Part shown: in pieces, positions 1-64,000 of the stretch
Numbering within the stretch: position 1 is the first letter of the stretch
Layout of the letters: each line of letters begins with the position of its first letter
Assembly: GCA_964541675.1 (NCBI GenBank)
Contig: CAZIPW010000003.1
Location: 22,770 to 86,769, forward strand
Source of the DNA: an uncultured Verrucomicrobiota bacterium
Lineage (GTDB): Bacteria; Verrucomicrobiota; Verrucomicrobiia; CAZIPW01
Direction of reading: 5' to 3'
Length of the DNA: 64,000 nt
Notes under the pieces: model-generated
Database searches by the model: none
What the model saw: the letters and a program-made list of their open reading frames with translations, nothing else
What the model was told of the DNA's origin: nothing
Program-made: the position numbers and the translations under genes

Positions 1-24
1 ACTTTTTTACATTTTTTTACCCAT

Positions 25-363
25 GTGAGGAACCTTATATGCTATAATGCATTCATTATGACAAAAGAGACTCAGTTGCGCTCCATTATTGAGCGGGTCC
101 TTCCTTCTACCATAGCCAGCTTTGAACTGCGCCCCGTACCGGCTTCTGCCCACCAGGCTGCCGCAGATCTGTATAACGCTGTTGACCAATATATGGCGTG
201 CGTCAGTCGCAACCAGCTCTCAGCTTCTCGTCGAGCCGCTGAAAAAATACTTTTGGAGAGCCTGCGCACCCTTATGGCCTACGAGCAATCGGCTCCCTCT
301 AACGTAGATAGCGTAAAGGTTGAGGCAAGGGGTGGGAAGAACGCAGAGAAGACGAGGGTATAA
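25..363 (+). CDS. hypothetical small protein (112 aa); start uncertain (alternative Met at about 58)
   Basis: ORF at window start; no recognisable motif; overlapping antisense ORF 7-189 is less protein-like. Confidence 0.3.
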   Translation: MRNLICYNAFIMTKETQLRSIIERVLPSTIASFELRPVPASAHQAAADLYNAVDQYMACVSRNQLSASRRAAEKILLESLRTLMAYEQSAPSNVDSVKVEARGGKNAEKTRV

Positions 364-585
364 ATACGGGGACAAAAGCTGAAGCCGTGATAGGCTCCGT
401 GGCATACCAAGCCGTGGACTTAGGGCAATACGCCCACGGCTGCAATATGTCGCCCTTCGACTGTCCCGCAGTCGCGGGACTTGCTCAGGGCTTGTCAGCC
501 CACATACCCGATGATACCGGATTGACAAAAGAAGCAGATATGTCGAACAGAGCCGGACGAAATACGGAGCAATAAATTTTCTTGG

Positions 586-969
586 CTACTGGGGTTTCTT
601 TGTGTCTGTGCTGGCCGTCGGCAGCTTGTCAAAAAATGCCAGATGAGAGGTATCGACCTTGATCTGCTGCGGCCGGGTGCTGCTCTCGCGCAAAGCCTGC
701 TGATAAAGTTCCGGTATCTTTGAAAGAGGAAAACTCAGATTGAATTTGACCAGTTGAGAGCGCACCTGCTCCAGGAACAAAGCTGTAGCCTGCGGGGAAC
801 GCGCTGAGAGCATCAACAGGGTCTTGTCGACCAACATACCCTGGTCGAGCATCTTGTAATAATAGACTTCCAGAAGCCAATCGATAAAACGGCTTTCATC
901 CAGTTCTATAGGCTTGTTTTTCAGACGCGGCATAGGCAACCGTCTATGGATACGGACAAAATTGATCAA
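586..969 (-). CDS. hypothetical protein (127 aa)
   Basis: ORF co-directional with and 20 nt upstream of the next minus-strand gene; no motif recognised. Confidence 0.4.
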   Translation of the reverse strand: MINFVRIHRRLPMPRLKNKPIELDESRFIDWLLEVYYYKMLDQGMLVDKTLLMLSARSPQATALFLEQVRSQLVKFNLSFPLSKIPELYQQALRESSTRPQQIKVDTSHLAFFDKLPTASTDTKKPQ

Positions 970-988
970 GAGCTTATCCGTAAATACT

Positions 989-1585
989 CTAGTATACCCC
1001 GATCACGGGTTTGTTCTTGATGCCGCTATGTTCGAGCAGATACGCGCGCAACTTGTGCACGTCCTCAACAAATTCCAGATGGAAAATGTCATTGCTGGCA
1101 GTGCGCACAAAGACATCCCCTCCACCAAAGACATACTGAAAGATGGTCTTTTTGACATCCACATCATAAATCAGATTCAAGGCCACGGTATGATCCGTTC
1201 TTTGAAAAAAACAAAATGGATTCCAGGAGAATTTGCCACGGGTAACAATAAGGATGCCATCCTCTATGACAAAGCGCGTGGTCTGCAGCCCAATATAGCT
1301 TCTTGAGATGCTTAACAAAACCATCAGGACACCCAACATCCCCAGGTAATGCGTGGTACCCCACTCGTATATACTCTGAAATAAGCCCGCCACAAACGGC
1401 ACTATAGAGAGCCAAGTATAGACGTGCGAGGCAAACACTTCACTCTGGAAAAGGCATATCAAAACAATCCCTCCCCAAAAAAGACCGCTATCCAGAATAT
1501 GAAAGAGAAAAAAGCTCTTTATCGGGCCGAGCCAGTATGCCTCCGGCATCTCTGAGCTTTTTTCCTGCGCCTTTTCATCCGCCAT
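989..1585 (-). CDS. membrane protein with bacterial PH-like domain (YdbS/YdbT-like, bPH_2)
   Basis: Two N-terminal hydrophobic helices (LFHILDSGLFWGGIVLICLF, LSIVPFVAGLF..LGVLMVLLSI) followed by a soluble domain of about 100 aa; this architecture is typical of the bPH_2 family. Confidence 0.5.
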   Translation of the reverse strand: MADEKAQEKSSEMPEAYWLGPIKSFFLFHILDSGLFWGGIVLICLFQSEVFASHVYTWLSIVPFVAGLFQSIYEWGTTHYLGMLGVLMVLLSISRSYIGLQTTRFVIEDGILIVTRGKFSWNPFCFFQRTDHTVALNLIYDVDVKKTIFQYVFGGGDVFVRTASNDIFHLEFVEDVHKLRAYLLEHSGIKNKPVIGVY

Positions 1586-1631
1586 ATGCCTATTCTACAT
1601 GAGAACTACCATCCCAGGCAAGATATAAACC

Positions 1632-2918
1632 CTATTTGAAAATCTGTACTTTCGCTTTACCCATAATGGCCAATCCTCCCTTTCCCATGGTGTCGGCGTG
1701 TCGCTGCAAGTCACCTATCTTCTCATGAACAAGCCGCCGCAAAGATGCCTTGCGGATAGGAAGACCGTTCAAACCCGACAGAACCACTTGATGAACAAGC
1801 GGTAACTCTTCCACCAGTTTGCCCAGAAGATCAAAAAAAACCTTTCTATCAGCCTTCTCGTCTGAAGGAACATCCTCCTCGTGACTTTTGTCAGCGATCA
1901 AATCCCCTCTCTCCTGCCCATCCTGATCGGAGTCGCCCCCGATGGAGGCGTGTATCGAGACTGTCTCCGGGTACAGGCGGCGGAGTTCCTGGACTTCCTC
2001 CACACTCAAACCGGTTCTACTGGCGATCGTCTCATCGTCCACACTGCGCCCAAAAAGCTTTTCCGTCGAAGTCATGATCTGCTGCGGAATCCGCTGTGTT
2101 TTATCCTTGTTATCTTCCTGTGCCTGCAGAATCTCCATCTCCGCTCTCTGTACAATCTTCTTGCGCTGGCGTTTGTACACGGGAGTCCTGATGGTTTCGG
2201 AAAGGTTGTCCAAGGCGCGGCGGATCTTGGCCTGTATCCAGCTGGCCGCCAAGGTTGACAACTGATTGTTCAGACACGGATTAAATTTATCTATGGCAGC
2301 AAGCAACCCCGTGTTGCCTTCCTGCACCAGCTCGTCAAGATCCAGCTTGCAATGAAACGACTGGAAACGCCTCGCAATCTCGGCCACCAATCGCCAGTTG
2401 CCTTTGAAGAGCGTTTCCCTGTCCAAATCGGCAGCCGATATCAGCCCGGCTATTTTTTTGATAAGCGTAACCGTTTCTCTTTCCTTCAGAAGAAAGACCT
2501 GCTTGGGGCCATTGGTAGCGTACGCTGCAATGGCCGATAGCAGGGCATAGTCAAACCCCGTCATCAATTCCCGTAGTTGGGTCTTGATAATCCGCATCGG
2601 CTCCTTTTCGGAATGCTCAAAGGCCTGCCTGAATTCCATCAATATGCGGGCTATCTGTCGTAACTGCAGGCCTTTCAATCTTGAAACACGTTTTGCCGAA
2701 TCTTCCAAGGCCTCTTCAGCGTCACTCTCGGTGCCATGCAGCTCCAGCTCGTGGGCAAAATAACGGTACAACGGAACCATGTATTCCAAAAGCGCATCAA
2801 TGATTTGCTGCTGTTTGGCATAAAAACTCTTCAGAAGTTCCTCCCTTCTCTCAGCCGTCATCGGCGGATAGTTGGAAAGCTTCTGATAAAAAGAGCCACT
2901 GGCGTTTGATTCCGACAC
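1632..2918 (-). CDS. sigma-70 family RNA polymerase sigma factor (428 aa)
   Basis: Region 2 motif DLVQEGNTGLLAAIDKF, region 3 motif ETIRTPVYK, C-terminal HTH region ETIASRTGLSVEEVQELRR; group 1/2-like rather than a short FliA. Confidence 0.8.
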   Translation of the reverse strand: MSESNASGSFYQKLSNYPPMTAERREELLKSFYAKQQQIIDALLEYMVPLYRYFAHELELHGTESDAEEALEDSAKRVSRLKGLQLRQIARILMEFRQAFEHSEKEPMRIIKTQLRELMTGFDYALLSAIAAYATNGPKQVFLLKERETVTLIKKIAGLISAADLDRETLFKGNWRLVAEIARRFQSFHCKLDLDELVQEGNTGLLAAIDKFNPCLNNQLSTLAASWIQAKIRRALDNLSETIRTPVYKRQRKKIVQRAEMEILQAQEDNKDKTQRIPQQIMTSTEKLFGRSVDDETIASRTGLSVEEVQELRRLYPETVSIHASIGGDSDQDGQERGDLIADKSHEEDVPSDEKADRKVFFDLLGKLVEELPLVHQVVLSGLNGLPIRKASLRRLVHEKIGDLQRHADTMGKGGLAIMGKAKVQIFK

Positions 2919-2995
2919 AATATCTAGGTCATGAACGGCTCTTTGCTCCCCAGTATAAAGAGGTATAAAACAATATCCCCTTGTACAATCGGATG

Positions 2996-3406
2996 TTATA
3001 TGTATTTACGCAACTCCTCTATGGAGGGAGAGGCATACTCTTTCGTCGTCCACAGCGGAGAAAACTGCTGGGCATGCCGGGCCATCACCCGTAATTGTTC
3101 AATATCAAGTTTTGCCAACCGCGAGAACAGAACGACTTTTAAACGCAGAAACTCTTCGCGGTTTTGGTAAAAACTCACTCTCATTCGCGCATAGATCCTA
3201 GGTAGGTCATCCAAACTGTCATCAGAGGCGCCTAGCGCGTGCAGGTAACGCCCGATGGGGTAGCCCAGTTGAATCAAGGCCTCTATGGCCTGCGAAGAGA
3301 AAGCATTGGAACTATCAGCACCATTGGGGAGACGAATCTCCGCCTGTGCGCGAACGAGGAGCCGGGAAGCGGAGGTATTCTTCTCAAAGGTTTTTGCGGG
3401 GAACAT
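2996..3406 (-). CDS. hypothetical protein (136 aa) lying between gpmI and the sigma factor gene
   Basis: ORF co-directional with its neighbours; no motif recognised. Confidence 0.4.
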   Translation of the reverse strand: MFPAKTFEKNTSASRLLVRAQAEIRLPNGADSSNAFSSQAIEALIQLGYPIGRYLHALGASDDSLDDLPRIYARMRVSFYQNREEFLRLKVVLFSRLAKLDIEQLRVMARHAQQFSPLWTTKEYASPSIEELRKYI

Positions 3407-3564
3407 AGAATCCTATAAACGGCATTCCTGCCATCTTTTTAAGAGGACTCTATCAGAGAGCATCAAATATTCCTCATCGAGGGATATGGCGTCGCAAAAC
3501 ATCCACGTCCAAAGGCATCCGGCACTATTCTCGACGGTAACCGCAAGCCAGGCTCTACGTAATA

Positions 3565-5130
3565 TTACTGCCTGACAAGAAGCGACTTTCCAGTCATTTC
3601 CATCGGCTGGGCAAGCCCCATCAGCTGTAGAACGGTCGGGGCCACATCGGCCAGACGTCCTCCTATGGGATCCAAAAAGTAGTCATTGGCCCCATACAGG
3701 AGTGCTTCCACGTCAAAAACGGTATGCGAGGTATGCGGACTTTTATTTACCACATCGTACATCTGCTCGCAGTTTCCATGGTCGGCTATGATAAGCGCCT
3801 TGCCTTTTATCGCGTCAACGGCTGCCAAGATCTTCTGGAGACCCATGTCCACCGCCTCGGCGGCGGCCATAGCCGCCGACAACGATCCCGTATGCCCTAC
3901 CATGTCGCCATTGGCAAAATTAATGATGACCAGCGCGTATTTTCCGCTCAGTATGGCTTTGGCCGTCGCTTCGGCCACACCAGACGCAGACATCTCCGGC
4001 TTTTGATCGTACGTCTTCACCTCCCTGGGACTTTGGATTAGTTCACGGTCCTCGCCCGGAAAGGGCTCTTCGCGATAATCATTGAAGAAAAAGGTCACGT
4101 GTGGATACTTCTCCGTCTCGGCACAACGGAACTGCTTAAGCCCCGCCTTGCTGATTACTTCTCCCAATATATTTTTCATAGGTTCGGGCTTGGAAAAAAT
4201 GATATTGGGACACAGCCCTTTTTCATATTCGGTCATTGTGGCATAAAAGAGATCCAGCTTTCTGCCACGATCAAAATTAGTAAACGTCTCATCTATGAAA
4301 GCTCTTGTTATCTCTCGCGGACGATCGCCGCGATAGTTGTAAAAGATCACCGAGTCGCCATCTTTGACGATTCCCACCGGGCTGCCGTTTTTGTCAACAA
4401 TCTGCGTCGGGTAGATAAACTCATCCCCCTTCTGGGTCTCCCCCAGAGGATTATGGTAGTACTCCTCCACGGCTTCTAGTGCGCTCTTGGCCGTCTTCGT
4501 GACCCTGCGATTGGTCATCACATCGTAGGCTGGTTGCACACGGTCCCATCGCTTGTCGCGATCCATTGCCCAGTAGCGTCCGGAAACTGTTGCGATCTTG
4601 CCAAGGCCTATTGTCCTGAGGTTCTTCTCAATGCCTTCCACATATCCCTTACCGGAGGTCGGAGGGCTGTCACGTCCGTCCATAAAGCAGTGAACGAAAA
4701 CTTCCCCGACTCCCGCGTCCTTGGCTATCTTTATAAGTCCCTCCATGTGGCTGATAAGCCCGTGAACGCCGATTTCCGAAGTCAGCCCCATTAGATGCAG
4801 CGCGCCGCCCAGCCGGGTTCGTTCAAAAGCCTTTAGAAGGACTTCGTTGTTTTTGAAATACTCAGAACGGAGAGCCTTGTTGATCCGCACAATCTCCTGA
4901 TCCACAATGCGCCCGGCGCCAATATTCTGGTGGCCCACCTCGCTGTTGCCCATGACATCCACGGGTAATCCCACGTCAAGTCCACTCGTGCGCAGCATTG
5001 TGCGCGGGCAATCTCTGCTGAGTTCGTGCGAAAATGGGATATTGCCAAGTCTAACGGCATTGAATTGGTCGTGGGACGGATGCGGATTTTCTCCCCAACC
5101 ATCGCGGATAATCAGAACAACAGGAGTCAT
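3565..5130 (-). CDS. gpmI: 2,3-bisphosphoglycerate-independent phosphoglycerate mutase
   Basis: 521 aa; N-terminus MTPVVLIIRDGWG, metal-site motifs (NSEVGHQNIGAGR, ADHGNCE) and length typical of iPGM. Confidence 0.9.
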   Translation of the reverse strand: MTPVVLIIRDGWGENPHPSHDQFNAVRLGNIPFSHELSRDCPRTMLRTSGLDVGLPVDVMGNSEVGHQNIGAGRIVDQEIVRINKALRSEYFKNNEVLLKAFERTRLGGALHLMGLTSEIGVHGLISHMEGLIKIAKDAGVGEVFVHCFMDGRDSPPTSGKGYVEGIEKNLRTIGLGKIATVSGRYWAMDRDKRWDRVQPAYDVMTNRRVTKTAKSALEAVEEYYHNPLGETQKGDEFIYPTQIVDKNGSPVGIVKDGDSVIFYNYRGDRPREITRAFIDETFTNFDRGRKLDLFYATMTEYEKGLCPNIIFSKPEPMKNILGEVISKAGLKQFRCAETEKYPHVTFFFNDYREEPFPGEDRELIQSPREVKTYDQKPEMSASGVAEATAKAILSGKYALVIINFANGDMVGHTGSLSAAMAAAEAVDMGLQKILAAVDAIKGKALIIADHGNCEQMYDVVNKSPHTSHTVFDVEALLYGANDYFLDPIGGRLADVAPTVLQLMGLAQPMEMTGKSLLVRQ

Positions 5131-5188
5131 AGACGCCAGCTTCTCCTATTCAAGGCCTTTTGGCAAGCCGATCCTCGCAAGCATCCCA

Positions 5189-6097
5189 CTATCCGCCGAT
5201 CAGCTTGAGCGCTATTTGGCTTTGGGAGTTGGCCTGTGCCAGCATCGAGGCACCGGACTGCACCAGGATCTGGTACTTGGCGTAGTTTGTGGACTCGGAA
5301 GCCACATCGACATCGGCAATCTGACTGTTGGCACTCTCCAGATTCTGCTCGTTGGTCGTCAGGATCTCGGTGGCGAAATTCAGTTGGCTGGTATATGCAC
5401 CGTTTTGAGCACGCAAGGTGGCGATTTCCTGAATGGCAGACGTGATTGTCCCCAAGGAAATACCGTTGCCCAAACCATTCGCAATGTTGTCCGTGGACTC
5501 CCCTGGCATCAGTTCACCACCTACTTTATAGAAATTGGTGGAGGGGTCGTCGATAGCTGGTTTTGCAATGTCCACCTTTTGACTTCCATCGGCAGAGATC
5601 GCAACTGACAGCGTGCCGGCCGGTATAGCAAACAGAGAGACACCGTTAAAGTCGCTCTGCGTAATACTATTCAGCTGACCCTGTAATTGTTTAAATTCAG
5701 TCTCATAATTGGCTTTATCTGAAGAAGACTTGGTCACGTCGTTGTAGAGGGTTGCCAACTGTGACATACGGTTCAGGATGTTGCCTGCCGTCTGGAGTGA
5801 ACCATCCTGCGTCTGGAGAAAAGAAATGGCGTTGGCTACATTCGACTGGACTGCCTGCGTACTACTGATGGAAGCTTGCAGCTTCATCGACACGGCAAGA
5901 CCACCGGGGTCATCCGAGGGGGTAACGATCTTGGAACCGCTTGAAAGGCGGGCGAGTGATTTTTGCAGGGCAGTTTCACTGTTCTGCAGATTGATCGCTG
6001 CGGCCGACGCAGCCGTATTTGTATTTATGACGATTGACATATATCTTCCTTGACTGGCCTTCCCGCCATTCCTTGGCGGGCTCGTGTTCAGAAACAC
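5189..6097 (-). CDS. flagellin (paralog 1, 302 aa)
   Basis: N-terminus INTNTAASAAAINLQNSE..LARLSSGSKIVTPSDDPGGLAVS and C-terminus ADVDVASESTNYAKYQILVQSGASMLAQANSQSQIALKL match the conserved flagellin D0/D1 helices; the central region differs from paralogs 2-4. Confidence 0.85.
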   Translation of the reverse strand: MFLNTSPPRNGGKASQGRYMSIVINTNTAASAAAINLQNSETALQKSLARLSSGSKIVTPSDDPGGLAVSMKLQASISSTQAVQSNVANAISFLQTQDGSLQTAGNILNRMSQLATLYNDVTKSSSDKANYETEFKQLQGQLNSITQSDFNGVSLFAIPAGTLSVAISADGSQKVDIAKPAIDDPSTNFYKVGGELMPGESTDNIANGLGNGISLGTITSAIQEIATLRAQNGAYTSQLNFATEILTTNEQNLESANSQIADVDVASESTNYAKYQILVQSGASMLAQANSQSQIALKLIGG

Positions 6098-6185
6098 TAG
6101 ACCCTTGTTTCTATATTTCGACTGATCCTTTTCAGACTTAAGGCACTCTTGTCAATTATATAATAGGCATATATATCAGCAATCG

Positions 6186-7016
6186 CTATAACAACAGCTT
6201 GAGGGCTACCTGGCTTTGGGAATTGGCTTGGGCCAACATCGTGGCGCCGGTTTGTACCAAAATCTGGTACTTGGCATAGTTTGTGGACTCTGAAGCCACG
6301 TCAACATCAGCTATCTGGCTATTTGCCGCTTGCAGATTCTGGGCATTCGTCGTCAGGATCTGGCTGGCAAAATTCAACTGACTGGTGTAAGCACCGTTCT
6401 GGGCTCGGAAGGTCGCTATTTCTTGGATGGCGTCTGTAATCTGCCCCAGTGAGATACCCCCCGTGGCCAACCCCGCTGTGCTAGTCTCAACGGTCCTATA
6501 CGTCTGGCCGGTATCGGCAGAAGCAAGATATGGCTTTGTAATGGTAACCTTCTGGGTCCCATCTGCGGAAGTGGTAACTATCAGGCTTGACGAGTGGCTG
6601 GAACCAAAGAGTGAAACACCGTTGAAGTTCCCTGCATCAATACTACTCAGCTGCTGTTGGAGCTGGGCAAATTCAGTCTGATAGTTGGTTTTGTCTGAGG
6701 AAGATTTAGTCACGTCATTGTAGAGGGTCGCCAATTGCGACATACGATTCAGGATGTTGCCTGCCGTCTGGAGTGAGCCATCCTGCGTTTGGAGAAACGA
6801 AATGGCATTTGCCACGTTTGACTGGACGGCCTGCGTGCTGTTCACCTCGGCGGCCAGTTTCATCGAGACTGCCAGACCTCCAGGATCGTCCGAAGGAGCC
6901 ACAATCTTTGAACCGCTGGAAAGCCGTGAAAGCGATTTCTCAAGGCTATATTCGCTGTTTTGCAAATTGATTGCGGCTGCGGAGGCGGCTGTATTTGTAT
7001 TAATAGCAATCGACAT
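6186..7016 (-). CDS. flagellin (paralog 2, 276 aa)
   Basis: Same conserved N- and C-terminal flagellin helices as paralog 1. Confidence 0.85.
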   Translation of the reverse strand: MSIAINTNTAASAAAINLQNSEYSLEKSLSRLSSGSKIVAPSDDPGGLAVSMKLAAEVNSTQAVQSNVANAISFLQTQDGSLQTAGNILNRMSQLATLYNDVTKSSSDKTNYQTEFAQLQQQLSSIDAGNFNGVSLFGSSHSSSLIVTTSADGTQKVTITKPYLASADTGQTYRTVETSTAGLATGGISLGQITDAIQEIATFRAQNGAYTSQLNFASQILTTNAQNLQAANSQIADVDVASESTNYAKYQILVQTGATMLAQANSQSQVALKLLL

Positions 7017-7154
7017 ATATCATCCTTGATTTGAGCGGTTTCATCCCTGGAGCCGTTGGTAATGCAGTTATATTAATCGGATAACATATAGTATATTAAC
7101 ACGCGTGTATGAGTTTCCTGTAAAATCACTATTAAAATACAATTCTCCCACCCG

Positions 7155-8786
7155 CTAAGAGTGCAATGTCTTAGATGCTTCAAGGTTTCCCCGCAGAACA
7201 TTTGACTGTTGTATGTATGAGTCAGCCAGCTGCTCCAACTCCATCAAACACGTATCCCAAAAAGTCAGCCTGGTCTCTATCGGCGGGAAAAGATATGGCA
7301 TAATTTTAAGCGAGTATGCTCCCAACATCATTCCATTGGCAGAATCTGAAAATATATGTCTTAGTCTCTGGATAACTTCCTGCAAGTTTCCGGTTTTAGC
7401 CAGGGCCGCCAGATGAGGCATCATAGCCCGCAGCGCTTCCCCAAATCGCAGAATCTTGTTTGCAATCTGCTGGTCCCTGTCCGAAGAAATACCCTGCGGA
7501 ACAGGTAGTTTTGCCAGCAACGATTCCTTATCTATCGGGGGGCTATGCAGGACAAATTCCCCCGGACGCAATACCGTTGTATTACGCAATCTGGCACCAC
7601 GATCGGAGACAACTATTACTCTCCCAGTCGGATAGGAGGCTATTCTCTGATCCAAGGCGCGCCAATCTCCTATGACATGGGTGGGAATCTCTGCTTCGAA
7701 ATTCCCGGGAACCATGGGAAATTCCTGCTGCGCGTTAAAACCGGAATTGGCATACGTATTTGCATCCACCTCACCATGATGACGCTGCACAGAACCCTGA
7801 CTGGTGGCTGACGTGCTTAGTGAGAGATCCATCCCCAGAATATAAATTGGTGAACAGCCCATGAAATAGGCCAGCTCTATGGCAGTCGCGCCACAGTTAT
7901 CGCATACCGAGCTTGCCGTTTTAGAGACCCCCTGAGCCGCCAGCCAATCCAGCGTCAACTGATTTCCTGACAAATAGTACCGAGTTGGACGTGGCAGAAC
8001 ATCTGACCAATCTGGAGGACTGATGGCCGTTAAAATGGCCCGGCCGGGGACCATCACACCCGGAGGCAAACATTTCGCCGCTGTTTTGGCCACATCTACG
8101 GAAACCATGAAATCGGCTCGGACCCCCATGTTTGAAAGAGCCTTAAGCGAAGAGTCCCCGGCAAATATTACTCCCCTGTCAGCCAAGCGAGCCAATTCCG
8201 GTGCGGACACAGAGAATGATGGCCCAGCACCACAGACAAAAGCAGGAATCCCGGATAAGGCACCTTTCCAGTTATTTGGCAAACGACGGCTCATATACTC
8301 CGTCATATTATTGATGAGATTAGACTGCCACGCAAAGGCGTCCTGCTGTCTTGTTACGCGTATACGGTACTCTTCCTCCAAGAGCGAAACCACGCCCTCA
8401 ATCATTGTCGCATAGTGGTCTTGGAACTTCGTTGGAATCTGCTTTGTGATATACAAGGAAGGCATAAGCCTGGGCGTCTTAATCAAGAAAGTCCCCAAGA
8501 TCTCGCGCCAATTCACATCTTTTGTGACAGGCAGACGTTCCCAATACTTGCAGCCTGAAAATATCCGTTTCGATACATCGACAGCTCCTTCATCATCCAC
8601 TATCCACAACAGGCGCTCCATCGGCCCAATCTCGCGCATATGATCTCCCTGCGCGCGCCCAATCAGGATACAACTATCTGCTCCCTGAAAAGATTTCTTT
8701 GTATGGAAGTCGCCCATTGTTCTTACCTTCAAGATGTCAGGGGTATAAAGAACCGTCAAACGCAAAACCTGCCCAGTGTCATTCAA
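7155..8786 (-). CDS. motility accessory factor-like protein (Maf/DUF115, 6-hydroxymethylpterin diphosphokinase MptE-like fold); putative flagellin glycosyltransferase
   Basis: Central motif FVCGAGPSFS..VIFAGDSSLKAL..ADFMVSVD matches the DUF115 signature (GxGPS ... vD); 543 aa; sits inside the flagellin array; paralog of the 57963-59807 gene. N-terminal start uncertain because the terminator of flagellin 3 lies at the annotated start. Confidence 0.65.
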   Translation of the reverse strand: MNDTGQVLRLTVLYTPDILKVRTMGDFHTKKSFQGADSCILIGRAQGDHMREIGPMERLLWIVDDEGAVDVSKRIFSGCKYWERLPVTKDVNWREILGTFLIKTPRLMPSLYITKQIPTKFQDHYATMIEGVVSLLEEEYRIRVTRQQDAFAWQSNLINNMTEYMSRRLPNNWKGALSGIPAFVCGAGPSFSVSAPELARLADRGVIFAGDSSLKALSNMGVRADFMVSVDVAKTAAKCLPPGVMVPGRAILTAISPPDWSDVLPRPTRYYLSGNQLTLDWLAAQGVSKTASSVCDNCGATAIELAYFMGCSPIYILGMDLSLSTSATSQGSVQRHHGEVDANTYANSGFNAQQEFPMVPGNFEAEIPTHVIGDWRALDQRIASYPTGRVIVVSDRGARLRNTTVLRPGEFVLHSPPIDKESLLAKLPVPQGISSDRDQQIANKILRFGEALRAMMPHLAALAKTGNLQEVIQRLRHIFSDSANGMMLGAYSLKIMPYLFPPIETRLTFWDTCLMELEQLADSYIQQSNVLRGNLEASKTLHS

Positions 8787-8821
8787 AAAAATAGGAGGGG
8801 TGTCCTCTCGAACACCCCTCC
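8784..8821 (-). terminator. rho-independent terminator downstream of flagellin paralog 3
   Basis: 10-bp GC-rich inverted repeat GGAGGGGTGT/ACACCCCTCC (8794-8821) followed on the minus strand by the U-tract CUAUUUUUUUG. Confidence 0.6.
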
Positions 8822-8861
8822 CGAACTTAGGTTAGGCGGAATAGACTTAACTCAACTGAGC

Positions 8862-9722
8862 TTAGCTTCCGATGAGTTTCAGAGCAATCTGGCTCTGGGA
8901 ATTGGCCTGGGCCAACATTGAAGCGCCGGACTGCACCAGGATCTGGTACTTGGCGTAATTTGTGGACTCAGAAGCCACGTCAACGTCAGCAATCTGGCTG
9001 TTGGCGCTCTCCAGATTCTGCTCGTTGGTTGTCAGAATCTGGCTGGCGAAGTTCAACTGGCTGGTATAGGCACCGTTCTGGGCTCGGAAGGTCGCTATCT
9101 CTTGAATAGCGTCCGTGATCTGCCCCAGCGAGATACCTCCGGAGGCCAATCCCGCGGTGCTGGTCTCAACAGTGTTATAGGTCTTGCCGGTAGAAGTATC
9201 GGCCACATAAGGCTTGGTGATGGTCACCTTTTGAGAACCATCGGCCGAAATGGCAACACTGAGTGTATCACCCGATGCACCGAAGAGAGAGACACCGTTG
9301 AAGGTTCCCTGGTCGATGCTCTTGAGCTGATCTTGCAGCTGGGCAAACTCAGTCTGGTAGTTGGCCTTGTCTGAAGAAGACTTGGTCACGTCGTCGTAGA
9401 GGGTCGCCAATTGCGACATACGGTTCAAGATGTTTCCCGCCGTCTGCAGCGAGCCGTCCTGTGTCTGGAGGAACGAGATCGCGTTCGCGACATTGGATTG
9501 GACAGCCTGCGTGTTGTTGATGGAAGCTTGCAGCTTCATCGACACGGCAAGACCACCGGGGTCATCCGAAGGAGTAACAATCTTCGAACCGCTTGAGAGG
9601 CGGGAGAGTGACTTCTGCAAACTCGCTTCAGAGTTCTGCAGATTGATAGCGGCGGCTGAAGCCGCGGTGTTTGTATTTATGACGATTGACATATTTATCT
9701 TCCTTGATTGAGATTGCGTCAT
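8862..9722 (-). CDS. flagellin (paralog 3, 286 aa)
   Basis: Conserved flagellin termini; near-identical to paralog 4 along the whole length. Confidence 0.85.
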   Translation of the reverse strand: MTQSQSRKINMSIVINTNTAASAAAINLQNSEASLQKSLSRLSSGSKIVTPSDDPGGLAVSMKLQASINNTQAVQSNVANAISFLQTQDGSLQTAGNILNRMSQLATLYDDVTKSSSDKANYQTEFAQLQDQLKSIDQGTFNGVSLFGASGDTLSVAISADGSQKVTITKPYVADTSTGKTYNTVETSTAGLASGGISLGQITDAIQEIATFRAQNGAYTSQLNFASQILTTNEQNLESANSQIADVDVASESTNYAKYQILVQSGASMLAQANSQSQIALKLIGS

Positions 9723-9981
9723 CCATGACGCGTGGGCTACCGATTATGGCCCGGCAACCAGCCAACTAACCACATAACTGGGGGTAGAGTTCGGTGATCC
9801 TTTATTAAAATTAAGCACATAATATATTTTACTTTTTTTTAATCATTGGGGATTCCACATAATTGGAACACCGGAATACCCGTTGTTGTGAAAACTCTTC
9901 CTATTGACCCCGCCCTCGTTAAGAAATTTTCCAAATTCCTCCAAGATTTGCATCGGAAATCTCCAATGTATAAAATAGTTA

Positions 9982-10007
9982 GGGGCGTCTCTCGCAAGAG
10001 ACGCCCC
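9982..10007 (-). terminator. second terminator-like hairpin carrying the conserved flanking motif GAACTTAGGTYAGG
   Basis: Perfect 10-bp inverted repeat GGGGCGTCTC/GAGACGCCCC with a 6-nt loop; on the minus strand it is followed by UAACUAUUUUAUAC; its flanking 20-mer is 18/20 identical to the one at the flagellin 3 terminator. Confidence 0.4.
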
Positions 10008-10124
10008 AGAACTTAGGTCAGGTGGAATGATTACTATACTAACCTTCTTCTATGGCACAGGCAGTCGCCACGCCCCTTTTATTAGAGCCGGCCTTCATGG
10101 AAGAAGGATCCGCAACTGGCGGAT

Positions 10125-10169
10125 CAAAATAAGAAAGTAAACACCGCGGCAGCCATAAAGGCTGCCGCG
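10125..10169 (-). terminator. rho-independent terminator immediately downstream of flagellin paralog 4
   Basis: 11-bp perfect inverted repeat CCGCGGCAGCC/GGCTGCCGCGG (10143-10169) followed on the minus strand by GUGUUUACUUUCUUAUUUUG. Confidence 0.6.
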
Positions 10170-10178
10170 GCAAGATTA

Positions 10179-11033
10179 CTAGGAACCCAATAGTTTCAGA
10201 GCGATCTGGCTCTGGGAATTGGCCTGGGCCAACATTGAAGCGCCGGACTGCACCAGAATCTGGTACTTGGCGTAGTTTGTGGACTCAGAAGCCACGTCAA
10301 CGTCAGCAATCTGGCTGTTGGCGCTCTGCAGATTCTGGGCGTTGGTCGTCAAGATCTGGCTGGCAAAGTTAAGCTGGCTGGTATAGGCACCGTTTTCAGC
10401 TCGAAAAGTCGCTATCTCTTGGATAGCGTCTGTGATCTGCCCCAACGAGATACCTCCGGTTGCCAATCCTGCGGCACTGGTCTCAATGGTACTGTAGGTC
10501 TTACCGCCAGAAGTATCGGCCACATAAGGCTTGCTCATGGTTACAGTCTGAGAACCATCGGGAGAGATAGCTACCTGCAACGTAGAATCGCTACCACCAA
10601 AGAGCGAGACACCATTGAAGGTTCCCTCGTCGATGCTTTTGAGCTGATCTTGCAGCTGGGCAAACTCGGTCTGGTAGTTGGCCTTGTCTGAAGAAGACTT
10701 GGTCACGTCGTTATAGAGGGTCGCCAGCTGCGACATACGATTCAAGATGTTCCCCGCTGTCTGCAGCGAACCATCCTGCGTTTGGAGGAACGAAATGGCG
10801 TTCGCGACGTTGGACTGGACAGCCTGCGTAGTGCTGATGGCAGACTGCAGCTTCATTGACACAGCCAGACCACCGGGGTCATCCGACGGAGTGACAATCT
10901 TCGAACCACTCGAGAGGCGTGAGAGCGACTCCTGCAGTTGCGTTTCCGAGTTCTGCAGGTTGATAGCGGCGGCTGAGGCCGCGGTGTTTGTATTTATGAC
11001 TATTGACATATAATCGTCCTTGATTACTCGCAT
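10179..11033 (-). CDS. flagellin (paralog 4, 284 aa)
   Basis: Conserved flagellin termini. Confidence 0.85.
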   Translation of the reverse strand: MRVIKDDYMSIVINTNTAASAAAINLQNSETQLQESLSRLSSGSKIVTPSDDPGGLAVSMKLQSAISTTQAVQSNVANAISFLQTQDGSLQTAGNILNRMSQLATLYNDVTKSSSDKANYQTEFAQLQDQLKSIDEGTFNGVSLFGGSDSTLQVAISPDGSQTVTMSKPYVADTSGGKTYSTIETSAAGLATGGISLGQITDAIQEIATFRAENGAYTSQLNFASQILTTNAQNLQSANSQIADVDVASESTNYAKYQILVQSGASMLAQANSQSQIALKLLGS

Positions 11034-11098
11034 CCCGTCCGTGGGTTGCGTTCCGCCGTGGGTAATAGTCGCCCACGATCAACTAAGTTCACCCATGT

Positions 11099-11127
11099 AG
11101 ATCGGCACTTTCACGAAAATTTAAATA
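11099..11127 (-). promoter_or_regulatory. putative sigma-28-like promoter upstream of flagellin 4
   Basis: Minus strand reads TATTTAAATTTTCGTGAAAGTGCCGATCT, resembling the TAAA-N15-GCCGATAA flagellar class III consensus; about 70 nt upstream of the start codon. Confidence 0.3.
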
Positions 11128-11328
11128 CACTTAACAACTTTTTTGTCAAAACAGTGTAAAAGCCCGGTTTCTATTGGGCACAGTCTGCTACTTGTCCGTT
11201 TTAGTTGGCGATTTTCAGTACCAGAATAGTGTTTTTGCTCACATCAAAGAGTGTTCTGATAGCCCAAAAACTCCCCTATATATGCGGACTACGATCGGTA
11301 AGACCTCTTGTGCGGGCGTTTAAAAGGA

Positions 11329-11880
11329 CTAATGTATGTACGGTTCGTAAACGACTTTCTCTTTGCTGTCGTCCGTATCATTCCTCGCCGTATGCACCTC
11401 TGCGTGCTTATCAACTGCCGGACGCCCGTTCAGCGCTTCATACAACTGGCGGTTTTCCAAATCCAGCAGTTGTGATTTCTTCGACAGCTCTTCCACCCGT
11501 GATTGAAGTTCTTCTTGCTTTACTTTTAAAATATTATTCTGTCTCTCAAGCTCCGCCCGTTCTTCATTAAGGGCGCTGACAGATGAACTGGAAACGGGGC
11601 TGGAGTTGTGATTCAACCGGGTCAAAGCACTCTCTAGGTGATTGGAGAGCCTCGCAATCAACGCGTCTTTCTCCCGGATTTCCTCCTGCGTCTGTTGCAG
11701 CCGGACCATCGGATCGGTGGCGGGATTTTCCTGGGCACTTTCGCTTAAGGAAGTGTTTTGCACACTGGCCTGCATCGGGATCGGCGAAACGCCAGTTCCA
11801 GCCGTATCTACGGAATCAGCGGCCCACAGCACCCCTGCGTGCTCAAGCAAAAGAACCGCCATTAAGTACCGCCATCTCAT
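11329..11880 (-). CDS. hypothetical secreted coiled-coil protein (183 aa)
   Basis: Signal-peptide-like N-terminus MRWRYLMAVLLLEHAGVLWAADS; heptad-rich region EELQSRVEELSKKSQLLDLENRQLYEAL. Confidence 0.45.
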   Translation of the reverse strand: MRWRYLMAVLLLEHAGVLWAADSVDTAGTGVSPIPMQASVQNTSLSESAQENPATDPMVRLQQTQEEIREKDALIARLSNHLESALTRLNHNSSPVSSSSVSALNEERAELERQNNILKVKQEELQSRVEELSKKSQLLDLENRQLYEALNGRPAVDKHAEVHTARNDTDDSKEKVVYEPYIH

Positions 11881-12039
11881 CCCCTCTTACTTCGGCTTTT
11901 TCTCCACTTTTTTTAACTCTTTTCATGCGGTTCTGTAAAAGAATCATAAATATAGTATCTGGAACATCATCCATTTCAATGTAAACAGTCCGTCTGAATG
12001 GATTGACTCCTCAAGGCGACGCGTGATTTAGTCGTACAG

Positions 12040-13965
12040 ATGATCTCCCTGCCGCTTGAACGTTTGATTGCTCTCTACATGGGAGCCCCTCTATTAATCT
12101 TCTTAGGGTCCTGGATTGTCTCCCCCCTAAACATATTGCTACTGGCCTTGGGAGTCTGCTGTCTCTTCAATGTTTTCCGGCAACGACATGATGTCCATAT
12201 TTCCAGAAAAGAGCTCCTATTGGTTCTGTGCTTCTCGACTGTGTGCTGTCTGGTGGGCGGGGTGGGCGGATATGCCATGCAAAATAGCGACTATCTGAAA
12301 CATAACTTTATTTTTGAGTCGCTTGCGCATAACTCATGGCCCGTTACCTTCCAATACCGCGATGGCACTGTTACGTCCCTGGTTTACTACTTTGGCTATT
12401 ATCTCTGCCCGGCCATCATCGGCCACTTCTTTGGTAACACAGCCATGGATTTCGCATATTTTGTCTGGACTATTCTGGGACTCGTATTGGGATCTGTCTG
12501 TTTCATCAGATTCTTTAAACTCCCGGCTTGGACCCTTTTCCTCCTGTGGGGATTATCTGGCCTAGAGTTGGTGGGGAATATCGCTACCCATAAGTTATTG
12601 TTTAATCTCAATTCCACCTATTCATGGTGGGCTGAACCCATACGTTTTGTATCTTTGACAGAGACATTTCTTTGGTCCCCAAATCATTTTTTGGCTGCTT
12701 TTCTCAGTATATCATTGTATCTCCAGGCGTTGGAACAACAGCATATAAACAAAGCTCTCGCATGGATATGTCTGGTCTTCTTTTGGAGTCCTTTTATAGC
12801 CATCGCATTGGCAATATACCTTATACATACAATATGGAAGGGGAATCTCAAGAATCTATTTAACGCCGTTGGAACAGGTCTTCTGGTCGCCTTCCTTTTT
12901 CCCTTACTGGTATTCTACTCGTCGAGAATCTGCCCGGATCATCTTTATTTTCTTGGCAACATAAAAGAGTTTCAACAGGTGTATCTGCCATCCATGCTTT
13001 GGGAAGTCCTAATTTGGTTACCCATCATACGTTTTCACTATTTTTCCAGATGGGAATTATTGATATCAATTGCCGCCCTTTTAGTAATCCCCTTCTTTAC
13101 CGCAGGAGCTATGTACGATCTTACTTTTAGAACAACAGTTGTTCCACGTCTTGTTATGTGGGGATTCGTTCTGATGTCCATTATCAAGGAGCCAAGAACT
13201 TGGCGTATTGTCGTATTTAGCACTATCTTTATATTAGGCAGCTTATCTCCTATAATATCCATTTATAAACAGGTAGGTCCCCGGGCCAAGATACCGCCAC
13301 TGTTTAGCAAATATTGCAAACAGGAACGAAAGGATTTTTGGTCTGAAGAAAGTGATGTTATTACCAACCAATATCTGGGGAACTTAAAACGCAATCTACT
13401 TACTGACAGCATACTGCAACCCACGACTGCCCCCTGTAAACTTGATATGAGTCTGGCAGAATCAAAAATTTGCCGAATATATTCCAATTTTCACTATGAA
13501 CAAAACGCCCATGATAGCGGCTATTACAAATGCGGGGCTCTTGCAAACATGACCTTGGTGTGTCACGAATCCGGCTATCTCATTACCATCCAGTTGACCG
13601 CCCGGCCTATTGTACTGCATCAGCACTACGGCCTATGTTTCTTTAAACAGCCCATCATTGATGCAGCAGCCCTGGATATCTATGAGCCACCGCTGAAAAG
13701 ATTTCTGTGTCTGAAGGAATTCGCGGATATCCCCGCCCTTAATGCCAAGACACCCAGAGTTATCACCGAAGGAAAGATTGATGTCGCCGATGGAGGAACC
13801 CCTGTCTATATTCACACCTATCTCAAACGGGGGGCAACTCGCATTTATATCACCTCGAACGATTTGGCCACTGGCAAAACTGATGTCGATAACTATTCTT
13901 TTATCCTCTCCGACATCAAAGTCCGGATCGGCATTCTCCACGGTCCCAATGAGATAGATCTATAG
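12040..13965 (+). CDS. large polytopic membrane protein with C-terminal soluble domain; GT-C-like glycosyltransferase candidate (641 aa)
   Basis: About 11-12 predicted TM helices over the first 400 aa, then a soluble domain of about 230 aa; clear paralogy to 55951-57945 (for example KHNFIFESL..FQYRDGTVTSLVYYFGYYLCPAIIGHF..FIRFFKLPAW against KHNFMFNVL..VQYSDGTVISIVYFIGYYIVPAIIGAH..FLRYFRLPAW); convergent with a GtrB-like GT2. Confidence 0.6.
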   Translation: MISLPLERLIALYMGAPLLIFLGSWIVSPLNILLLALGVCCLFNVFRQRHDVHISRKELLLVLCFSTVCCLVGGVGGYAMQNSDYLKHNFIFESLAHNSWPVTFQYRDGTVTSLVYYFGYYLCPAIIGHFFGNTAMDFAYFVWTILGLVLGSVCFIRFFKLPAWTLFLLWGLSGLELVGNIATHKLLFNLNSTYSWWAEPIRFVSLTETFLWSPNHFLAAFLSISLYLQALEQQHINKALAWICLVFFWSPFIAIALAIYLIHTIWKGNLKNLFNAVGTGLLVAFLFPLLVFYSSRICPDHLYFLGNIKEFQQVYLPSMLWEVLIWLPIIRFHYFSRWELLISIAALLVIPFFTAGAMYDLTFRTTVVPRLVMWGFVLMSIIKEPRTWRIVVFSTIFILGSLSPIISIYKQVGPRAKIPPLFSKYCKQERKDFWSEESDVITNQYLGNLKRNLLTDSILQPTTAPCKLDMSLAESKICRIYSNFHYEQNAHDSGYYKCGALANMTLVCHESGYLITIQLTARPIVLHQHYGLCFFKQPIIDAAALDIYEPPLKRFLCLKEFADIPALNAKTPRVITEGKIDVADGGTPVYIHTYLKRGATRIYITSNDLATGKTDVDNYSFILSDIKVRIGILHGPNEIDL

Positions 13966-14976
13966 CCGGTGGGGCCCTTCGGCCATTTCAAGTTCGTCCC
14001 CGAGATGGTCCTGAATAATCCAGGTCGGGCGGTGTTTGACTTCCTCGAAGAGCCTCCCCAAATATTCGCCCTGAACCCCCATACAGATCAGCTGTACTCC
14101 TCCCATAAAAAGTACGCTCATCACAATAGTGGCATACCCCGGAACAGGCCCCCAACCATAGGTCGCAAAGAAATTGCCGAAGATTCTTTGTAGCAGGGTG
14201 AATATGATCCCCACTAGAGAGAGACCTGATATCCAAAAACCCAGCATGGAAGTCAACCGCAAAGGAGCTGCCGAAAAAGATAAAATGCCGTTTAGCGCAA
14301 GTTTATTCAATTTTCTGAAGTCATATTTGGACTTGCCAGCTGCCCGCGCATTCCTTTCATAAACAACGCCTATTTGTTTGTATCCCACCCAGGCCCTCAG
14401 TCCCCGCACAAAACGTTCGCGCTCAGGCATTTGTTTGAGCGTTTCTATCACCACTCTATCCATCAGACAGAAATCACCCGCATCCAAAGGCATCTTAAAA
14501 TCCACCATCCGGGATATCAACCTATAGAAGAACCAGTAGGAAAACCGCTTCATCCAGTTCTCTTTTCTTTTGGCACGCACAGCATATACTACCTGGTAGC
14601 CTTCTTTCCACTTCGAGATAAAATCTGCAATCAGCTCCGGCGGATCCTGTAGATCTGCATCTACCACAACCACCGCATCCCCTTTGGCCAAGGAGATACC
14701 GGCCGATATAGCCGGTTGGTGACCAAAATTGCGGCTAAACCTGACTGCGCAAAAACGATTATCTCTCAGGTTCTGCTCTTTTATAAGCTGCCAGGAACCA
14801 TCTGTTGAGCCATCGTCAACAAGAAGAACCTTCCAGGACACCTCCCAAGACGCGGCTGTTTTGGTTATCCTTTTGAAAAGCTGAGGAAGTACCGCCTCCT
14901 CATTATAGCAGGGCACCACCACGGTAATTGAAGACATCATTCCTTGATAGGCCAAATGCGACCCGTATGCAAGCAT
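13960..14976 (-). CDS. GT2 polyprenyl-phosphate sugar synthase (GtrB/CsbB/DPM1-like glycosyltransferase)
   Basis: VVVPCYNEE..LLVDDGSTDGS..VDADLQDPPE (DxD) motif and two C-terminal TM helices, the typical architecture of GtrB-type bactoprenol-sugar synthases. Confidence 0.85.
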   Translation of the reverse strand: MLAYGSHLAYQGMMSSITVVVPCYNEEAVLPQLFKRITKTAASWEVSWKVLLVDDGSTDGSWQLIKEQNLRDNRFCAVRFSRNFGHQPAISAGISLAKGDAVVVVDADLQDPPELIADFISKWKEGYQVVYAVRAKRKENWMKRFSYWFFYRLISRMVDFKMPLDAGDFCLMDRVVIETLKQMPERERFVRGLRAWVGYKQIGVVYERNARAAGKSKYDFRKLNKLALNGILSFSAAPLRLTSMLGFWISGLSLVGIIFTLLQRIFGNFFATYGWGPVPGYATIVMSVLFMGGVQLICMGVQGEYLGRLFEEVKHRPTWIIQDHLGDELEMAEGPHRL

Positions 14977-15016
14977 ATCATCAGCCAGTGCCCATTATAA
15001 ACATCATCTGAGACCA

Positions 15017-15403
15017 TCAATAAGACAAGGATGGTCCACCACTTGTCGATGTCACAGCCGTCTTTTGATTGAGATTTTTGAGGCTATAGGTATATCCGCT
15101 TGGTATATAACTGGACAGTGTTGAAGCGACATATCCCAAATATTGGTTCAGCGCGCCGTATTTCAATGCATTGGTCTTGGCATTGAAAGAAGCATGGGCG
15201 GCGTAACCATATTCCAATAGATATTGAGACTTGGCTGAATTGAGAATTATGGCTCGGTTGCTTGCATTGCTGTTTGAAGCCACTCCCTGCGCCCAGCTGA
15301 AAAAAGGCACAGCCGCAGCCAGAAGGAGTGCCATCAGAGAAATGACAACCATTATCTCTATCAAAGTAAATCCGCTTGCCCTATTAATACTTGAGATAGA
15401 CAT
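15017..15403 (-). CDS. type IV pilin-like pseudopilin (128 aa)
   Basis: Prepilin N-terminus SGFTLIEIMVVISLMALLLAA (G/FTLIE class III signal). Confidence 0.7.
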   Translation of the reverse strand: MSISSINRASGFTLIEIMVVISLMALLLAAAVPFFSWAQGVASNSNASNRAIILNSAKSQYLLEYGYAAHASFNAKTNALKYGALNQYLGYVASTLSSYIPSGYTYSLKNLNQKTAVTSTSGGPSLSY

Positions 15404-15788
15404 CTTTTATATGCATATTACGCGGGGCCGGATTGTTCCCCGATGAATCGGGGTCCGGCTCATTCCAGGAAAGTGTAAGCGCCAACTTTTTTAATGTCGA
15501 CGCTGAACTCTGTGTAGTGGCCATAGACGCCGTGTAAGCCACTCCGTTGAGATAATATCCTTTGGTAATTCCAGATACCGTCACACCTGCACGCCAGCCC
15601 TCCCCTATCCTTCTGCTCTGCAACAGCGCCTCATTTCTATCCTGTTGGACAAGCATCGACGAGGACATTCTCATACTTCCATAGTAAAAACCCACCAGAA
15701 ACGCCGCCAGCAATACCGACATAGCCATGACTTCCAGGAGGGAAAATCCCTCCGTGGGGGAACTTCTTTTACGGGTATTAACGCGCAT
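15384..15788 (-). CDS. type IV pilin-like pseudopilin (134 aa)
   Basis: Prepilin-type N-terminus TEGFSLLEVMAMSVLLAAFLVG. Confidence 0.65.
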   Translation of the reverse strand: MRVNTRKRSSPTEGFSLLEVMAMSVLLAAFLVGFYYGSMRMSSSMLVQQDRNEALLQSRRIGEGWRAGVTVSGITKGYYLNGVAYTASMATTQSSASTLKKLALTLSWNEPDPDSSGNNPAPRNMHIKDVYLKY

Positions 15789-15789
15789 A

Positions 15790-17031
15790 TTAGTGGCCGG
15801 CCGAGTGCATCAGCACTTGCCCTATTCCAAACAACGGCAGGAATATTGCAAACACAATCACACCGACAAACACAGCCAATACTATAGTCACAGCAGGCAC
15901 AATCGTTTGCTGCAGACGATCAATCACCACCTCCATCTCCCTCTCAAAGGTCTTGGACAGGCGATTCAATACTTCTTCTATTTCGCCCGATGCCTCGCCA
16001 GACTCCACCGCAGCCGCCAACCGATCGCCCATCCCGCCAAACTGATCCCCGTGGGATTGAAAAGCTATCGTCATGCTGTCACCCTTGTTGATCATGTCGC
16101 AAATCTGGGCGAAAACACGCTCAAAATAAACTGTGCCCGTGGATCTTCCCGCTATGGTAAGCGCCTTCGCCATTGGAATGCCAGCCCCCAACAATACAGC
16201 CAATGTTCTACAGCCATTTGTAATCGCGGATTTTCTCAGGAATTCGTTTATCATCGGTATAGTCAACATGGCCCGGCAGTACCACATTTGATATGACAGC
16301 CACTTGATGTAGTTGGCCCAGATGATCACCAGTACAATTGGCGCTATCAGCAAAATGGGGTATGACTGCAGAAAGTCAGATATGGCAACAACAAATTTTG
16401 TGATCCCAGGCAACTGGCCGCCTAGGTTGTCATATATTGTCTTGATCTTGGGAATCAAAACCGCCGTGAATATATAACCTACCACGCAGGCCATCACGAT
16501 TACGATACATGGGTACGTAAGCGCTGACTGCAGCTGACGCCTATAATCAAGCCGTTTGGAGAGAACTCTGACCAATTCCGAAAATGTCTCTCCGAGGGTA
16601 CCCGTGCTTTCCCCTTCTTCGATGAGTGCCAGCGTTGTGTCGTCCAGAACATTCTTGTGCCTGGCGAATGCCGCGTGCAGCAGCTCTCCACTCAATAGTC
16701 CGTGCACAATGCTCATTGTTATGATTCTAACTCCCAGCTTCGCAGTCGCACGCGCCTGTAAAAGGAAAGCCTTCACCGGATTGAAACCGACCTGCATCAA
16801 CGGAGACATCCCTTCAAAAAAAACAACCTGATCTTCCAGACTAAAGCGTTTACTATAGCTCTTGACCATCTGATCAGCCCGCTTCTGGGGAATGACGCCT
16901 ATACTGAGTATTTTTTGCGGTACGCCGACAGAAATAAAAGAGTCGACCTCCTCCCTGTTATACGCGGGTATCAGCCACTTCTTTATTTTGCCCGTTCTTG
17001 GATGTTGTGTAGTTACCCCGTATATTTTCAT
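15790..17031 (-). CDS. pilC: PilC/GspF-family inner-membrane platform protein (413 aa)
   Basis: Size, three TM segments and the duplicated GspF cytoplasmic domain pattern; 2 nt from the upstream pseudopilin gene. Confidence 0.8.
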   Translation of the reverse strand: MKIYGVTTQHPRTGKIKKWLIPAYNREEVDSFISVGVPQKILSIGVIPQKRADQMVKSYSKRFSLEDQVVFFEGMSPLMQVGFNPVKAFLLQARATAKLGVRIITMSIVHGLLSGELLHAAFARHKNVLDDTTLALIEEGESTGTLGETFSELVRVLSKRLDYRRQLQSALTYPCIVIVMACVVGYIFTAVLIPKIKTIYDNLGGQLPGITKFVVAISDFLQSYPILLIAPIVLVIIWANYIKWLSYQMWYCRAMLTIPMINEFLRKSAITNGCRTLAVLLGAGIPMAKALTIAGRSTGTVYFERVFAQICDMINKGDSMTIAFQSHGDQFGGMGDRLAAAVESGEASGEIEEVLNRLSKTFEREMEVVIDRLQQTIVPAVTIVLAVFVGVIVFAIFLPLFGIGQVLMHSAGH

Positions 17032-17153
17032 AGATATTGCAACAATAAGAAGCCTAGTTGCTCTACGACGGAACTCTTTCGTGGGTTAAGCCAGGAATGA
17101 TCTGAATAAAAAGCCCCTGGAAATTTCCAGGGGCTTTTCAAAGCAATTTGCGA

Positions 17154-17705
17154 CTAGTAGCCGAAACCGGTAGTAGAGCGACCGGTAACAGTCCAGTGAC
17201 GAACGTCAGTAAAAGCTATCTTAATGCGCTTACCTAAAGCTGTAAATGAGGTCGACGGCGCGATAAAAGGATCGCGCGTGGGGTTCGGGGCTGTAGTAAC
17301 AACAGTCCAGCCTTTTACGAGATCCTCTATAACCCCCGCAGGGACTGATGCATTGGTCCAAGAACCCGGGTAGTTGATTCTGCCACCTGCTACTGGTTTG
17401 GCCCAGTTATAGGCACTTGTTGGACCACTAGAATAAATGTTGGCCCCTGTTGTACTACCTGCCGTGGTATCGGCACCAAGGGCTATCCAGCGCGCAATCG
17501 CGCTAGCCACCACCTGTGCATCGCGCTGTTCGGCTGTGGCTTGCGCCCACATGGTGTAATTTGCCACATATGGCAAGGCAGCTACTATCAGTACAGCCAT
17601 GATCGCTATCACGGCCAGCAACTCTACGAGGGTAAAACCTCTACGGGTTTGAAAGTTGTTCATAGGCATCATACTATTTAGATAGTTTATATTAACGGTA
17701 TGCAA
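17154..17705 (-). CDS. type IV major pilin candidate (183 aa)
   Basis: N-terminus RRGFTLVELLAVIAIMAVLIVAALP, the canonical type IVa prepilin leader plus a hydrophobic alpha1 helix. Confidence 0.8.
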   Translation of the reverse strand: MHTVNINYLNSMMPMNNFQTRRGFTLVELLAVIAIMAVLIVAALPYVANYTMWAQATAEQRDAQVVASAIARWIALGADTTAGSTTGANIYSSGPTSAYNWAKPVAGGRINYPGSWTNASVPAGVIEDLVKGWTVVTTAPNPTRDPFIAPSTSFTALGKRIKIAFTDVRHWTVTGRSTTGFGY

Positions 17706-17734
17706 GACTTTTCTTAAAGGGAAATATATCTCTA

Positions 17735-19948
17735 TTATGTCAGTTCCAGATCGAGTTCCGCGTTATGGCTCATCACTTCATCAAAGTCCGTACGCCCCGA
17801 TATAACCTGTCTTAGAGCCTCAGAAAAGAGCGGATGGTATCCGGATCGCTGGGCTGCGCGATATATCTCCGTACCGGGGACTTCTCTTGCTATCAAGTCT
17901 TTGATTTCTAAAGATACCGGGCAGAGTTCCATTATGGCACGCCTTCCAGTATACCCTGTGTTTTGGCAATTATGACACCCGTTGTGGCCAAAGACCATAC
18001 CCTCCCCCTTCAAAAACTCATCCATGATGGTCCGAAGGGGTTTATTTAGAGAACAATTGTCTGGCATATAGTGTGCGATAATTTTTTTTTCTCTCTCTGT
18101 AGAGGGGCGGATCAGTTTACAATCACAGAGTTGTCTGATGAGTCGTTGGGCCTGCAGTAATATCAGACAGTCCGCTATGTAAGATGACTGTATACCCATA
18201 TTACGGAGTCTGCCGACAGAAGCTATCGCATCGTTCGTGTGGAGCGTTGAAAGTACCAGGTGTCCGGTCAATGCCGCTCTGATAGCCTGTTCAGCCGTCT
18301 CTTCGTCACGAATCTCTCCCACCATCACAATATCCGGGTCATGCCTGAGTACGTGCCGCAGCAAGCGGCCAAATGTTAACTCTATTTTGCTATTCACGGC
18401 TATCTGTTTGGCTCCATTGATCTCTATTTCTGGTGGATCCTCCAAGGTAATCACATTTACGTCCGGGGTATTGACCGTATTCAGCATGGCCGCCAACGTG
18501 GATGTTTTACCGCATCCCGTAGGCCCTGTTACCAGGATCAACCCATAACTGTGTGAGATGGCTTGCTTTATGATCAGCTCCTGTTCTGTAGGTAACGTAA
18601 GATCCGCCATTGTCTTGATTGTCACGCTCTTGTCCAAAAGACGCAGAGCCACGCTCTCAAACTCTCCAGATGGAATAACGGAAACACGGATCTCCACCTT
18701 TCTCTCCCCCACCTTGACCGTAAAGGTTCCGTCTTGCGGTAACCGATGTTCGGCCACATCCAAGTCTGCTTGCACTTTTATGAGGGACACAACCGCGGAA
18801 TAAATGTTATAGGGCAGCATCGCCAGGTCCACCAAACTTCCATCCACACGCAGTCTGAGCCTCATCTTATTATTGAACATATCTATATGCAAATCGCTGG
18901 CCCGGCTGACTGTGGCACGGTAAAAAGCATAGGAGAGTATCTGCCTTGCATTATTGCCGTCCAGTTCCCTGATCTTGGCAATGGCATTGGCATCAATGGA
19001 GAAAACCTCTTCTTTCCTCTCATTATCCTCATCATCGGCCACTTTGACCGCCGCCTTGCCCTTGGATTGGTCCAGAATCAGGCGGATCATCGGTTCCGTA
19101 ACCGCGCAGGCAATCACCTGTTTGAATGTATTGTCACTGTCCAACGTGCGGGCATTGAGCTCGTCCAAAAACTTTCCGGCCTGGGAAAGCGAAGGCAGTA
19201 ACATATAGTACGTGTTGGCCAGCCTTGCGTAACAAACAGCCTGGTATTTCTCCAACATAACCTCCGGAATGGTTTTCTGCGCCTCCTCGTCCACGCTGAT
19301 CGCCCTGATCGGCACCATTGGAGAGTTGCGCCCCAGGGCTATAATACCACACAGAAGGTCCTCTTTCCCCGCCATCAGTTTCTCCAGTTCCTCGATACTT
19401 CTGTTGTCGTGTTCGTCAAAATCATACAAATAGTGGTTTCTAACCAGCCACTCCAGCAGCTGCAGGGGATTGCCGAACGCTGCTGCGGGCGGCATGGGGA
19501 ATTGCGCCTGTGCGCCCCCATCCCCCAGTAATTCCAGACATATTTGTTGATATTTTCGGTAATCCTCAAACCCTATCGTTACCTTGAAGAAAGTGCCTTC
19601 CGGCAGTCCCAATGTATCACGAAAGTTGGGATAGAAATGCCCCAAGACCAAAATAGACCCTACATTGGCAACAGGTAACCACGGCAGATCAGATGACGGC
19701 GCCATATGGTAATATTTTTGCATATGCCTCACTATCGCGCGCACCGTTCCCGTGGGTACCGCGCTTGTACAGGGAAAGAAGGGGGCTTTGAATCGCCTGG
19801 CCAACAGATTGATGACATTCGCCTCATTGATACCCAGCCGCGAGAGCACCTGCAGGTGGTTCTCTCCCTGGGCATGATCAACCTTGCCACCGACCAGCCG
19901 GATAATCTCCCGTGCTACTTCCGGATAACTGTTACTGGCCGCCGTCAT
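17735..19948 (-). CDS. pilB: PilB/GspE-family assembly ATPase (737 aa)
   Basis: Walker A GPTGCGKTSTL, VGEIRDEETA, TGHLVLSTLHTND and a C-terminal tetracysteine motif (CDC..C..C..CQNTGYTGR). Confidence 0.9.
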   Translation of the reverse strand: MTAASNSYPEVAREIIRLVGGKVDHAQGENHLQVLSRLGINEANVINLLARRFKAPFFPCTSAVPTGTVRAIVRHMQKYYHMAPSSDLPWLPVANVGSILVLGHFYPNFRDTLGLPEGTFFKVTIGFEDYRKYQQICLELLGDGGAQAQFPMPPAAAFGNPLQLLEWLVRNHYLYDFDEHDNRSIEELEKLMAGKEDLLCGIIALGRNSPMVPIRAISVDEEAQKTIPEVMLEKYQAVCYARLANTYYMLLPSLSQAGKFLDELNARTLDSDNTFKQVIACAVTEPMIRLILDQSKGKAAVKVADDEDNERKEEVFSIDANAIAKIRELDGNNARQILSYAFYRATVSRASDLHIDMFNNKMRLRLRVDGSLVDLAMLPYNIYSAVVSLIKVQADLDVAEHRLPQDGTFTVKVGERKVEIRVSVIPSGEFESVALRLLDKSVTIKTMADLTLPTEQELIIKQAISHSYGLILVTGPTGCGKTSTLAAMLNTVNTPDVNVITLEDPPEIEINGAKQIAVNSKIELTFGRLLRHVLRHDPDIVMVGEIRDEETAEQAIRAALTGHLVLSTLHTNDAIASVGRLRNMGIQSSYIADCLILLQAQRLIRQLCDCKLIRPSTEREKKIIAHYMPDNCSLNKPLRTIMDEFLKGEGMVFGHNGCHNCQNTGYTGRRAIMELCPVSLEIKDLIAREVPGTEIYRAAQRSGYHPLFSEALRQVISGRTDFDEVMSHNAELDLELT

Positions 19949-21873
19949 TGTTGTCCTTGCTGTTCCTCTTTCTTGATAACTTCGTCGGTCTCAGGATCAA
20001 TCACATTTTTTCTCCACGCCCGATTGCGGTCCACCTCCTTGTTGATCCAGTCTTTCGACAAACTCTCGGTGCGTTTGACGAAGGTGCCATCCGAGGTGCC
20101 ATCCTTCATGATGGTCGGGGTTATAAACAAATAAATACTGGAATGCGTCAGGGAGCGCGACTTGTTTTTGAACAGGAAGCCAAACAGCGGAAGGTCGCCA
20201 ACCCCCGGCAATCCACTGGTGGTATTATCATCCTCCACGCGTTCCAGCCCTCCTATGGCCAATGTATAGCCCTGCGGCACGTCAACCATGCCGCTATAGG
20301 TGGAATTATTCGTGGTCACCGCGCCGGTATATTGGTTAGCTGTCGTATTGGCGGCCTGCGTTGATATCTGTATTGAGATATTGAGCTGCACCAGGGTGTC
20401 ATTGATTTGGCGGGGAGTAATCGAAATGGTCGTACCCACCTGTTGTGTTCCAAGTGTTTGCGTTCCAACCACCGCTCCGGTTGTATTGTCCTGCGAAACC
20501 AGGTGGGTCGCACTCGCCAGCGGTATATTCTCCGTGGTCTGAATCTGCACCTGTTGGCCGTTTTGCGTCACCACGCTAGGATAGTGGGCAATCTGACTAT
20601 CCGTCTGACTCTGGAAAGCGGAGAGACCTACCTGAAAGTTCTGAGATTGAATCAGCATACCCGTTGGAATATGCAGATGGTTCGTGTGACCCAGATTCAA
20701 CGTGGTACTTCCATTCGCGGGCACTATTTGGACAGAGTTTCCATTGCTCCAATCAAAACCCATGCTTGTACTGGGATCTCTTGAGCTTTCCAGGAACATG
20801 GCTTCTATGGCAATATTGCTGGTCGGATTGTCAATAGCTTTAAGGTATTGTTCTACCCATTGGTGTTGTATGGCTGTGGCAATGACGAAAAGTGTATTGG
20901 CATCGGCATCGTAGCTGACATAGGTGTTCTGGCTGACGTTGACTGTATTGTTCGCGTTGCTCTTGCTACTGGTATCTGAAGGCTTTGTATCCGCGACATT
21001 GGCAGTGGTTTCTACTTGGCCATCGGAACCTATCGTTCCGCCAAAAGTGACATCTATTCCCAGGATCTCCTGCAGCGTATTCATGACCACCTGCCCGGTG
21101 GTGCTCGTTGCATTGGTACTCGTGGGGGTTATGCTTGCACCATTTGTCGCGGTAGACGTACCGCTGGTACTGTTACTGGTTGTAGTGCTGTTAGTAGTGG
21201 AGTTTGTCGACGAAGCGCCATTGGTTCCGCTCGTACTGGTGCTAACGGTGCCCGATCCGCTGGTTGATTGTCCCAACTGAATATTCTTCAGCTTGTAGAT
21301 CTTGGCGTAATACTCCGCCTTATCTTTCTTGCGGATAAACCAAAGGCCGTCCTGTTCGTAGATGCCCAAGCCAAAATTGTTTGCCAGAACCTCCATGGCC
21401 TTAAAGGGCGGCATATGCATATTGACCGTCACTTTTTCCGTGTCCAATGCTGGCAGAATGTAGTTGATGCCCGCAGCCTCCGCCAAATATCTTAGAGCGT
21501 CCCTGATAGGTACTTCTTCCATGCGGATATCTGCCACGGGCTGCCTAAGGAGCTTTTGACGCGGCGACACGATCACGCTCTCCACACTTATCTTGTTGGT
21601 AAACTTGCCATCGTTGGGTGCCACCTGTGCGGCCACCCCATTGCCATTGCCTTGATCAGTCTTTATTTTCTCATTGGCTGCAGTCTTGGGCACGGTTGCC
21701 ATCTTGTCTTTCTGCATAAATGGCGGTAAATCAAACTGATCTGATTGTGCCGCTGCCGCAGCAGCCTGAAGGGGGCCAGACTGTGCTCCCAAGGGGCAAA
21801 TCACCACGAGCAGCAAGAGTAAACCCCACCCAAGATTAGCGAAAATACGGATAATGGACGATGACTCTTTCAC
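19945..21873 (-). CDS. pilQ: secretin (PilQ/GspD family, 642 aa)
   Basis: Signal peptide; C-terminal secretin motif GLPGVGDLPLFGFLFKNKSRSLTHSSIYLFITPTIM; internal Ser/Thr/Asn-rich linker. Confidence 0.85.
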   Translation of the reverse strand: MKESSSIIRIFANLGWGLLLLLVVICPLGAQSGPLQAAAAAAQSDQFDLPPFMQKDKMATVPKTAANEKIKTDQGNGNGVAAQVAPNDGKFTNKISVESVIVSPRQKLLRQPVADIRMEEVPIRDALRYLAEAAGINYILPALDTEKVTVNMHMPPFKAMEVLANNFGLGIYEQDGLWFIRKKDKAEYYAKIYKLKNIQLGQSTSGSGTVSTSTSGTNGASSTNSTTNSTTTSNSTSGTSTATNGASITPTSTNATSTTGQVVMNTLQEILGIDVTFGGTIGSDGQVETTANVADTKPSDTSSKSNANNTVNVSQNTYVSYDADANTLFVIATAIQHQWVEQYLKAIDNPTSNIAIEAMFLESSRDPSTSMGFDWSNGNSVQIVPANGSTTLNLGHTNHLHIPTGMLIQSQNFQVGLSAFQSQTDSQIAHYPSVVTQNGQQVQIQTTENIPLASATHLVSQDNTTGAVVGTQTLGTQQVGTTISITPRQINDTLVQLNISIQISTQAANTTANQYTGAVTTNNSTYSGMVDVPQGYTLAIGGLERVEDDNTTSGLPGVGDLPLFGFLFKNKSRSLTHSSIYLFITPTIMKDGTSDGTFVKRTESLSKDWINKEVDRNRAWRKNVIDPETDEVIKKEEQQGQQ

Positions 21874-24043
21874 TATAGTTCTCCAGAGCCTGTCCTACGG
21901 CACTTTTATAACTAAAATTAAGCGAACATGAAGGGGCCACTGCACCCGACATATTGCTTAAACTTGCCGCAATTCCCTCTCCTGTGGCTACTCCGCCATA
22001 GAAGGTGGCTGAGCCTGTACCGCTTGAATAGGTACTTTGAGGAGTCGTCAGGAGCGTCCCCAGAGGGGAACCGGCCAGAACAAAGGCTGGCCAAGTGCCA
22101 TTGCTCGCCACCGTTACCGTACTGTCCATTTTCAACACCAAGTACCCTGGAAACCAGCTTGGAATTACGGTCAATTTTTTCTTCAATGCCAGCGCTCCGT
22201 TAATCGTAATAAACACCTCATTTGTAGCCGGCACGTAGAAGAAGCCGAAAGTGTTGATCGAGCTTCCCACAATGGTCTGTGTTTGCGTGGTCGTGTCATA
22301 TGCGGTCAGCGTGATGCCGGAAGACAAATATGTATTATAGTTCACGGTGCCTGTCGAAGTATTGATATTTAAATCCAATCGTTCGCTTCCGGTTGAAGTG
22401 GAGTCCACATAGGAAGACGTATTGGTAAAAATTACATCCAGGTTCCCACTATTAAAACTGGTTGTTGTAACATATGCCCCTATCACGCCACCGCCACAAG
22501 AATAGCCCGGATAGGTCCCTATCACCCCTTCACCCAGAGACAACTCACACCATCCTCCAGCTCCCGAGGAAGACAGATGAGCTCCACCTACTGTCGAACT
22601 GTTCAGAGACGGGGATAAGCTGCCGTTTCCCCAGCCGGTAACCGTCGAATCGCTTGACGTAAATCCGGTACCGCTGCTACCACCGAGCGTTCCAATCCTG
22701 TTGAAGGTATCGCTTACCCATGTGGTTCCCTTCGTGTAAGCACTTAGGGCAAAAGGGTATGCCCAATTAAGCGCTGACGTCGCACTGCTACCGTTGTATC
22801 CCAGATCGGCCAGTCCGACCACGCCATAGCTTGTCGCTGCCTGTACTGGTGCCAAACTACTGGCGCTGTTCTTTGTCCACAGATACAACATACCGTCCGT
22901 GGCAATCGATATGGGTGCGAGCGCCCCGCTGCCACTACTGTCCATGATCACAATCCCCGCCGCCATGGCCGTGGGGGTCGTACAGTGAATGTACCACTTC
23001 TTATACTGATAGTTGCTTGATATTGATAAGGTCGTTAGGTCAATGATTACCCGTGTTTTGCCATCGAATGTTCCCGTGTTAATCGCGGCAGGCACCGTTG
23101 TGCCACCAACTGGGGCACTAAGTACATTGACGTACGTCCCGTCAAAGCTCAGGACTATCGCATTGGGGTCCAGGCTGTACATCTGCCTGTTCTGCAGTGT
23201 TGTACCGGTACTGGCATAAGCGCTGATCGATTCTGGTCCCAAGGCAGACATCCCATAGGTGCTCAGAAGATTATTGAATGTCGGCGGGGAGGCTCCCATA
23301 AGATAGAAGTCACTCGAAACCTGGGCTGACGGATTAGACGAGGTCGCACTATCAAATTGCACCGCCGGGCCTCCGCACAGGCTAGAAACATTGATCGTAT
23401 CCAAAAATTTATTGTAGCTGCTTGTGAAAGTGGTATTGGAATTGTATCCATTGACAATTCTGTAGGCCGCGCTGAATGGCAGGAAGCACGTGGGAATCTC
23501 TTTGTACAGATAAAGGGTCCTGCCATATGTGAATGCCTGGTTGTTCCATGTTGGAGTATAACTGGCGCTCAAGGCTCCCACAGGCACAAACCCCTGTGCG
23601 AAACTGAGTGGATGTTCCAGAAAATTATCGTAGCCTATGCTCGTGTTGCTTGTTTTTGAAAAGGGGAACGTTGCCGGCCAGGAGCTGACTGTTACGCTTC
23701 CTGCGTTAGTTACAACACTGCTGTCCGGGTACGCCCAGAGCTCTGCTGATTGCAGGGCTGTCTGATAATGACCCGCGTCAAATCCAAGGATAACAGTCTG
23801 AGACAAGCCGTGGCTTATATAGTCCTTCAACAGGTAGTCAAACTCACTCCTGTGAGCCATATCCATCCCCTCCGTCAGGATCTTCACCTTCCCCTGTTGT
23901 TCGACAAAAGACTGCTGTACCACCGCGTTTGTGATAAGAAAATACAGTCCTGTCACCATGATCGCCAACGCTCCCACTGCAAATAGAAAGATCAGCAGCA
24001 GGCTGGCTTTTGATGGCTGCACTGTATAGGTAATGCTTTGCAT
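21836..24043 (-). CDS. membrane-anchored Ser/Thr/Gly/Asn-rich protein (735 aa); possible pilus-associated adhesin or tip factor
   Basis: Single N-terminal TM helix LLLIFLFAVGALAIMVTGLYFLI followed by about 700 aa of low-hydrophobicity S/T/G/N/Y-rich sequence; embedded in the pilus operon. Confidence 0.55.
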   Translation of the reverse strand: MQSITYTVQPSKASLLLIFLFAVGALAIMVTGLYFLITNAVVQQSFVEQQGKVKILTEGMDMAHRSEFDYLLKDYISHGLSQTVILGFDAGHYQTALQSAELWAYPDSSVVTNAGSVTVSSWPATFPFSKTSNTSIGYDNFLEHPLSFAQGFVPVGALSASYTPTWNNQAFTYGRTLYLYKEIPTCFLPFSAAYRIVNGYNSNTTFTSSYNKFLDTINVSSLCGGPAVQFDSATSSNPSAQVSSDFYLMGASPPTFNNLLSTYGMSALGPESISAYASTGTTLQNRQMYSLDPNAIVLSFDGTYVNVLSAPVGGTTVPAAINTGTFDGKTRVIIDLTTLSISSNYQYKKWYIHCTTPTAMAAGIVIMDSSGSGALAPISIATDGMLYLWTKNSASSLAPVQAATSYGVVGLADLGYNGSSATSALNWAYPFALSAYTKGTTWVSDTFNRIGTLGGSSGTGFTSSDSTVTGWGNGSLSPSLNSSTVGGAHLSSSGAGGWCELSLGEGVIGTYPGYSCGGGVIGAYVTTTSFNSGNLDVIFTNTSSYVDSTSTGSERLDLNINTSTGTVNYNTYLSSGITLTAYDTTTQTQTIVGSSINTFGFFYVPATNEVFITINGALALKKKLTVIPSWFPGYLVLKMDSTVTVASNGTWPAFVLAGSPLGTLLTTPQSTYSSGTGSATFYGGVATGEGIAASLSNMSGAVAPSCSLNFSYKSAVGQALENYSERVIVHYPYFR

Positions 24044-24044
24044 A

Positions 24045-24980
24045 CTAGTACCACTTCCCTATCGTAGCTGGCGCTGTTTGCCCAGTACTGCCGTTCTCAG
24101 GTGCAAACGTCCAGAAGAAAGAATTTGCGCTTGTGCCCACAGCTCCCCATACATCTGCCGTCTTTTTGACTCTTCGCGCCTGATTGCCTGTTTGAATATC
24201 CTTGAGCGCCGTACTGAAGGCAGTAGGGAAACGAAAGACTATAGAGTTCTTGCTACCATTTCTTGTAATGCTGGGAAACGTGGTGGTTATGGTACTCTGA
24301 TCGGAGGCCGTAAATGAGGCTCCCGGCGCAAAATACGAGAAGGTCTGCCCTGCAATCAACTGGCTTCCGTTATTTTCGTATCTGGTAAGCGTATACTTCA
24401 TTCCGCTGACGCCATTTTGCGTAGTCAACATATCAGTCAGGTATACGACGGCATTGATTGTTGGTACCTCGTACGATACACCTGGCGCGCTGGAAGTCCC
24501 TCCCAGAAGCACCAAAGTATAATACTGGACGGAGTTGGCAACGGATGGCTGTCCCAAAATCGACCCATTGCCCGTAATTGCCGCGTTATTTTCTCCCCAT
24601 AGGAAGAGGAAGGCACCATCATTTACAGGAGTTATGGATGTATTCCATATATTGCAATCCCCACCGTGGTTGATCACATTGATTCCCACATATATGTGAG
24701 TCAGAGGAAAACTCAAGGGGTTCCCTCCTGTAAAACCCTCAGTCAAACATGAATTGTACACATAGGCCCTGCTCGCAGAAGAAAAATCCTTTTCTATTTC
24801 GAGCATAAGCCGTGAAAGCTCAACTTGTTGCAGTTGGTTTGTCGGGAAAAGACCGTTGCTGACGCCCATGATCTGGAACATTGTCACGCTGCCAGCCGAC
24901 ATGACAAGAACTGTCAGGGTAACTGTCAGGAGCAGTTCCAGTGTTAGCCATCCCCTACTCTTCTTCTTGGTGTGGCACAT
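24045..24980 (-). CDS. minor pilin / pseudopilin-like protein (311 aa)
   Basis: Prepilin-like N-terminus SRGWLTLELLLTVTLTVLVMSAG. Confidence 0.6.
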   Translation of the reverse strand: MCHTKKKSRGWLTLELLLTVTLTVLVMSAGSVTMFQIMGVSNGLFPTNQLQQVELSRLMLEIEKDFSSASRAYVYNSCLTEGFTGGNPLSFPLTHIYVGINVINHGGDCNIWNTSITPVNDGAFLFLWGENNAAITGNGSILGQPSVANSVQYYTLVLLGGTSSAPGVSYEVPTINAVVYLTDMLTTQNGVSGMKYTLTRYENNGSQLIAGQTFSYFAPGASFTASDQSTITTTFPSITRNGSKNSIVFRFPTAFSTALKDIQTGNQARRVKKTADVWGAVGTSANSFFWTFAPENGSTGQTAPATIGKWY

Positions 24981-24991
24981 GGGTTTACCTT

Positions 24992-26059
24992 CTATCTCTT
25001 GCGGAATATTTTAACAACGGATTGTTCTATGGTAGACTGGGTGGGTACACATGATGTACCATCCTCCGGCATTTTGGAAGGGGTATATTTTCTGAAGATA
25101 GCATCCTGAGGAGAGAGCGTCTGTATCTCACTAAGCTCTTGGGTCTGCCCAACAAGTATGCCGACCACCTCGGCCTTGCGGTTTAACACCACGCTGCCCA
25201 GCAAATCCCCGTCCATTGTTGGCGAAAGTTTGATGGAATTACCCGATGACTCCCGGATAAAGCCCTCCAAGAAGCGTATCCCATCTTTCTGCCCAACAGA
25301 GTACCCCACAGGAAACACTTCCTCCGCCCGCTCAGGTTTTCGAGAGGTCAAATACAACGGGATGGATTTTATATTCACCTTCAGCAGTCCAATGCCTCTT
25401 TTGGTATCGCTCTCCACCAAAGTTGCCCTGCTGTACCCATACGGGGTCAACACACTCAGCTCCGCTCCCTGGGCTATATCCAGGGGAACAACGGCCACAC
25501 CATCCTCGTTAATAAAGAATCCATTGCCGGCCATCTCCCACACATTGTAGTTTGTTTTGCCGGCATCATCTACATCGTGCTTGAAATTAAAGAATATCTT
25601 GAAAGACTCTCCACCAAATCCGCTGGCATCGTCTTTCTGGAAAACAGCCTCCGACTGGCTGATACTCAAAATTGTCACCGTATCGCCTCCCACGGGCGCT
25701 GCAGAGTCTTTTTTCTTGTCTGTGGATTTTTCATCAGATTTGGCCGCCGCGTTGATGGGCACCTTGTCCCGCACACGGTAACTTTTGGCATCTATGACCA
25801 GCAGCGGAGCGCCGTTGGGCTGAATTACGTACCCCTTGATACGCCTCAAGAGCGCTTGCGAAAGCTCTGAATTCGAATCCGAACGAACCTCCGTAATGGG
25901 TTCGAATGGGTTAAAGCCCAGAGTCTCATCTGCGTCCGTGCTGCGATATCCCGGCTCAATGCCGGATTGAATCTCTGGGGCCGGAACCTGCGCGCACAAG
26001 CTCTGTACGGCCATTAGGCTAACTAAAACCAGCATGATCGACTTTGATGTGTTCCTCAT
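24992..26059 (-). CDS. secreted hypothetical protein (355 aa); possible degenerate trypsin-like or PilP-like accessory
   Basis: Signal peptide MRNTSKSIMLVLVSLMAVQSLCAQ; C-terminal GNSIKLSP..VGILVG reminiscent of a GDSGGP region but not conserved. Confidence 0.45.
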   Translation of the reverse strand: MRNTSKSIMLVLVSLMAVQSLCAQVPAPEIQSGIEPGYRSTDADETLGFNPFEPITEVRSDSNSELSQALLRRIKGYVIQPNGAPLLVIDAKSYRVRDKVPINAAAKSDEKSTDKKKDSAAPVGGDTVTILSISQSEAVFQKDDASGFGGESFKIFFNFKHDVDDAGKTNYNVWEMAGNGFFINEDGVAVVPLDIAQGAELSVLTPYGYSRATLVESDTKRGIGLLKVNIKSIPLYLTSRKPERAEEVFPVGYSVGQKDGIRFLEGFIRESSGNSIKLSPTMDGDLLGSVVLNRKAEVVGILVGQTQELSEIQTLSPQDAIFRKYTPSKMPEDGTSCVPTQSTIEQSVVKIFRKR

Positions 26060-27003
26060 GATTGTACCAGTGCCTTAAAATCCAGGTTGGGCTCCATTTT
26101 ATCCCATTTTCCAAATTCGATATCACTTCTGTCCTGTAGATATCCCCCGAGCTCCAAGGTCGTCTCTGAGAGGTTACCCGACACAGTCCATTTAAAGAGC
26201 ACCTTCTTTCCAAAAACCCTCTTTGCTATTACAGCGGCCTCGGCACAGTTTGCAAAAAAGACCCTTATCTGTTCTATCGTCTCGGGGCTGCTATTCTTGT
26301 CCAAGAACAACGGTGTGGCCCGAAAAACTTCCGGGGAGAACCTTTCATTGTCATAATCGAACACAATAACGTGCGCCTGGCTAACAACCGTTCCCAGTAC
26401 TATAAATTCCTCCTGTATTTTCGGATCTTCTCCACTCCAGCCCTTGTCCCCAAACATGGCATTCAAGAGTGCATAAGGCGCCAATTGGCTTCTGACTATC
26501 GTCAATCCATGGTCCTTAAGTCCTTTTTCAAGCTCCATATATGGGGCTTTATTCACCGCGAAGAGTATCCTCGTCTGACGGTCCGGCGCCATTAAGATCT
26601 GGTAGACCTTTTCCTCTTCGTAGACAGAACCTATCAGGCTCTTGGGATCGGATCTGAGTTTTGCCTCTAACATTTCGCCCTTCTCTGCCCGGGGCCCATT
26701 TTGGGCCTCACAGTACAGATTCATGGCACTATACAGCACGGCTACGCAGTTGCAGTCTGTTCTCTGCTTGAGTGTTTCACACACCTCTTCTATGGGTGTC
26801 ATCACCGGCAGGGATAATTCTTCCGGAGCGACCTCCATCCCCCTGTCAGTCTTCGTGGCAAAGGATATTTTTATCACACTTGGGCCCCAGTGCAAAAGCG
26901 CCAGCCTTTTTCCGGGAAGTCTCAAATACAATGGATATGCCACGTCTGCCGGATCAACCCGGAAGGCATTTAGCAAACTCAGATTGATTATCTCTCTAAT
27001 CAT
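26056..27003 (-). CDS. hypothetical cytoplasmic protein (PilM/GspL-like position); start revised to the internal Met (ORF track gives 27129)
   Basis: Starting at MIREIINLSL gives an ATGA overlap with the upstream gene that ends at 27000; no TM segment; position matches PilM/GspL in pilMNO-type operons. Confidence 0.4.
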   Translation of the reverse strand: MIREIINLSLLNAFRVDPADVAYPLYLRLPGKRLALLHWGPSVIKISFATKTDRGMEVAPEELSLPVMTPIEEVCETLKQRTDCNCVAVLYSAMNLYCEAQNGPRAEKGEMLEAKLRSDPKSLIGSVYEEEKVYQILMAPDRQTRILFAVNKAPYMELEKGLKDHGLTIVRSQLAPYALLNAMFGDKGWSGEDPKIQEEFIVLGTVVSQAHVIVFDYDNERFSPEVFRATPLFLDKNSSPETIEQIRVFFANCAEAAVIAKRVFGKKVLFKWTVSGNLSETTLELGGYLQDRSDIEFGKWDKMEPNLDFKALVQS

Positions 27004-27629
27004 TTGATTTCTCCTATCATCTTGTAACGGAACCCCACCGTCAATCTGACTTCTTCCGGCGATCGGGCCACCCAACGCGTTTGTACTATACGCAGGCTTC
27101 CCATCTCGTTTTCCGCTCTCCTCATCCAAGCCATCAGCTGTTGAAAGGGCCCCACCATTGTTACTTTTAGCTCTATCAGATTGCGGGACTGCTGCGTGGT
27201 TATCACTGGCGGGATCGGCATACCCGGTGGCGGCGCCCCCACAGCTCTGGTAGAAGGCATCTTGGGGCCAAGACGATTACTACGGACACCGGACTGCATA
27301 TTCAGAGGGGACACCTCAATGACGTTTACCCCAAGTTCCTCAGCCATCTTTTGGAGTTTCTGTTTCAGTTTTGACTCGTCTATTCTGCCCTCTTTATCAA
27401 GCCATCTGGCAAAATAATCATTGTAAATCTTGTCGATCTTCTGGTTCTCGGCCAATTTTTTTTGTTCGTCCTCCAGCTGTTTCTGGGATATTCTTAGCAT
27501 CTCGCCAGAGCTTTTGTATTTCTTCATCTTATCCAGCGTCGCTACGCTTTGCATGACAAAGAACCCTATGGCGGTTATGTATACCAACATCAAAATCGTT
27601 AGCGCAGGATAGTACCCCAGCTTCTTCAT
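27000..27629 (-). CDS. bitopic PilO/PilN/GspM-like protein (209 aa)
   Basis: N-terminal TM helix ALTILMLVYITAIGFFVM, then a coiled-coil region, then a C-terminal domain; this architecture is typical of pilus alignment proteins. Confidence 0.5.
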   Translation of the reverse strand: MKKLGYYPALTILMLVYITAIGFFVMQSVATLDKMKKYKSSGEMLRISQKQLEDEQKKLAENQKIDKIYNDYFARWLDKEGRIDESKLKQKLQKMAEELGVNVIEVSPLNMQSGVRSNRLGPKMPSTRAVGAPPPGMPIPPVITTQQSRNLIELKVTMVGPFQQLMAWMRRAENEMGSLRIVQTRWVARSPEEVRLTVGFRYKMIGEIK

Positions 27630-28285
27630 AGCCTCTTTTCCTTTCCGGCCACGGCGGCTCTTGGCAGATCGGGAACTTTACCCGTACTATATTTCACATT
27701 CTTGTCTCCACCCGGGTAATACTGGCTGGGCAACACAACGCTGGCATTAAGTTCCGTTCTACCACCATCCCCAACGCTCTGCTGTCTATCCTGCTGGTCT
27801 ACCCCCAATGTCGTCAGCTTGTCTTCAAAGTCCTCTGTATTTGGAATACTACCCCCGCCCCTGGAAAAGAATCTCATCATCAGAGAAAAATGCCCTTCCT
27901 CGCTGGGTTTGGCCTCCAGTGACATCTCCTGCAACCGTGTATCCCTAGGCAAAGACTTGTATATCTCCTGCAAGAAACTGCTCAAGTTATAATTTCCCCT
28001 CAGCCAACGGTTCCAGTCCTCATAATGCGTCTTGATCTCAATACTATGCGCGCCCTGCGCCTGAGTCGCCGATATCTGAGCGTTAATTTCATCCAGTTTC
28101 TTCCTGTCCTGATTTGCAAGATTATCCAGTTGGTGTTCCCGAAACACGAACACGGACCATACAGCAATACTCAACAATACCGCTATGTAGGATCCTGCCA
28201 CTATCCAACGGAAGGACTCCGGCGCGCACGGCTTGTAGTTGCGCGCACTCTTGATGTCCTGCGGGTATGTTTCGAGTAGTTGCAT
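27626..28285 (-). CDS. bitopic PilN/GspL-like protein (219 aa)
   Basis: TM helix WIVAGSYIAVLLSIAVWSVFVF followed by a coiled coil; 4-nt overlaps with both neighbouring genes. Confidence 0.5.
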   Translation of the reverse strand: MQLLETYPQDIKSARNYKPCAPESFRWIVAGSYIAVLLSIAVWSVFVFREHQLDNLANQDRKKLDEINAQISATQAQGAHSIEIKTHYEDWNRWLRGNYNLSSFLQEIYKSLPRDTRLQEMSLEAKPSEEGHFSLMMRFFSRGGGSIPNTEDFEDKLTTLGVDQQDRQQSVGDGGRTELNASVVLPSQYYPGGDKNVKYSTGKVPDLPRAAVAGKEKRL

Positions 28286-29367
28286 TATTCACCAGGCATT
28301 TGGGCCGTCACCAGCGGCAGCCATTTTTGATAAGCCATGTCATCTATCATATGCTTTGTCTTGGCTACCTCCAGCGAGAGTTTGAAATCTTGTTGACCTT
28401 GCGCCTTGCCAAGAGATATCTGCTGGCGCATACCAGTCCAGTTGCTCTTGCGTATACAGTTGCTGATGGCCGGAGTTCTCTTGGCTATTTCGTGAATTGC
28501 AAAGCGTGTCCCATTGGACAAGGTTATCAGCCTCTGACAGACGATCATCTCCAAGGCTGTGGCTAGAATCGCTTTTGTAAAATCCTGCCGATTCTCGGGA
28601 ATGAGCTGCAGATATCGTTGGACGGCTTCTTCCGGGCTCCCCGTATGAAAGGAAGCCAGCACCAGGTGTCCTGTTTCTGCTGCCTGCAGAGCCACCTCTG
28701 CTGTCAGCTGGTCTCTGATCTCTCCGACTAATATAACGTGTGGCCTCTGTCTCAGAGCAGCGCGCAACCCGGTGGCAAAGCTTTCCACATGGGTGCCGAC
28801 TTCCCGTTGGCTGTACAAGGCCGCCGTATTGTCTGGATAGATATATTCTATGGGATCTTCCAGCGTTATAATATGTTCCTTCCTCCTAGTTCCGCGCCAC
28901 TTCAGGAATGACGCTATTGTAGTTGTTTTGCCCGCCCCGGTGGGTCCACATATCAATATTAGACCTCTATCCAGCGTAGTACCCGCTTCCAACAGCTGTT
29001 CCGGCATATTAATTGAGGTTGGTTCCGGTATTCCCGTCGAGAAAGGCCTTAGCACTATTCTGTGTCCTCTCATGTGCCTGTATAGCGCTGCCCTAAAACG
29101 ATGTCCTTCTACACTTAAGGCCGCGTCGATACTAAATCTATTTTCCTTGGCATCCTCTTCTTCCAAGGTATGGTTTCTAAGCTCCCCCATCAGTTGCAGA
29201 AACTCCTCTGTATCTACGTTGAACTGGGAGTCCGAAATCAATTCTCCACGCCTTACATAGAGCAATAGCCCTTTACTGTCGACAATCAGGTCGGAGATGT
29301 CTTTATACATCTCCAACCAATGCTTGATTCTTTCCCACAAGACTGTTTCGTGAAAGCTGGCTGCCAT
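28285..29367 (-). CDS. pilT: PilT-like retraction ATPase (360 aa)
   Basis: Walker A GPTGAGKTTT, VGEIRDQLTAE..TGHLVLASFHTGS; PilT-sized, lacks the GspE N-terminal domain and has no tetracysteine motif. Confidence 0.75.
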   Translation of the reverse strand: MAASFHETVLWERIKHWLEMYKDISDLIVDSKGLLLYVRRGELISDSQFNVDTEEFLQLMGELRNHTLEEEDAKENRFSIDAALSVEGHRFRAALYRHMRGHRIVLRPFSTGIPEPTSINMPEQLLEAGTTLDRGLILICGPTGAGKTTTIASFLKWRGTRRKEHIITLEDPIEYIYPDNTAALYSQREVGTHVESFATGLRAALRQRPHVILVGEIRDQLTAEVALQAAETGHLVLASFHTGSPEEAVQRYLQLIPENRQDFTKAILATALEMIVCQRLITLSNGTRFAIHEIAKRTPAISNCIRKSNWTGMRQQISLGKAQGQQDFKLSLEVAKTKHMIDDMAYQKWLPLVTAQMPGE

Positions 29368-29518
29368 ATGCTTGGCTCTACGGTCTTTTCCCGGGCAATT
29401 CTAAGGCGGAATCTTCAGGGTTATGTCAGATCTTTACCGTTTTTTAGCATCTTCTAAAAAATATCATATTCCTACGATTACACGTCATACACTCATCTTT
29501 CCATGTTAAACTGCCCAT

Positions 29519-30094
29519 ATGCAAAACTATCTTGTCAAGCTGGCTCAGAAACATCCGGAACTGCGGGTTTTTTCCGATGATATAGAAACACGAATTTCCT
29601 ACCCTATCGCCACAGATCACCTCATCTTCATGCGTACCACGGAGCCCAAACCCAGACCCATTGGTGAACTGCTTGAAGTTGTTGAGACTACGCTGGGCGG
29701 CAAGTTTCGTCTTCCTGTGGAGACCTCCCCCGAAAGAGCCTTGGAACCCATCGGTGGACGTACATCCGATTGTCATATGACTGGCCCTGTGGCGGCCATT
29801 GAGATATGGTCCATTGAGCCCGGTTGTTACGACCTTGTACTCAAGGTTCCACGGACTACTGCTCAAAGCTCCACCGTTGGCCTACCTCTCATAAATCGTT
29901 TTGTAGACCAGGCCAGGGAAATATCACGGCTGGTAGATACAACTGACCTTATACGCTTTCATACAGGGCCGTCTTTGACCGTTCGGGAAGCACAAAGCCA
30001 GTTGTCTTTCCTAGAAAAGAAGACCGGCACAAGACTTGATTCAGAGAGTCTTATGCAAATATTGGAACCACAAAACAAAGCCAGGCTCAATTAA
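29519..30094 (+). CDS. hypothetical protein (191 aa)
   Basis: Divergent from pilT across an AT-rich 150-nt intergenic region; the antisense ORF 29444-29866 is less protein-like. Confidence 0.45.
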   Translation: MQNYLVKLAQKHPELRVFSDDIETRISYPIATDHLIFMRTTEPKPRPIGELLEVVETTLGGKFRLPVETSPERALEPIGGRTSDCHMTGPVAAIEIWSIEPGCYDLVLKVPRTTAQSSTVGLPLINRFVDQAREISRLVDTTDLIRFHTGPSLTVREAQSQLSFLEKKTGTRLDSESLMQILEPQNKARLN

Positions 30095-30120
30095 ATTGTA
30101 ATTTTGCCGATGAATAGGAT

Positions 30121-30903
30121 ATGTCGGGGAAAAACTTGGATACTCTCGTTATCTTGCTGATTGTGGTCGTGTGTACTTTCATTCCCCTCAAGAATCTATA
30201 TCAGAAGCTCACAGAAGTTCATACGGCCCCCAAAGAGGAGATTGTGTCCCCTACCCCCGCCCCTGCGAGTGGCACTCCAGACGTTAACCTGTGCCCCGAC
30301 GAGCCCGAACAGGAAAATGTATACGATTCGGATGCCCACACATTCTCCCTCAAAGGATATAAAATACACGAGCTGGCCCATTTTCAAATCAAGGGCATAC
30401 TTCTCTCAAGGCATTTCTACAACTCAGATTCCCAGCAATACAGATCTGTTCTTTCCCCGGGGGATTTTGCCCTCGGCTGGGGACCCATGTCGAACCCGAC
30501 GGTACTTACAAAATTTACATATTTTCAAAAGAACAGGTTCCTGTACTTTGCCTGTTATGATAGTTTCTCCCATGAAGCTGAGCGTCTGGGCGCAGATTTC
30601 CATCTTGCCAATATTCACCTCATTCCAGCCAATGATTTGATTGCCAATACTTTAAGCTCCATTAAACCCAGGGATATTGTCACACTCAAAGGCTCCCTTG
30701 TTGAAGTTTTCTATAACGACCAACGCGTTTGGAAGAGTTCCATGACCAACAACGTTACCGGGGACGGTGCTTGCAAGGTTCTTTTCTTGAAAGATATTGA
30801 ATGGAACTCAGGCCCTGAGTCTACTAAAGATGTTCCCCTACCCCACGAACCAGAGCAACAGGATAGCCACGGGCAGTCCCTCCCCAAATCCATGGGAACG
30901 TAG
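30121..30903 (+). CDS. hypothetical membrane-anchored protein (260 aa)
   Basis: N-terminal TM helix LVILLIVVVCTFIPL; the rest is soluble. Confidence 0.5.
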   Translation: MSGKNLDTLVILLIVVVCTFIPLKNLYQKLTEVHTAPKEEIVSPTPAPASGTPDVNLCPDEPEQENVYDSDAHTFSLKGYKIHELAHFQIKGILLSRHFYNSDSQQYRSVLSPGDFALGWGPMSNPTVLTKFTYFQKNRFLYFACYDSFSHEAERLGADFHLANIHLIPANDLIANTLSSIKPRDIVTLKGSLVEVFYNDQRVWKSSMTNNVTGDGACKVLFLKDIEWNSGPESTKDVPLPHEPEQQDSHGQSLPKSMGT

Positions 30904-30959
30904 ACTCACCAATATGACAGGCTGGCCTACAAAAGATATGGAAGCACCAATGACAGAAA

Positions 30960-31290
30960 CCCAGATTATTCTCTGATGTCATCCGCCAGATATTGATACA
31001 TACTATATATTAGACATATAATCATATTATCTTATATACATATGGTACTATAGTATTACTATCATATAGCTATACCATACATTAGGATACATTCATATTA
31101 TATGATCATAGTAATATACAAGACTATATATAACTCGACAATAGATAGGCTGGATACTGTTCATATAATATGATAGTAATATATTATTGATGACATATCA
31201 TTATATAATATGACTATATTATAACAAACGGCACTTTCACATTGACACCACCGTGCCTCAAGTCTATCTATAGTTAAGTATCAAGATATT
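30960..31290. repeat. AT-rich region with degenerate direct repeats (TATGAT(C)ATAGTAATATA-like) upstream of parA; candidate centromere (parS-like) or origin region
   Basis: About 330 nt with more than 75% AT; repeated units atatgatcatagtaatata, atatgatagtaatata and atatgactatatta. Confidence 0.5.
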
Positions 31291-31295
31291 AAAGT

Positions 31296-31883
31296 ATGAC
31301 AACGCGAATTGCTTTTGTAAATGGGAAGGGTGGGGTTGGCAAAACCACTTGCGCCACCCTGATTGCCGCCGCTCTTAAAGAGGCAGGCCAAACTGTATCC
31401 ATACAGGATCTTGATCCGCAAGGAAGCGCGACTACGGCAGCCAGCATATTTGAATTGTCTATAGGAGAGGCAGAGCCCATTGTGATCATGGATACTGCCC
31501 CCAATATCGACTCGCCCGGAACGTTGCACGCGATTAGCTCTGCTAATTTGGTTATCCTTGTCACCACTCCAAGCCCCCTAGACCTGGCTACAACCGCAAC
31601 GACCGCAAAACGCATTGGGGACGAAAGGGCAGGGGGACTTACCCGTGTTCTCTTTAATCTTGTCCAGACCAACAACCGTTTTTTTCAAGAAATGCCTCAG
31701 ATTGCCAAGGAGATACCCTTTCCTGCTTTCAAGACTTTCATCCCCAGACTGACAACCTATCAGGTGGCACAGATATCTGGATGGAAATCGGTCCCTGCAA
31801 GACATCGCGAGAACATCATACATGTAGCCATAGAGATCATGAAAGAGCTGCAATTTATCCAAGAGGAGGTCAACCACATATGA
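31296..31883 (+). CDS. parA: ParA/Soj-family partition ATPase (195 aa)
   Basis: Deviant Walker A KGGVGKTT at the N-terminus (MTTRIAFVNGKGGVGKTTCATLIAAAL); small type Ib ParA size. Confidence 0.85.
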   Translation: MTTRIAFVNGKGGVGKTTCATLIAAALKEAGQTVSIQDLDPQGSATTAASIFELSIGEAEPIVIMDTAPNIDSPGTLHAISSANLVILVTTPSPLDLATTATTAKRIGDERAGGLTRVLFNLVQTNNRFFQEMPQIAKEIPFPAFKTFIPRLTTYQVAQISGWKSVPARHRENIIHVAIEIMKELQFIQEEVNHI

Positions 31884-32263
31884 ACAAACAAGGCAACACT
31901 GCCGAACAACTGCGCGCGCTCATGCGTAGTCACATTCAAAATTCCACCATCACGTCACATTCCCAACCCACCGTTCCAACGCAGAAAACTCTCGTATCCC
32001 CCGCACCTGTCCCTGTTGCACATTCTGAAGTACTCCCCGTTCCCAAACCAGCTTTGGCTCCCCGGCATAGCCTTCGCCTTCTACAAACAGAAATTTCAAA
32101 AATCAACATCATTATCAACTCGACTATGAACATGACCGGGGAGAGAATCACCTTGACAGATGTACTGCGGGTAGGACTTGGAAGGCTAGGGGAAGGTGCC
32201 CCAATAAGCCGGGAAGAGATTGATATACTGAGAACCACCGATGGCAGGAGAACGCGGCACTAA
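31880..32263 (+). CDS. small partner protein of ParA (about 127 aa); candidate centromere-binding ParG/ParB-like protein
   Basis: Start codon overlaps the parA stop (ATGA); basic N-terminus; start revised from the ORF-track 31781. Confidence 0.5.
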   Translation: MNKQGNTAEQLRALMRSHIQNSTITSHSQPTVPTQKTLVSPAPVPVAHSEVLPVPKPALAPRHSLRLLQTEISKINIIINSTMNMTGERITLTDVLRVGLGRLGEGAPISREEIDILRTTDGRRTRH

Positions 32264-32533
32264 AGATGCCGACCGTAGAAGTATAGTCACAGAGAGTACT
32301 GTCTCTCATGAAGACGTCCCTAATCAATAGGTGTATTTTTTCTCGAATATCTAGCTCTAATGTGGAGTTTCTATATTCCCAGCTCTTTCGCCTTTCCCAT
32401 AATCTGCCTTGCAGCCCCGAGCAGCCTCCTTATCTTCACTTGCTCCAACTCTTTCCGGACATCGTTCATCATCTGGAGCAAGCCTAATGTATTTATCACT
32501 TTACTGTCAAAAGGCTTCTGTTTCGTTTCAATT

Positions 32534-33016
32534 TTACTGTTCCGGCGACACAAGCCAATGCAGGCCATCAAAAAGAACCACAAAAGTATTATCCAAGAGA
32601 ACTCCGGCGCGTGTCCGGCCATCGGGCAGGACAAGTATGGCACTCTTCAAACCGGTGGTAGAAAAACCGCTCAAGCGTACATCCGATGGATCAATACAAC
32701 GCGAGGATTTCTCATAAACCCAAGAGCCGCCGACTCCCATAAGGTCGGGTGCGCCGGACATATAATGAATATGAGCAGGGGAGGCAAAACAGCAAATCAA
32801 ATTCCGAGTCAATCCTGTATTGTCGCCCTCTCCGTTACCCCTGAGTCCACCCGCAGCTTTCCATCTTTCCTGAATTTTATCTAGCTCTAGTTGCAAAGCA
32901 ACAGCCTGGGAAGCTCTAACTTCCCGAGAGCCTTGTATGACTCGGGGTGTAACAAAAGATGTGATTAACAGGAATACTGATAGAAACATTACTATTTCGT
33001 ACACAGAGAAGCGCAT
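32534..33016 (-). CDS. small hypothetical membrane protein (160 aa)
   Basis: N-terminal TM helix IVMFLSVFLLITSFV; competing plus-strand ORF 32360-32884 makes this uncertain. Confidence 0.3.
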   Translation of the reverse strand: MRFSVYEIVMFLSVFLLITSFVTPRVIQGSREVRASQAVALQLELDKIQERWKAAGGLRGNGEGDNTGLTRNLICCFASPAHIHYMSGAPDLMGVGGSWVYEKSSRCIDPSDVRLSGFSTTGLKSAILVLPDGRTRAGVLLDNTFVVLFDGLHWLVSPEQ

Positions 33017-33226
33017 AGGGACTTGTATGAAAAAAATAGATCTTCCTCAAGCTGTAAGATTAGAGCGTCTCTGACTTCTGCCATGCATATTTAGCTCTGT
33101 ATTGTTAATTATTCATTTCTAATATGAGATTTATATAAGGATACACTACAATATATGTATTATATGTAATGAACCATGCGAGAGCTTGTTTCACCTTATT
33201 TTTATTGAGTATAAGGGAGAGCTCCT

Positions 33227-33401
33227 GTGGGGATTGTCTAGGATAAAGTAGTGCGGAGAGCTGGGGCACTTGGGAAGTTGTCTAACGCGGCGCGATAGTC
33301 CATCCTTGACGCCTCGGGGGGATGTCTAAGATGGGGAAACGAACGCTCTTGGGGAAATGTCTAGTATGGAGTCTGCCAAATCTTCTTGCGGGGAATCTCG
33401 G
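33227..33401. repeat. iteron-like array: 4-5 direct repeats of GGGGA(W)nTGTCTA spaced about 36-44 bp apart
   Basis: tGGGGAttGTCTA (33227), tGGGAAgtTGTCTA (33271), GGGGGGATGTCTA (33315), tGGGGAAATGTCTA (33349), GGGGAATCTCgg (33389); immediately 3' of the Rep-like gene. Confidence 0.6.
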
Positions 33402-33464
33402 AAGAGTAGGGGTTTCACAGAGGAGAGAGGGCATTCAATCATTCTCCCCCATGAGATGTACTCA

Positions 33465-34901
33465 TTACAAGTTACCGCGGAGGGCGGAGAGCATTTCCGC
33501 TATAAGTTTCCCTGTAGGGGATTTTGGAGGGGTCTGAGACATCGCGACATACTTGGCTTCTCCTAGGATGTCCATCCAAGTGCGTTCGGGCAGAAGTTTC
33601 TTTGCCATTAGAAGAAAACTCTCGCAGGAAGACGGTGTGATGCGAGCTGTCTTTAGTAGTTCTATATCGTTTTGTGAAAGGGCTATATGGGTGTTCCGAA
33701 TGCGCCGCAAGAACTCGCCGTCATCGCGTCCCGATGCATTCCACGCCTGGTATATCTTAAGATGACGGATAGAAGGAATATTCGCCGATTGGGACGCGAC
33801 AGGCCTGTCTGTCAGACTTTTTTCGTTTACTGAAACTATTGATTCAATAGTTCCTTCTGATAAGGTACAATCGATTGCCTGGCTATGGCTGACAGAACGA
33901 ATTTTAGTATCTGCATACTCATTCAGGACGGTGTCCCGCGCGCAGACACCGGCATAATGAGGGGTTGTATAAGCGGTAGGCTGCTCGCAATGGGCGCTCC
34001 TGTCCAAGGGTACTATGTCAGCCATAGTACGTATGACAGTACCACTGGGTATCTCGCTTTTGGGAGAGATCCAGACGAGTAGGCAATCATCGTCAAGTGT
34101 TGTTGAGTCTGTGATGGACAAGTTTAGTATACCATATGGAGTGGGAAGTTGATTGATCTCATCAAAAATAGGCCTACTGCGATGCCCGTAAAATACTGCG
34201 CGACGTGACGACCTAAAAGGCGATATTGGTTGTCCCAGATGCGATAAAAGCTTCGAGAAAGAGATCTTAAAGGGATGAGACGCGTGCGCTCGGCTATAAT
34301 GGGCCCAAGTGGTTAATATCAGATAAAGGCATCGCGCAGTTCTCGATCTAATGGAACAGAGGGCGGGCAAATGGACGGGAGCTGCGAGTTTGGTGTTCGC
34401 TATTATATCGATAAACGTTGGGGAAAATATTACGCGGAAAGCTGGAGCCGTCTTCCCAAAAACAGGCCGTGTTCGGCCGGCTTCCAGTACTATTAACTTT
34501 TCGTATCGGGTCGCCAGATGGTTGGAAGACTGGATTGCTATATCAATGGATTCTAGTGTTGCCAAGGTGGTCTTGAGTAATTCCCTATGGTGGGCGCTGC
34601 AACACGTTCGTGAACCCAGGGCTCTAAAGAGCTGGTTATAGGTTATGGGCTGTCCATTTGTTCTCTCAACCAGACTCAGTAACGCAGCTAGGGCAGTAGT
34701 CGTCTGGAGCGTAAAGCCCGGACAGCAGTTGGGACTCTGGTTTCTATTCCAGCGATCTACCCTCCCCATGATGATATCCTCGGATTCGTCTTGATCATTC
34801 TGTCTTGCCAGAGTGCAGGCAACCCCTTCGCCCGCCAATGGAAGGGCATGTTCCAAGAGCGTTCTTGGCAGCCGGACAGTTGGAGAAGGTAGGATATTCA
34901 T
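33465..34901 (-). CDS. Rep-like protein (478 aa); putative replication initiator by context
   Basis: Large ORF flanked by the iteron array (3') and AT-rich direct repeats (5') and adjacent to parA; no catalytic motif recognised, so the function is inferred from context only. Confidence 0.45.
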   Translation of the reverse strand: MNILPSPTVRLPRTLLEHALPLAGEGVACTLARQNDQDESEDIIMGRVDRWNRNQSPNCCPGFTLQTTTALAALLSLVERTNGQPITYNQLFRALGSRTCCSAHHRELLKTTLATLESIDIAIQSSNHLATRYEKLIVLEAGRTRPVFGKTAPAFRVIFSPTFIDIIANTKLAAPVHLPALCSIRSRTARCLYLILTTWAHYSRAHASHPFKISFSKLLSHLGQPISPFRSSRRAVFYGHRSRPIFDEINQLPTPYGILNLSITDSTTLDDDCLLVWISPKSEIPSGTVIRTMADIVPLDRSAHCEQPTAYTTPHYAGVCARDTVLNEYADTKIRSVSHSQAIDCTLSEGTIESIVSVNEKSLTDRPVASQSANIPSIRHLKIYQAWNASGRDDGEFLRRIRNTHIALSQNDIELLKTARITPSSCESFLLMAKKLLPERTWMDILGEAKYVAMSQTPPKSPTGKLIAEMLSALRGNL

Positions 34902-34919
34902 TGATGGACTTGCCAGTTT

Positions 34920-35110
34920 CTGATTCTGGAAGATTATTTGGTGAAGACAACAACTTTATGATATAACTATTTATGTTATGTAATTCTAATATATAAGAAT
35001 ATTGTATATATGTAACTAGTATATATATTATTGTCGTACATATGTAACTAAATTATATAACACGCTTATAAGCAAAGTGTTACGAATGCATTGAACGCAT
35101 ATATGTATTT
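34920..35110. repeat. AT-rich region with direct repeats (ATATGTAACTA x2) upstream of the Rep-like gene; candidate DNA-unwinding element or promoter region
   Basis: More than 75% AT; tatatatgtaactagtatatat and tacatatgtaactaaattatat. Confidence 0.4.
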
Positions 35111-35420
35111 GTCATATAATATGAACCAACATTGTATGACGAAATTGAAATATGATCTTACATATGCCCAATGTAGTATTGGCGTGCAGATATTCACAAG
35201 AAGTTCACACCGCTTTTTATCCATTATGTATAATATATCTTGGGTATCGACGGCAGCGGTGGTTGGCTTATGGAGTTTATTTCTTGCCAAGGCAAATCGA
35301 AAATTTCTCACATTACCGCCAGACTAACGCAGGTAGAGAACAACAATCTCTGTTTTGAGGCCAGCTGCCCGCCAGTTTTTTCAATCCTGATAGGGAGATG
35401 GTGCCATCGGAGGCATGACT

Positions 35421-36023
35421 CTATTCCAATGATCGCTTAATGATGGCCTTATACATTACTATGGTATAGATCTTTGGGTTCTCAACAAATATGCGGGCGT
35501 ATTCCGAGGAGACTTCTTCCGGTTGGGTCATACAACTCAGACAGGTATCGATGTATGCCCTTGTCGTGCTGATAACCTGATCCGACAGGGCAAATATACT
35601 TTCGGCATACTGCTCTTTAAATTCTCTCAGTCGCTGGCTATCGGCGTGTTGAGAATCTGTCACTGTGCTATAGGCGGTATTGTCGGGCACAATTTCCTTC
35701 TTGTAGATGAACTCCGCGATACTGCCATCCGGATTAAAATTGGGAGCGATTAAATCAGAGACTTTTATCAATGGTTCCATAGCGGGGAAGAATTCCCATT
35801 CACGATCCACCTTTTTCGGATCGAAATTGGGTGCCCTTAGCCTGAACAGAATACTTGGGTCTGCAACAGCGGCCAGAGCATCGTACGAAATAGCGTCACA
35901 GCTAATCCCCATAGGCGCTATGTATAACTCATAGGCTGACTGCAGCACAGGATGAGTGGGGGTCATGTCTCCCAGATCATGCCATCGGGTCAGGGCCTGC
36001 TGCTGAATGGGGGTCAATGTCAT
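35421..36023 (-). CDS. hypothetical protein (200 aa)
   Basis: Clean ORF with no recognised motif; sits between the replication module and ArdC. Confidence 0.5.
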   Translation of the reverse strand: MTLTPIQQQALTRWHDLGDMTPTHPVLQSAYELYIAPMGISCDAISYDALAAVADPSILFRLRAPNFDPKKVDREWEFFPAMEPLIKVSDLIAPNFNPDGSIAEFIYKKEIVPDNTAYSTVTDSQHADSQRLREFKEQYAESIFALSDQVISTTRAYIDTCLSCMTQPEEVSSEYARIFVENPKIYTIVMYKAIIKRSLE

Positions 36024-36148
36024 ATGCTATCTTACGGAGTTTTTAGCATGTTTTTAAAGATCTCTGTAAAGAGGCTTCTCGTTTATTATTTTTTTTACAG
36101 ATCCCGAATTTTTGTCTTCAGGGTGTGCTAAGCTGTCCGTAAGGAAGA

Positions 36149-36955
36149 GTGTTGTTTATGCAGACGCGACAACCAGACAAGTTTGCTCTTATAGCCGGAG
36201 GGTTTGCGGTGGCGCAAGCCCCCTTCCGTCTGCCAGTCGATGCGCTGTGGCCTGAACTTCTCAGGAAAACAGAAGATGGATGGGAACGCCTCCCAGTAGA
36301 GGGTTTTGGGGTCTTTGAATTGATGCGGATCTCTCAAGCCCGGCGCTACACCAGACCTTTCTGGTTGACGCTCAGGGATGGCCTACAGGCCCGTGCTTCG
36401 TTGAGCTCGGAGGCTGTAGGAGTGACAATCCCGCAGTGGAAATGGGCGCAGAAGGCAGGCGATTGGAAGGGCGACATTAGTCCGCAGAATGCTGGCGACA
36501 TACTGTCGGCCAGCGATCTTTCCGATGAGGCAGACCAAGTCGTTGCCATGCGCCCAGTAGTGGTCTTTAATGCGGATGAGTGGGATCGGATTGACGCATT
36601 GCCCGCCTGTCAGCCCAGAGAAGTGCCCACCAAAGAGGAGGCTCTTGAAAGGGCCAGGAAAGTGGAGGAACAGGGGGTTGGTTGCGAGATCCGTCACGAG
36701 GGGGAAGTGGCCTATTATAATCCATCCCTAAACTATATTTGTCTGCCGCCCAAAGACAAGGTTGGTGACAAGGCCTATTATTGGATGCTCTTTGAACAGA
36801 TGGGGCATGCGGTGGCCAGTCGGCACCAGCTTGACCTATGGAAGGACGAACCGGAAGCCACTATAGCAAAAGAGGATCCGTCAACGCGGGTGCTATATGC
36901 CAAAATGGTGGCTGCAAGGCTGGCTTATGAGACGGGAATCGATGTGCTAGAATAA
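36149..36955 (+). CDS. ardC: ArdC-like antirestriction protein (N-terminal ssDNA-binding domain plus C-terminal zincin-like domain with a degenerate HExxH)
   Basis: C-terminal pattern HEGEVAYYNPSLNYICLPP....AYYWMLFEQMGHAVASRHQLD..YAKMVAARLAYETGI parallels ArdC (hGGnrAyYsp.D.I.mP....YY..llHElaHwTGh..RL.R..YA.EEL.AE), but the first His of HExxH is replaced (FEQMGH). Confidence 0.6.
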   Translation: MLFMQTRQPDKFALIAGGFAVAQAPFRLPVDALWPELLRKTEDGWERLPVEGFGVFELMRISQARRYTRPFWLTLRDGLQARASLSSEAVGVTIPQWKWAQKAGDWKGDISPQNAGDILSASDLSDEADQVVAMRPVVVFNADEWDRIDALPACQPREVPTKEEALERARKVEEQGVGCEIRHEGEVAYYNPSLNYICLPPKDKVGDKAYYWMLFEQMGHAVASRHQLDLWKDEPEATIAKEDPSTRVLYAKMVAARLAYETGIDVLE

Positions 36956-37141
36956 TACTATGGCTGATAGAATATTAACAGTAAGTCAAATGAGGAGCTT
37001 GCCGACCTTCGCTTCTGTAGCGGCTCGCGTCGCCCTGGAAGTCGCTAGGAACGCCAATCTTGGATTGCAAAGAGACGGTCAACAGGGGCCCAGTGGTCAC
37101 GGTCTTGGCACACCCAATATCTAGAAATTGGGTTTTTACTC

Positions 37142-38041
37142 TTACGCTGTCTTAAAGTGTATCGAACCGCAGAGGAAATTCAATAGAGTATCCCGATCCG
37201 TGCTGAGTGCCGCGATGGAACGGCTCTTTGTTTTCAGATATTCCGCCGCGGGATCCGATAGGATAGGGGAGATGCCCAGCGCGTACAATGCGCTCCACAA
37301 CTCGGCTTCGGCCGGGAACCTGGCCTGATAGCCTGTCGGCACAGCCCTGGGGTCAACAATAAGCGCTTTGGGAAAGACCGGCAGCTTGTGCTGCCTGTTG
37401 AAAATCCGGAAGTTCTCCGTAACGGTCAATATGGTCTGCAGATCACCCCATTCCTGAGGCGCCGTCAGGTCGTCCGGCGGGAGTATCGGATAAAGAGCCC
37501 GCTCGATGGTATGGATAAACTCCTCAACTTGCATCAGCTCCAATGCGACGGCGTCCCGTTTGGGGTCGGAGGCGTAGGTGGAAGAACGTGTGGATCCAAT
37601 CTTTACCGGGCGGTGCTCATATCCCTTCAGAATGATGGTAAAGTACGGTTCAGCTCCCAAAGACTCGTGTGGAATGAAAAGCTCGCTTTCCCCGCACCAC
37701 CAAACGTCTATTTTCCGGTAGGCGGAGAGCCGCAACCGCAGCCGTCTCTCATAATGTTCCCTTTCCAGCTTTTCGTAGGCGGTCAGCGCAGAAGTTGACA
37801 GCTGTTTGGCTAGCGTGTGACTCTCGGGACGCTGCGCCCGCCAGATATTCAGGAGAGCCTCGTCGTCCACAAAAAGCGCGGTAAAGACAAAGGGCTTGAA
37901 TTGTTCCAGAATAATATCCTCCGCCACCGCGCGGCGCAGGTCCTCCCTCTCAAAAAACTGTCCCAGAGGGGAAGTCTCCAGAAGATAATCAAGGGCAACG
38001 CGCTCGCCTTTTGCCAGAATGGAAGCTGGAACCATAATCAC
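37142..38041 (-). CDS. hypothetical protein (299 aa)
   Basis: Clean ORF co-directional with the 719-aa gene, 40 nt apart. Confidence 0.5.
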   Translation of the reverse strand: MIMVPASILAKGERVALDYLLETSPLGQFFEREDLRRAVAEDIILEQFKPFVFTALFVDDEALLNIWRAQRPESHTLAKQLSTSALTAYEKLEREHYERRLRLRLSAYRKIDVWWCGESELFIPHESLGAEPYFTIILKGYEHRPVKIGSTRSSTYASDPKRDAVALELMQVEEFIHTIERALYPILPPDDLTAPQEWGDLQTILTVTENFRIFNRQHKLPVFPKALIVDPRAVPTGYQARFPAEAELWSALYALGISPILSDPAAEYLKTKSRSIAALSTDRDTLLNFLCGSIHFKTA

Positions 38042-38080
38042 CAGTTTACATGAACTAGCCCCGCGTGGCGAGACTAAGGT

Positions 38081-40240
38081 TTACTTGGAAGTCAGATCTA
38101 TCAGTCCGTATCCGGCCTCCAACTCTGTCAGAAGTTCCTTGAGTCCCTTGGTGCCGTGCGAAAGCCCTTCGAGGAAGGCAGCCCATGCCGCCTGGGAACT
38201 GACAGGATCCATCTCTCCGCGCCGCGGGATGCCGTTGAGAAACTTGATACGATCCATGTAGCCGTTGATTTCAGAGATTATATTTGGGGCTACTTCATCA
38301 TCGATGACTTTAATGCGGCGTGCCAGTGCCTCTTCAAGGCTTCCGGGAGGCCCCTTATGCAGTTTATCCAGAGCCTTATCAGTCTCGTTAATGGCATTTG
38401 ACAAGGAAACTGGCAGTGCGCCACTATGGTGTATATATTCATGCTTCCTGTTCTGCTTTTCTGCGGGAGATAACTCTCGGCCGTCGGGGTCCTTTATGTC
38501 TTCCAGAACAGCGTATTCCTGTGCCTCGTTCAAAGCCCTATCTACGGCTTCTTTAATCAACCTATGAGAAGTGTGATTGGCCACAGAACCATATTTTTTT
38601 CCTGGGGTCTCCGGGTTATCGTCACGGACGGTATTGGGCAGTAGAATGCCCTGCGCAATCATCATGTCGTCGCACAACGTTACCAAATCCTTATCCTTTC
38701 CAAACAGAGTTCCTTGAATCTTGGGGTCGGCTCGCAGCAGTTTATCTATTTGTTCTTGGACTTCCGCAGTGGTATTCTCCTCTATGCTTTTTTGGAATTT
38801 ATGTGTCTCCGTTTTAAATGTCGTTCTGGAGATATTAGCAACATTTGTGGAAAAAGCTTCCAGAACCGTGCGATTCATGAGGTACTCCATCCGCTGCTCG
38901 GCGTTGCGCTCGCTTCTGAGAGCGTTTTCTATTTTTCCCCCATCTGATTTGGTTTGAGACACCAGCTTTTTTAGCGCCCCCTCCATCTTTTTCTTTTTAT
39001 TAGGATCTTCTTCTGCCTTGATTTGATCTTCAATCTTGGTTTTTAACTTAGAGTTAAGTTCTTGAAAACCCTGTTCATCGTCATCGAAATGCAAATTGTG
39101 GGTCAGCCGATCAACTTGGATCTCTTTCATTTTGAATGTGCCGTCCGCCTGCAATTCTGGTAATCCGTTTGCACCGAGGACAACCTTTTGAATTTTCAAG
39201 ACTTGCCCCGTTTCGTCCTTCAAGGCCGAGCTGAGTTTACCGCCAAGGATCTCTTTGAATGTTTTTTTGGGTTCCTCGCCGTCCTTTCCAACATATTCCT
39301 CAAATTTATCACGAAATTTTTTATCAGCTTCATTCTGTTCTTCGGCATATTCCCTAGCTCTCTCCTCATGTTGGAGCCGGGCCCTCTTTGTATCTTCTGG
39401 TCTGCTATATACGTATGGAACAAACTCCGGATAGTCGGGTAGGAGTGAGTATATTCCTTCTCCGTTGGCTTGTCGATCCGCTTGCGAGACAAGATTGCTC
39501 GCCCTCAGACGTCGGATAAATACATCTGTCAGGCTTAAAGACATAGGGTCACCGGCCGCATCATCCATTTTGAACTTGGCTCCCATCAGGCCCTTGATCT
39601 GCTTGGTGCCCAATTTAAGTTTAGAGGTACGATCGGAGGACATGAGTTCGGGAGCCAACTTTATAAAGAGTTCTGAAGTCATGCGGTCTGCCATGACGCG
39701 CTGAAATTTATCCTGCTCCGTATTAAGAGGATCCTCCAAATCGCCATATTTGACCTGATGTACGCCCAACTTGCCCTCATTATTCTTCCCATACCACTTT
39801 ACAGGAACGTCTCTATTGTGATTTTGAACATAGCTTGCGTAGTAATCGCCCTCGCCTTTATATATTTGTTTAGAGACGGTAAGCTCTGTATGCCAGCCTG
39901 TCATATACGCAACCTTTGCGTATCTGCCCAAAAGCCCACGACCCTGTGGAGAGGCGGGGTCTATTTTGATAAAAATTTCTTTGCCTACCACTCCGGAGGT
40001 ATCTTGAATGGCGAACTTAAACCCCGTGATATCGCCATTGGTGTCCAGAAAGAGCTGTCTGACAATTCCCCGGATTGACGTATTAAAGTGCTGTCCGCCC
40101 GATCCCACCATCTGATCCAATATGGGTAGATTGTCGAGCAACTCGTATCCTGTCTTGCGAAATTTAAATGACGGATCATCCTTGTCAAATTTTGGTTTTT
40201 GGGGTGTGGTAGGTGGTTCTGGTGTCGGTACGTCGGCCAT
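38081..40240 (-). CDS. large hypothetical protein (719 aa), highly charged, no NTPase motif
   Basis: Long clean ORF; Lys/Glu/Asp-rich; no Walker A or relaxase His triad recognised. Confidence 0.6.
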   Translation of the reverse strand: MADVPTPEPPTTPQKPKFDKDDPSFKFRKTGYELLDNLPILDQMVGSGGQHFNTSIRGIVRQLFLDTNGDITGFKFAIQDTSGVVGKEIFIKIDPASPQGRGLLGRYAKVAYMTGWHTELTVSKQIYKGEGDYYASYVQNHNRDVPVKWYGKNNEGKLGVHQVKYGDLEDPLNTEQDKFQRVMADRMTSELFIKLAPELMSSDRTSKLKLGTKQIKGLMGAKFKMDDAAGDPMSLSLTDVFIRRLRASNLVSQADRQANGEGIYSLLPDYPEFVPYVYSRPEDTKRARLQHEERAREYAEEQNEADKKFRDKFEEYVGKDGEEPKKTFKEILGGKLSSALKDETGQVLKIQKVVLGANGLPELQADGTFKMKEIQVDRLTHNLHFDDDEQGFQELNSKLKTKIEDQIKAEEDPNKKKKMEGALKKLVSQTKSDGGKIENALRSERNAEQRMEYLMNRTVLEAFSTNVANISRTTFKTETHKFQKSIEENTTAEVQEQIDKLLRADPKIQGTLFGKDKDLVTLCDDMMIAQGILLPNTVRDDNPETPGKKYGSVANHTSHRLIKEAVDRALNEAQEYAVLEDIKDPDGRELSPAEKQNRKHEYIHHSGALPVSLSNAINETDKALDKLHKGPPGSLEEALARRIKVIDDEVAPNIISEINGYMDRIKFLNGIPRRGEMDPVSSQAAWAAFLEGLSHGTKGLKELLTELEAGYGLIDLTSK

Positions 40241-40872
40241 ATTATAGAAGGATAATATATTTTACGGGATATTCAACTATTGGATTATAGCACAGTGTGT
40301 GTTTTTACATCTAAATATTTGTTAAAATGTAAAATCAGCTTTCAGTTTGGCTCTCAAACCAACTGGGAGAAGGCTCAGGATAGGCATAATAGGCCATACG
40401 GTCGACGATGATGGTAAGGGGAGAGAGATGCACGGCATTAGTATGGTAGCCGGTTTTACGGCGTTCCAGGCGCGGGACCTGTCGGTTGACAAAAGAGACA
40501 TTGCGGCCGCTCTCGCGGATCTGGGAGCACCAGAAAGAATGCCACAGCTGTCCATTGAAGGATATTTTGACATGGTATATGATCGGTCGTGGCACGCGGG
40601 TTATTATAGCAGTTTGGATTGCGTTTTGGAAGATTAAAAGAGAGGTGGGATCTTTGTCTATAAATAAGATATACGTTGCCTTATAATCACTGTTATCTCA
40701 CTGTTTTACAGTGATGATTGGGCATCTTGTTCATCATTATCTAAGGCTGTGAAAATCCCGGGAAGAAGGGTTATAGGATTTATTGGACACATAAGATATA
40801 TTTGAGACTGCGGCGAAGGTACTGTGGACGAGGTGCAGACATTATAACAGATTTTGGGGAGAGGGTAGGGGT

Positions 40873-40905
40873 CAAACAAAAACCCCCGTGTCGGAGAGAC
40901 ACAGG
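40873..40905 (-). terminator. rho-independent terminator at the 3' end of the T4SS operon
   Basis: Minus strand: CCUGUGUC-UCUCC-GACACGGG hairpin followed by GGUUUUUGUUUG. Confidence 0.55.
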
Positions 40906-40929
40906 AGTTCCTAAAGAGCGGATCTTTAT

Positions 40930-41835
40930 TTATCTTACATTGATCGCAGAGGTCGGTGGAGGTAGATTTGGAGTTGGATAGGCACTACCTGCAGTGGCAG
41001 GCGCAGGCTGCATAACCGGGTATCCGGGAGCTTGCGCGTAGCTGTTTCCAGCCGCCGGGGCATAAGCAGTCGGAGCCGCCATTGCGCCTGGAGTGGTGTA
41101 ATTGATTACCTGAGAGGCGGCCGGCAACGGGGCAGAAGTCTGGTAACTTGGTTGGGCAGCGGAGGTCTGATAGGGGACTACCGGGGCCGGAATCTGATTG
41201 GAGGGTACCAGAGCTGAGGAGGGTACCAATATCCATCCCAGTGACTCGTCAAATATCGGTATCTCGCCGTTTTGTGCCATCGACCGGGCAAGAGGCTCCT
41301 GGGAACGTTCAACAAAACCGGTGACGCGCACCGAAGAGAGATCCTGTATCAAGGAAGCCTGTATGGGGCGCACGCTTGGACCAGCCGGGGTCTGGGCGGA
41401 TCCCGGAGCAACCATCGGATTGGCTGTATATCCATTTTTGGAGGGTACCGGAGGAACATTTTCCGACGGGACGTAGGCTCTCGTGGGATTGCGCAGAGCG
41501 TCGACGTTCCAGCCGCCGGGTTGCTTGACGACATACTTGACTGACGGGCCAAAAGCTTCACCTTTCTCATTCACATAGGCATCGAGATCCACTCTCACTA
41601 ATTGGGCATCGTTCCAGACCGGCAGAGGGCTTTGGTTGATGGTGGCAGGTTGTGGCTCATTGATGGCTGCGTTGGGGACCACGCTCAGGGCGGGCTGCAC
41701 GGGTGGTGGTGGCTCGCGACGGGCCTGGTAGACTTCTATGGCGGACGGACCCGGGAGTGTTCTGTGTTCCGGGAGGAAGGAACCGCAGCCGGCCAGCAGG
41801 CCGGTGAGGGCTATGAGAAGGAGAGGATAATACAT
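40930..41835 (-). CDS. Pro-rich lipoprotein (301 aa), T4SS-associated
   Basis: Lipobox LLAGC after the signal peptide; Pro/Ala/Gln-rich low-complexity C-terminus; last gene of the trb-like operon. Confidence 0.55.
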   Translation of the reverse strand: MYYPLLLIALTGLLAGCGSFLPEHRTLPGPSAIEVYQARREPPPPVQPALSVVPNAAINEPQPATINQSPLPVWNDAQLVRVDLDAYVNEKGEAFGPSVKYVVKQPGGWNVDALRNPTRAYVPSENVPPVPSKNGYTANPMVAPGSAQTPAGPSVRPIQASLIQDLSSVRVTGFVERSQEPLARSMAQNGEIPIFDESLGWILVPSSALVPSNQIPAPVVPYQTSAAQPSYQTSAPLPAASQVINYTTPGAMAAPTAYAPAAGNSYAQAPGYPVMQPAPATAGSAYPTPNLPPPTSAINVR

Positions 41836-41871
41836 GGAATTATGTACGGTTGGATTTTGATTAAATTTAGA

Positions 41872-43479
41872 TCATTCGACGTCTCCGGTCGGCCAGCTGA
41901 TATTTGGGCTTACGGAAGGCGGGGCCGCGGCGACTTGGTCTCCAGCGGAAGAGTTGCCGCCCTTGAGTGCCTGCATAAGCTGCTGTATCTGGGCGTTCTT
42001 GGCGGCCTGGGCTTGCTGCTGCGTCTGCTGCTGTTGCGCCTGCGCGGCTGCCTGGGCTTGCTGCTGCTGGGCTTGTGTTTGGCCCGCCGCGCCGCCAGCG
42101 CCAGCCTTGGTCGGGGCCGACGAGAATCCCGCTTTTTCAAGAGTGCCATTGGGGGCTATCGGATTATTCTCAAATCCCGGCAGAGCCACCTGTTTGCTAT
42201 CAAGGGAACCCGCTATATGGGCTTTGGTGAGATCCAGCGGGCTGCGCAACGAGACGTAGGCCTTTGTACCTATCGGCACAACGACTTTCTCTATATAGCG
42301 TCTATCGAGGCGCGTCTGTATTTTATTTGCCTGCTGGTTGATAAGGTCGGAAGCATTTGACAACGCGCTGGTGTACGTGGTGCCGCCATTGCTGCTGATG
42401 TGTTCGCTGCTAAAGCGCTGGGCGGTTGCCTGAGTCCATAGATCGATAAACTCTGCCACGAAGGGAGTCATCTGTATCGCGAAAGGCTGGGGTATGTAGT
42501 AACCCCGCACGCCGGAGGATAGATCCGAGGCGTCTTTCAAAAATCCGCTTATAGGCAGTTCTCTGCCGTCTGGATACAGAATGGTATCCACGTCGATCAT
42601 GACGCGGTCTTCAAAATTGGAACCTCCGGCTGTGCCAAGCAGTCGCGTACCGAAGGGAAGCTGTATTTTATGTTGGAAGATGACATTCTCTGCCACCGCC
42701 ATGACGACCATATCTTCCTGGTTGACAGTCTGGACCGTGGAGAGGATATAGACGGGGAATATGGTGCCGCGGGGCAGGAAATCGTTGGTATCAAAACCAG
42801 TCGGGATTGCGACCTTATCCTGGGTGGGCTTGGTATCGCGTTGGTAATCGTATATGGTCAGCCCTCCCGCGCTGATGCCAGAAGCCTGCGAACCACCGCT
42901 GCCGCCCTTGGATGAGCCAGAGGATAGTCCCTTGCCCGAAGCCCCTGTTTGTCCCCCGGGTCCGGGAGTTCCTTCCGCAGAGGACGTGACCGCCGCTTTC
43001 TTCTTCAGGGCTTCTATTTCGGCGCTGGCTTCAGCTTCTGCCTGTGCTTTTGCCTGTGCCACGGCCTCAGCCTTTTCGCGTTCGGCCTTTTCCTGGTTGC
43101 TGCGGAGGAGTTCCACGGTGTCTTGAATGGTATCCATGTCGTCAGGTGCGGCGGCTTTTTTGGGGGTATCGGCCGACTGTGAGTCGTCATGAAATTCCAC
43201 GCCTCGGGCGGACTTGATTTCCATGCCGATACCAGTGGCCTGTTTCACGTTGGTAGTTTCCTCGTGCGCCACGGCAGCTTTGGCTATGGTCTGTACACTG
43301 GTCGGATTGGAGGGGCCTGTGGCGGCTGGGCCTTCATTGCCAAACCCGGGTTCATGGGCGTGCTGGCGGATATTCCAGAGCACCACGCCTCCTATCATCA
43401 GCGCGCAGATGATAAGATATACTCCGGCGCCGAGCCTGGGCTCGCCCGTTTTCGGATCTTTGGTCTGAAAGAAACCCAT
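41872..43479 (-). CDS. trbI: TrbI/VirB10-family T4SS protein (535 aa)
   Basis: N-terminal TM helix VYLIICALMIGGVVLW, long Ala/Gln/Gly/Ser low-complexity linker, C-terminal beta-rich domain; position in the operon. Confidence 0.65.
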   Translation of the reverse strand: MGFFQTKDPKTGEPRLGAGVYLIICALMIGGVVLWNIRQHAHEPGFGNEGPAATGPSNPTSVQTIAKAAVAHEETTNVKQATGIGMEIKSARGVEFHDDSQSADTPKKAAAPDDMDTIQDTVELLRSNQEKAEREKAEAVAQAKAQAEAEASAEIEALKKKAAVTSSAEGTPGPGGQTGASGKGLSSGSSKGGSGGSQASGISAGGLTIYDYQRDTKPTQDKVAIPTGFDTNDFLPRGTIFPVYILSTVQTVNQEDMVVMAVAENVIFQHKIQLPFGTRLLGTAGGSNFEDRVMIDVDTILYPDGRELPISGFLKDASDLSSGVRGYYIPQPFAIQMTPFVAEFIDLWTQATAQRFSSEHISSNGGTTYTSALSNASDLINQQANKIQTRLDRRYIEKVVVPIGTKAYVSLRSPLDLTKAHIAGSLDSKQVALPGFENNPIAPNGTLEKAGFSSAPTKAGAGGAAGQTQAQQQQAQAAAQAQQQQTQQQAQAAKNAQIQQLMQALKGGNSSAGDQVAAAPPSVSPNISWPTGDVE

Positions 43480-43491
43480 ATTTTTATAGAA

Positions 43492-44364
43492 TTAGTGTAA
43501 AAGTGCTTTGACGGAGGAGGCTTCGGGAGGGAGCTTGAGTTCCCAGGGGTTATCCATGCTCAGGCGGTATCCCTGTATAAAGAGCCACACGGTTTCCAAC
43601 TGTCCCGGATAAACTGTGCCGTCGGTAGCCTGCATCCTGGCAGTGACAGGAATCTGTTTGTTGGCTATCCATACTTCGTACTGGCTGTCCTTGATATAGA
43701 AAGCCTTGTTCTGCTCATTGAGCCATTGGACCTTGAGGACAATCATGTCCTTGTCAACGAACTGATGCGCTTCCAGCAGATGTACCAGATTGCCGTTCCA
43801 CTGGTAGATCTTGTTGATGGGCCTCATCCGGTAGTAGGTCAGCTTGGAACGAAGGACCGGATCCAACTGGGCCTGCTCGATCTGATTGGTGGCCGCGATG
43901 ACGTCTATCTCGCCTGGCTTGAGCCTGGGAGCCTTGGCGAGCTGAGCCATATCGGCGTTGAGCTGCTCCTGGGGGAAGGTGAAAGTCCTGCGAAAGTCTA
44001 TTTTGCTTCCATCGGCGACTATGTTGATTGTGAAGAGATATATGGTGCCGTCCACCAGGATATTCATGTTGGTGCGTCCCTCCGATATCTTGGGGAAGAT
44101 ATCAATGATCTTCCGGCCGGGGTCGAATTTGACCTCGGCAATGGGGCTGCCGATTTTGATGGTCTCTATCTTTTTCTGTGTGAGAAATTCCAGAGAAGTG
44201 ACGACTCCCACGGCGCAATAGATATTCTCCACCTTGGTGGGCTCAAGGCAGATGGGAGTTTGCCCCGGAGGGGTCGCCGGTGCCGGTGGCAGAGCCGCGG
44301 GAGCCTCGGCCCATAGCTGCGCTGCAGCGAGCGTAAAATACAGCAGAAGAATATTCTTTTTCAT
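43492..44364 (-). CDS. trbG: TrbG/VirB9-family T4SS outer-membrane component (290 aa)
   Basis: Signal peptide; size and position between the VirB8-like and VirB10-like genes. Confidence 0.6.
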   Translation of the reverse strand: MKKNILLLYFTLAAAQLWAEAPAALPPAPATPPGQTPICLEPTKVENIYCAVGVVTSLEFLTQKKIETIKIGSPIAEVKFDPGRKIIDIFPKISEGRTNMNILVDGTIYLFTINIVADGSKIDFRRTFTFPQEQLNADMAQLAKAPRLKPGEIDVIAATNQIEQAQLDPVLRSKLTYYRMRPINKIYQWNGNLVHLLEAHQFVDKDMIVLKVQWLNEQNKAFYIKDSQYEVWIANKQIPVTARMQATDGTVYPGQLETVWLFIQGYRLSMDNPWELKLPPEASSVKALLH

Positions 44365-44392
44365 ACCTAGGTTCTTTTACGGATTAATGGGA

Positions 44393-45115
44393 TTATTTTT
44401 TAGATGTTTGTGGAGTCTTGGGAGTCGCCGGCGTCGTCTCCTGCGGTTTGGTCGCCTCTTCGATAAGAGCCTGGCGCTCTTTGTTGTAGTAGTCTTTGGG
44501 ATCCAGGGTGATAACGGTAGTGACGAACCACCCCATGGCATTTTCGTTGGTGGGTTCTCTCTTATCCACTGCCACCAGCAGATATACGGGGGTGTTCGAT
44601 ACGCCGTTCATGTCATTGACGTTCAGCAGCCCATGCACGCGATACACGCGGCGGGAGCTGTTTGCCCCCCCCATGATGTTCTCAAAATCCTGTATGTAGA
44701 ATGTCTGGGAGTATCCTTTTTTGCTCTTGCGGGCCCTGGCAAAATCATAATCGATCCTGGCCAGGCAGTAATCGTCGGTGTAGCTTCTCAGTTCCGGGAT
44801 GACGCCCTTTTCGGTGCGCGTGAACAGATAGGAGATGACGTGCCGGAGATGCTGGGTTAGGAACTCCTCTTTCTTCTGCGCGGCCTGCGGGGTGTCATCA
44901 TTGACGGGGGTGCCGAAGGCCGGCTCTCCCGTGGCTGTGTATGCCTCCACACGGGCCGTTTGCTGGGCCTTCCCGTACAGGCAGACAATCCCGACAAGAG
45001 TGAGTATCCAGATCACAATATGGCCGACCACTAGCAGAATAAAATTCCGCTTTACCTTGTCGGAGTGAAACCACTCATCCATGTCCGGCTTTGGATTTAT
45101 CCAATATGGGTTCAT
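44393..45115 (-). CDS. trbF: TrbF/VirB8-family bitopic T4SS protein (240 aa)
   Basis: N-terminal TM helix FILLVVGHIVIWILTLVGIVCLY plus a periplasmic domain of about 170 aa; operon position. Confidence 0.55.
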   Translation of the reverse strand: MNPYWINPKPDMDEWFHSDKVKRNFILLVVGHIVIWILTLVGIVCLYGKAQQTARVEAYTATGEPAFGTPVNDDTPQAAQKKEEFLTQHLRHVISYLFTRTEKGVIPELRSYTDDYCLARIDYDFARARKSKKGYSQTFYIQDFENIMGGANSSRRVYRVHGLLNVNDMNGVSNTPVYLLVAVDKREPTNENAMGWFVTTVITLDPKDYYNKERQALIEEATKPQETTPATPKTPQTSKK

Positions 45116-45942
45116 TTAAAAAACCTTTCGTTGTCGGCATCCCATTTTTTTACCGCGGACTCTCCGTGGACTTCATCGAGTTCCTCCAGGGTAAAGGGAA
45201 ATGGATTGATCTCGGTGACTGGCGTGCAGCGCAGTATCAATTTTGCGCGATATGGCTGCACACGATTAAGCGGATTCCCATTGATATCCTGGAGTGCCTG
45301 GGAAATGAAGCCATTGACGAAGACGGCCATGTTTCCCGTCTCGGGATTGGGAATGGGGGGCCGAACCATGGTGATGGAAAGGCTCTGGAACATCTTCATC
45401 TTCTCGATGGTGGAGCGGTCATGCTCCTCGCGCGCCTTGATTTTTTCCAGTATCTCCGGCTTTACCATGCCGGACAGGAGGTCAAGTGGCGTATCGGTGT
45501 GCGGATTGAACTGGTATAGATATTGCAAGGTCGTGGTAATGTAGTATTTTGTCTGATCCCACGTCATGCTGGGGTCGATCTTCTGGTAATCTGTCTGGTA
45601 ATACGCCTTCGCGGCCTCTTCCAAGCTGGGGGCTCCGACCTGCATATAAGTGGGGCGGGTAAAAGCCATATAGACTCCTCCCCAGACCAGCAGGGCAAAG
45701 GCAATATGCGCTATCAGGGAGATTTTGATCCACATATTCTGCTGGATAGACCATGAGAACTCAGCCAGATGGTGAAAGAGCGGACCTTTCTCATCAAGGG
45801 GCTTGGTAACGTCTCCATGCCGTGGCTGTGCCTCCGCTCCCTTGGGATTTTTAAGCGATTGAATGAAAGAGAGTAAACCGCTGTCAGGTTTGTCTGGCTG
45901 GGGCGCGGGAGTATCGGGAGTTGGTGTTGCGGGCTGCTCCAT
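45112..45942 (-). CDS. bitopic membrane protein (276 aa), possibly a second VirB8-like component
   Basis: TM helix ISLIAHIAFALLVWGGVYMAF followed by a soluble domain; 4-nt overlap with the downstream trbF-like gene. Confidence 0.4.
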   Translation of the reverse strand: MEQPATPTPDTPAPQPDKPDSGLLSFIQSLKNPKGAEAQPRHGDVTKPLDEKGPLFHHLAEFSWSIQQNMWIKISLIAHIAFALLVWGGVYMAFTRPTYMQVGAPSLEEAAKAYYQTDYQKIDPSMTWDQTKYYITTTLQYLYQFNPHTDTPLDLLSGMVKPEILEKIKAREEHDRSTIEKMKMFQSLSITMVRPPIPNPETGNMAVFVNGFISQALQDINGNPLNRVQPYRAKLILRCTPVTEINPFPFTLEELDEVHGESAVKKWDADNERFFK

Positions 45943-46025
45943 GATGGTACGTATGCCCTAACGGACGAAAAAGGAGCGATATTTAGAGTAGAAACCGAGA
46001 TTACAAACGAGACGGGAACCTTCTG

Positions 46026-48719
46026 CTACGATCTTTTGGCGGGTTTCCCATCTGGTCCCAAAATAGGGCTGGGAGCCGGCTCGTCAATGGATATCGGGGC
46101 ATTTTTAACTACCGCGGAGAGTTTTTTGGGCTGTGGAGCGCCGCGGTTTGCCACCATATCGGTGAAAGTCTGCGCCCCCATGCCCTTTAGAACATTTGTG
46201 GGATCACCGCTTACAGCGGCTGCAGCCGCCACAAAAGTTCTACCCGCCGATGAATCGGCAAGGCGCAAAAAAGCCTGTCTGGGATCCGCCGCGATTTCTT
46301 TCAGCTTTGGCACGATGGAATTGGTATAGTCGTCTTTCATGCCCGCCCCGATATTTTGGGCGGTTTGCGCTCCCGGTAGTTTTGATGCCACAGCCCCCAT
46401 TCTGCTAATGGCGGAAGAGCCTATTCCTTGTACCGCGCTTGCGGCATTCTTGACCCCGGTAAGTGCCTTGCCCGCGTAACCTCCCGTTAGCCTGTTTAGA
46501 CCCTGTCCGACCTTGCTAAGACCTTGTCCGGCTTTGTTCAAAGCGCCCTTTGCGGCCCCTCCCACGGCCTTGCCTGTGGCTGATCCTGCCAGTTTTCCAA
46601 TTCCGGCGGTCGCGGCTCCCCCCATCAGGACGGCTCCGACGGCTCCAGCCGCCAGCGCGCTGACAGCCCCCATGATCATGGGAGCCACGACAGAGGATCC
46701 CTCCTTAAAGGCCTTGAAGATCTTTGGAGCCAGCACCAGACAGACAGCGGTACCCACCATGTACATGATGGCAAATCCTATCGCGATGCCGACCTCCCTT
46801 CCCCAGGCAAAAGCGGCTGTCGGAGGGAAGAAGTGGGCGACAGTCACCGCCGCGCCGGCAATCTTGCCTCCCGTACTCTGGAAGGTGATCCAATCTTCCA
46901 CCTGTCCGATGAAGCCCTCGAACATCATCGTCAGGACGTTGAAGGTCAAAGCAGTAAAGGCCACGGAGATGAGCGTATCCATCGCCCCGGAGAAGGCCTT
47001 CTCTGTCTTCTTGTAGAACCAGAAAGGGTAGGCCAGCATGAGAAGATAGACATAGCACTCAATTGTGAAGTTGAAGATCGAGTCAGCCATCCAGGCGACG
47101 AAGGGTATCCAGAAGCTTTTGACAATACTGATGGCCAGATCCGCGAAGAGCCTGGGAAGATTGACAAGGACCTTGAAGATGTTCCCCATGGTGCTCTCGC
47201 CGCTGCCCTGTTCTACGGTCGAAGTGGCGGTCTGTCCGGTAGGTATGGTGCCTTTTAAATTGGTGGTCTGCGAAGACCCCATGACATTGGTCTGGAACCA
47301 GGCAAGGGTTTGATCTCTTACCTGCCCTATGTAATCGGTCGTATCGGAAGTCGACGGATCATTGAGCGCGCAGTACGTCTGGTCAAGTGTCAGCAGATTG
47401 TCGCCCAGGCAGGTGCTGTTTGGAGCAGTCCCTCCGCTTGAGCCCTGAAATATGTCATTCTCATTCTGTCCGTTTTCCCAGGCCGCGACGATATTGCCGG
47501 AGCTGTAAGTATTGGCCATTAGCCGGAGGTATGTGGCCAGACGCGAATTGTACATGCCCAGAAGCGCCTGTCCCGAAGCTGTATTATTCGCGTATGTCAG
47601 TATGGGAGAACCACTGCTGCTATATGTGGTGGCATCGCTCCAATTTAACTTTGGGTATGTACTGTTGGCGGCCGTCGGATCAGAGGCATAATTGACAATG
47701 TAATTGGGACTGCTGGCGCTCGTCATGCCAAAGGGGAACCCCACATAGTTAATCAGATTGGTCCATTGACTTGCGTTGCCGAGCGGAGTGGTCGCTCCCA
47801 CAACAGGTGGATCTTGAGAATCATCAATTGTGACTGCGGAGAGAGTCCCGCAAGGGAAGCTGTTCATGGCCGAATTCAGCGCGGCCACTAGGACAGCCAG
47901 CCGCGCCCTGCCACTGTTGATGGCTGTCTGCTGCTGCTGCTGTGGGGTGGGTGTGCTGCCCGGGGTGGCCGGCACATTGACAATCGCGTAGGCGTACTGT
48001 GTCATTATCTTGTTGACCGCCGCGATAATGCCCTGATCACGGACGCCGCGCGTGGCAATGTTCTTGGGACTGGCGTTTGCCAGATTTTTGGCCGCCTGGT
48101 TGACCCCTGTATTGTTGCTATTGGGCGCTATCATGCACAGGACAATGGTCTCTCCCAAATCCTTCAACTGCATGGCTATGGCATAGACAAAGGGCATATT
48201 GTATACCACCACAAGTCCCATCATCAGCTTGAGTATGAGAGGGGTGATTTCCAGACCGCCTTTGCCCTTCGATACCTCGCCCATGATTCCCATCCAGCGG
48301 AAACCTATCATTAGCGCCAGGAATCCATTGAAGATCAAAAAGATGCCATTGGTAAAGGTGGGAGCATTCCCGCTGGTGCCGTCCGAGCCTACGTCATAGC
48401 CCTCCAGAAAAGTGAAGTTGATGCCTACGGAACGCATCGTCGGCCCGCCGGATTTTTTGAAGAGCGTGGCGTAGTCAAAGCTGCCCGGCGGAACCATTGT
48501 GTAGGCGCGCCCCAGCACCGTTACTTTCATCGTGGTAACCGCCGAAGCCATTCCATATTTGTTTGCAGCCGCGCTCAGCTTGTCGTACTGCACTTTCAGC
48601 AGCGCGGTGGTGATGGTATTCTGTCCCCAGGCACCTATTCCTCCGGCGGCGGTCAAGGCCCACAACCCCGAGGGCAACAGGGCGGTAAATAGCAGTATAA
48701 ATATCAGTCGTGTTTTCAT
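46026..48719 (-). CDS. trbL: TrbL/VirB6-family polytopic T4SS membrane protein (897 aa) with Gly/Ala-rich C-terminal extension
   Basis: Signal peptide, multiple TM helices in the central region, long G/A/K-rich C-terminal tail; follows the trbJ-like gene with a 4-nt overlap. Confidence 0.6.
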   Translation of the reverse strand: MKTRLIFILLFTALLPSGLWALTAAGGIGAWGQNTITTALLKVQYDKLSAAANKYGMASAVTTMKVTVLGRAYTMVPPGSFDYATLFKKSGGPTMRSVGINFTFLEGYDVGSDGTSGNAPTFTNGIFLIFNGFLALMIGFRWMGIMGEVSKGKGGLEITPLILKLMMGLVVVYNMPFVYAIAMQLKDLGETIVLCMIAPNSNNTGVNQAAKNLANASPKNIATRGVRDQGIIAAVNKIMTQYAYAIVNVPATPGSTPTPQQQQQTAINSGRARLAVLVAALNSAMNSFPCGTLSAVTIDDSQDPPVVGATTPLGNASQWTNLINYVGFPFGMTSASSPNYIVNYASDPTAANSTYPKLNWSDATTYSSSGSPILTYANNTASGQALLGMYNSRLATYLRLMANTYSSGNIVAAWENGQNENDIFQGSSGGTAPNSTCLGDNLLTLDQTYCALNDPSTSDTTDYIGQVRDQTLAWFQTNVMGSSQTTNLKGTIPTGQTATSTVEQGSGESTMGNIFKVLVNLPRLFADLAISIVKSFWIPFVAWMADSIFNFTIECYVYLLMLAYPFWFYKKTEKAFSGAMDTLISVAFTALTFNVLTMMFEGFIGQVEDWITFQSTGGKIAGAAVTVAHFFPPTAAFAWGREVGIAIGFAIMYMVGTAVCLVLAPKIFKAFKEGSSVVAPMIMGAVSALAAGAVGAVLMGGAATAGIGKLAGSATGKAVGGAAKGALNKAGQGLSKVGQGLNRLTGGYAGKALTGVKNAASAVQGIGSSAISRMGAVASKLPGAQTAQNIGAGMKDDYTNSIVPKLKEIAADPRQAFLRLADSSAGRTFVAAAAAVSGDPTNVLKGMGAQTFTDMVANRGAPQPKKLSAVVKNAPISIDEPAPSPILGPDGKPAKRS

Positions 48720-49885
48720 GGCACCAAGCCGCCTTCGGCGTAGCCAGTCACAACACCCGATTGTTGTATTTTGGCGTCCATTATCTCTTTCTGGGCGGCG
48801 GCCTGGTCCCGAAGCTGCTCGCGTTGGGCGGAGTCAGAGCCCTGTTCCAGGGACTCCTCCTCATACTCTCCATCCCGGTTTTCGGCCATCATCTGCTGTT
48901 TGGCCAGATCGGTGACAGCGTCTGCGGTGTTATAGTTCTGTGATTGGCGGCGCACATCGCTGGCCTGTGCCTGTTTGGACATGGCATTGACGATAGCCGC
49001 GTTGCTTGCCTTGAATTGCGTGGAGGCTTTGGCGGCATCTTCGTTCAAATACGCGCCCATCATCACCTGCCCCATGGAGAGGGGCACCACGTTGACGGCG
49101 GCTGTGAAGTTGGCCTGGCCAGTGGCGTAGTTTGCATCGGATGGCTCAAGGAGTGCTCCATGTAGCAGACCCTTGGCCTGTACGCTGCCATCGCTGCCAT
49201 AGGTGTCATAGAAACCGGAGCTGCCAATTGTAAGATTGCCGCCGAAGGAACGGGACGTAAGGTTATGCACCTGATTTTTCATGTTTTTGAACATGGTGCC
49301 GTAATCGCAGACAGACCAACTGGGAAGGTTCATACCAAAGTTGGTGTTTATGTCAAAATCAAGACCGGCTGTAATACCGATATTGCCAAGCCCAAGATTG
49401 GGGGTCTTACAGGCGGTCAGGTCGCCCAGAATACCACCGAAAGTATTGCCAACAAGGTCGCTGAGTGCGCTAGCACCAGCGGTCTCCCAACCATTGACAT
49501 CCTTTACCGATTGAGTAAAATCAGTGGCGCCGGTTGTGTCACCCGAAAGAGCGGCCTTGATTAGATTATATGTATCTGAAGTGGTCAACTTCCCACTGGT
49601 ATTGGACAACACAGAGTTGTCATGGGCGCTGGCCAACTGGTTCTTCATGGCGTTGATCTCATCATATAAGTCGCCCAGTGATGTGTCATCGTATATATTA
49701 CTCAGTGTCCGATCGATACTTTGCAAGGAACTGGCTGCCTCACTTGTATTGCTCTCGACGTCGCTGTCGCTCACAGTACAGTATCCATCCGTAACGACGA
49801 CCGTAGCGCAGCAGTCCGCCTTGAGCGGTTGGGTCAGGGTCAGGGCCAGGGTGAGTAGGGTTGCTATGGATAGGGTTTTGTTCAT
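48716..49885 (-). CDS. trbJ: TrbJ/VirB5-family secreted T4SS protein (389 aa)
   Basis: Signal peptide MNKTLSIATLLTLALTLTQPLKA; helical soluble protein; operon position. Confidence 0.5.
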   Translation of the reverse strand: MNKTLSIATLLTLALTLTQPLKADCCATVVVTDGYCTVSDSDVESNTSEAASSLQSIDRTLSNIYDDTSLGDLYDEINAMKNQLASAHDNSVLSNTSGKLTTSDTYNLIKAALSGDTTGATDFTQSVKDVNGWETAGASALSDLVGNTFGGILGDLTACKTPNLGLGNIGITAGLDFDINTNFGMNLPSWSVCDYGTMFKNMKNQVHNLTSRSFGGNLTIGSSGFYDTYGSDGSVQAKGLLHGALLEPSDANYATGQANFTAAVNVVPLSMGQVMMGAYLNEDAAKASTQFKASNAAIVNAMSKQAQASDVRRQSQNYNTADAVTDLAKQQMMAENRDGEYEEESLEQGSDSAQREQLRDQAAAQKEIMDAKIQQSGVVTGYAEGGLVP

Positions 49886-49967
49886 GACCCGAAGTTTAGC
49901 ACGGATTTTACAGTATTGTCTATTAAATAGGAATTATTTACATATGTAAAAGACATAGCCGTGGGTT

Positions 49968-50513
49968 TTATCTGGGTGCTTCCTGGAAGTATATCTGGCG
50001 TGGCAGCTCTCTGGTGCCGTAGGCGACTCCATCATAGACCCCCGCGTCATAACGCACATCGCGCTCGCCGCCCTTCCAATGGCTGTCGACGCTGTCCGCG
50101 CCTGTCTGCTCAATCCAGTAATCCTGCATCAGCTTGGCGCGTTCCTCCCGCCTGGCCTCTTCTTTGGCCTCGGCGACCAACTGGGCCTCGTGCTTGTCGG
50201 TGTAATTCAAATAGGCCTGTGTGCCCAGCATACCAACAGCAGCTCCGGCTGGCGCGGCCCATTTGGCATTAAAGGCCTCTTCTCCGATGAGGGCTCCACC
50301 GGCAGTTCCCAATCCCATCATGGCCCATTCCGGGTAGCTCATGCTGGAAGAGGCGGCTGATATGGGGCTGGACATACAGCCGCTCTGCAGGAGCGTCATG
50401 GCGACAAGCGCGCAGAGGGCGGTAAATCCCAATCGGGGATTGGGTTGGCAGCCCCGATTTTCAACCCCGCCCTGAGGGAGGGGAAGGAGTGGGTGCTTCT
50501 GGTTGTTCTTCAT
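49968..50513 (-). CDS. small lipoprotein (181 aa), T4SS-associated (VirB7/TrbH-like or entry-exclusion candidate)
   Basis: Lipobox LLQSGC; lies between the trbE-like and trbJ-like genes. Confidence 0.45.
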   Translation of the reverse strand: MKNNQKHPLLPLPQGGVENRGCQPNPRLGFTALCALVAMTLLQSGCMSSPISAASSSMSYPEWAMMGLGTAGGALIGEEAFNAKWAAPAGAAVGMLGTQAYLNYTDKHEAQLVAEAKEEARREERAKLMQDYWIEQTGADSVDSHWKGGERDVRYDAGVYDGVAYGTRELPRQIYFQEAPR

Positions 50514-50515
50514 AA

Positions 50516-53074
50516 TTAGAATACTCCCTTCGGATAATCCTGGGAAAACTTTAGGATGGCTTCCACGTGGCTCATTCCGCTTCCCACGAAATCGTAGATT
50601 TTCTTCAGATCGGTCTGCTTGGTGGTGGCCATCGCGTACAGGAGAGGATGGGCCTGGTTGATGCAGATGGTCGAGCGCGTGCCGCCGTTGCTGAGCTTCT
50701 GCCGCAGCAGGAACTGGGAGAAATTTCCGACGGAGGTCTGAAGCGTGCCGATGATCTGCTGCTCCGTCTCGGTCAGCTCGAACTCCTTGGCCACCATCTT
50801 GACCGACTCCGAATTGTTCTGGCGCAGGATCAGCAGATGCGAGATGTTGGCAAGAATCGCGCTCTTGTTCGCCATGCTGGAGAACTCCTCGATTGATTGC
50901 GAGATGGCGATTGTCGAGAATCCTTTTTTTCTCAAAGCGCGGAAAGCGTAGACCACGAAATTGGCCAGCACCGGATCCGCGAGCAGCGACCAGGCCTCGT
51001 CGATGTAAAGGAACTTGACGTCTCCGGGGAAATGATCGCCGAGCTTGATGATCTGCGCGATGATGGTGGAAAACGCGATTGGGCAGAGGTCCTTGTTGTC
51101 CTTGAAGCTGGTCAGGTCGAAGATGATGCAGGGGTTGTCGAAGGACTGCTGGGTGGGGCCGTCCGCCAGGTTGCGAAAACGTCCGTTGGGTCCGCAGAAG
51201 GGGATGAGCCGCCGGGAGAGCAGCTCACCGTCCTTGGAATGTCTCTGCAGTCCCAGGCGGAAATCCGAGATATAAAACGGTTCGCCCCTCCGGGCGCCGA
51301 TCAGGTCGTTCAAAACCTCCTCTAGAATACCCATCTGCACGCGCGAGAGGGAACCCTCGGCCGGGTCCGTCATCATTTTCTCCAGATAGGCCAGAGTGGC
51401 GTCCACCACGTCGGGATCCGGTTTCTCCACGGCAAGGGCGTCAAAGGGGTTGATCCGGTTGACGTCGTCGGCGAGGTTCATGTCGATATAAGTGCCCCTC
51501 ATCACCTGGCAGATGTTCCGGTAGGAGCCGCCGATATCGATGAAAATCTGGCGCGCCTTTGCCTTTTTCATCTGGCAGGCGATGGTGGACACCAGAAAGC
51601 TCTTTCCGGTGCCCGAGCCCCCGATGATAAGGCCGTTGTAGTTGGTAAACTGCCGCGAGTCGTGCGGGTAGAAGTTGTAGATGGAGTCCTCGGTGGTGGC
51701 GAAGATGACGCCGATGTCGTGTTCGAGGTTGGAGTCCAAACCGCACAGCGGCAACATGGAGATGACCTGCGCGGTGTTGTAACTGTTGACGCGGTAGCGG
51801 TCCTCGTCGCGGGTCCACCCGGGCTGACTGCTTCTCCAATACGGCCAGGCGGCGTGTACCTCGTCAGAAAGCACCATACCTTCGGCTTCTTCGCCCATCT
51901 CCTTGATGCGCCGGCAGGTGTCATCGACCTCCTTGAGGGTCTCCCCCCACACGTGCATGATGTGGGTGGCCGTCCAGTATTTCTCGACATTGCGGCCCAG
52001 GTCCATCAATTCCTGCTGGATGTCCTCCAGAATGGCTTTCAGCGAGATGTCCTTGGCGATCCTGGCCTCTACCATCCTCATCTGGTCTTCCAGTTGCTTC
52101 TTGCGCTTGACGATGTCTCCGTGCTGGATGTTGACCACGAGCCGGAAGTTTTTGAGCCATGACCTCAGACAGATGGCTTGGAACTGCGCGAAGAAGATGG
52201 TGGTGGGCGGGGTCCGCAAAGTGATGATCTTGTGGAAGAGCCCGTCCGTCTTGAAGGTGCCGATGGGGGCCAGAACGCCTTTCGTATCCCAGATGAAGGT
52301 GTCCTTGATGTAATGTTCCGTGGCCGGCAGTATCTCGCCTGGCGAATAGGCCCGCGGCTCGCCGCCCTTTTCCCAAGAGAGGGGATTGTTGTACTTGTAG
52401 AGAAGCTCCACCAGACCGTCCGTGCTGAGCGCCTCCGGCCTCATGCGGCAGGTGGAAAGGGTGTCCTGGAAGCTGCCCGCTATCGCCAGCATCTCATCGC
52501 GGGCGTCATTGTACTCCTTGAGCTCGTACTGCGCGTGCGAGACAGACCCCGTGAAATCCAGGGCAAAGTCGGTGAGAAACTTGTCAAGGCTGCCGCTTTT
52601 CTGGTAGTTCTCCTCGGCGTGGATGGCGGCTTTGGTCCGCTTGGTCAGGTCGTTGGGATGCACCGTGCACTTGCGGACCAGCATGACATAGCCTTCAAAA
52701 AATCTCATGTCTCGGTGGCTCAGGCGGTCCATGATGTTTTTTGTGTACGCCTGCACGTACGTATGGATGATCTCGTTGTCTATCTTGGGCGGGTCTATGA
52801 TCTTGGAGACTTCCTTTTGCCGGGAGTGCTGGAAAAAAATAAATTGTACGTCGAAATGGTCGGGCAGAGTGTTGAAGGCCGACTTGAGGGAACCAAAAAT
52901 GCCTTCCTTGTCCGTCTCGGAAAGGGTGTATAGATTTGGGAAAAGCACCCGCCAGCCCATGGACATGGAGAGATCCTTGTTGACGAGCATACCGTCCTCC
53001 AAAAAACGCGTCGGCAGCTCGCGGTCGATGATGTCGCCGCCGAGGACTTCATTGCGTTGGTAATACTGTGCCAT
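50516..53074 (-). CDS. trbE: TrbE/VirB4-family T4SS ATPase (852 aa)
   Basis: Walker A GGSGTGKSFLV, Walker B/DEAW-like region LYIDEAWSLL; size typical of VirB4. Confidence 0.9.
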   Translation of the reverse strand: MAQYYQRNEVLGGDIIDRELPTRFLEDGMLVNKDLSMSMGWRVLFPNLYTLSETDKEGIFGSLKSAFNTLPDHFDVQFIFFQHSRQKEVSKIIDPPKIDNEIIHTYVQAYTKNIMDRLSHRDMRFFEGYVMLVRKCTVHPNDLTKRTKAAIHAEENYQKSGSLDKFLTDFALDFTGSVSHAQYELKEYNDARDEMLAIAGSFQDTLSTCRMRPEALSTDGLVELLYKYNNPLSWEKGGEPRAYSPGEILPATEHYIKDTFIWDTKGVLAPIGTFKTDGLFHKIITLRTPPTTIFFAQFQAICLRSWLKNFRLVVNIQHGDIVKRKKQLEDQMRMVEARIAKDISLKAILEDIQQELMDLGRNVEKYWTATHIMHVWGETLKEVDDTCRRIKEMGEEAEGMVLSDEVHAAWPYWRSSQPGWTRDEDRYRVNSYNTAQVISMLPLCGLDSNLEHDIGVIFATTEDSIYNFYPHDSRQFTNYNGLIIGGSGTGKSFLVSTIACQMKKAKARQIFIDIGGSYRNICQVMRGTYIDMNLADDVNRINPFDALAVEKPDPDVVDATLAYLEKMMTDPAEGSLSRVQMGILEEVLNDLIGARRGEPFYISDFRLGLQRHSKDGELLSRRLIPFCGPNGRFRNLADGPTQQSFDNPCIIFDLTSFKDNKDLCPIAFSTIIAQIIKLGDHFPGDVKFLYIDEAWSLLADPVLANFVVYAFRALRKKGFSTIAISQSIEEFSSMANKSAILANISHLLILRQNNSESVKMVAKEFELTETEQQIIGTLQTSVGNFSQFLLRQKLSNGGTRSTICINQAHPLLYAMATTKQTDLKKIYDFVGSGMSHVEAILKFSQDYPKGVF

Positions 53075-53076
53075 GC

Positions 53077-53364
53077 TTATTTGAGTTTATAGGGGGGGAG
53101 GGGATCCAGCTTGCCCGGTCGCATGACCTTGGGCGTCCAGAGGGAATTAAAGAGATGGGCGTCGTATCCGTCAGGTTTGCCCACACGCAAAAGGATCAGA
53201 TAAGACATATGCAGGAGCATATAGCCCAGCATCAGGAACACTGATTTGAACAGACAGAAACACGCCACAGACGCTATCAGTCCCACGAAAAAGTCAAGGA
53301 TTGTGAAGATGCCAAAGTAGTATACTTTGCCGTTGGTCTGTCTGTTGTAGTGAAAAGTCAACAT
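53077..53364 (-). CDS. trbD: TrbD/VirB3-family small membrane protein (95 aa)
   Basis: Two hydrophobic helices; immediately upstream of the VirB4 gene. Confidence 0.55.
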   Translation of the reverse strand: MLTFHYNRQTNGKVYYFGIFTILDFFVGLIASVACFCLFKSVFLMLGYMLLHMSYLILLRVGKPDGYDAHLFNSLWTPKVMRPGKLDPLPPYKLK

Positions 53365-53369
53365 ACGTG

Positions 53370-53900
53370 CTAATATGCGGAAGAGGAATGCTTGGCGACA
53401 GAGGGAGTGATGGAGTCGAAGTTATCAATGATGCTGTCCATGCGCTTGAGCATGGAACGGATGCGCTCTTTGTCCACGGTGTCCTGATCGTATATGAGGA
53501 TCAGGTCGTTGTATATCTTGCGCAGCTCTTTTGAGGAGTCTTGCAGGGAAGCGGTGGCGCGCGGCATATATATAAAGATGGGGACTTCAGCAGTTACGGG
53601 CGCGCCGTTGACGTCGAAGGTGATCTTCTTGGTGATATCCATGACGCGCAGTTCATACCCCGGCAACTGCAGCGGTACAACAGAACTTACGTCGGCCCCT
53701 CCCATCTGCAGGGGTCTGGAAAGCCGGGGGTCGGCGACAGCCACCGGCAGCGTCTGCGGGTAACCCGGCGCGTAAGAGCTCTGGCAATATGGCGTGAGGG
53801 GAGGAGGAGGAGCCACTGGCACCGGCTGGTATCCGTACGCGGATTGCGCCTGGAGGTTCGCGGTGATGGCCGCGAAAGCTAGTAAAAATATACGCCTCAT
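53370..53900 (-). CDS. secreted Pro-rich protein (176 aa), first gene of the T4SS operon
   Basis: Signal peptide MRRIFLLAFAAITANLQAQS; Pro-rich N-terminal half. Confidence 0.45.
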   Translation of the reverse strand: MRRIFLLAFAAITANLQAQSAYGYQPVPVAPPPPLTPYCQSSYAPGYPQTLPVAVADPRLSRPLQMGGADVSSVVPLQLPGYELRVMDITKKITFDVNGAPVTAEVPIFIYMPRATASLQDSSKELRKIYNDLILIYDQDTVDKERIRSMLKRMDSIIDNFDSITPSVAKHSSSAY

Positions 53901-54009
53901 AACAGACCCCTCTACGGCCCAATTCTGAAATCTATTTAGCTGTTTTTTACGCCTTCACCCATGACTATGGTTTTTACAAATTTCTAAAATCTTGTCATTT
54001 AATTGTAAA

Positions 54010-54052
54010 AAAGAGTAGTATATAATATATACTTGTGTTATAATGGATTTAG
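54010..54052 (+). promoter_or_regulatory. putative extended -10 promoter for trbC in the divergent AT-rich intergenic region
   Basis: TGTTATAAT at 54037-54045, about 38 nt upstream of the trbC start; the divergent region 53901-54082 probably also carries the minus-strand T4SS operon promoter. Confidence 0.4.
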
Positions 54053-54082
54053 CCGTACATAAAACGCTAGTATTTCAAAACT

Positions 54083-54475
54083 ATGAAAGCATTCACAAGA
54101 TCTCTTAAACCCGCGCTGCTCACGGTGGCGCTCTTCCTCTTCGTCGCTGTCACGAACGGCGCTTGGGCTACCACTCCCACCAATGCAAGTGCCATCATGG
54201 GATCCTCGGCCGTTGGCAGTCTAAGCCTTTCGATAGGAGGTAGTAATTCTGCGGCAGGTAGCGCTGTTATCAGTCAGGTCTATAACCTGATCCGTTTTGC
54301 CTATATGTTCTTCTACGCGATCGCCGTGCTTCTGGTCGCGCAGGCTTGGATGCAGTTCAAGCAGCAGAAGTATGAGGTGATGTTCGCCAGCATGGGCGCG
54401 GCTTTGGGACTCTTCCTTACCCCAGCGATCATCGACTTTATGCACGGCTTGGGCCAGTCGACAGCCAGTAACTAG
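54083..54475 (+). CDS. trbC: TrbC/VirB2-family conjugative pilin precursor (130 aa)
   Basis: Long signal peptide, then two hydrophobic helices (YMFFYAIAVLLVAQAW and VMFASMGAALGLFLTPAI) separated by a short polar loop; this is the typical VirB2 topology. Confidence 0.6.
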   Translation: MKAFTRSLKPALLTVALFLFVAVTNGAWATTPTNASAIMGSSAVGSLSLSIGGSNSAAGSAVISQVYNLIRFAYMFFYAIAVLLVAQAWMQFKQQKYEVMFASMGAALGLFLTPAIIDFMHGLGQSTASN

Positions 54476-54497
54476 TTTTTCAACCTGATTTCAAAAG

Positions 54498-54528
54498 ACG
54501 CTCCGCTTGTCAGCGGGGCGTTTTTTTT
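54498..54528 (+). terminator. rho-independent terminator after trbC
   Basis: ACGCTCCGC-TTGTCA-GCGGGGCGT hairpin (one G-U pair) followed by T8. Confidence 0.65.
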
Positions 54529-54628
54529 AGTCTCTAAAATTAAGCGACCCTCTCTTTACGTCTTGAGATCCAACTTGTTTCCGTGTAGAAAGAACCAGCC
54601 ACAGTGACCAGGCGTCATTTGTTTATGA

Positions 54629-55924
54629 GTGGGAATCCATGACAAGATGAAGTTTATATTTTCCCTCATTTCAAATCATCCGCGCAAGACGGCGGCCATC
54701 CTATGTTTATGGACCAGTCTTGTCTTATTTTTGACCCAGTGGGGTTCTGCTTCATGCTATTGTGGTGGCGATCCGCACCTTTATTTTCAGATAGGAGAAC
54801 AGATATTACATGGTCAGAGTCCATACAATGATCTTTGCACATCCGTTTATCCGCCTTACGCGGCATACTTCTTTGTTATCCCCATTCTTATCACAGGAAA
54901 TCACGATTTTGCGCACTACTTTTTGGGGCTCATCTTCTGCCTCCTGCTTTTGGATCTGGTTATCAAATTAATCCTCTATAGAATCGGCCGGAGCTACTCA
55001 TCAGACGCGATAGGACTGCTTCCGCTCTTTTTATATTCCTTGTCCACGATTCTCTGTTACAGCTACTTCTTGCAAAGATTTGATTTACTTCCGTCGTTAT
55101 TGAGTCTGTCTTCCCTGCTTCTCGTGTATACCCGCAAACATTTTTGGGGTGGGTTATTTCTGGCCCTGGGAATTGGAACAAAGATCTACCCTGTGTTCCT
55201 GTTTCCCTTACTGCTGATTCTGGTATGGCGGCAACAAAGATCAAAAAAACAACGCGCAGGGATGCTTGCGTTCTTTTCAATATGCCGGCTTTTCATGGGT
55301 ATAGCCGTGGGTCTCCTCCCGTTGGTTGTCATTTCTTCTGTTATGCGGTGGGATTCCATGTTTACCACCCATTCAATCAGGGGGTTGCAGGCGGAATCAC
55401 TTGTTGCTTCACTGGTCTGGCTGGCGCATCGGCTTGTCGGAGTCCCTGCTGTATGGCTCCATAATTTTTCTGGTTATGATCTTGGAGGTCCCTTGTCCCA
55501 AGTCGCGCTCGTGCTTACCAGGATGCTCTCCTGTGGGGCAATGATATTCTCGGTGGGATTGTCCGCGTGGCAGGTATGGGTAAATAGGTCAATGACATTC
55601 CCGGTACTTTGTCGCACAGTACTTTTTGTGCTGATTGGTCTGATTACATTTGGCCAGGTTTTGAGCCCCCAGTATTTGTTTTGGGCGTTGCCTTTTGCCG
55701 CCTTGGGTGCCCTGGATAGACCCCGTGCGGCCGCGCTCCTTGTCGTGCTCTGTGTCATTTTAGGTCCGTCATTTTATCCTGGTTGGTATGCTGACTATCA
55801 CAGGGGACCGTGCCTTTCGGAGTCTGTCATGCTGGTGGCCCGGAATCTACTGCTGGTCTCCGCCTGGATAATTTTATTTTGTGAAGCTGCTACAAGTCCG
55901 CAGAAAGAAGTGACCTCACAGTGA
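54629..55924 (+). CDS. polytopic membrane glycosyltransferase-like protein (DUF2029/GT87-like GT-C, 431 aa)
   Basis: About 11 TM helices across the whole length; sequence style (YPPYAAYFFVIPILI, WGGLFLALGIGTKIYPVFLFPLLL) typical of DUF2029/PMT-like mannosyltransferase-type integral membrane GTs. Confidence 0.5.
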   Translation: MGIHDKMKFIFSLISNHPRKTAAILCLWTSLVLFLTQWGSASCYCGGDPHLYFQIGEQILHGQSPYNDLCTSVYPPYAAYFFVIPILITGNHDFAHYFLGLIFCLLLLDLVIKLILYRIGRSYSSDAIGLLPLFLYSLSTILCYSYFLQRFDLLPSLLSLSSLLLVYTRKHFWGGLFLALGIGTKIYPVFLFPLLLILVWRQQRSKKQRAGMLAFFSICRLFMGIAVGLLPLVVISSVMRWDSMFTTHSIRGLQAESLVASLVWLAHRLVGVPAVWLHNFSGYDLGGPLSQVALVLTRMLSCGAMIFSVGLSAWQVWVNRSMTFPVLCRTVLFVLIGLITFGQVLSPQYLFWALPFAALGALDRPRAAALLVVLCVILGPSFYPGWYADYHRGPCLSESVMLVARNLLLVSAWIILFCEAATSPQKEVTSQ

Positions 55925-55950
55925 GCAGGTACTTGGGATTTTCCGGGTCA

Positions 55951-57945
55951 TCAGAGATTTACACGCGTATATCCAGAAGGGGAGGGTGCTGTTTCATCAA
56001 CGGCAAAATTGCCCACACAGAAGTTGCTATCCAGATGGGTTCCCTCATCGTATCTTATACCGATCTCTGTATATCCATGCGGTAATAATATGGGGATGTC
56101 TAGAGAGATATTTCCGGTGCAGCTTAGTTTTTCCCCGGCGCTTATCAGCTTGAATGGCACTGCAGACTTATCCGTACCTTGCCAGGGTCGATGATGAAGG
56201 AATCGATCAAAAGACATATCCACCTTATATTGTTCAATTTCGGGAACGGCACGTTTGGCCAGTATGATATACCCACGTGGTTTTGGAGGATGCGGCATGA
56301 CTGTCATGGTAATATGTACCTTTCTGGGGCTTGTGGGATTGCAAATCCATACGCGCGCTTCGGAGTTGAACAAATAGTAGCTGTTATATCCGCTTAGGAT
56401 ATGAGTTCTCCCGAAGAACTTATGCCAGATCCTCGCGAGAGAGTACTTTTGATTGATTTGTAACGGCGTCTTGGGCTGTTGAAGAAGAAGTGTGGACGCA
56501 ACACTGGCGTTAGGATCTCCCATATATAGTTGTGAACTATGCGGGAGTATATCCATTAGATAATCGATATCTGGTTTGGCGTTCTGGGAAAGGATGTCAG
56601 TTTCTATGGCATCACCGTACCAAAAAGGGGCTGCTTTATTAATCACAAACAAGGGTTCTACCGCTGAGAGGAGGCTGACAGCATAGCAGAGTACAAATCC
56701 CATGCAGCGATACCATTTTGGTCGGGTAATCAAAGAGCGGAATACAAGTCCCGCCAGTATAATCTGTGCTACAGCCAGAGTTTTAAAGCACCAATCCTCG
56801 CACGAACCCAGCGCAAACAGGGGAACGATCAAGGCGAGCAAAAGAGTGAGGACGGCCCGGCTTCTCTTCCATTCTTCCTTGGAGAGCAGCAGAAACCAGA
56901 CGCCGAGCTCCATAATAAAGAAAGCCGGGAACACCCGCCAGAACTCCGGCCTGTTGGCGATAAAATAGAACTTTTCAGGAAATATCTTCGTGCTAAAATA
57001 GACAGCCATTGGAAATAAGCCTCCGACAAGCAGCGCCCAGTTCTCAATGGCAAACATCTTACGTGGGCCCGCTTTGAGCAGGTGCCATAAAAGAAAGAAA
57101 GAGAGACCTATTGCCATAAAACCGTTCCATAAAAAGACGGCGCATATCCATACAGCGGCAGATGAAGTCCGCTTTTCATCCAGTGATTTAAGTAATAGGG
57201 GGGCGGCTATAATGACCGGCATAATGTACGTCGGTGACCACGCGAATAATTGAAACATATTCGCGCAGCGCATGGGAAAGGCCCATAAGTTGAGCGGAAA
57301 GGCGAGGATACCGCCGTTAATTAACATGGAACCAGCCATACTAAGCCCGCCGAATCCCCACAAGACTGCGAAGACCCAGGCTGGCAGCCGGAAGTATCTC
57401 AGGAAAATCAACCCTCCCAACGATAGTCCGAATATCGTCCATATGAGACTGGCGATATTCATGGCCAGTGTCCCGGCGTGCGCGCCTATGATGGCGGGGA
57501 CTATATAATAGCCTATAAAATAGACTATACTGATAACAGTTCCATCGCTGTATTGAACGGCTGCCGGACAAGGGCTCTTTGAGAGAACATTGAACATGAA
57601 ATTGTGTTTCGCATAATCATCAGAAGAGTTTGGTATGATGTTTCCGACACCCGTCGATACACTGAGAATAAGCGCCACGAAGATAACCGTCCCAAAACCC
57701 AGGGGAGAGAGCAGATGCGGCTCCGTGTCATAATGGTCTAGCGTGGATATCTCTGAAGGGCGTTTGAAAGCCACGAATATACCCATTCCCAGAAGAGCCA
57801 CAAAGTCCATATTGTATGGGAACTTATACCACGAGAGTAGAAAAAGGAATAAAGGCGTCAGAAGATAGATCGCCGCTAGCAGGCGCAGCATATTCCAAGA
57901 GAAGAAGGGTTTGTCCTGTTTGAAACCTGTATTTATATTATACAT
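55951..57945 (-). CDS. large polytopic membrane protein with C-terminal soluble domain; GT-C-like glycosyltransferase candidate (664 aa), paralog of 12040-13965
   Basis: Shared blocks with the 12040-13965 product in the first periplasmic loop and the following TM helices; C-terminal soluble domain of about 250 aa. Confidence 0.6.
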   Translation of the reverse strand: MYNINTGFKQDKPFFSWNMLRLLAAIYLLTPLFLFLLSWYKFPYNMDFVALLGMGIFVAFKRPSEISTLDHYDTEPHLLSPLGFGTVIFVALILSVSTGVGNIIPNSSDDYAKHNFMFNVLSKSPCPAAVQYSDGTVISIVYFIGYYIVPAIIGAHAGTLAMNIASLIWTIFGLSLGGLIFLRYFRLPAWVFAVLWGFGGLSMAGSMLINGGILAFPLNLWAFPMRCANMFQLFAWSPTYIMPVIIAAPLLLKSLDEKRTSSAAVWICAVFLWNGFMAIGLSFFLLWHLLKAGPRKMFAIENWALLVGGLFPMAVYFSTKIFPEKFYFIANRPEFWRVFPAFFIMELGVWFLLLSKEEWKRSRAVLTLLLALIVPLFALGSCEDWCFKTLAVAQIILAGLVFRSLITRPKWYRCMGFVLCYAVSLLSAVEPLFVINKAAPFWYGDAIETDILSQNAKPDIDYLMDILPHSSQLYMGDPNASVASTLLLQQPKTPLQINQKYSLARIWHKFFGRTHILSGYNSYYLFNSEARVWICNPTSPRKVHITMTVMPHPPKPRGYIILAKRAVPEIEQYKVDMSFDRFLHHRPWQGTDKSAVPFKLISAGEKLSCTGNISLDIPILLPHGYTEIGIRYDEGTHLDSNFCVGNFAVDETAPSPSGYTRVNL

Positions 57946-57962
57946 AAGATATCTTGTGCGAA

Positions 57963-64000: not shown

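Follow-up and report, generated by a model that had tools for sequence, protein, structure and literature searches.

A membrane protein of an unannotated family and a GtrB-type sugar synthase beside a type IV pilus-like operon: a candidate module for periplasmic glycosylation

The window analyzed here is a 64-kb stretch of DNA (64,000 nucleotides) from a contig of an uncultured Verrucomicrobiota bacterium. Two genes at 12040-14976 form its subject: one encodes a polytopic membrane protein (herein FAM1), the other a GtrB-type synthase (herein GT2). The open reading frame (ORF) list bears out the convergent, tail-to-tail arrangement and the 6-nt overlap described in the first-pass annotation; the overlap (13960-13965) is the palindrome CTATAG, in which the TAG stop codon of each gene is the reverse complement of the last Leu codon of the other. 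Judged from their sequences, both ORFs are real genes, and since they converge they would not be co-transcribed. A promoter and terminator scan of 11000-17800 found sites no more numerous than in shuffled sequence. Table 1 lists the features of the locus and of a second, paralogous locus in the window.

Table 1. Features of the window that bear on the FAM1/GT2 gene pair
Feature	Position	Strand	Basis or remark
Four flagellins	5189-6097, 6186-7016, 8862-9722, 10179-11033		Window neighbors
MptE/Maf-like gene	7155-8786		Among flagellin genes
FAM1, polytopic membrane protein, 641 aa, unannotated family	12040..13965	+	ORF; putative periplasm-facing glycosyltransferase, lipid-phosphate sugar donor
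FAM1 membrane domain, residues 1-412	12040..13275	+	AlphaFold2 model helices; 13 TM predicted, N terminus cytoplasmic
FAM1 D84 codon	12289-12291	+	Conserved column
FAM1 C-terminal β-sandwich, residues about 465-641	13432..13962	+	CBM-like, predicted periplasmic
GT2, GtrB-type polyprenyl-phosphate sugar synthase, 338 aa	13960..14976	-	PF00535 and PDB 5EKP matches; last pilus-operon gene
Minor (pseudo)pilin	15017..15403	-	N_methyl PF07963, E 1.4e-7; GFTLIE motif; 40 nt upstream of GT2
Pilin-like protein	15384..15788	-	GFSLLE prepilin motif; no Pfam match
PilC/GspF platform protein	15790..17031	-	T2SSF PF00482, E 1.5e-43
Candidate major pilin, Thr/Ser/Gly-rich, candidate acceptor	17154..17705	-	N_methyl, E 1e-7
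PilB/GspE-type assembly ATPase	17735..19948	-	T2SSE PF00437, E 3.6e-108
Secretin	19945..21873	-	PF00263, E 2.2e-31
GT87/PIG-U-like polytopic protein	54629..55924	+	Weak Pfam PF09594, PF06728; convergent with FAM2
FAM2, 664-aa FAM1 paralogue	55951..57945	-	BLASTP 30% identity, E 5e-74
Second Maf/MptE-like protein	57963..59807	-	NCBIfam PseD domain, E 9.4e-16; 18 nt upstream of FAM2

A type IV pilus-like operon with the order secretin-PilB-pilin-PilC-pilin-pilin ends in GT2. Four flagellin genes and a Maf-like gene also neighbor the pair, as the first-pass annotation had stated. The window contains no O-antigen or capsule genes. Throughout its 64 kb there is likewise no GtrA-type flippase (about 120 aa, four transmembrane [TM] helices), in agreement with the earlier reading; apart from shadow ORFs, the one small multi-TM ORF encodes a VirB2-like protein of 130 aa.

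The classification of GT2 as GtrB-type stands. Residues 18 through 179 match PF00535 (Glycos_transf_2, the N-terminal GT-A domain; E 1.9e-31), and residues 15 through 328 of 338 align with residues 26 through 333 of Synechocystis GtrB (PDB: 5EKP; 47% identity, E 1.9e-87), a full-length alignment that includes the TM helices. Like GtrB, GT2 is anchored by two such helices, here the C-terminal hydrophobic segments at about 241-271 and 279-304. All five GtrB active-site residues are kept: the DxD motif D106/D108, D168 and R211 correspond to GtrB D94/D96, D157 and R200, and the counterpart of R122 is the aligned Arg in AVRAKRK (about R133-135); the roles of these GtrB residues, with D157 as the catalytic one, follow PMC4728340. 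ArnC is matched among PDB sequences at E 2.8e-48. In NCBIfam the best match is PgfS (E 7e-78), followed by ArnC (E 1e-55), but both scores fall far under the equivalog cut-offs (262 versus 500 bits and 189 versus 529 bits, respectively) and therefore assign no sugar to GT2. By homology, then, GT2 is a polyprenyl-phosphate sugar synthase of the GtrB/ArnC/PgfS class; membership of the processive polysaccharide synthases, the outcome that would have told against the first-pass annotation, was checked and is not what we find.

FAM1 presents a different picture. As a single sequence it has no match in Pfam, NCBIfam or the PDB sequences, and a 96-sequence family profile found nothing in the same three collections at E values up to 10. 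Pfam models of GT-C families (PMT, PMT_2/ArnT, STT3, GT87, YfhO, Glucos_trans_II, Emb and others) matched none of the 151 family members screened, 96 of them at E≤10, and the Wzy_C (O-antigen ligase) domain is absent from every member screened in Pfam. MATE, Wzx and GtrA profiles do not match FAM1. Comparison by hhalign of the family profile with PMT_2, GT87-like, MptA_B, YfhO-like and X633 proteins from neighboring genes gave probabilities below 1%. Foldseek returned no notable membrane protein among the best 50 PDB matches; there, as in BFVD, only the C-terminal β-sandwich was matched. Searches of phages with tblastn gave no match, a scan of genome contigs with the single FAM1 protein gave no relative, and a word-indexed homologue search recovered almost nothing, even with a profile. 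For pattern design, the family alignments A1, A2 and A3 were too divergent, and the motif-selected subset A4 was usable. Assignment of FAM1 to the TfpW, TfpO/PglL, YfhO or GtrC families was rejected because the defining domains are absent. Sequence, profile and fold searches thus tie the FAM1 membrane domain to no glycosyltransferase. The first-pass annotation had described a GT-C-like protein: no profile classes FAM1 as a transporter, in keeping with that view, but the GT-C identity itself lacks any profile match.

A model of FAM1 built with AlphaFold2 from the 96-sequence alignment has a pLDDT of 88.7 and a pTM of 0.91 (the single-sequence prediction was useless, with a pLDDT of 38) and contains about 13 TM helices. 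Over the 96 members, the Lys+Arg density of the loops alternates between 0.17-0.25 (cytoplasmic) and 0.03-0.10 (periplasmic), a pattern that would place the conserved motifs and the C-terminal domain on the periplasmic side. These motifs are D84/K87/H88/N89, W100-P101, W212-P214, the W249-S-P251 turn and G356-D360-R364. Every alignment made of the family shows D84 to be invariant or nearly so. The residue stands at the beginning of the first long periplasmic loop and is preceded by three TM helices, whereas the catalytic Asp or Glu of classical GT-C enzymes immediately follows TM helix 1, in the initial extracytoplasmic loop.

The C-terminal domain of FAM1 resembles CBM6, CBM35, CBM61, CBM22, MAM domains and a Cry toxin in Foldseek searches of the PDB (E 4e-3 to 0.2, probability about 1, TM-score about 0.5 when normalized to the CBM), and tail-fiber and CBM-like domains in BFVD. 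It is confined to a subfamily of ∼650 aa; most family members are about 480 aa long and lack it. A polytopic enzyme with a C-terminal β-sandwich of carbohydrate-binding type has a precedent in GT136 (Citrobacter youngae ORF12), a GT-C with a C-terminal CBM that had no prior family assignment and belongs to a three-component system (PMC11127046). GT136, however, has its catalytic Asp behind the first TM helix and ArnT as its nearest sequence relative (PMC11127046); FAM1 shows neither feature and would by that description be set apart.

The FAM family comprises 1,624 homologues (cluster representatives) at E≤1e-3 and 382 loci among GTDB species genomes. It extends over more than ten phyla, mostly uncultured, and is described by no database; the source names of members seen are all “hypothetical protein”. 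Neighborhoods were counted in 80 GTDB loci, with enrichment judged against a rough background expectation. A GtrB/ArnC/DPM1-like GT2 lies within 6 kb in 18 loci, directly adjoining in about 11, and is missing in the other 62. Two of the 96 aligned members (P0036 and P0037) are GT2::FAM fusion proteins, which also occur in 2 of the 80 loci. An Elusimicrobia locus contains FAM, GT2 and mutase-like genes with overlapping stop and start codons; Smithella and Bacteriovoracaceae have glf, a GT2 and FAM together, and UDP-galactopyranose-mutase-like genes recur beside family members. A convergent FAM and GtrB-like pair is also present on plasmid AP027313 of a cultured host, Sphingobium sp. TomMM7A.

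Comparative genomics accordingly backs the pairing that the first-pass annotation had emphasized, and bears on whether the two genes have anything to do with each other. They might be functionally unrelated, with GT2 feeding other enzymes and FAM1 filling another role in the envelope: the genes converge and belong to different transcription units, and within the ∼650-aa subfamily the pairing is seen in one organism only, the five contigs with it being strain variants. Against this, the two kinds of gene are found together in unrelated phyla as well, in some cases fused or overlapping, and we regard mere coincidence of position as very doubtful.

Pilus genes provide a second recurrent context. 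Across the 80 loci, pilA lies just upstream in 8 and pilA, pilB, pilS or pilR nearby in about 12; 68 have no pilus gene nearby, and many have further glycosyltransferase and GT-C-like genes around them (PMT_2, MptA_B, DUF2079, YfhO-like). Given that 62 loci are without a GtrB-like GT2 and 68 without a pilus gene, acceptors would differ across the family. In the ∼650-aa subfamily, type IV pilus-class genes adjoin five of six members. The closest homologue of FAM1 (P0003, locus L006) is flanked by two pilin genes, 90% identical to each other, that belong to one class with the window pilin at 17154..17705, which shares 40% identity over 68 aa with both; P0005 lies beside PilC and P0007 near a secretin. 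Relatives of FAM1 thus adjoin pilins, PilC, PilB and secretins, and it is the type IV pilus-like operon that gives the pair its informative context, whereas the first-pass annotation stressed the flagellin array.

The same counts can be read otherwise. FAM1 might act in the manner of GtrC and decorate a glycan, for example LPS O-antigen, capsule or exopolysaccharide, with a side-chain sugar, its pilus neighborhood being incidental; the 68 loci devoid of pilus genes, the many loci among other glycosyltransferases and GT-C-like genes, and the likeness of the C-terminal domain to carbohydrate-binding modules, as in the glycan-acting GT136 and Emb, all agree with this. We consider it unlikely in view of the five of six ∼650-aa members that adjoin pilus-class genes (one has a pilin gene on each side) and of GT2 itself, which is embedded in a pilus operon in a window without O-antigen or capsule genes.

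A paralogue of FAM1, FAM2 (P0004), is encoded on the same 99.5-kb metagenome contig, directly after a second Maf-like gene; this Maf-then-FAM order (locus L010) recurs in locus L019. A second secretin and PilB lie upstream of FAM2, and no flagellin is near this Maf-FAM pair. On its other side is the GT87/PIG-U-like gene, whose product has no match in NCBIfam. Two FAM paralogues that directly follow Maf-like genes, together with the flagellin/Maf array adjoining FAM1 and GT2, could be taken to mean that the pair serves the flagellum by glycosylating flagellin, hook or sheath. It is established, however, that flagellin receives its glycans from Maf-type enzymes in the cytoplasm and leaves the cell by way of the flagellar channel, and so never meets an enzyme that faces the periplasm. 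The second Maf-FAM pair is accompanied by a secretin and PilB instead of flagellin, and none of the FAM relatives examined lies in a flagellar locus. A flagellar function therefore appears extremely improbable, and the flagellar link of FAM1 and GT2 is probably mere adjacency. Among the surface structures that the first-pass annotation had proposed as targets of periplasmic glycosylation, the pilin is thus favored and flagellar structures are unlikely.

Taken together, the data suggest a two-gene extracytoplasmic module in which a lipid-phosphate sugar drives periplasmic glycosylation, most likely of pilins, a proposal in which our confidence is evenly balanced. GT2 would move a hexose-type sugar from a nucleotide sugar to undecaprenyl or polyprenyl phosphate, as GtrB does; this step is well supported by its homology. 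A flippase encoded elsewhere, or conceivably FAM1 itself, would then bring the lipid-phosphate sugar to the periplasmic side. FAM1 would use this sugar as donor, and the CBM-like β-sandwich may help to hold the acceptor. From the genomic context, the acceptors would most likely be the Thr/Ser-rich type IV (pseudo)pilins of the adjoining pilus system, whose globular domains are exposed to the periplasm before assembly. Points against such a module include the place of the conserved Asp, which comes behind TM helix 3 and not TM helix 1 as is usual for classical GT-C, and the pairing of two subfamily members with cytoplasmic Maf-like proteins, which it leaves unexplained.

The absence of GtrA and of detectable glycosyltransferase homology would also suit a FAM1 that is no such transferase at all: either the missing lipid-phosphate-sugar flippase or a Wzy/WaaL/TfpO-like enzyme, polymerase or oligosaccharyltransferase, acting on undecaprenyl-diphosphate-linked glycans. 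The slot downstream of pilA is typical of TfpO-type O-oligosaccharyltransferases as well (TfpW preprint), and the GT87-like GT-C of the window could be the true transferase. We judge this distinctly improbable, as Wzy_C, MATE, Wzx and GtrA profiles are all without a match; the fusion and operon coupling to monophosphate-type synthases fits a consumer of lipid-monophosphate sugars better than one of diphosphate-linked oligosaccharides; and a dedicated flippase would not usually have 13 TM helices, large conserved loops in the periplasm and a CBM-like domain there.

The proposed module follows the logic of GtrABC (Shigella, Salmonella phages), in which a lipid-phosphate sugar is synthesized in the cytoplasm and used in the periplasm. 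That system, however, has a GtrA flippase and resides in a prophage or O-antigen locus, whereas here the setting is a pilus locus with a likely protein acceptor, and FAM1 bears no likeness to GtrC (no Glucos_trans_II match). A GtrB-like GT2 and a large polytopic membrane glycosyltransferase are likewise combined in CsbB/YfhO and GtlA/GtlB (teichoic acid) and in PgfS-PgfM (protein glycosylation in Streptococcus mutans); FAM1 has no YfhO Pfam match, and its host is Gram-negative. TfpO/PglL enzymes carry the Wzy_C domain that the FAM family lacks. A further functional parallel to what we propose may be drawn with TfpW, which arabinosylates the pilins of Pseudomonas aeruginosa group IV strains from a lipid-phosphate monosaccharide donor made in the cytoplasm and whose slot just downstream of pilA is shared by FAM family members in several phyla. 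The preprint on TfpW describes 11 TM helices, a periplasmic loop 1 with a DDX motif, a C-terminal TPR domain and a structure that models on ArnT. Unlike it, FAM1 has 13 predicted TM helices with one invariant Asp behind helix 3, a β-sandwich, neither DDX motif nor TPR domain and no similarity to ArnT/PMT_2; of the traits that define TfpW, the genomic position alone is shared, and that by relatives of FAM1. The donor pathways also differ (GtrB-type here, the PRPP/DprE route for TfpW).

The strategy of coupling a lipid-phosphate sugar synthase to a membrane transferase is known; what differs here is the membrane component, which belongs to a large unannotated family. We tentatively raise the possibility that FAM1 founds a glycosyltransferase family at the CAZy level, made up of periplasm-facing enzymes that depend on polyprenyl-phosphate sugars and escape all current profiles, one branch of which would serve type IV pilin O-glycosylation; in this pilus operon the system would bring its own donor synthase, GT2, and given that no GtrA is present, FAM1 may flip its own donor. 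If the transferase is confirmed, it would define a new glycosyltransferase family and give a function to genes that recur by pilA, glf and GtrB-like genes. Pilin glycosylation from lipid-monophosphate donors would gain a second, TfpW-independent route, with a bearing on pilus surface properties and on recognition by phages or predators, and glycoengineering might gain a tool.

The FAM1 and GT2 genes and their convergent 6-nt overlap lie exactly where the first-pass annotation had placed them. The shared nucleotides are the palindrome CTATAG, and the TAG stop of either gene is the reverse-read last Leu codon of its partner. GT2 had been called GtrB-type, and this holds. It matches PF00535 (E 1.9e-31), Synechocystis GtrB (PDB 5EKP) aligns to residues 15 through 328 (E 1.9e-87; 47% identity across 307 aligned residues), and ArnC structures also align (E about 1e-48); in NCBIfam, PgfS and ArnC are the best matches, full-length with scores far under the equivalog cut-offs. 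The functionally important residues of GtrB (94DxD96, R122, catalytic D157, and R200; PMC4728340) all have counterparts in GT2 (D106/D108, the aligned Arg in AVRAKRK, D168, and R211, respectively), which ends in two hydrophobic helices. Judged by sequence, GT2 is a GtrB-class polyisoprenyl-phosphate glycosyltransferase, one more ordinary member of a family already known; classification as a processive synthase was checked and does not apply.

FAM1, its membrane partner, has no match in Pfam, NCBIfam, or PDB sequences. An exhaustive HMMER scan returned 1,624 homologous cluster representatives at E<=1e-3, typically about 480 aa long and spanning FAM1 residues 5 through 415; the source name was “hypothetical protein” in every case seen. 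The protein had been described as GT-C-like. None of the 151 family members examined matches GT-C, Wzy_C, or transporter models; a GT-C identity was not confirmed. The family is outside the coverage of Pfam-A (2025), NCBIfam 20, and PDB. Guided by motifs, a scan of GTDB species genomes yielded 382 relatives; they span very diverse phyla, and almost all come from MAGs. Of these loci, 80 were analyzed, annotated by our own ORF calling and jackhmmer. One 257-kb metagenome contig (L023:1876-18435) carries at least seven tandem paralogs of about 600 to 811 aa, including P0002, which suggests a multi-enzyme glycan assembly line.

The AlphaFold2 model of FAM1 (96-sequence alignment) is confident (pLDDT 88.7, pTM 0.91), with about 13 membrane helices in residues 1 through 412 and, beyond them, a helical linker leading to a β-sandwich. 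Lys+Arg density per loop alternates cleanly across the family, which implies a cytoplasmic N terminus, a short helical hairpin (236 through 266) with a conserved WSPF turn, and a periplasmic location for the C-terminal domain and all conserved polar motifs, among which D84 is invariant or nearly so in all alignments made. Foldseek searches against PDB matched nothing outside the C-terminal domain, which resembles CBM6, CBM35, CBM61, CBM22, MAM domains, and a Cry toxin; BFVD matches were of the same kind. In this respect FAM1 is similar to GT136, whose polytopic enzyme carries a CBM at its C terminus.

Several lines of independent evidence tie the family to polyisoprenyl-phosphate glycosyltransferases. 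A GtrB/ArnC/DPM1-like GT2 lies within 6 kb of the FAM1 homolog (FAM) in 18 of the 80 loci, against a rough, not control-based chance estimate on the order of 1-2% for a random gene; a same-strand GT2 directly adjoins FAM in about 11, and a UDP-galactopyranose-mutase (UGM)-like flavoenzyme is present in 13. GT2::FAM fusions (2/96 aligned members) place GT2 N-terminally, consistent with the inferred cytoplasmic FAM N terminus, and in Smithella glf is immediately upstream of the fusion gene. In an Elusimicrobia MAG (L032:5920-9538), the genes for FAM (503 aa), a 238-aa DPM1-like GT2, and a 477-aa UGM-like flavoenzyme overlap at their stop and start codons; a sensor kinase and a FadL-like outer-membrane barrel are encoded upstream of them.

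The first-pass annotation emphasized flagellins, and the four flagellin genes and the MptE/Maf-like gene are indeed adjacent, but GT2 terminates a minus-strand pilus-like operon, 40 nt downstream of its small pilin-like genes. Six proteins of ~650 aa form the subfamily with the same C-terminal domain as FAM1 (FAM1, FAM2, P0003, P0005, P0006, and P0007), and all but P0006 have pilus-class genes close by. Upstream of FAM2, which is 30% identical to FAM1, are another secretin, another PilB, and a Maf-like gene. P0003 is flanked by two 172-aa pilin genes, mutually 90% identical and 40% identical to the window pilin, with similarity beyond the generic N-terminal helix; P0005 is divergent from a PilC gene, P0007 has a secretin 4 kb upstream, and P0006, on a short contig with no further context visible, follows a Maf-like gene. 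In the wider family, a PilA-type gene is just upstream on the same strand in 8/80 loci, and pilA, pilB, pilS, or pilR is nearby in about 12/80. The slot downstream of pilA is occupied by tfpO/tfpW in Pseudomonas and by a FAM gene in some relatives.

In Burkholderiales, Thermomonas, and Methylococcaceae MAGs (L057, L069, L071, L086, and L091), pilA precedes a three-gene set. Its first gene encodes a further polytopic protein that lacks annotation (about 630 aa), in which an RHDGILY motif follows TM helix 1 and the C-terminal domain is soluble. Next comes a gene for a PRK07208 FAD oxidoreductase, a relative of UDP-galactopyranose mutase, and FAM is last. The three genes may form a pilin glycosylation cassette of the furanose type.

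Five metagenome contigs, with peat bog among the sampled sources, carry the FAM1/GT2 arrangement; all are strain variants of a single organism. The window's phosphoglycerate mutase has its closest named relatives, at about 60% identity, in Opitutales and Puniceicoccales MAGs, so the organism probably belongs to Verrucomicrobiota. Between strain contigs the third-position flagellin paralog differs in length (286 vs. 276 aa; L002:6823-7653 and L005), suggesting recombination or variation inside the four-gene array. All strain contigs keep a gene that diverges from FAM1, with 160 nt between the two; its 183-aa product has a signal peptide, a coiled coil, and no family match. GC content is 0.448 across 12001-14000, covering FAM1, vs. 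about 0.50 in the flanks, which may reflect hydrophobic composition or acquisition from elsewhere.

Table. Features of the window, of FAM1, and of related loci
Feature	Location	Strand	Remark
Flagellin genes (four)	5189-6097, 6186-7016, 8862-9722, 10179-11033		
MptE/Maf-like gene	7155-8786		
183-aa protein	11329-11880	-	
FAM1	12040-13965	+	641 aa
GT2	13960-14976	-	338 aa
Small pilin-like genes (two)	15384-15788, 15017-15403	-	operon genes 5, 6
PilC	15790-17031	-	operon gene 4
Pilin	17154-17705	-	operon gene 3
PilB-like ATPase	17735-19948	-	operon gene 2
Secretin	19945-21873	-	operon gene 1
ArdC-like zincin	36149-36955		
TrbI/VirB10-like	41872-43479		
CagX/VirB9-like	43492-44364		
VirB4/TraG P-loop ATPase	50516-53074		
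VirB2-like ORF	54083-54475		130 aa
GT87/PIG-U-like polytopic protein	54629-55924	+	convergent with FAM2
FAM2	55951-57945	-	664 aa; 18 nt downstream of second Maf/MptE-like gene
Second Maf/MptE-like gene	57963-59807		PseD-like, E 9e-16
Second PilB-like ATPase	61088-63400		upstream of FAM2/Maf cluster
Secretin fragment	region 61088-63884		upstream of FAM2/Maf cluster
FAM1 cytoplasmic loops	residues 46-56, 157-164, 232-239, 266-276, 329-339, 383-391		Lys+Arg 0.17-0.25
FAM1 periplasmic loops	residues 74-121, 185-213, 293-309, 352-367		Lys+Arg 0.03-0.10
FAM1 conserved periplasmic motifs	D84-x-x-K-H-N, W100-P101, W212-x-P214, G356-x3-D360-x3-R364		
Three-gene set after pilA (example)	L091:1413-7431		polytopic protein, PRK07208 FAD oxidoreductase, FAM
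Sphingobium sp. TomMM7A FAM/methyltransferase/GtrB-like set	L105, plasmid AP027313.1:1782-5044		genes annotated hypothetical or generic

A second copy of the FAM/Maf/pilus theme occupies 54629-59807 and 61088-63884, and a conjugative type IV secretion module spans 36149-54475; the FAM2/Maf/PilB cluster may be carried on an integrative conjugative element. The Maf-then-FAM order is also found on an unrelated contig (L019), a recurring pairing of a cytoplasmic Maf-type enzyme with a FAM protein for which the mechanism proposed below does not account.

The earlier analogy with GtrB plus a GT-C protein and with CsbB/YfhO is retained as a functional one: the FAM1/GT2 pair would work in like manner to GtrB+GtrC, CsbB+YfhO, and the TfpW system. 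TfpW combines 11 TM helices and an ArnT-like fold with a DDX motif and a TPR domain. FAM1 shares none of these; a TfpW-type identity was rejected, as FAM1 lacks the motif and the TPR domain and shows no ArnT similarity. Production of a polyprenyl-phosphate hexose by GT2 at the cytoplasmic face is strongly supported. A flippase would then transfer the lipid-linked sugar to the periplasm; as noted in the first-pass annotation, no GtrA-like ORF is found within the 64-kb window. In the periplasm, FAM1 would transfer the sugar, with D84 the likely catalytic residue. Among the acceptors originally suggested, gene context favors pilins, and Thr/Ser-rich pilins are most likely on that basis; flagellin is unlikely, because its modification takes place in the cytoplasm and it bypasses the periplasm altogether.

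A plasmid of Sphingobium sp. TomMM7A carries a FAM member (E 3.6e-75) convergent with a GtrB-like GT2 (E 3.6e-68 to the window GT2); a methyltransferase gene separates the two, and the layout echoes that of FAM1 and GT2. As a cultured strain, it makes the FAM and GtrB-like pair tractable for experiments.

Follow-up and report, generated by a model that had tools for sequence, protein, structure and literature searches.

Type IVa pili are usually encoded by several scattered loci (Denise et al. 2019), a generalisation on which the first-pass annotation of this DNA had correctly relied, and single-locus type IV filament systems are both transferred and plasmid-borne more often (PMC6668835). In the window considered here, meaning the whole analysed stretch of 64,000 nucleotides, thirteen genes form a compact co-directional type IV filament cluster, a description now upheld by Pfam and NCBIfam matches of the core proteins and by gene order. 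The cluster shares with the type IVa pili of Myxococcus xanthus, Pseudomonas aeruginosa and Thermus thermophilus the PilB and PilT pair, PilC and a secretin, as well as an actin-fold protein of PilM type that stands alone, pilins of class III and a presumed priming set of four pilins comparable to FimU-PilVWX. Unlike in those systems, all parts lie in one locus, equivalents of PilN, PilO and PilP are not recognisable by sequence, a secreted HtrA-like pseudoprotease occupies the PilP position, and the cluster has no PilY1, its K-type pilin being itself giant. The likeness to the type II secretion system (T2SS; GspC-M) includes a partial gene order, an H/I/J/K-like set and a K-type subunit devoid of Glu5. 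The cluster differs from it by the presence of PilT and, with no GspG-class major pseudopilin, GspC, fused GspL or GspM detected, the T4P/T2SS hybrid proposed earlier is not needed.

The MSH locus (mshI-Q), a single-locus relative of type IVa pili, likewise places alignment proteins ahead of the secretin, ATPase, platform and pilins, with the very large MshQ beside those of J/K type. In MSH, however, MshQ and the K-type pilin are two different proteins, the MshL model scores only 72 here against a cut-off of 250, and MSH loci are not known to carry PilT. For the 735-aa protein of the cluster, the nearest parallels are CpaL/TadG of Tad pili and GspK, which share a pilin-like N-terminus without Glu5 and a large middle region. 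K-type subunits or CpaL provide a C-terminal beta-strand in cis (PMC13533445), and the extreme C-terminus of the 735-aa protein is strongly conserved and predicted as a beta-strand. Sequence similarity to these proteins is undetectable, the host system is T4a-like and not Tad, and the middle region differs by a predicted lectin-type jelly roll. In its predicted structure the protein also recalls PilC of Streptococcus sanguinis, a tip pilin with a ConA/galectin-like beta-sandwich lectin module proposed to bind glycans (PMC9934059), which is smaller (about 53 kDa), unrelated in sequence and, unlike the 735-aa protein, found in a host without outer membrane or secretin. In the same phylum, Amuc_1098-1102 of Akkermansia muciniphila combine a secretin with poorly annotated pilus-associated proteins (PMC4960237). 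The Amuc_1098 family model matches the secretin domain weakly (53 vs cut-off 750), the window secretin lacks the TPR/BAM-like N-terminus, and the accessory proteins match no other NCBIfam family at E up to 0.1.

Our reading, with a probability of roughly 0.72, is that a rare lineage without cultured members encodes here, in a single locus, a complete and retractile pilus machine resembling type IVa.

Gene organisation and conservation

All thirteen open reading frames of the first-pass annotation were confirmed, on the minus strand and in one direction (15017-29367), in the order pilT-N-O-M-'P'-J-K-secretin-pilB-pilin-pilC-I-H. They are given below with the associated hairpin and neighbouring genes.

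29519..30903, plus strand: pair of divergent genes upstream (191 aa, 260 aa), conserved together with the cluster
28285..29367, minus strand: PilT-like retraction ATPase, 360 aa, first gene (T2SSE 1.1e-41)
27626..28285, minus strand: 219-aa single-pass membrane protein, putatively PilN-like (topology and position)
27000..27629, minus strand: 209-aa single-pass membrane protein, putatively PilO/GspM-like (topology and position)
26056..27003, minus strand: 315-aa cytoplasmic actin-fold protein, like PilM and the GspL cytoplasmic domain (predicted fold)
24992..26059, minus strand: 355-aa secreted protein with C-terminal HtrA/DegP-like pseudoprotease domain (family profile)
24045..24980, minus strand: 311-aa minor pilin at the GspJ/PilW position (class III motif G|W-x-x-L-E)
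21836..24043, minus strand: 735-aa candidate modular tip pilin of GspK/PilX/CpaL type (N-terminus, fold, context)
19945..21873, minus strand: secretin, 642 aa from a GTG start (Secretin 2.2e-31)
17735..19948, minus strand: PilB/GspE-type extension ATPase, 737 aa (T2SSE 3.6e-108, residues 338-726)
17154..17705, minus strand: major pilin candidate, 183 aa from TTG (N_methyl 1e-7, motif RRG|FTLVE)
17105..17134, minus strand: intrinsic-terminator-like hairpin, after the pilin gene and before pilC
15790..17031, minus strand: PilC/GspF platform protein, 413 aa (T2SSF 1.5e-43, two stretches)
15384..15788, minus strand: 134-aa minor pilin at the GspI/PilV position (class III motif G|FSLLEV)
15017..15403, minus strand: 128-aa minor pilin, GspH/FimU-like (N_methyl 1.4e-7, motif SG|FTLIE)
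13960..14976, minus strand: GtrB-like polyprenyl-phosphate glycosyltransferase, GT2 (Glycos_transf_2 1.9e-31)
12040..13965, plus strand: 641-aa polytopic membrane protein whose gene converges on that of the GT2 (TM prediction)

Junction spacings are -1, -4, -4, -4 and +11 nt from pilT to the 311-aa gene, then +1, -38, -4 and +29 nt to the pilin gene (the -38 nt junction of the 735-aa and secretin genes being counted with the GTG start of the secretin), and +122, +1, -20 and +40 nt through the last pilin gene to the GT2 gene. The four ATGA overlaps reported earlier (19945-48, 26056-59, 27000-03 and 27626-29) are present, as is a 1-nt overlap at 28285, the 219-aa gene thus overlapping both its neighbours (1 nt and 4 nt), and these start/stop codon overlaps are consistent with translational coupling.

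The hairpin after the pilin gene reads GCCCCUGGA-AAUU-UCCAGGGGC, then UUUUUAUU. Folding of the RNA of 17025-17160 (minus strand) gave -41.9 kcal/mol (z = -4.25), a value equalled by none of 200 shuffles, and counterpart hairpins with U-tracts occur 3' of the pilin gene in three related loci (L086, L089 and L090); a simple terminator scan did not call the hairpin at 17105..17134. Because of this strong terminator hairpin, here and in the three relatives, the cluster is not one simple operon. Internal terminators had been named at the outset as evidence against a unified cluster, and they were found in part, as one strong hairpin whose position is conserved. Transcription would begin upstream of pilT and the terminator would generate abundant transcripts ending at the pilin, while pilC and the genes of both small pilins, perhaps with the GtrB-like gene as well, would rely on read-through or on their own promoter.

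The gene order recurs, far beyond chance, in seven independent loci, which come from metagenomes or MAGs and all belong to one rare clade. From pilT to pilB it is kept in all five loci reaching that far, with protein identities of 31-79%, and two shorter contigs (L091 and L092) show the same order to their ends; in L006, pilC and the pilins are arranged otherwise. Homologues of the 191-aa and 260-aa genes lie divergently upstream of pilT in L006, L086, L089, L090 and L091, and genes of like size and position (181 and 259 aa) in L092; neither protein of the window pair has a family match in Pfam or NCBIfam. The accessory families comprise about 7-12 members among billions of proteins, the most closely related genome is a MAG of Verrucomicrobiota, and the samples come from peat or soil. 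As already noted in the first-pass annotation, no prepilin peptidase is encoded in the window, according to a scan of its non-overlapping ORFs of at least 90 aa except 59834-60139 (101 aa). A paralogue of the 641-aa protein is encoded at 55951-57945, beside a GT87-like gene.

Motors, secretin and putative alignment proteins

HMM or fold evidence shows PilB, PilT, PilC, the secretin, the major pilin and the PilM-type actin-fold protein. The PilT assignment of the first gene withstood scrutiny, its T2SSE match being accompanied by a top NCBIfam match to the PilT/PilU family (1.2e-77, 261.5 bits, cut-off 319) and by the motifs GPTGAGKT (Walker A), ILVGEIRD, a His box and AISNCIRK (compare AIRNLIRE); identity among relatives reaches 73-79%, and 71-79% for PilB, whose N-terminal ~330 aa lie outside the T2SSE match. 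No core protein attains an NCBIfam equivalog cut-off, and Gsp models score slightly above Pil models: GspE 401 and PilB 388 bits for the extension ATPase, GspF 194 and PilC 172 bits for the platform protein, GspD 114 and PilQ 101 bits for the secretin. Since the two sets of models score about equally and all below cut-off, the core ATPase, platform and secretin are, judged from their sequences, diverged and not chimeric.

The PilM/N/O-like trio of the first-pass annotation is supported at fold level for the 315-aa protein, the identities of the PilN and PilO candidates still being deduced from topology and position. The AF2 model of the 315-aa protein (pLDDT 79.6, pTM 0.77) gave as top Foldseek matches (E 2e-12 to 1e-8) BT_3980, PilM (5eox, 5eou, 2ych, 3jc8_M), the EpsL/GspL cytoplasmic domain (1w97, 1yf5, 4pht) and FtsA; no TM segment was predicted, no family was matched by sequence, and its own family forms only 12 clusters among 5.8 billion. 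The 219-aa protein has one TM at about 24-44 and a cytoplasmic N-terminus (MxLLE..PQDIK..R.YxPCAP..FRW) kept in six orthologues, and is without match in Pfam, NCBIfam or PDB sequences. The 209-aa protein, without family match, has a TM at 4-23 with a nearly absent cytoplasmic tail, a charged heptad-like stretch and then a conserved C-terminal block (IELKVT..GPF..L..W....E...G.L.I..T.W.ARSPEE); hhalign related the two families with a probability of just 11%.

The 355-aa protein, formerly described simply as secreted, indeed carries a signal-like N-terminal segment (5-24) and is refined by its family profile to an HtrA-like pseudoprotease. The profile matches the protease domains of DegP, HtrA1, DegS and DegQ (best E 7.9e-6, residues 177-302), and Trypsin_2 matches at 1.4e-3, with precomputed Trypsin_2 matches in five relatives. 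The catalytic triad is missing in six of six orthologues, His being replaced by D/A/S, Asp by an invariant Gly222 and Ser by Leu. The gene stands where PilP or GspC would be; the protein matches neither, and its N-terminal half, which is without any match, might be PilP/HR-like, though this is a guess.

Pilins and the 735-aa protein

Class III motifs with Glu5 are found in the major pilin candidate, the probable start of which is an internal ATG giving 172 aa, and in the 128-, 134- and 311-aa proteins. The 134-aa protein has a TM at 13-40 and no HMM match above noise in Pfam or NCBIfam, and the top NCBIfam match of the 128-aa protein is GspH (29 bits, under cut-off). In the 311-aa protein, with a TM at 10-36, the motif is invariant in six orthologues (W11, L14, E15), which confirms its earlier assignment as a pilin.

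Immediately after the 311-aa gene comes that of the 735-aa protein, previously regarded as a generic TM-anchored, low-complexity, Ser/Thr-rich protein. The S/T richness stands (25%), but with an entropy of 3.95 bits and a predicted fold the protein is not of low complexity. The stretch of the cluster that does fit this description is a linker of the secretin, in which 50 residues at about 211-260 are 66% S/T. The termini and pilin-gene context of the 735-aa protein fit better with a minor pilin, and it looks like a GspK/PilX/CpaL-type tip pilin. Its AF2 model, of moderate quality (pTM 0.71, pLDDT 67, residues 450-516 poor), shows an N-terminal helix of 65 residues (13-77) and, after it, beta-rich domains. 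With this model Foldseek retrieved jelly rolls of ConA-like type, from galectins and GH16 glucanases (E 1e-6 to 5e-4; TM-score normalised to target ~0.6 with galectins), making the earlier suggestion of a pilus-associated adhesin credible. About seven full-length representatives are known in 1.84 billion.

A putative glycosylation target, as also suggested previously, is plausible because a GtrB-like gene adjoins. This gene, co-directional and 40 nt downstream of the last pilin gene, may be a fourteenth member of the cluster; its product has two C-terminal TMs and matches PgfS (7e-78), ArnC (1e-55) and Synechocystis GtrB 5EKP (1.9e-87). The convergent 641-aa protein, with at least 8 TMs, a C-terminal ~230 aa without predicted TM segments and no family or PDB match, could be a candidate periplasmic glycosyltransferase.

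Nature of the machine

That the 735-aa protein is no pilus subunit but a periplasmic or surface protein, anchored in the inner membrane, that simply shares expression with the pilus genes (for example an adhesin, or a secretin- or peptidoglycan-associated factor), would account for its unusual size for a pilin, for the absence of any N_methyl or pilin HMM match and, in the window copy, for the missing Glu5 and an Ala instead of Gly at -1 of the presumed cleavage site. We consider this unlikely. The family N-terminus is (K/R)G-S-LLLIFLF without Glu5, and (K/R)G-S stands at the cleavage position in six of seven full-length relatives, the seventh (P0016) being apparently truncated in its gene call; absence of Glu5 is the rule in known GspK/PilX-type subunits. 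Moreover, the gene always comes next after that of a J-like pilin, either 1 nt away or overlapping it, distant relatives sit within pilin gene sets (directly 3' of N_methyl pilin genes, adjoining PilC in L087, and together with modular pilins there and in L088), and the most conserved 15-mers are terminal (18-32 and 720-734, ERVIVHYPYF), as expected of the CpaL/GspK design.

As for the whole machine, a T2SS, in which a short periplasmic pseudopilus capped by a GspK-type 735-aa protein drives folded exoproteins through the secretin, would agree with the partial gspD-E-F-G-like order (secretin-ATPase-pilin-platform-pseudopilins), the slight advantage of the GspE, GspF and GspD models and the H/I/J/K-like set, and a second secretin/PilB pair at 61088-63884 could then be the cell's actual pilus. 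It is nevertheless very improbable: a PilT-family ATPase comes first, overlaps the next gene by 1 nt and is kept in seven of seven loci, the pilin scores 20.8 with the GspG model, far under the 88.85 cut-off, the actin-fold protein without TM is unlike fused GspL, GspC and GspM are unmatched and every Gsp score is far under its equivalog cut-off. The pilus might instead belong to a conjugative plasmid or ICE, carried as cargo or acting as a functional component, and serve mating-pair formation or DNA transfer like the R64 and PAPI-1 thin pili and not chromosomal motility or adhesion. Genes for a small ParA and an ArdC-like zincin, together with several unknown ones, flank the cluster (33465-38041), their homologues do so in differing subsets of L086, L089, L090, L091 and L092, a conjugation-type T4SS (TrbI, CagX, VirB4/TraC-like) lies at 40930-53900, and the mobility of single-locus systems noted above points the same way. 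We hold this quite unlikely, since neither a relaxase, a coupling protein, an integrase or a tRNA nor direct repeats at the flanks were found in the window, the opposite flank has flagellins and phosphoglycerate mutase, the 315-aa protein is unmatched across 72,556 plasmids, and G+C is 0.51-0.585 in the T4SS block vs about 0.49-0.51 in the pilus cluster. The known conjugative thin pili are, in addition, type IVb and are not known to have PilT ATPases.

The type IVa-like reading is preferred because both PilT and a stand-alone PilM-type protein are present. In such a pilus, the PilM-like, 219-aa and 209-aa proteins would form the inner-membrane alignment complex, which the 355-aa protein would bridge to the secretin as a scaffold and not an enzyme. 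The 128-, 134-, 311- and 735-aa proteins would form an H/I/J/K-type priming complex ending at the pilus tip, with the 735-aa subunit as its K-type cap, anchored in the fibre by its N-terminal helix; we propose that its conserved C-terminus folds back onto the pilin domain, which has been shown for GspK and CpaL, and that the beta-rich middle of the protein, including the predicted lectin-type jelly roll, is exposed at the tip, where it would act as an adhesin whose ligands are probably glycans. With standard motors, platform and pore and strongly diverged accessory proteins, the locus encodes a well-known machine in a form specific to one lineage, not a novel type of system.

Layout and core machine of the pilus cluster

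On the minus strand, the ORF listing gives an unbroken run of genes from 29367 down to 15017 of the window, in the order pilT-219-209-315-355-311-735-secretin-pilB-pilin-pilC-134-128, where numbers are the lengths (aa) of the proteins so named. The successive junctions, from pilT to the last pilin gene, measure -1, -4, -4, -4, +11, +1, -38, -4, +29, +122, +1 and -20 nt (the -38 presuming a GTG start of the secretin), and reproduce all the overlaps listed by the first-pass annotation. The thirteen-gene co-directional cluster with PilT that it described is borne out by this listing together with standard profiles; its annotation of the core parts (PilT, PilB, PilC, secretin, pilins) was correct, and the protein-by-protein HMM check it proposed assigned these parts with Pfam and NCBIfam profiles.

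Core genes of the cluster and their profile matches (window coordinates)
28285-29367, minus strand, PilT-family ATPase: T2SSE 1e-41; TIGR01420 PilT/PilU 1.2e-77, 261.5 bits against a cut-off of 319.1
19945-21873, minus strand, secretin: Secretin 2.2e-31
17735-19948, minus strand, PilB/GspE-type ATPase: T2SSE 3.6e-108; TIGR02538 PilB 388 bits against a cut-off of 676
17154-17705, minus strand, major pilin: N_methyl 1e-7; class III motif G|FTLVE
15790-17031, minus strand, PilC/GspF platform: T2SSF 1.5e-43
15017-15403, minus strand, prepilin-type 128-aa protein: N_methyl motif, G|FTLIE; best match GspH

TIGR01420 is the best NCBIfam match of the PilT-like protein, which carries an AISNCIRK motif; its gene is kept in all seven related loci (the window included) and shares 1 nt with the next cluster gene, an overlap in keeping with translational coupling. 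As the TIGR02538 score of PilB lies below cut-off, this assignment holds at family level only. Residues 1-330 of PilB (window 17735-18750) have no Pfam match and no GSPII_E_N/MshEN-type domain; conservation nevertheless extends over these N-terminal ~330 residues, the whole length of PilB being 78% identical to that of L006, the closest MAG locus. The 134-aa protein bears the class III motif G|FSLLE and, like the 128-aa protein, is on its sequence a minor pilin. Neither Pfam nor NCBIfam gave a match for six of the thirteen proteins (219, 209, 315, 311, 735 and 134 aa), and the sole match of the 355-aa protein was a sub-threshold Trypsin_2. A prepilin peptidase PilD was not found among the scanned ORFs of at least 90 aa in the window (all but one, of 101 aa).

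Between pilT and the pilin gene there are nine junctions, of which eight overlap or span at most 11 nt; the ninth, pilB-pilin, measures 29 nt with a TTG start and ~62 nt with a likelier ATG start. The 122-nt gap between the pilin gene and pilC contains a near-perfect hairpin, GCCCCUGGA-AAUU-UCCAGGGGC, followed by UUUUUAUU, at about 17105-17134; the predicted folding energy there is -41.9 kcal/mol (z = -4.25), and three other loci (L086, L089, L090) have hairpins and U-tracts of differing sequence at the equivalent position. The consensus promoter/terminator scan stayed at background level and did not pick up this hairpin, which came to light solely by folding that gap. It suggests that the cluster is at least attenuated after the pilin gene, and a terminator or attenuation behind pilin genes is a common arrangement. 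Expression of PilC and both small pilins, perhaps along with the GT2 glycosyltransferase encoded next, would then depend on read-through or on a promoter of their own. Internal terminators splitting the cluster into operons had been named by the first-pass annotation as evidence against its view of the cluster; the hairpin speaks in part against a single operon, but leaves the functional unity of the genes standing.

Accessory proteins at the presumed alignment-complex and tip positions

No sequence-family match was obtained for the 315-aa protein in Pfam, NCBIfam or the PDB, the latter searched with both the sequence and the family alignment. Its AlphaFold model, built from a 12-member alignment (pLDDT 79.6, pTM 0.77), retrieved with Foldseek BT_3980 first, then PilM (P. 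aeruginosa, T. thermophilus and M. xanthus), the cytoplasmic domain of EpsL/GspL, and FtsA, with E values of 2e-12 to 1e-8 overall, and of 1e-10 to 1e-9 with TM-scores of about 0.4-0.6 for the matches to PilM, EpsL and FtsA. The protein has no TM segment, as PilM and unlike fused GspL, and the model thus points, at fold level only, to a stand-alone PilM-type actin-like fold. The 219-aa and 209-aa proteins have one TM each; the former carries a conserved cytoplasmic head of ~23 residues (MxLLE..PQDIK..R.YxPCAP..FRW), the latter almost no cytoplasmic head and a conserved C-terminal block. From their topology, their size and the overlapping start and stop codons, we infer that they fit PilN and PilO/GspM, a link given by no Pfam, NCBIfam or PDB profile. 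An hhalign comparison of the two families as a signal of PilN/PilO paralogy was uninformative (probability 11%, spanning just the TM and the adjoining charged stretch), and the PDB, queried with the 315-aa sequence as well as the alignments of the 315, 209, 219 and 735-aa families, returned chance matches only (tubulin, RpoD and the transferrin receptor, for instance).

The 355-aa gene occupies the place where PilP or GspC is usually encoded. The N-terminus of its product is signal-peptide-like, and the family profile retrieved DegP, HtrA1, DegS and DegQ through their protease domain (best E 7.9e-6). In 6/6 aligned orthologues, D/A/S, an invariant Gly222 and Leu take the places of the catalytic His, Asp and Ser, respectively; because of this replacement of the triad, the protein is considered an HtrA-like pseudoprotease. 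No PDZ domain was matched in Pfam, and the protein shows neither a lipobox nor a PilP match, so that a PilP lipoprotein is not indicated at that position. At a guess, its N-terminal half could be PilP/HR-like.

The 311-aa protein is a minor pilin, as its invariant class III motif G|W-x-x-L-E indicates, and the 735-aa gene lies behind it after a gap of 1 nt. This pairing is repeated in 6 relatives and, for distant homologues, also in L087 and L088, two loci with distant relatives of the 735-aa protein. The latter had been described as Ser/Thr-rich and of low complexity. The first property holds (25% Ser+Thr, with few charged residues); the second was ruled out by its composition, its ordinary entropy (3.95 bits) and a folded AF2 model. 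This structure prediction, likewise proposed by the first-pass annotation, gave an N-terminal helix (13-77) followed by beta-rich domains, of which region 290-445 is the most confident, in a model of moderate quality (16 sequences, pLDDT 67, pTM 0.71). Foldseek against the PDB retrieved ConA-like jelly rolls, among them GH16 glucanases at E 1e-6; against galectin-8N and LEC-6 the model gave E about 1e-4, a TM-score normalised to the target of about 0.6 and an rmsd of 3.8 A over ~145 columns. At this model quality, a ConA-like/galectin-like beta-sandwich module is predicted in the 735-aa protein.

The N-terminus of the family, (K/R)G-S-LLLIFLF..G..A..VTG.YF, is class III-like with no Glu at +5, and Gly stands at -1 in 6/7 full-length relatives (Ala in the window copy). 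Absence of Glu at +5 is a hallmark of GspK/PilX-type subunits. The two most conserved 15-residue windows are 18-32 (0.81) and 720-734, ...ERVIVHYPYF (0.78), against a mean of 0.52, and a strand is predicted at 726-730, at the extreme C-terminus. Weak distant relatives (E about 1e-4), reached solely by exhaustive profile search and devoid of Pfam domains, share an RG-hydrophobic N-terminus and a PR[VIL]L-type C-terminus; their genes come immediately after N_methyl pilin genes, adjoin that of PilC in L087, and are also found among those of modular pilins in both L087 and L088. The pilin gene sets of these loci (L087 366-7923, L088 403-8057) encode modular pilins with N_methyl and InlB B-repeat (Flg_new_2) domains.

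Experimentally, GspK and the Tad protein CpaL were shown to consist of an N-terminal pilin-like domain followed by a large, largely dispensable middle, their extreme C-terminal beta-strand completing the pilin sheet in cis (PMC13533445), a design that the 735-aa protein probably shares. A tip pilin carrying a ConA-like lectin module is known in PilC of S. sanguinis (PMC9934059). On the basis of this resemblance and this precedent, the 128, 134, 311 and 735-aa proteins are read as an H/I/J/K-type priming and tip complex, whose putative K subunit, the 735-aa protein, may be read as doubling as an adhesin.

Candidate glycosylation genes beside the cluster

A possible fourteenth gene lies 40 nt past the last pilin gene:
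13960-14976, co-directional with the cluster, GtrB-type polyprenyl-phosphate glycosyltransferase: 5EKP GtrB 1.9e-87

Its product also matches ArnC (2.8e-48) and PgfS (7e-78), and combines a GT2 catalytic domain with two C-terminal TMs at 241-304. Convergent with this gene is that of a 641-aa protein (12040-13965) with at least 8 TMs and no family match; a 664-aa paralogue of it, at 55951-57945, adjoins a GT87/PIG-U-like polytopic glycosyltransferase (54629-55924). The 641-aa and 664-aa proteins could be GT-C-type enzymes and possible partners of the GtrB-like protein. Such a pair of GtrB and polytopic transferase could act on periplasmic or surface Ser/Thr-rich targets, with the pilin, the secretin linker and the 311-aa and 735-aa proteins as candidates for this predicted glycosylation. 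The GtrB/641-aa pair did not turn up in L006, and the remaining loci are too short to reach this far. Four tandem flagellin paralogues (window 5189-11033; repeat families D1 and D2) are found further on, their array being interrupted by a Maf-like (MptE-like) gene at 7155-8786; a second Maf-like gene lies at 57963-59807. Together, the flagellins and the Maf-like genes suggest flagellin glycosylation.

Nature, distribution and genomic setting of the system

The cluster had been interpreted as a hybrid between a T4P and a T2SS. Its ATPase, platform and secretin do score slightly higher against the Gsp than the Pil equivalog models, and all these scores are far below cut-off, which argues for divergence and not for a chimera. 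No GspG-class major pseudopilin was found, the pilin scoring 20.8 bits on TIGR01710 against a cut-off of 88.85, and the cluster has no match to GspC, GspM or a fused GspL (cytoplasmic domain, TM and periplasmic domain). The T2SS has no dedicated retraction ATPase, whereas the present cluster has a PilT-family gene. The hybrid reading is rejected because no T2SS-specific part is present. The parts shared with T4aP are PilB, PilT, PilC, the secretin, a class III major pilin and the PilM-type fold, and a T4a-like retractile pilus is the best description of the system. More precisely, this T4a-like pilus is specific to its lineage, is encoded in one locus and has accessory proteins that have diverged strongly. 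Membership in the Akkermansia Amuc_1098-1102 system was ruled out (Amuc_1098 model NF042912, 53.3 bits against a cut-off of 750). The survey of type IV filaments by Denise et al. (PMC6668835) found T4aP to be usually multi-locus and single-locus systems to be transferred more often; it agrees with the earlier remark that canonical T4aP genes are usually scattered, and makes the compactness observed here atypical for T4aP but not for the whole superfamily. At 61088-63884, a second PilB-like ATPase (770 aa; T2SSE 4e-86; ~28-33% identical to the first) follows, with an overlapping junction, the C-terminal part of another secretin, indicating that a second type IV filament system starts at the edge of the window.

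In GTDB, searched with one genome per species, the sole close relative of PilB is that of L006, from a MAG labelled uncultured Verrucomicrobiota; the remaining matches (33-45% identity, over the ATPase domain alone or plus part of the N-terminal region) belong mostly to Planctomycetota and Omnitrophota, with a few Pseudomonadota and other phyla. The block pilT-219-209-315-355-311-735-secretin-pilB is collinear in the four loci long enough to cover it (L006, L086, L089 and L090), and two shorter contigs (L091, L092) have the same gene order as far as they reach. Protein identities among loci range from 71-79% (PilT, PilB) down to 23-47% (209, 311 and 735 aa), and metagenome contigs from peat and soil, the longest of 99.5 kb, carry an identical 735-aa sequence. 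The 315-aa and 355-aa families comprise 12 and 11 clusters in 5.8 billion proteins, the 735-aa family ~7 full-length representatives in 1.84 billion; widening of the 735, 315 and 355-aa families left them tiny (2, 12 and 11 matches). These tiny families and the collinear block point to a genuine gene set, maintained by selection in a rare clade. Past pilB, the L006 locus is rearranged (12406-20106): its pseudopilin genes lie on the other strand, and after them come another PilT-like gene (15275-16279, 40% identical) and five ORFs without Pfam match; pilC was not found there within 10 kb.

Two genes (191 and 260 aa) diverge from pilT; their homologues are at the same place in L006, L086, L089, L090 and L091, with genes matching in size and position in L092. 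Further upstream, genes reminiscent of mobile elements were identified:

Features upstream of the pilus cluster (window coordinates)
31296-31883, small ParA, 195 aa: overlapped by 4 nt by a 127-aa gene; upstream inverted repeat at 31088-31178
36149-36955, ArdC-like zincin metallopeptidase
40930-54475, conjugation-type T4SS block
41872-43479, TrbI/VirB10-like
43492-44364, CagX/VirB9-like
46026-48719, 897-aa protein: no family match; glycine/alanine-rich hydrophobic stretches
50516-53074, VirB4/TraC-like: 22-24% identical to plasmid VirB4/TraC

The ParA gene, the 127-aa gene and the inverted repeat (together 31088-32263) resemble a partition cassette. In differing subsets of L086, L089, L090, L091 and L092, the pilus cluster is likewise flanked by homologues of ParA, of the ArdC-like protein and of the genes at 33465-34901, 35421-36023 and 37142-38041. 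The G+C content of the T4SS block (0.51-0.585) is above that of the pilus cluster. Against this linkage to ParA, ArdC and T4SS genes, no relaxase, coupling protein, integrase, tRNA or convincing direct or flanking repeat was found in the window, and an association with a mobile element is no more than possible. PLSDB gave no plasmid homologue for the 315-aa protein, and the opposite flank holds the flagellins and a housekeeping mutase. It would be a long shot to see in the cluster a separate T4a-like branch, mobile and encoded in one locus, in which an HtrA-derived pseudoprotease replaces PilP/GspC as periplasmic link to the secretin, a PilY1-type adhesin is fused as a lectin module into the K-type tip pilin, and the entire pilus moves together with a conjugative element (ParA, ArdC, T4SS) and functions with it, being PilT-powered, retractile and dedicated to mating-pair formation in Verrucomicrobiota.

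Read as a lineage-specific T4a-like pilus, the cluster does not overturn the current understanding of type IV filaments. It represents a complete, apparently retractile type IV pilus in one locus of a rare environmental lineage, which automated classification would probably call "generic" or overlook in part, and in which most of the roles of the unannotated proteins can be recovered from predicted folds and the position of the genes. The recurrence of plasmid/ICE-type genes near the cluster accords with published work linking single-locus organisation to horizontal transfer. The putative K-type tip pilin with its own lectin-like adhesin module would extend the "C-terminal strand in cis" design beyond T2SS and Tad, and the HtrA-like pseudoprotease at the PilP/GspC position constitutes a second testable design variant.

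Follow-up and report, generated by a model that had tools for sequence, protein, structure and literature searches.

A probable plasmid-like replication and partition module with a predicted winged-helix initiator in an uncultured Verrucomicrobiota bacterium

When a parA-partner pair, an array of repeats and a 478-aa gene stand side by side among AT-rich stretches, do they form the core of a replicon in its own right or the maintenance genes of an integrated element? The question is raised by a locus within a 64-kb stretch of DNA from an uncultured Verrucomicrobiota bacterium (the window, analysed over its whole length). The initial annotation proposed the order AT-rich degenerate repeats, ParA, coupled small partner, iterons, 478-aa gene and AT-rich direct repeats, and all of these elements are present in that order. 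With a probability of about 0.8, the module serves as the core for replicating and segregating a conjugative, plasmid-like replicon of ~100 kb carried by uncultured Verrucomicrobiota in peat and lake metagenomes, with an initiator that would work in the classical manner. It is an iteron/Rep replicon whose partition system appears type Ib-like and whose initiator family was previously unannotated; the reading as an iteron-type replicon with partition is supported by the initiator fold, by repeats conserved in relatives and by ParA with its coupled partner.

The initiator gene and the layout of its product, the latter taken from an AlphaFold (AF2) model, are:

33465 to 34901, minus strand: rep, 478-aa initiator (AF2 model, Foldseek, remote-homologue profiles)
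Rep residues 1-60: N-terminal beta extension; ~60-175: first winged-helix domain (WH1); ~176-290: second winged-helix domain (WH2)
Rep residues 295-372: disordered linker; 375-478: conserved helical domain

The long rep start is the real start, since the first 45 codons of the ORF are kept in the alignment of homologues. The 478-aa protein has no Pfam or NCBIfam match and no sequence match in the PDB, so its link to Rep_3 is structural and transitive. The structural side comes from the AF2 model (pLDDT 84.7; confident over residues 1-290 and 375-478). In a Foldseek search against the PDB, the best ten matches are all replication initiators with both WH domains aligned, among them RctB domains 2-3 (E-value 4e-6) and RepE54 (1.5e-3); E-values then jump from 8e-3 to 0.1, where the first non-initiator appears. 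TM-scores are moderate (~0.5, normalised to the target), with an rmsd of 7-9 Å. The transitive side comes from remote family members, 14 of 65 of which match Rep3_N in Pfam and 2 of 65 RPA; two of them (P0018 and P0031) exceed the Rep3_N gathering score over the region aligning to WH1. The Rep alignment also contains the invariant motifs CSAHHRE, RSR..R and GHR. On its modelled fold, Rep falls among the winged-helix (WH1-WH2) initiators typified by RepE, pi, Rep_3 and RctB, as a divergent member, and the Rep-like character first suggested for the 478-aa protein is borne out by these fold and profile checks. A tblastn search of 72,556 catalogued plasmids (PLSDB) yielded nothing from the Rep family, so no experimentally replicating relative is known.

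Two features lie beyond the 3' end of rep, the array first and then the AT-rich block:

33226 to 33364, minus strand: iteron array, four copies of YTAGACAYYTCCCCAA as read on that strand (weight matrix and conservation)
33071 to 33210, strand not assigned: AT-rich block, presumed DNA-unwinding element (28.6% GC; motif TATATAAATCTCAT)

The iterons begin at 33226, 33270, 33314 and 33349, all on one strand and spaced 44, 44 and 35 bp apart, as the claim of an iteron array had it. When the whole 64 kb was scanned with a position weight matrix, these four sites alone scored at least 17 bits. At a threshold of two mismatches the motif occurs ~15 times per window, which is the chance expectation; from that rate, chance is estimated to produce four same-strand sites inside 140 nt in less than about one window out of 10,000. 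Conservation in related elements had been set beforehand as a test of the repeats, and the same motif recurs with 43-45 bp spacing in five independent ones: L001 (4 copies), L009 (3), L004 (3), L012 (2-3) and L015 (4), whose Rep proteins are only 44-59% identical. L012 and L015 were left out when the matrix was built. At every locus examined, the iterons are succeeded by an AT-rich block that carries a common motif; the window shares TATATAAATCTCAT with L001 and L015.

Iterons usually recur every 22 bp, about half the 44-bp period seen here, and no canonical DnaA box adjoins the array. The atypical period is one reason to consider that the 44-bp-phased TAGACAYYTCCCCAA repeats are instead a centromere for the ParA partner, or operators through which a transcription factor controls the adjacent pilin-like gene, with the true origin elsewhere. 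A second reason is L004, where the array and its AT-rich block sit beside an N_methyl pilin-like gene, separated from rep by 6.5 kb and from parA by 3 kb; the array could thus be tied to something other than Rep. A third is the presence of several strongly conserved non-coding motifs upstream of rep, where such an origin might lie:

34911 to 35180, strand not assigned: AT-rich rep promoter/leader region (26% GC)
35188 to 35199, minus strand: conserved 12-mer TTGTGAATATCT, DnaA-box-like, ~290 nt upstream of the rep ATG

This leader region contains the AT-rich direct repeats noted beside the 478-aa gene: with Tandem Repeats Finder, 1.9 copies of a 32-nt unit were detected at 34989-35050, and TTACAT repeats occur on the rep strand at -146, -114 and -82, in the same 32-nt phase. 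Related loci have pairs of ATTACACYTTA 64 nt apart in the equivalent place. The 12-mer TTGTGAATATCT is unique in the window and has one identical copy, in the same place and orientation, in each of L001, L004, L006 and L007; TGTGAATAT within it fits TGTGNAWAA at 8 of 9 positions. Against an origin there and a different role for the array stand several observations. The array is directly 3' of rep in five of the six lineages that have it, the conserved AT-rich block always lies next to it, as in classical oriV, and type Ib systems normally have their centromere upstream of parA. A separated rep and oriV is also known from other plasmids. Together with the nucleotide skew, these points make a non-iteron role for the array very unlikely.

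The cumulative G-C minimum falls at 33000-33064, whether computed for the window or for a 79.8-kb composite, and the best two-segment split lies at 33000, with a mean skew of -0.079 to its left and +0.054 to its right (Mann-Whitney p = 6e-8; 0 of 10000 bin permutations as deep). Third-codon-position skew flips as well, though minus-strand genes predominate on either side. The rep gene, right of the minimum, already has positive skew (+0.126), which puts the switch to the left of that gene instead of at 35 kb. A minimum on the AT-rich block argues for a long-used bidirectional origin there, and hence for autonomous replication over integration.

Between the origin and the partition genes lies a further ORF:

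32534 to 33016, minus strand: pilin-like ORF, 160 aa (N-terminus MRFSVYEIV followed by a hydrophobic helix), adjoining the AT-rich origin block

Its N-terminus weakly resembles that of the L004 N_methyl protein, beside whose gene the iterons and AT-rich block of that locus lie, so that adjacency to the origin is preserved; the ORF is probably cargo or an accessory gene.

The wider context bears on the choice, left open by the initial annotation, between an integrated element and a megaplasmid. An autonomous large replicon is favoured, and the integrated option disfavoured, because the V-shaped skew centres on the origin, no integrase or tRNA was found in the window or the examined flanks and the source contig is ~99.5 kb long (99,499 or 99,585 bp in separate records from independent assemblies). 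The replicon carries conjugation genes, namely the type IV secretion genes VirB9, VirB10 and VirB4-like together with ArdC, and its synteny is kept with a 79-kb Verrucomicrobiota MAG contig. The type IV pilus-like neighbours had been taken for chromosomal-type genes; they are syntenic in a related element and belong to this one.

The module could alternatively maintain a chromosome-integrated ICE, with Rep and ParA active only while the excised element replicates transiently, and with the genes for flagellin, gpmI and the sigma factor as neighbours in the chromosome. Housekeeping-type genes (gpmI, a sigma-70 family factor and four flagellins) do lie 15-30 kb from the module, and a more distant ParA/partner/TrwC relative sits on a 1.25-Mb contig beside a leucyl-tRNA synthetase gene (L024). 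Iteron-type Rep genes are carried by some ICEs and genomic islands, e.g. SGI1 (PMC7433901). A long-resident island in a chromosome arm, however, is expected to show one skew sign, whereas here the V, third codon positions included, has its apex on the iteron/AT-rich block, runs through the 80-kb composite and spans the flagellin and gpmI region too. No integrase, recombinase or tRNA was found in the 64 kb or in the examined flanks (~6 kb left, ~9 kb right), so the proposed search for an integrase beyond the window came back empty over that distance, and the contigs of family members cluster at 72-113 kb. We regard the integrated reading as unlikely.

The least probable reading is a chromid or secondary chromosome with an RctB-like initiator and essential or core functions, rather than a dispensable plasmid. 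RctB domains 2-3 are the best structural match of Rep, and besides gpmI, the sigma factor and the flagellins the replicon carries flagellin glycosylation genes and several type IV pilus-like clusters. Yet a size of ~100 kb is low for a chromid, the replicon has ArdC and a complete set of conjugation functions, and no rRNA, tRNA or other core genes were seen in the window. RctB domains 2-3 moreover share the plasmid-Rep WH1-WH2 fold (PMC5397143), and RepE matches nearly as well. The conjugative plasmid-like replicon remains the preferred reading.

Its partition functions would be provided by the following features:

30961 to 31250, strand not assigned: AT-rich region upstream of parA, candidate centromere/operator (26% GC)
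31296 to 31883, plus strand: parA, 195 aa, small Walker-type partition ATPase
31880 to 32263, plus strand: ParA partner, 127 aa, presumed centromere-binding protein

ParA has the deviant Walker A motif claimed for it (NGKGGVGKTT), with Pfam matches to CbiA (7e-16), AAA_31 and ParA; NCBIfam ParA_partition gives 94 bits, under its cutoff of 180. The gene is kept beside rep in L001, L004, L006, L007 and L008. Translational coupling of the partner, likewise claimed, is seen in the overlap of its ATG with the parA TGA as ATGA, with GAGGAGG 11 nt upstream. Conserved in the partner are an N-terminal helix and a C-terminal domain (RYSLRLL...TLTDVLRVGLGRLG), and the Pro-rich linker between them is variable; its 18 homologues are all unnamed, and the family always adjoins a small ParA. 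The AF2 model (pLDDT 69) places helices at residues 7-20, 69-86, 92-98 and 111-120 and disorder at 21-49. From the size of ParA and its small coupled partner the system may be called type Ib-like; the assignment to type Ib holds in these respects, but the fold of the partner has no match in Pfam, PDB sequences or Foldseek.

The region upstream of parA is one of three AT-rich islands below 30% GC (30961-31250, 33071-33210 and 34911-35180). Its AT-richness is as described, but its degenerate repeats are no commoner than in dinucleotide-preserving shuffles of the same region. The best recurring motif is the palindrome TCATATWATATGA, found at 31093-31105 and 31161-31173, with a one-mismatch copy at 31201-31213; across the AT-rich islands it has three exact copies, a result that local shuffles equalled in 59 cases out of 1000. 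Upstream of rep the palindrome has a single copy, TCATATAATATGA (35112-35124). The half-site TTCATAT clusters upstream of parA also in L025, whose partner is 52% identical. A repeat-based centromere upstream of parA is not statistically supported.

The analysis establishes the Rep fold, an array of repeats that is conserved, an AT-rich block and a GC-skew change point lying on it; binding, melting and the use of host factors belong to a proposed model of how the module might work. Rep monomers would occupy the four iterons (15-17 bp each) that come directly after the rep stop codon, and their 44-bp phasing, about four helical turns, would line the proteins up along the same side of the helix. 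Melting of the neighbouring 140 bp of AT-rich sequence (33071-33210) would follow, after which a helicase and replisome of the host would assemble and replication would run in both directions. More speculatively, the C-terminal helical domain of Rep, on its 80-residue disordered linker, probably makes a protein contact, e.g. for helicase loading or origin pairing. ParA and the 127-aa partner would segregate the copies; the partner probably binds the TTCATAT palindromes upstream of parA, whereby it would repress the operon as well, and the single palindrome upstream of rep may couple the replication and partition modules.

Among known systems, RepE of the F plasmid and the Rep_3 initiators (PF01051; pi of R6K, RepA of pPS10) share the tandem WH1-WH2 arrangement, aligned over the whole of RepE54. 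Rep_3 is also linked through remote homologues at the Rep3_N threshold and through a gene beside helically phased direct repeats and an AT-rich block. The window Rep differs in being about twice as large as RepE, with an extra 60-residue beta extension, 80-residue linker and 100-residue helical domain, in lacking a direct Pfam match, and in having its array downstream of rep with a 44-45 bp rather than ~22 bp period and no canonical DnaA box by the iterons.

Type Ib partition is exemplified by ParF/ParG of TP228 and ParA/ParB of pB171 par2. The window ParA is likewise small (~200 aa), of Walker type and without an N-terminal DNA-binding domain, its small downstream partner is flexible towards the N-terminus and has a compact C-terminal domain, and an AT-rich candidate region lies upstream of parA. 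Unlike in type Ib, ribbon-helix-helix is absent from the Foldseek, PDB and Pfam results for the partner, and the centromere repeats do not exceed shuffles.

In the conjugative plasmid RK2 (IncP), the iteron origin and the initiator gene trfA can lie kilobases apart. The window replicon resembles it in being conjugative, and the related L004 in the separation of origin and initiator. RK2 differs in its TrfA, which is of another sequence family, and in its 17-mer iterons with ~22-bp spacing and flanking DnaA boxes.

RctB of Vibrio cholerae chromosome 2 acts on 39-mer regulatory sites and methylation-dependent 11/12-mers. Like Rep, it has added domains around the WH core, whereas sequence similarity is undetectable (9-11% identity when the structures are aligned). 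No structure matches Rep better (PDB 5tbf, 5ubf; E 4e-6), the match covering domains 2-3, the plasmid-Rep-like WH pair (PMC5397143).

Pgp2 of the Chlamydia plasmid is an iteron-binding initiator recognised from its AlphaFold model, without recognisable sequence homology (PMC11895440). The Chlamydia plasmid is small, with eight proteins (PMC11895440), whereas the window replicon is ~100 kb and conjugative, and tblastn of the window Rep against PLSDB gave no match at all. Set beside the window Rep by description, Pgp2 is likewise a plasmid protein of the PVC superphylum identified by the same logic.

The maintenance module of the replicon spans 30.9-35.3 kb and contains a parA-partner pair, a repeat array beside an AT-rich block, and rep, the gene of the 478-aa protein Rep. 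The order proposed in the initial annotation (ParA, coupled partner, iterons, 478-aa gene) is confirmed by coordinates.

Features of the maintenance module and its right border (strand where assigned)
30961-31250: AT-rich island upstream of parA (290 bp, 26% GC)
31296-31883, + strand: parA (195 aa)
31880-32263, + strand: partner ORF (127 aa), candidate centromere-binding protein
32534-33016, - strand: pilin-like ORF, convergent (160 aa)
33071-33210: AT-rich block, candidate unwinding element (140 bp, 28.6% GC)
33226, 33270, 33314 and 33349, - strand: four direct repeats YTAGACAYYTCCCCAA, spaced 44, 44 and 35 bp
33465-34901, - strand: rep (478 aa)
34911-35180: second AT-rich island (270 bp)
35188-35199, - strand: DnaA-box-like 12-mer TTGTGAATATCT, ~290 nt upstream of the rep ATG
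36149-36955, + strand: ArdC-like anti-restriction/zincin metallopeptidase gene, two genes from rep

An ArdC-like gene also lies near rep in four related loci (L001, L004, L006 and L007). The 160-aa pilin-like ORF, which directly adjoins the AT-rich origin block, has an unusual N-terminus (MRFSVYE) with almost no leader peptide. No Rfam RNA family was found over 30000-36500, and no known antisense-RNA control is therefore indicated there. A scan for consensus promoters and terminators was uninformative.

Rep is concluded to be a WH1-WH2 replication initiator, by way of predicted structure and transitive homology rather than a direct family match. From a 76-sequence alignment, AlphaFold2 yields a model whose mean pLDDT is 84.7, rising above 90 over most of residues 1-290. 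It contains an N-terminal beta extension, two helix-plus-beta-hairpin (winged-helix) domains at ~60-290, a disordered linker at 295-372, and a confident helical domain at 375-478. Replication initiators take all ten top Foldseek places in the PDB, with 277-310 aligned columns: RctB domains 2-3, at E-values from 4e-6 to 3.5e-5, and RepE54 in complex with iteron DNA, from 1.5e-3 to 8e-3. The first match after these ten stands at E = 0.1. The tandem winged-helix domains and these matches bear out the earlier description of the gene as Rep-like, and the structure search places the protein among initiators, not in a non-replication class.

Sequence families give a more indirect picture. Rep matches no Pfam (Rep_3, RPA, TrfA) or NCBIfam family at E <= 0.1, and its family profile finds only chance-level matches among PDB sequences. 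Close homologues number only 12 among 5.8 billion clustered proteins (39-59% identical, all unnamed). The close-family profile, run against 1.84 billion representatives, reaches 123 proteins, mostly of ~400 aa; Pfam was run on 65 of them, and 14/65 match Rep3_N and 2/65 match RPA. Rep3_N is the WH1 domain of iteron initiators. Two of the remote members, P0018 and P0031, score 24.4 and 22.5 bits against it, both above the 22.4-bit gathering cutoff, and the match covers the stretch that aligns with window Rep residues ~60-180 (WH1). Homology to Rep_3 is thus transitive, through remote family members. Of the profile link to Rep families envisaged in the initial annotation, the direct form does not hold and the transitive form, through the Rep3_N matches of P0018 and P0031, does.

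All public gene calls examined are unnamed or labelled ‘hypothetical protein’, and calls for the window gene itself disagree (186, 434 or 478 aa). Residues 1-45 are conserved in the homologue alignment, and this conservation together with the confident model indicates that the 478-aa form is correct, the 434-aa public call being too short. A distant element (L022/L023) encodes a 415-aa protein at 3476-4723 that clearly belongs to the family, C-terminal domain included (hhalign probability 99.4%). The C-terminal helical domain also matches alone in other unannotated proteins; ten profile-search proteins, most matching this region only, gave zero Pfam families. Among the 72,556 plasmids of PLSDB, the module had zero matches by blastn and Rep zero by tblastn; the remote relatives P0018 and P0016 likewise had zero by tblastn.

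The repeats between the rep 3' end and the AT-rich block behave as candidate origin iterons: they are in helical phase, associated with rep, and conserved in relatives. A loose version of the motif is no commoner in the window than expected by chance; a position matrix reaches >= 17 bits only at the four sites in 64 kb. L001, a 79-kb contig from an uncultured Verrucomicrobiota MAG whose Rep is 45% identical, carries four copies of TAGACAWYTCCCCAA at 45/44/44 bp, 135 nt past the rep stop and followed by an AT-rich block. Directly downstream of rep, L015 has four copies at 44 bp, L009 three at 45 bp, and L012 two strong copies 43 bp apart with a weak third; L012 and L015 were held out when the matrix was built. 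The L004 array, three copies at 45 bp, is 6.5 kb away from rep but is likewise followed by an AT-rich block and a pilin-like gene. The initial annotation's iteron claim, which absence of the repeats from related elements would have undermined, therefore stands: four phased copies in the window, and copies in L001, L004, L009, L012 and L015. Scans of genome and metagenome contigs added only L005 (the same as L001), L011 (the same as L009) and L012. No obvious iterons were seen on reading the 600 nt of intergenic DNA that follow the distant rep homologue of L022.

Two further observations concern the surroundings of the array. GGCAGACTCCATA directly precedes one iteron, the rep-proximal copy in the window (33349-33375, - strand) and the copy nearest the AT-rich block in L001 (11472-11498); it may be an extra half-site. 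The pilin-like N_methyl gene of L004 (10721-11368) still lies beside the AT-rich block, with rep 6.5 kb away.

The probable position of the origin is marked by the AT-rich block and by strand composition. A conserved AT-rich block follows the iteron array in 6/6 loci, containing TATATAAATCTCAT in the window, L001 and L015, and a TAGGGT..ACCCTA element in L004, L009 and L012. The cumulative G-C minimum falls at 33000 in the window and at 33064 in a 79.8-kb composite, made by extending the window with overlapping contigs of identical sequence. Dividing the 1-kb skew values into two segments also works best at 33000, with means of -0.079 to the left and +0.054 to the right (Mann-Whitney p = 6e-8); 0/10000 bin permutations reach the observed depth. 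Third-codon-position skew also flips sign, even though genes on either side are mostly on the minus strand, and skew is already positive in rep, to the right of the block. Such a pattern is characteristic of a bidirectional origin in long use, sited at the AT-rich block next to the iterons.

A search beside the iterons for the canonical DnaA box TTATCCACA with <= 1 mismatch found only one 1-mismatch site, in L004. Across the rep gene from the iterons lies the 12-mer TTGTGAATATCT, which resembles a DnaA box. The same exact 12-mer occurs once per element in the window, L001 (9700-9711), L004 (3515-3526), L006 (3268-3279) and L007 (3453-3464). Rep identity between these elements is only 44-47%, and the 12-mer always stands upstream of the rep start at a distance of ~290-305 nt. 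A second TTGTGGACA follows one helical turn past it in most relatives. TTACAY repeats in 32- or 64-nt phase are found upstream of rep in all loci and may serve as promoter or autoregulatory elements.

The partition system is type Ib-like. ParA matches Pfam CbiA, AAA_31 and ParA (NCBIfam ParA_partition falls below cutoff) and has no N-terminal DNA-binding domain. The deviant Walker A motif (KGGxxK[ST]) recognised at annotation is present as GKGGVGKTT at residues 10-18 of the 195-aa protein. Translational coupling of the small partner is likewise supported: its ATG overlaps the parA stop as ATGA at 31880-31883, preceded by GAGGAGG. The partner has 18 homologues, all unnamed, and its family adjoins a small ParA in L001, L022, L023 and L025, among others. 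Family members have in common an N-terminal helix and a C-terminal domain, both conserved, with a variable Pro-rich linker between them. Searches against Pfam, NCBIfam and, with the family profile, PDB sequences gave zero matches. The monomer model (pLDDT 69) has an extended segment at 62-68 followed by helices and is compatible with a possible ribbon-helix-helix fold; a Foldseek search of the model returned nothing below E = 4.

The region upstream of parA had been described as AT-rich degenerate repeats. Its AT-richness holds (26% GC); its repetitiveness does not, as its exact direct and inverted k-mer repeats fall inside the spread given by dinucleotide-preserving shuffles of it. Among motifs, the palindrome TCATATWATATGA recurs most, in two exact copies ahead of parA and one ahead of rep, and 59/1000 local shuffles reach that recurrence. 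Because the shuffle tests of repeat content in the three AT-rich islands gave no significant result, the claim of a demonstrable repeat array here was dropped. The long AT-rich island is absent upstream of parA in L001, L004, L006 and L007. L025 and L028 have a partner that is 52% identical, and just upstream of their parA TTCATAT occurs three times in direct and once in inverted orientation; this heptamer also forms the half-site of the palindromes in the window. This shared motif lends modest support to a putative centromere and operator upstream of parA.

The initial annotation offered two readings of the module, an integrated conjugative element or a megaplasmid. Conjugation genes are present, in the form of VirB9/CagX, VirB10/TrbI and a VirB4-like ATPase together with ArdC. 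Integration is argued against by the search for its usual traces: no integrase or recombinase occurs among window ORFs >= 150 aa, the tRNA scan of the window was empty, and the called genes of the flanks (~6 kb left, ~9 kb right) contain no integrase, recombinase or tRNA, so that classification as an ICE is not supported over the ~80 kb of the 99.5-kb contig covered. The window maps inside a 99,499-bp JGI contig, and identical Rep and partner proteins are encoded on a 99,585-bp contig; other family members lie on contigs of 72.6, 79.3, 111 and 113 kb. The V-shaped skew, these contig sizes and the lack of integrase, recombinase or tRNA favour an autonomous replicon of ~100 kb, and the probability of the replicon reading overall is put at roughly 0.8. 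For a putatively circular molecule, the skew and the near-equal lengths of the two 99.5-kb contigs, which come from separate records, count as indirect support. Integrated forms may exist in the wider family, since the more distant L024 has its ParA/partner/TrwC region on a contig of 1.25 Mb, close to a gene for leucyl-tRNA synthetase; either integration or a mis-assembly may account for L024.

Neither a relaxase nor a coupling protein could be recognised in the window, and one of its large ORFs may therefore encode a divergent form of either. Five ORFs of 641-897 aa have no Pfam match (12040-13965, 21836-24043, 38081-40240, 46026-48719 and 55951-57945). TrwC is carried by more distant relatives, and the L022/L023 element combines a TrwC relaxase with ArdC, ParA and the partner. 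GC content in the type IV secretion region (40930-53900) is 0.54-0.59, against 0.43-0.52 elsewhere in the window, which suggests a mosaic origin of the conjugation genes.

Cargo on the replicon includes two or more clusters that resemble type IV pilus or T2SS loci, with secretin, T2SSE ATPase, T2SSF and pilin-like genes. One occupies 15.8-29.4 kb (15790-29367); the second starts at the right end (61088-64000) and continues beyond it (L020). Type IV pilus genes had been counted among the chromosomal-type neighbours of the module. The pilus-like cluster beside it belongs to the element instead, because it is syntenic in L001. The region 989-14976 has genes for four flagellins, a Maf-like (MptE-like) protein, a GT2 glycosyltransferase and a sigma-70 family factor, together with gpmI. 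It lies on the same skew arm as the plasmid module, which suggests that the conjugative replicon carries motility genes and a glycolytic gene.

A wider proposal is advanced tentatively, with confidence a little short of even. Rep would stand for a PVC-associated family of winged-helix initiators not recognised before (N-extension, WH1-WH2, disordered tether, C-terminal helical module) that fire 44-bp-phased iteron origins and drive a class of 70-110-kb conjugative megaplasmids in uncultured Verrucomicrobiota. To our knowledge, catalogues contain very few plasmids from Verrucomicrobiota or other PVC bacteria, and we know of almost no genetic tools for Verrucomicrobiota. If the proposal is true, the cargo of these 70-110-kb megaplasmids takes in flagellin, glycosylation and type IV pilus-like genes and even glycolytic ones, so that flagellin, pilus and some metabolic genes can ride conjugative replicons in this phylum. 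The module would also be the first defined basic replicon for genetic tools in Verrucomicrobiota, with the cassette of rep, iterons, unwinding element and par (~4.3 kb) as a minimal part for shuttle vectors. The Rep profile and the TAGACAYYTCCCCAA array together would form a signature for spotting such plasmids in metagenomes and splitting them from chromosomal bins. The mechanism is classical, and the value therefore lies in cataloguing and tool-building, with no new principle.

Known systems provide two points of comparison. Pgp2 of Chlamydia, a member of the same superphylum, owes its identification as an initiator solely to structure prediction (PMC11895440). Classical iteron plasmids with type Ib partition share the overall design of the module, but their resemblance to it ends at five features. 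Rep here belongs to an unannotated family that fails direct profile membership and has no tblastn match in PLSDB; it is extended at the N-terminus and has a helical domain tethered at the C-terminus; iterons recur every 44-45 bp; and the array lies downstream of rep.

What the first reader, a model, noticed from the sequence alone, without database searches (positions are those of the whole stretch)
40930..54475. Trb/VirB-type T4SS operon without visible VirB11, VirD4 or relaxase, and with two VirB8-like genes
Gene order D-E-(lipoprotein)-J-L-(276-aa bitopic)-F-G-I-(lipoprotein) on the minus strand matches Ti/RP4 trb operons. trbC is split off on the opposite strand with its own promoter and terminator. 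No TrbB/VirB11, TraG/VirD4 coupling protein or MOB relaxase occurs within 25 kb on either side. The only other traffic ATPase nearby is a GspE-type enzyme. Either the DNA-processing genes are distal, or this is a non-conjugative T4SS (effector or uptake type).
Basis: partly seen in the sequence, partly recalled or inferred. Interest (0 to 1): 0.6.

Follow-up and report, generated by a model that had tools for sequence, protein, structure and literature searches.

The report
Divergent T4SS beside plasmid-type origin
This is a real, complete but very divergent type IV secretion machine in a peat-bog Verrucomicrobiota replicon; it sits in one conserved block with plasmid-type maintenance genes but has no coupling ATPase or relaxase nearby, so its cargo is still unknown.

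Summary
The operon is real. VirB4, VirB9 and VirB10 are supported by sequence models. One VirB8 is supported by predicted fold. The VirB2, VirB3, VirB5 and VirB6 roles and the second "VirB8" rest only on position and membrane topology.

It is not Trb/VirB-type by its ATPase. VirB4 scores best against F-type TraC, below every curated cut-off, and is at most 26% identical to any plasmid VirB4.

The family is rare: about 10 relatives among 5.8 billion proteins, all from Verrucomicrobiota-like metagenome contigs. The same gene order is kept in five lineages (VirB4 40-81% identical).

No VirD4, relaxase or VirB11 lies from 47 kb left to 17 kb right of the operon, nor within about 10 kb in four relatives.

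The conserved block continues leftwards: an 86-aa gene, a hypervariable 719-aa protein, a 299-aa gene, an ArdC-like gene, a remote Rep_3-like initiator and ParA. A clean GC-skew minimum lies at about 33.5 kb.

Best reading: this is the mating-pair-formation module of a plasmid-type replicon, with DNA-processing genes distal. A repurposed, coupling-protein-independent T4SS is nearly as likely. I rate it a new variant of a known kind, of moderate interest.

The parts
54083..54475 (+). 130-aa VirB2/TrbC-like pilin candidate, transcribed divergently from the operon
   Evidence: It has a signal peptide (..NGAWA|T) and two hydrophobic helices separated by a KQQKYE loop. It lies on the opposite strand in all five lineages, at 56-70% identity in close relatives and 20-35% in L010. 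There is no Pfam, NCBIfam or PDB sequence hit, so the assignment rests on topology and position only.
53901..54082 (.). AT-rich divergent intergenic region between the pilin gene and the operon
   Evidence: Two sigma-70-like matches lie on the plus strand at 53961-54021. That is no more than chance: 2 found, 1.6 expected. Sequence.
54504..54528 (+). Terminator-like hairpin followed by T8, after the pilin gene
   Evidence: CGCTTGTCAGCGGGGCG followed by TTTTTTTT. This is a pattern match only.
53370..53900 (-). 176-aa secreted protein, first gene of the operon, role unknown
   Evidence: It has a signal peptide. It is conserved in all relatives (46-65% identity; 32% over 79 aa in L010) directly upstream of the VirB3-like gene. 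No family hit.
53077..53364 (-). 95-aa VirB3/TraL-like inner-membrane protein
   Evidence: The size, the hydrophobic hairpin and the position directly 5' of VirB4 all fit. The motifs YNRQxN and GYDxHxF are invariant in five lineages. One of the sequences scanned gives a weak Pfam TraL hit (E 0.0078); the tool does not say which one.
50516..53074 (-). 852-aa VirB4-family ATPase, the only ATPase of the block
   Evidence: Pfam P-loop_TraG 3.5e-30. NCBIfam scores: TraC-F-type 215 bits, VirB4_CagE 133, CD1110 94, Bac_Flav TraG 81, TrbE 75; all are below cut-off. PDB: 4ag5 at 2.8e-8 and TrwK at 5e-4. Walker A is GGSGTGKS at residue 485.
49968..50513 (-). 181-aa small envelope protein with a lipobox-like LLQSGC
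   Evidence: Sequence. The L010 orthologue hits Pfam Gly-zipper_YMGG. It is 58-66% identical in close relatives.
48716..49885 (-). 389-aa secreted protein in the VirB5/TrbJ position, fast-evolving
   Evidence: It has a signal peptide. It is only 24-33% identical where VirB4 is 71-76% identical. No family hit, so the role is inferred from position.
46026..48719 (-). 897-aa polytopic VirB6/TrbL-like protein
   Evidence: It has an N-terminal signal-like segment, six further hydrophobic segments, and a roughly 350-aa periplasmic region between residues 173 and 523. It is conserved at 31-35% in close relatives. No TrbL or VirB6 model hit.
45112..45942 (-). 276-aa bitopic protein, possible second VirB8-like subunit
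   Evidence: It has a single TM at residues 76-94 and a 180-aa periplasmic domain. It is conserved in five lineages. Its hhalign match to the 240-aa family is colinear but weak (P 0.009, probability 4%). There is no PDB sequence hit and the AF2 single-sequence model is unusable.
44393..45115 (-). 240-aa bitopic VirB8-fold protein
   Evidence: AF2 with an 8-sequence alignment gave pLDDT 72.9. Foldseek against the PDB returned CagV at 1.6e-4 (TM 0.66), then Rickettsia VirB8, TrwG, IcmL-like, DotI, TraM and TraE. Gene callers start it 11 codons later, giving 229 aa.
43492..44364 (-). 290-aa VirB9-like outer-membrane core subunit
   Evidence: Pfam CagX 3.1e-9 (37.4 bits against a cut-off of 34.2). 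NCBIfam VirB9 1.3e-7. It has a signal peptide.
41872..43479 (-). 535-aa VirB10/TrbI-like core subunit
   Evidence: Pfam TrbI 5.8e-9 (36.5 bits against a cut-off of 35). It has an N-terminal TM at residues 16-34 and low-complexity linkers.
40930..41835 (-). 301-aa lipoprotein with a canonical LAGC lipobox, possibly a VirB7/TrbH analogue
   Evidence: Lipobox found. It is 67-71% identical in close relatives. No family hit.
40335..40595 (-). 86-aa conserved cytoplasmic protein following the operon
   Evidence: It is 68-78% identical in L016 and L017, in the same position and on the same strand. The overlapping plus-strand ORF 40347-40637 is less conserved.
38081..40240 (-). 719-aa hypervariable hydrophilic cytoplasmic protein
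   Evidence: It has no signal peptide, TM or Walker A and no Pfam or PHROG hit. The proteins in the same position in relatives (757, 871 and 601 aa) share only a short C-terminal stretch with it (E 3e-4).
37142..38041 (-). 299-aa highly conserved cytoplasmic protein of unknown function
   Evidence: It is 68-69% identical in L016 and L017. No Pfam, NCBIfam, PHROG, PDB or plasmid hit.
36149..36955 (+). 268-aa ArdC-like anti-restriction / zincin protein
   Evidence: Pfam MPTase-PolyVal 5.9e-7 (30 bits against a cut-off of 27.5) plus a weak ArdcN match. PHROG anti-restriction protein 5.9e-13. The L016 orthologue is 44% identical and syntenic.
35421..36023 (-). 200-aa conserved protein of unknown function
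   Evidence: It is 43% identical and syntenic in L016. No family hit.
33465..34901 (-). 478-aa remote Rep_3-like (winged-helix) replication-initiator candidate
   Evidence: The protein itself has no direct hit. It has 52 homologues among 1.84 billion representatives. Of the 40 I aligned, 6 hit Pfam Rep3_N (best 4e-5) and 1 hits RPA. The L016 orthologue is 45-60% identical and syntenic.
31296..31883 (+). 195-aa ParA-type partition ATPase
   Evidence: Pfam CbiA 7e-16 and AAA_31 6e-13. NCBIfam ParA_partition 6e-27, which at 94 bits is below the cut-off of 180.
31016..31223 (.). AT-rich (36% GC) array of direct and inverted ~20-nt repeats upstream of parA
   Evidence: These could be operator, iteron or parS-like sites; function is not shown.
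34991..35118 (.). AT-rich repeat array upstream of the Rep-like gene
   Evidence: Four copies of about 20 nt (ATATATGTAACTAGTATATA-like) in a region of 37% GC.

Best explanation
The region encodes a complete, selectively maintained type IV secretion apparatus of an unclassified lineage. It is the mating-pair-formation (MPF) module of a plasmid-type replicon or element in bog and peat Verrucomicrobiota.

Inferred anatomy:
- An outer-membrane core built from the VirB9-like and VirB10-like proteins plus one or two lipoproteins.
- An inner-membrane platform built from the VirB3-like protein, VirB4, a polytopic VirB6-like protein and one or two bitopic VirB8-like proteins.
- A VirB2-like pilin expressed from a divergent gene.
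- A fast-evolving secreted protein in the VirB5 position.

VirB4 is the only ATPase in the block. Assembly would therefore be VirB4-driven, as in F-type and ComB systems, which also work without VirB11.

The operon forms one conserved block with an 86-aa gene, a hypervariable 719-aa cytoplasmic protein, a conserved 299-aa protein, an ArdC-like protein, a remote Rep_3-like initiator and ParA. This block sits at a GC-skew minimum that looks like a replication origin.

I therefore read the system as conjugation machinery. Its DNA-processing half (relaxase, coupling protein, oriT) would be encoded at a distance on the same replicon, as in IncP Tra1/Tra2 and Ti tra/trb.

Shown: gene content, conservation, the absence of a coupling protein and relaxase in cis, and the plasmid-type neighbours.
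Inferred: the subunit roles of VirB2, B3, B5, B6 and the 276-aa protein; function as a DNA-transfer channel; the existence of a distal DNA-processing locus.
For: T4SS identity:
- VirB4, VirB9 and VirB10 match sequence models.
- The 240-aa protein has a VirB8 fold.
- The remaining subunits have the expected membrane topologies.

Maintenance by selection:
- All genes are intact and in the same order in five lineages whose VirB4 is 40-81% identical.

Plasmid ancestry or context:
- The ArdC-like gene is syntenic in relatives.
- Homologues of the 478-aa protein hit Rep3_N and RPA.
- ParA is present.
- AT-rich repeat arrays flank these genes.
- The cumulative GC skew over 77.5 kb is V-shaped, with its minimum at about 33.5 kb between parA and the rep-like gene.
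- The skew is strand-wide rather than a coding-strand effect.

Precedents for a split layout:
- The coupling-protein gene is often near the relaxase and far from virB4 (PMC12102498, PMC4027160).
- The nearest more distant VirB4 relative (P0011, 25% identical) does have a VirD4 next to it.
Against: - No coupling protein, relaxase or VirB11 was found from 47 kb left to 17 kb right of the operon. This rests on Pfam hits and on Walker-A motif counts.
- None was found within about 10 kb of the system in four other lineages. A consistent absence across lineages is what a coupling-protein-independent system would show.
- The contig also carries genes that look chromosomal, namely iPGM, a sigma factor, flagellins and T2SS clusters. 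The plasmid reading therefore needs a megaplasmid, a chromid or an integrated element.
- The Rep_3 assignment is only transitive. The window protein itself hits no model.
- No integrase, tRNA or att-like boundary was found.
Confidence: 0.42

Rival explanations
1. This is a repurposed, coupling-protein-independent T4SS. The machine is powered by VirB4 alone and no longer conjugates. It would serve one of several other roles:
- DNA uptake or release, as ComB does.
- Export of a periplasmic substrate, as Ptl does.
- Pilus-mediated adhesion.
- Contact-dependent delivery, for example of the hypervariable 719-aa protein.

It might act together with the type IV pilus-like module that is linked to it in relatives.
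For: - No VirD4, relaxase or VirB11 lies next to the system in any of the five lineages.
- The component set (B2, B3, B4, B6, B8, B9, B10 and no second ATPase) is the ComB pattern. ComB is described as a DNA-import T4SS in PMC4027160; its component list is from my own knowledge.
- In four of the five lineages the VirB2-like gene is followed on the same strand by a PilC/GspF-like gene. Pseudopilin genes and a PilT-family ATPase lie next door. These linked genes diverge in step with VirB4.
- T4SS divergence (VirB4 76%) is similar to that of the neighbouring T2SS genes (T2SSF 71%). That is compatible with vertical co-inheritance.
- A hypervariable cytoplasmic protein sits inside a conserved operon.
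Against: - The conserved ArdC-like, Rep_3-like and ParA neighbours point to a plasmid backbone.
- Nearly all protein-secreting T4SSs still need a coupling protein. The known exceptions, Ptl and Brucella VirB, keep VirB11 (PMC12102498 for the exceptions; the VirB11 point is from my own knowledge).
- The window lineage itself lacks the linked pilus-like module.
- There is no sequence similarity to ComB proteins.
Confidence: 0.35
2. This is a decaying remnant of an integrated conjugative element. It has lost its relaxase and coupling protein and is no longer functional.
For: Relaxase, coupling protein and integrase are all absent. The flanks differ between lineages.
Against: - Every one of about 12 structural genes is intact and syntenic in five lineages, down to 40% VirB4 identity.
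- Invariant Walker A and catalytic columns are retained in VirB4.
- No frameshifts or truncations were seen.
Confidence: 0.06
3. This is an ordinary Trb/VirB (MPF_T) operon of the Ti/RP4 kind, that merely lacks trbB.
For: The backbone order B3-B4-B5-B6-B8-B9-B10 fits, and there are CagX and TrbI domain hits.
Against: - VirB4 scores 215 bits on F-type TraC but only 75 on TrbE and 133 on VirB4_CagE.
- The best plasmid hits are TraC.
- No TrbC, D, F, J or L model and no VirB2, 3, 5, 6 or 8 model is matched.
- A VirB-like gene order with a distant VirB4 is already known for MPF_C (PMC4027160).
Confidence: 0.05

Closest known systems
F-type (MPF_F) T4SS, TraC/TraL of F-like plasmids
   Same: - The VirB4 scores best on the TraC-F-type model, over its full length (residues 57-845; 215 bits).
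- The best plasmid matches are TraC or TrhC at 23-26% identity.
- Relatives carry weak PF11130 TraC_F_IV hits.
- There is one weak TraL hit.
- Neither system has VirB11.
   Different: - The score is far below the TraC cut-off of 567 bits.
- None of the F-specific proteins (TraW, TraU, TraN, TraF, TraH, TrbC) is present.
- The gene order is VirB-like, not F-like.
- There is no TraD coupling protein.
VirB/Trb (MPF_T) systems of Agrobacterium Ti and RP4
   Same: - The backbone gene order is the same.
- VirB9 (CagX) and VirB10 (TrbI) domains are present.
- A VirB8 fold is present.
- The apparatus lies next to replication genes, as trb lies next to repABC on Ti plasmids (my own knowledge).
- Those plasmids split their MPF and DNA-processing modules.
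   Different: - The ATPase is not TrbE- or VirB4-like by score.
- There is no TrbB/VirB11.
- No sequence match to TrbC, D, J, L or F.
- There is an extra 176-aa secreted protein and a second bitopic protein.
Helicobacter pylori ComB DNA-uptake T4SS
   Same: VirB4 is the only dedicated ATPase. There is no coupling protein and no relaxase. The component set B2, B3, B4, B6, B8, B9, B10 matches.
   Different: There is no detectable sequence relationship. The system here has a VirB5-position protein and plasmid-type neighbours. DNA uptake is untested.
Bordetella Ptl and Brucella VirB (coupling-protein-less effector T4SSs)
   Same: They lack a coupling protein (PMC12102498).
   Different: They are MPF_T systems and keep VirB11 (my own knowledge). 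No toxin or effector genes of those kinds are present here.
Systems with duplicated VirB8-like subunits (Legionella DotI/DotJ, Rickettsiales RvhB8 paralogues)
   Same: There are two adjacent bitopic proteins in the VirB8 position. DotI and Rickettsia VirB8 are among the fold matches for the 240-aa protein.
   Different: The second copy (276 aa) is not verified as having a VirB8 fold. The two proteins are not detectably similar in sequence.
IncI R64 (MPF_I), a T4SS with a type IV thin pilus and the PilT/DotB-like ATPase TraJ
   Same: Relatives of this locus pair the T4SS with a PilC-like gene, pseudopilin genes and a PilT-family ATPase. The second-best NCBIfam model for that ATPase is plasmid TraJ (154-170 bits).
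   Different: The ATPase scores higher as PilT (262-280 bits). The VirB4 is not TraU-like. The window lineage lacks the linked module.
MPF_C (cyanobacterial) T4SS
   Same: It is a VirB-like compact locus combined with a VirB4 that is far from MPF_T (PMC4027160).
   Different: Not tested here, as no MPF_C models were available. No cyanobacterial plasmid appeared among the best tblastn hits.

Membership tests
Type IV secretion system (any class) | A VirB4-family ATPase with T4SS genes clustered around it | tested here: met
   P-loop_TraG 3.5e-30, TraC-F-type 1.6e-63 and VirB4_CagE 9e-39. VirB9, VirB10 and a VirB8-fold protein lie in the same operon.
MPF_T (VirB/Trb) | A VirB4/TrbE ATPase reaching the family cut-offs | tested here: not met
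   TrbE 75 bits (cut-off 1020). VirB4_CagE 133 bits (cut-off 643). PRK13898 VirB4 28 bits.
MPF_T (VirB/Trb) | A VirB11/TrbB ATPase in the locus | tested here: not met
   There is none in the operon. The nearest T2SSE-family ATPase (28285-29367) is PilT-type: 261 bits against 57 for VirB11.
MPF_T (VirB/Trb) | VirB9 and VirB10 core domains | tested here: met
   CagX 37.4 bits (cut-off 34.2) and TrbI 36.5 bits (cut-off 35).
MPF_T (VirB/Trb) | Sequence matches to VirB2/TrbC, VirB3/TrbD, VirB5/TrbJ, VirB6/TrbL and VirB8/TrbF | tested here: not met
   No Pfam or NCBIfam hits for the window proteins or their orthologues. Only a VirB8 fold, for the 240-aa protein.
MPF_F (F-type) | A TraC-type VirB4 | tested here: inconclusive
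   This is the best-scoring model (215 bits, full length), but it is below the cut-off of 567. Identity to plasmid TraC is 23-26%. No phylogeny was done.
MPF_F (F-type) | The F-specific proteins TraW, TraU, TraN, TraF, TraH and TrbC | tested here: not met
   No such Pfam hit in any ORF of the window region that was scanned.
Self-transmissible conjugative system | A relaxase (MOB) with the MPF | tested here: not met
   No relaxase-family Pfam hit from about 47 kb left to 17 kb right of the operon, nor in relatives' loci. The rest of the genome could not be searched.
Self-transmissible conjugative system | A coupling protein (VirD4 or TcpA) | tested here: not met
   The only Walker-A proteins are VirB4, ParA, two GspE/PilB-type ATPases and a PilT-type ATPase in the window, plus UvrD in L010. 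No TrwB/T4SS-DNA_transf hit.
Self-transmissible conjugative system | Relaxase or coupling protein elsewhere in the same genome or replicon; an oriT | not testable with these tools
ComB-like DNA-uptake T4SS | VirB4 as the sole ATPase, with no coupling protein or relaxase | tested here: met
ComB-like DNA-uptake T4SS | DNA import activity, or homology to ComB proteins | not tested
   No ComB-specific models were available. Function needs experiment.
Rep_3 (iteron-type) plasmid replicon | An initiator with a Rep_3 winged-helix domain | tested here: inconclusive
   The window protein has no hit. Of its 40 aligned homologues, 6 hit Rep3_N (best 4e-5) and 1 hits RPA.
Rep_3 (iteron-type) plasmid replicon | An origin next to rep/par genes (skew switch, AT-rich repeats) | tested here: met
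   The cumulative GC-skew minimum lies at about 33.5 kb over a 77.5-kb span and is strand-wide. AT-rich repeat arrays are present. Whether the repeats are iterons is not shown.
ArdC anti-restriction family | An ArdC N-terminal domain plus a zincin metalloprotease domain | tested here: inconclusive
   MPTase-PolyVal 30 bits (cut-off 27.5). ArdcN only 14.3 bits (cut-off 22.6). PHROG anti-restriction protein 5.9e-13 over residues 52-265.
VirB8 family (second copy, 276 aa) | An NTF2-like periplasmic domain on a bitopic protein | tested here: inconclusive
   The bitopic topology fits. The hhalign match to the 240-aa family has P 0.009 and probability 4%. AF2 gave pLDDT 46. No PDB hit.

The most novel reading that the evidence does not exclude
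This is a previously unclassified MPF lineage confined to Verrucomicrobiota. It would work without any coupling protein, relaxase or VirB11, being powered by VirB4 alone.

It would have been domesticated on a chromid-like replicon and be functionally coupled to a compact type IV pilus-like module. In most lineages the VirB2-like pilin is co-transcribed with a PilC-like platform protein.

Its role would be DNA uptake or release, or contact-dependent delivery of the hypervariable 600-870-aa cytoplasmic protein encoded in the operon.
Probability: 0.25. Interest if true: 0.7.

Novelty: new variant of a known kind. Interest (0 to 1): 0.45.

Why it matters
T4SS diversity is classified into eight MPF classes, drawn almost entirely from Proteobacteria, Firmicutes, Bacteroidetes and Cyanobacteria. 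Neither my literature searches nor the protein-family libraries turned up anything describing a Verrucomicrobiota system like this one.

If the machine really works without a coupling protein, it would be a rare case alongside ComB, Ptl and Brucella VirB. It would also be a second VirB4-only design.

If it is conjugative, it marks an uncharacterised plasmid or chromid lineage that moves genes in peat and bog Verrucomicrobiota. Either way, it supplies sequences for building a new MPF profile set.

The practical stakes are modest. The hosts are uncultured and the family is rare.

Tried and rejected
- Exact-product look-ups of the right-hand T2SSE gene with two different start codons found nothing. 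I extended the right flank with the HTH gene instead.
An alignment-based query would have been the better choice.
- The metagenome scan with the VirB4 alignment found one short extra locus.
- A concatenated query of six small T4SS proteins returned nothing, because the candidate list saturated. That wasted one homologue search.
As a result the 276-aa protein could only be folded as a single sequence, and the model was unusable.
- Profile searches against PDB sequences gave nothing meaningful for the 276-aa and 240-aa families, the VirB6-, VirB3- and VirB2-like families, the 299-aa family and the 478-aa family.
- tblastn of the 478-aa and 299-aa proteins against 72,556 plasmids found no match.
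- The 719-aa, 299-aa or 478-aa protein as a hidden coupling protein: rejected, because none has a Walker A motif.
- The 478-aa protein as a relaxase: rejected in favour of a Rep_3-like initiator.
- The PilT-type ATPase as VirB11: rejected. pilT_fam scores 261 bits against 57 for VirB11, and the gene lies inside a T2SS/T4P operon. It is also only 39-40% identical to the T4SS-linked PilT-like genes of relatives, so it is a paralogue of them.
- tRNA and Rfam scans of the window found nothing.
- Literature searches found no description of a Verrucomicrobiota T4SS of this kind.
- I did not build a VirB4 tree. No reference set or tree software was at hand, and the branch lengths would have made a crude tree unreliable.

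Full report
**Source and relatives.** The window is identical to part of a 99.5-kb JGI metagenome contig, Ga0455670_0001849. The same sequence occurs in several ENA, JGI and Logan assemblies. The only named relative is an uncultured Verrucomicrobiota MAG, whose VirB4 is 76% identical. The VirB4 family is rare:
- 11 proteins among 5.8 billion in the word-indexed search;
- one locus in 185,579 species genomes;
- one short locus in the JGI metagenome contigs.

**The observation.** ORF listing shows eleven tightly packed minus-strand genes at 40930-53900 and a divergent 130-aa gene at 54083-54475. Three components have direct sequence support.
- VirB4 (50516-53074): Pfam P-loop_TraG 3.5e-30; NCBIfam TraC-F-type 1.6e-63; PDB VirB4 chains 4ag5 and TrwK.
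- VirB9 (43492-44364): Pfam CagX, above its gathering score.
- VirB10 (41872-43479): Pfam TrbI, above its gathering score.

The 240-aa bitopic protein has no sequence match. An AlphaFold model built on eight homologues (pLDDT 72.9) finds VirB8-family structures as its best PDB matches: CagV, Rickettsia VirB8, TrwG, DotI, TraM and pKM101 TraE. The best E-value is 1.6e-4 with a target TM-score of 0.66.

The other assignments rest on size, membrane topology, position and conservation. No Pfam, NCBIfam or PDB profile supports them, apart from one weak TraL hit (E 0.0078). These are:
- the VirB2-like pilin;
- the VirB3-like 95-aa protein;
- the VirB5-position 389-aa protein;
- the VirB6-like 897-aa polytopic protein;
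- the two lipoproteins.

The second "VirB8-like" protein (276 aa) is bitopic and sits in the right place. Its only link to the 240-aa family is a colinear but weak profile-profile alignment (P 0.009, probability 4%). Its single-sequence AF2 model was unusable (pLDDT 46). The claim of two VirB8-like genes is therefore half verified.

**Which kind of T4SS.** The ATPase is not. NCBIfam scores are:

| Model | Bits |
|---|---|
| TraC-F-type (full length) | 215 |
| VirB4_CagE | 133 |
| CD1110 | 94 |
| Bacteroidetes TraG | 81 |
| TrbE | 75 |
| MPF_G TraC | 27 |

All are far below the curated cut-offs. Against 72,556 plasmids the best E-values belong to F-type TraC or TrhC, at 23-26% identity. F-specific accessory proteins are absent. 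The system therefore fits no established MPF class by the tests I could run. A VirB-like locus combined with a distant VirB4 has a precedent in MPF_C (PMC4027160). Because F-type and several other classes have no VirB11, its absence here says little. The informative absences are the coupling protein and the relaxase.

**Absence of DNA-processing genes.**
- Every sizeable ORF from 15.8 kb to 63.9 kb was scanned against Pfam.
- The contig's precomputed tables cover a further 6.4 kb to the left and 7 kb to the right.
- No relaxase family and no TrwB/T4SS-DNA_transf domain appears anywhere in that range.
- A Walker-A scan of all ORFs finds only VirB4, ParA, two GspE/PilB-type ATPases (17735-19948 and 61088-63400) and a PilT-family ATPase (28285-29367).
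It scores 261 bits as PilT against 57 as VirB11 and lies inside a T2SS/T4P-like operon, so I do not count it as VirB11.
- In four other lineages no further P-loop protein lies within about 10 kb of the system, apart from a PilT-family ATPase and, in one lineage, a UvrD helicase.
- The closest more distant VirB4 (25% identical) does have a VirD4 beside it.

**Conservation.** Orthologous operons were found in L005/L016, L014, L015/L017 and L010, with VirB4 76, 71, 76 and 40% identical to the window's.
- They keep every gene and the opposite-strand pilin.
- All reading frames are intact, and VirB4 keeps its invariant catalytic columns.
- This argues for a functional machine and against a relic.
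- The VirB5-position protein (24-33% identical) and the VirB6-like protein (31-35%) evolve much faster than VirB4.

**The block is larger than the finding.** In relatives, the same genes follow the operon on its downstream side. The table lists the window versions, running leftwards in window coordinates.

| Gene (window coordinates) | Conservation and evidence |
|---|---|
| 86-aa gene (40335-40595) | 68-78% identical |
| Large hydrophilic cytoplasmic protein (719 aa here) | Hypervariable; counterparts of 757, 871 and 601 aa share only a short C-terminal stretch |
| 299-aa protein | 68-69% identical; no detectable family |
| ArdC-like protein (36149-36955) | Pfam MPTase-PolyVal plus weak ArdcN; PHROG anti-restriction 6e-13 |
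| 200-aa protein | 43% identical in L016 |
| 478-aa protein (33465-34901) | 45-60% identical in L016; see below |

The 478-aa protein has no direct hit. A full HMMER search of 1.84 billion representatives found 52 homologues. Of the 40 I aligned, six match Pfam Rep3_N and one matches RPA. It is therefore probably a winged-helix replication initiator, not a relaxase.

A ParA gene lies at 31296-31883. AT-rich repeat arrays precede both parA and the rep-like gene.

The cumulative GC skew over 77.5 kb of the contig is a clean V with its minimum at about 33.5 kb, between parA and rep. Third-codon-position skews show that the switch is strand-wide and not a coding-strand effect. This is the signature of a replication origin served by plasmid-type genes. 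The contig is therefore a megaplasmid or chromid, or it carries an integrated plasmid backbone. It also holds iPGM, a sigma factor, five flagellin genes and several T2SS/T4P clusters. No integrase, tRNA or Rfam element was found.

**A second, unexpected linkage.** In four of the five lineages the VirB2-like gene is followed on the same strand by a PilC/GspF-like gene.
- Five to eight pseudopilin genes and a 334-336-aa PilT-family ATPase lie next to it.
- These linked genes are orthologous among the relatives and diverge in step with VirB4.
- The window lineage has a GT-C-like membrane protein at this position instead. Its own PilT-like gene is a paralogue, 39-40% identical to all of the linked ones.

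**Interpretation.** With high confidence, this is a functional and highly divergent T4SS apparatus in which VirB4 is the only dedicated ATPase.

What it transports is not shown. I favour a mating-pair-formation module of a plasmid-type replicon whose relaxase and coupling protein lie elsewhere on that replicon (0.42).
- The ArdC-like, Rep_3-like and ParA genes and the origin-like site point to a plasmid backbone.
- Split Tra1/Tra2 and tra/trb layouts are well known.
- Coupling-protein genes tend to sit with the relaxase rather than with virB4 (PMC4027160, PMC12102498).

Nearly as likely (0.35) is a repurposed system that needs no coupling protein. ComB shows that a VirB4-only T4SS can import DNA. 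Ptl and Brucella VirB show that a coupling protein can be dispensable (PMC4027160, PMC12102498). The consistent absence of a coupling protein and relaxase across five lineages fits this reading. So do the pilus-module linkage and the hypervariable cytoplasmic protein.

A non-functional remnant (0.06) and an ordinary MPF_T operon (0.05) are unlikely.

**Novelty and interest.** I found no literature on such a system. It is a T4SS, which is a known kind, but of a lineage that meets none of the class definitions I could test and that has an unusual gene complement and context. I rate it a new variant of a known kind, with interest 0.45. The decisive tests are:
- whole-replicon searches for a coupling protein and relaxase;
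- closing the replicon;
- a reference VirB4 phylogeny;
- better structure predictions for the unassigned proteins.

Noticed in passing
window 31000-35200 (skew minimum at about 33.5 kb): Replication-origin-like signature. The cumulative GC skew over 77.5 kb is V-shaped, and the switch is strand-wide. The minimum lies between ParA and a remote Rep_3-like initiator, both flanked by AT-rich repeat arrays. This suggests a plasmid- or chromid-type replicon that also carries flagellin, T2SS and iPGM genes.
   Followed up: partly
window 38081-40240; L016 14326-16599; L017 14534-17149; L014 22033 onwards: A hypervariable large cytoplasmic protein (719, 757, 871 or 601 aa) sits between well conserved 86-aa and 299-aa genes directly after the T4SS operon. 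Only a short C-terminal stretch is shared. It could be cargo, an effector or an anti-defence protein.
   Followed up: partly
L005 2500-6200; L010 2000-8800; L014 1-8900; L015 1-8900: In relatives the VirB2-like pilin gene is followed on the same strand by a PilC/GspF-like gene. Five to eight pseudopilin genes and a PilT-family ATPase lie next to it. These genes diverge in step with VirB4. The window lineage lacks this module at that position.
   Followed up: partly
window 54629-55924: The gene after the pilin in this lineage is a polytopic GT-C-like protein (weak GT87 and PIG-U hits). The pilin has a Ser/Thr/Gly-rich segment after its signal peptide, so pilin glycosylation is conceivable. This was not tested.
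   Followed up: no
window 13960-29367; 61088-64000 continuing in L006 to about 71 kb; L018 16097-17749: There are at least three T2SS/T4P-like gene sets on one contig, with GspE/PilB-type ATPases of 737, 770 and 550 aa and two secretins. The 737/770-aa ATPases and the two secretins are paralogue pairs at 25-29% identity.
   Followed up: partly
window 5189-11033, 7155-8786, 57963-59807, 12040-13965, 55951-57945: Five flagellin paralogues lie together with an MptE/Maf-like gene. A second MptE-like gene and paralogous 641-aa and 664-aa polytopic proteins lie near the T4SS. This looks like duplicated surface-filament glycosylation gear.
   Followed up: no
L018 18040-19464; L019 8215-9645; L020 7919-9616 (left of the window): A strain-variable slot. 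One gene of 474 aa in one assembly is replaced by genes of 263 and 199 aa in another and by a 565-aa gene in a third, within otherwise identical contigs.
   Followed up: no
window 40335-40637: The JGI gene call is a 96-aa ORF on the plus strand. Cross-lineage conservation (68-78% against 41-52%) favours the overlapping 86-aa ORF on the minus strand.
   Followed up: yes
window 60214-61068: An HTH_31 + DUF5753 regulator sits between the MptE-like gene and the right-hand T2SS/T4P cluster. From my own knowledge, this architecture is mostly seen in Actinobacteria.
   Followed up: no
window 40000-54000 compared with the flanks: The T4SS operon has a higher G+C content (52-59%) than the flanks (44-51%). 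Third-position GC reaches 81% in virB4. The cause could be codon usage, expression level or foreign origin; this is not resolved.
   Followed up: no
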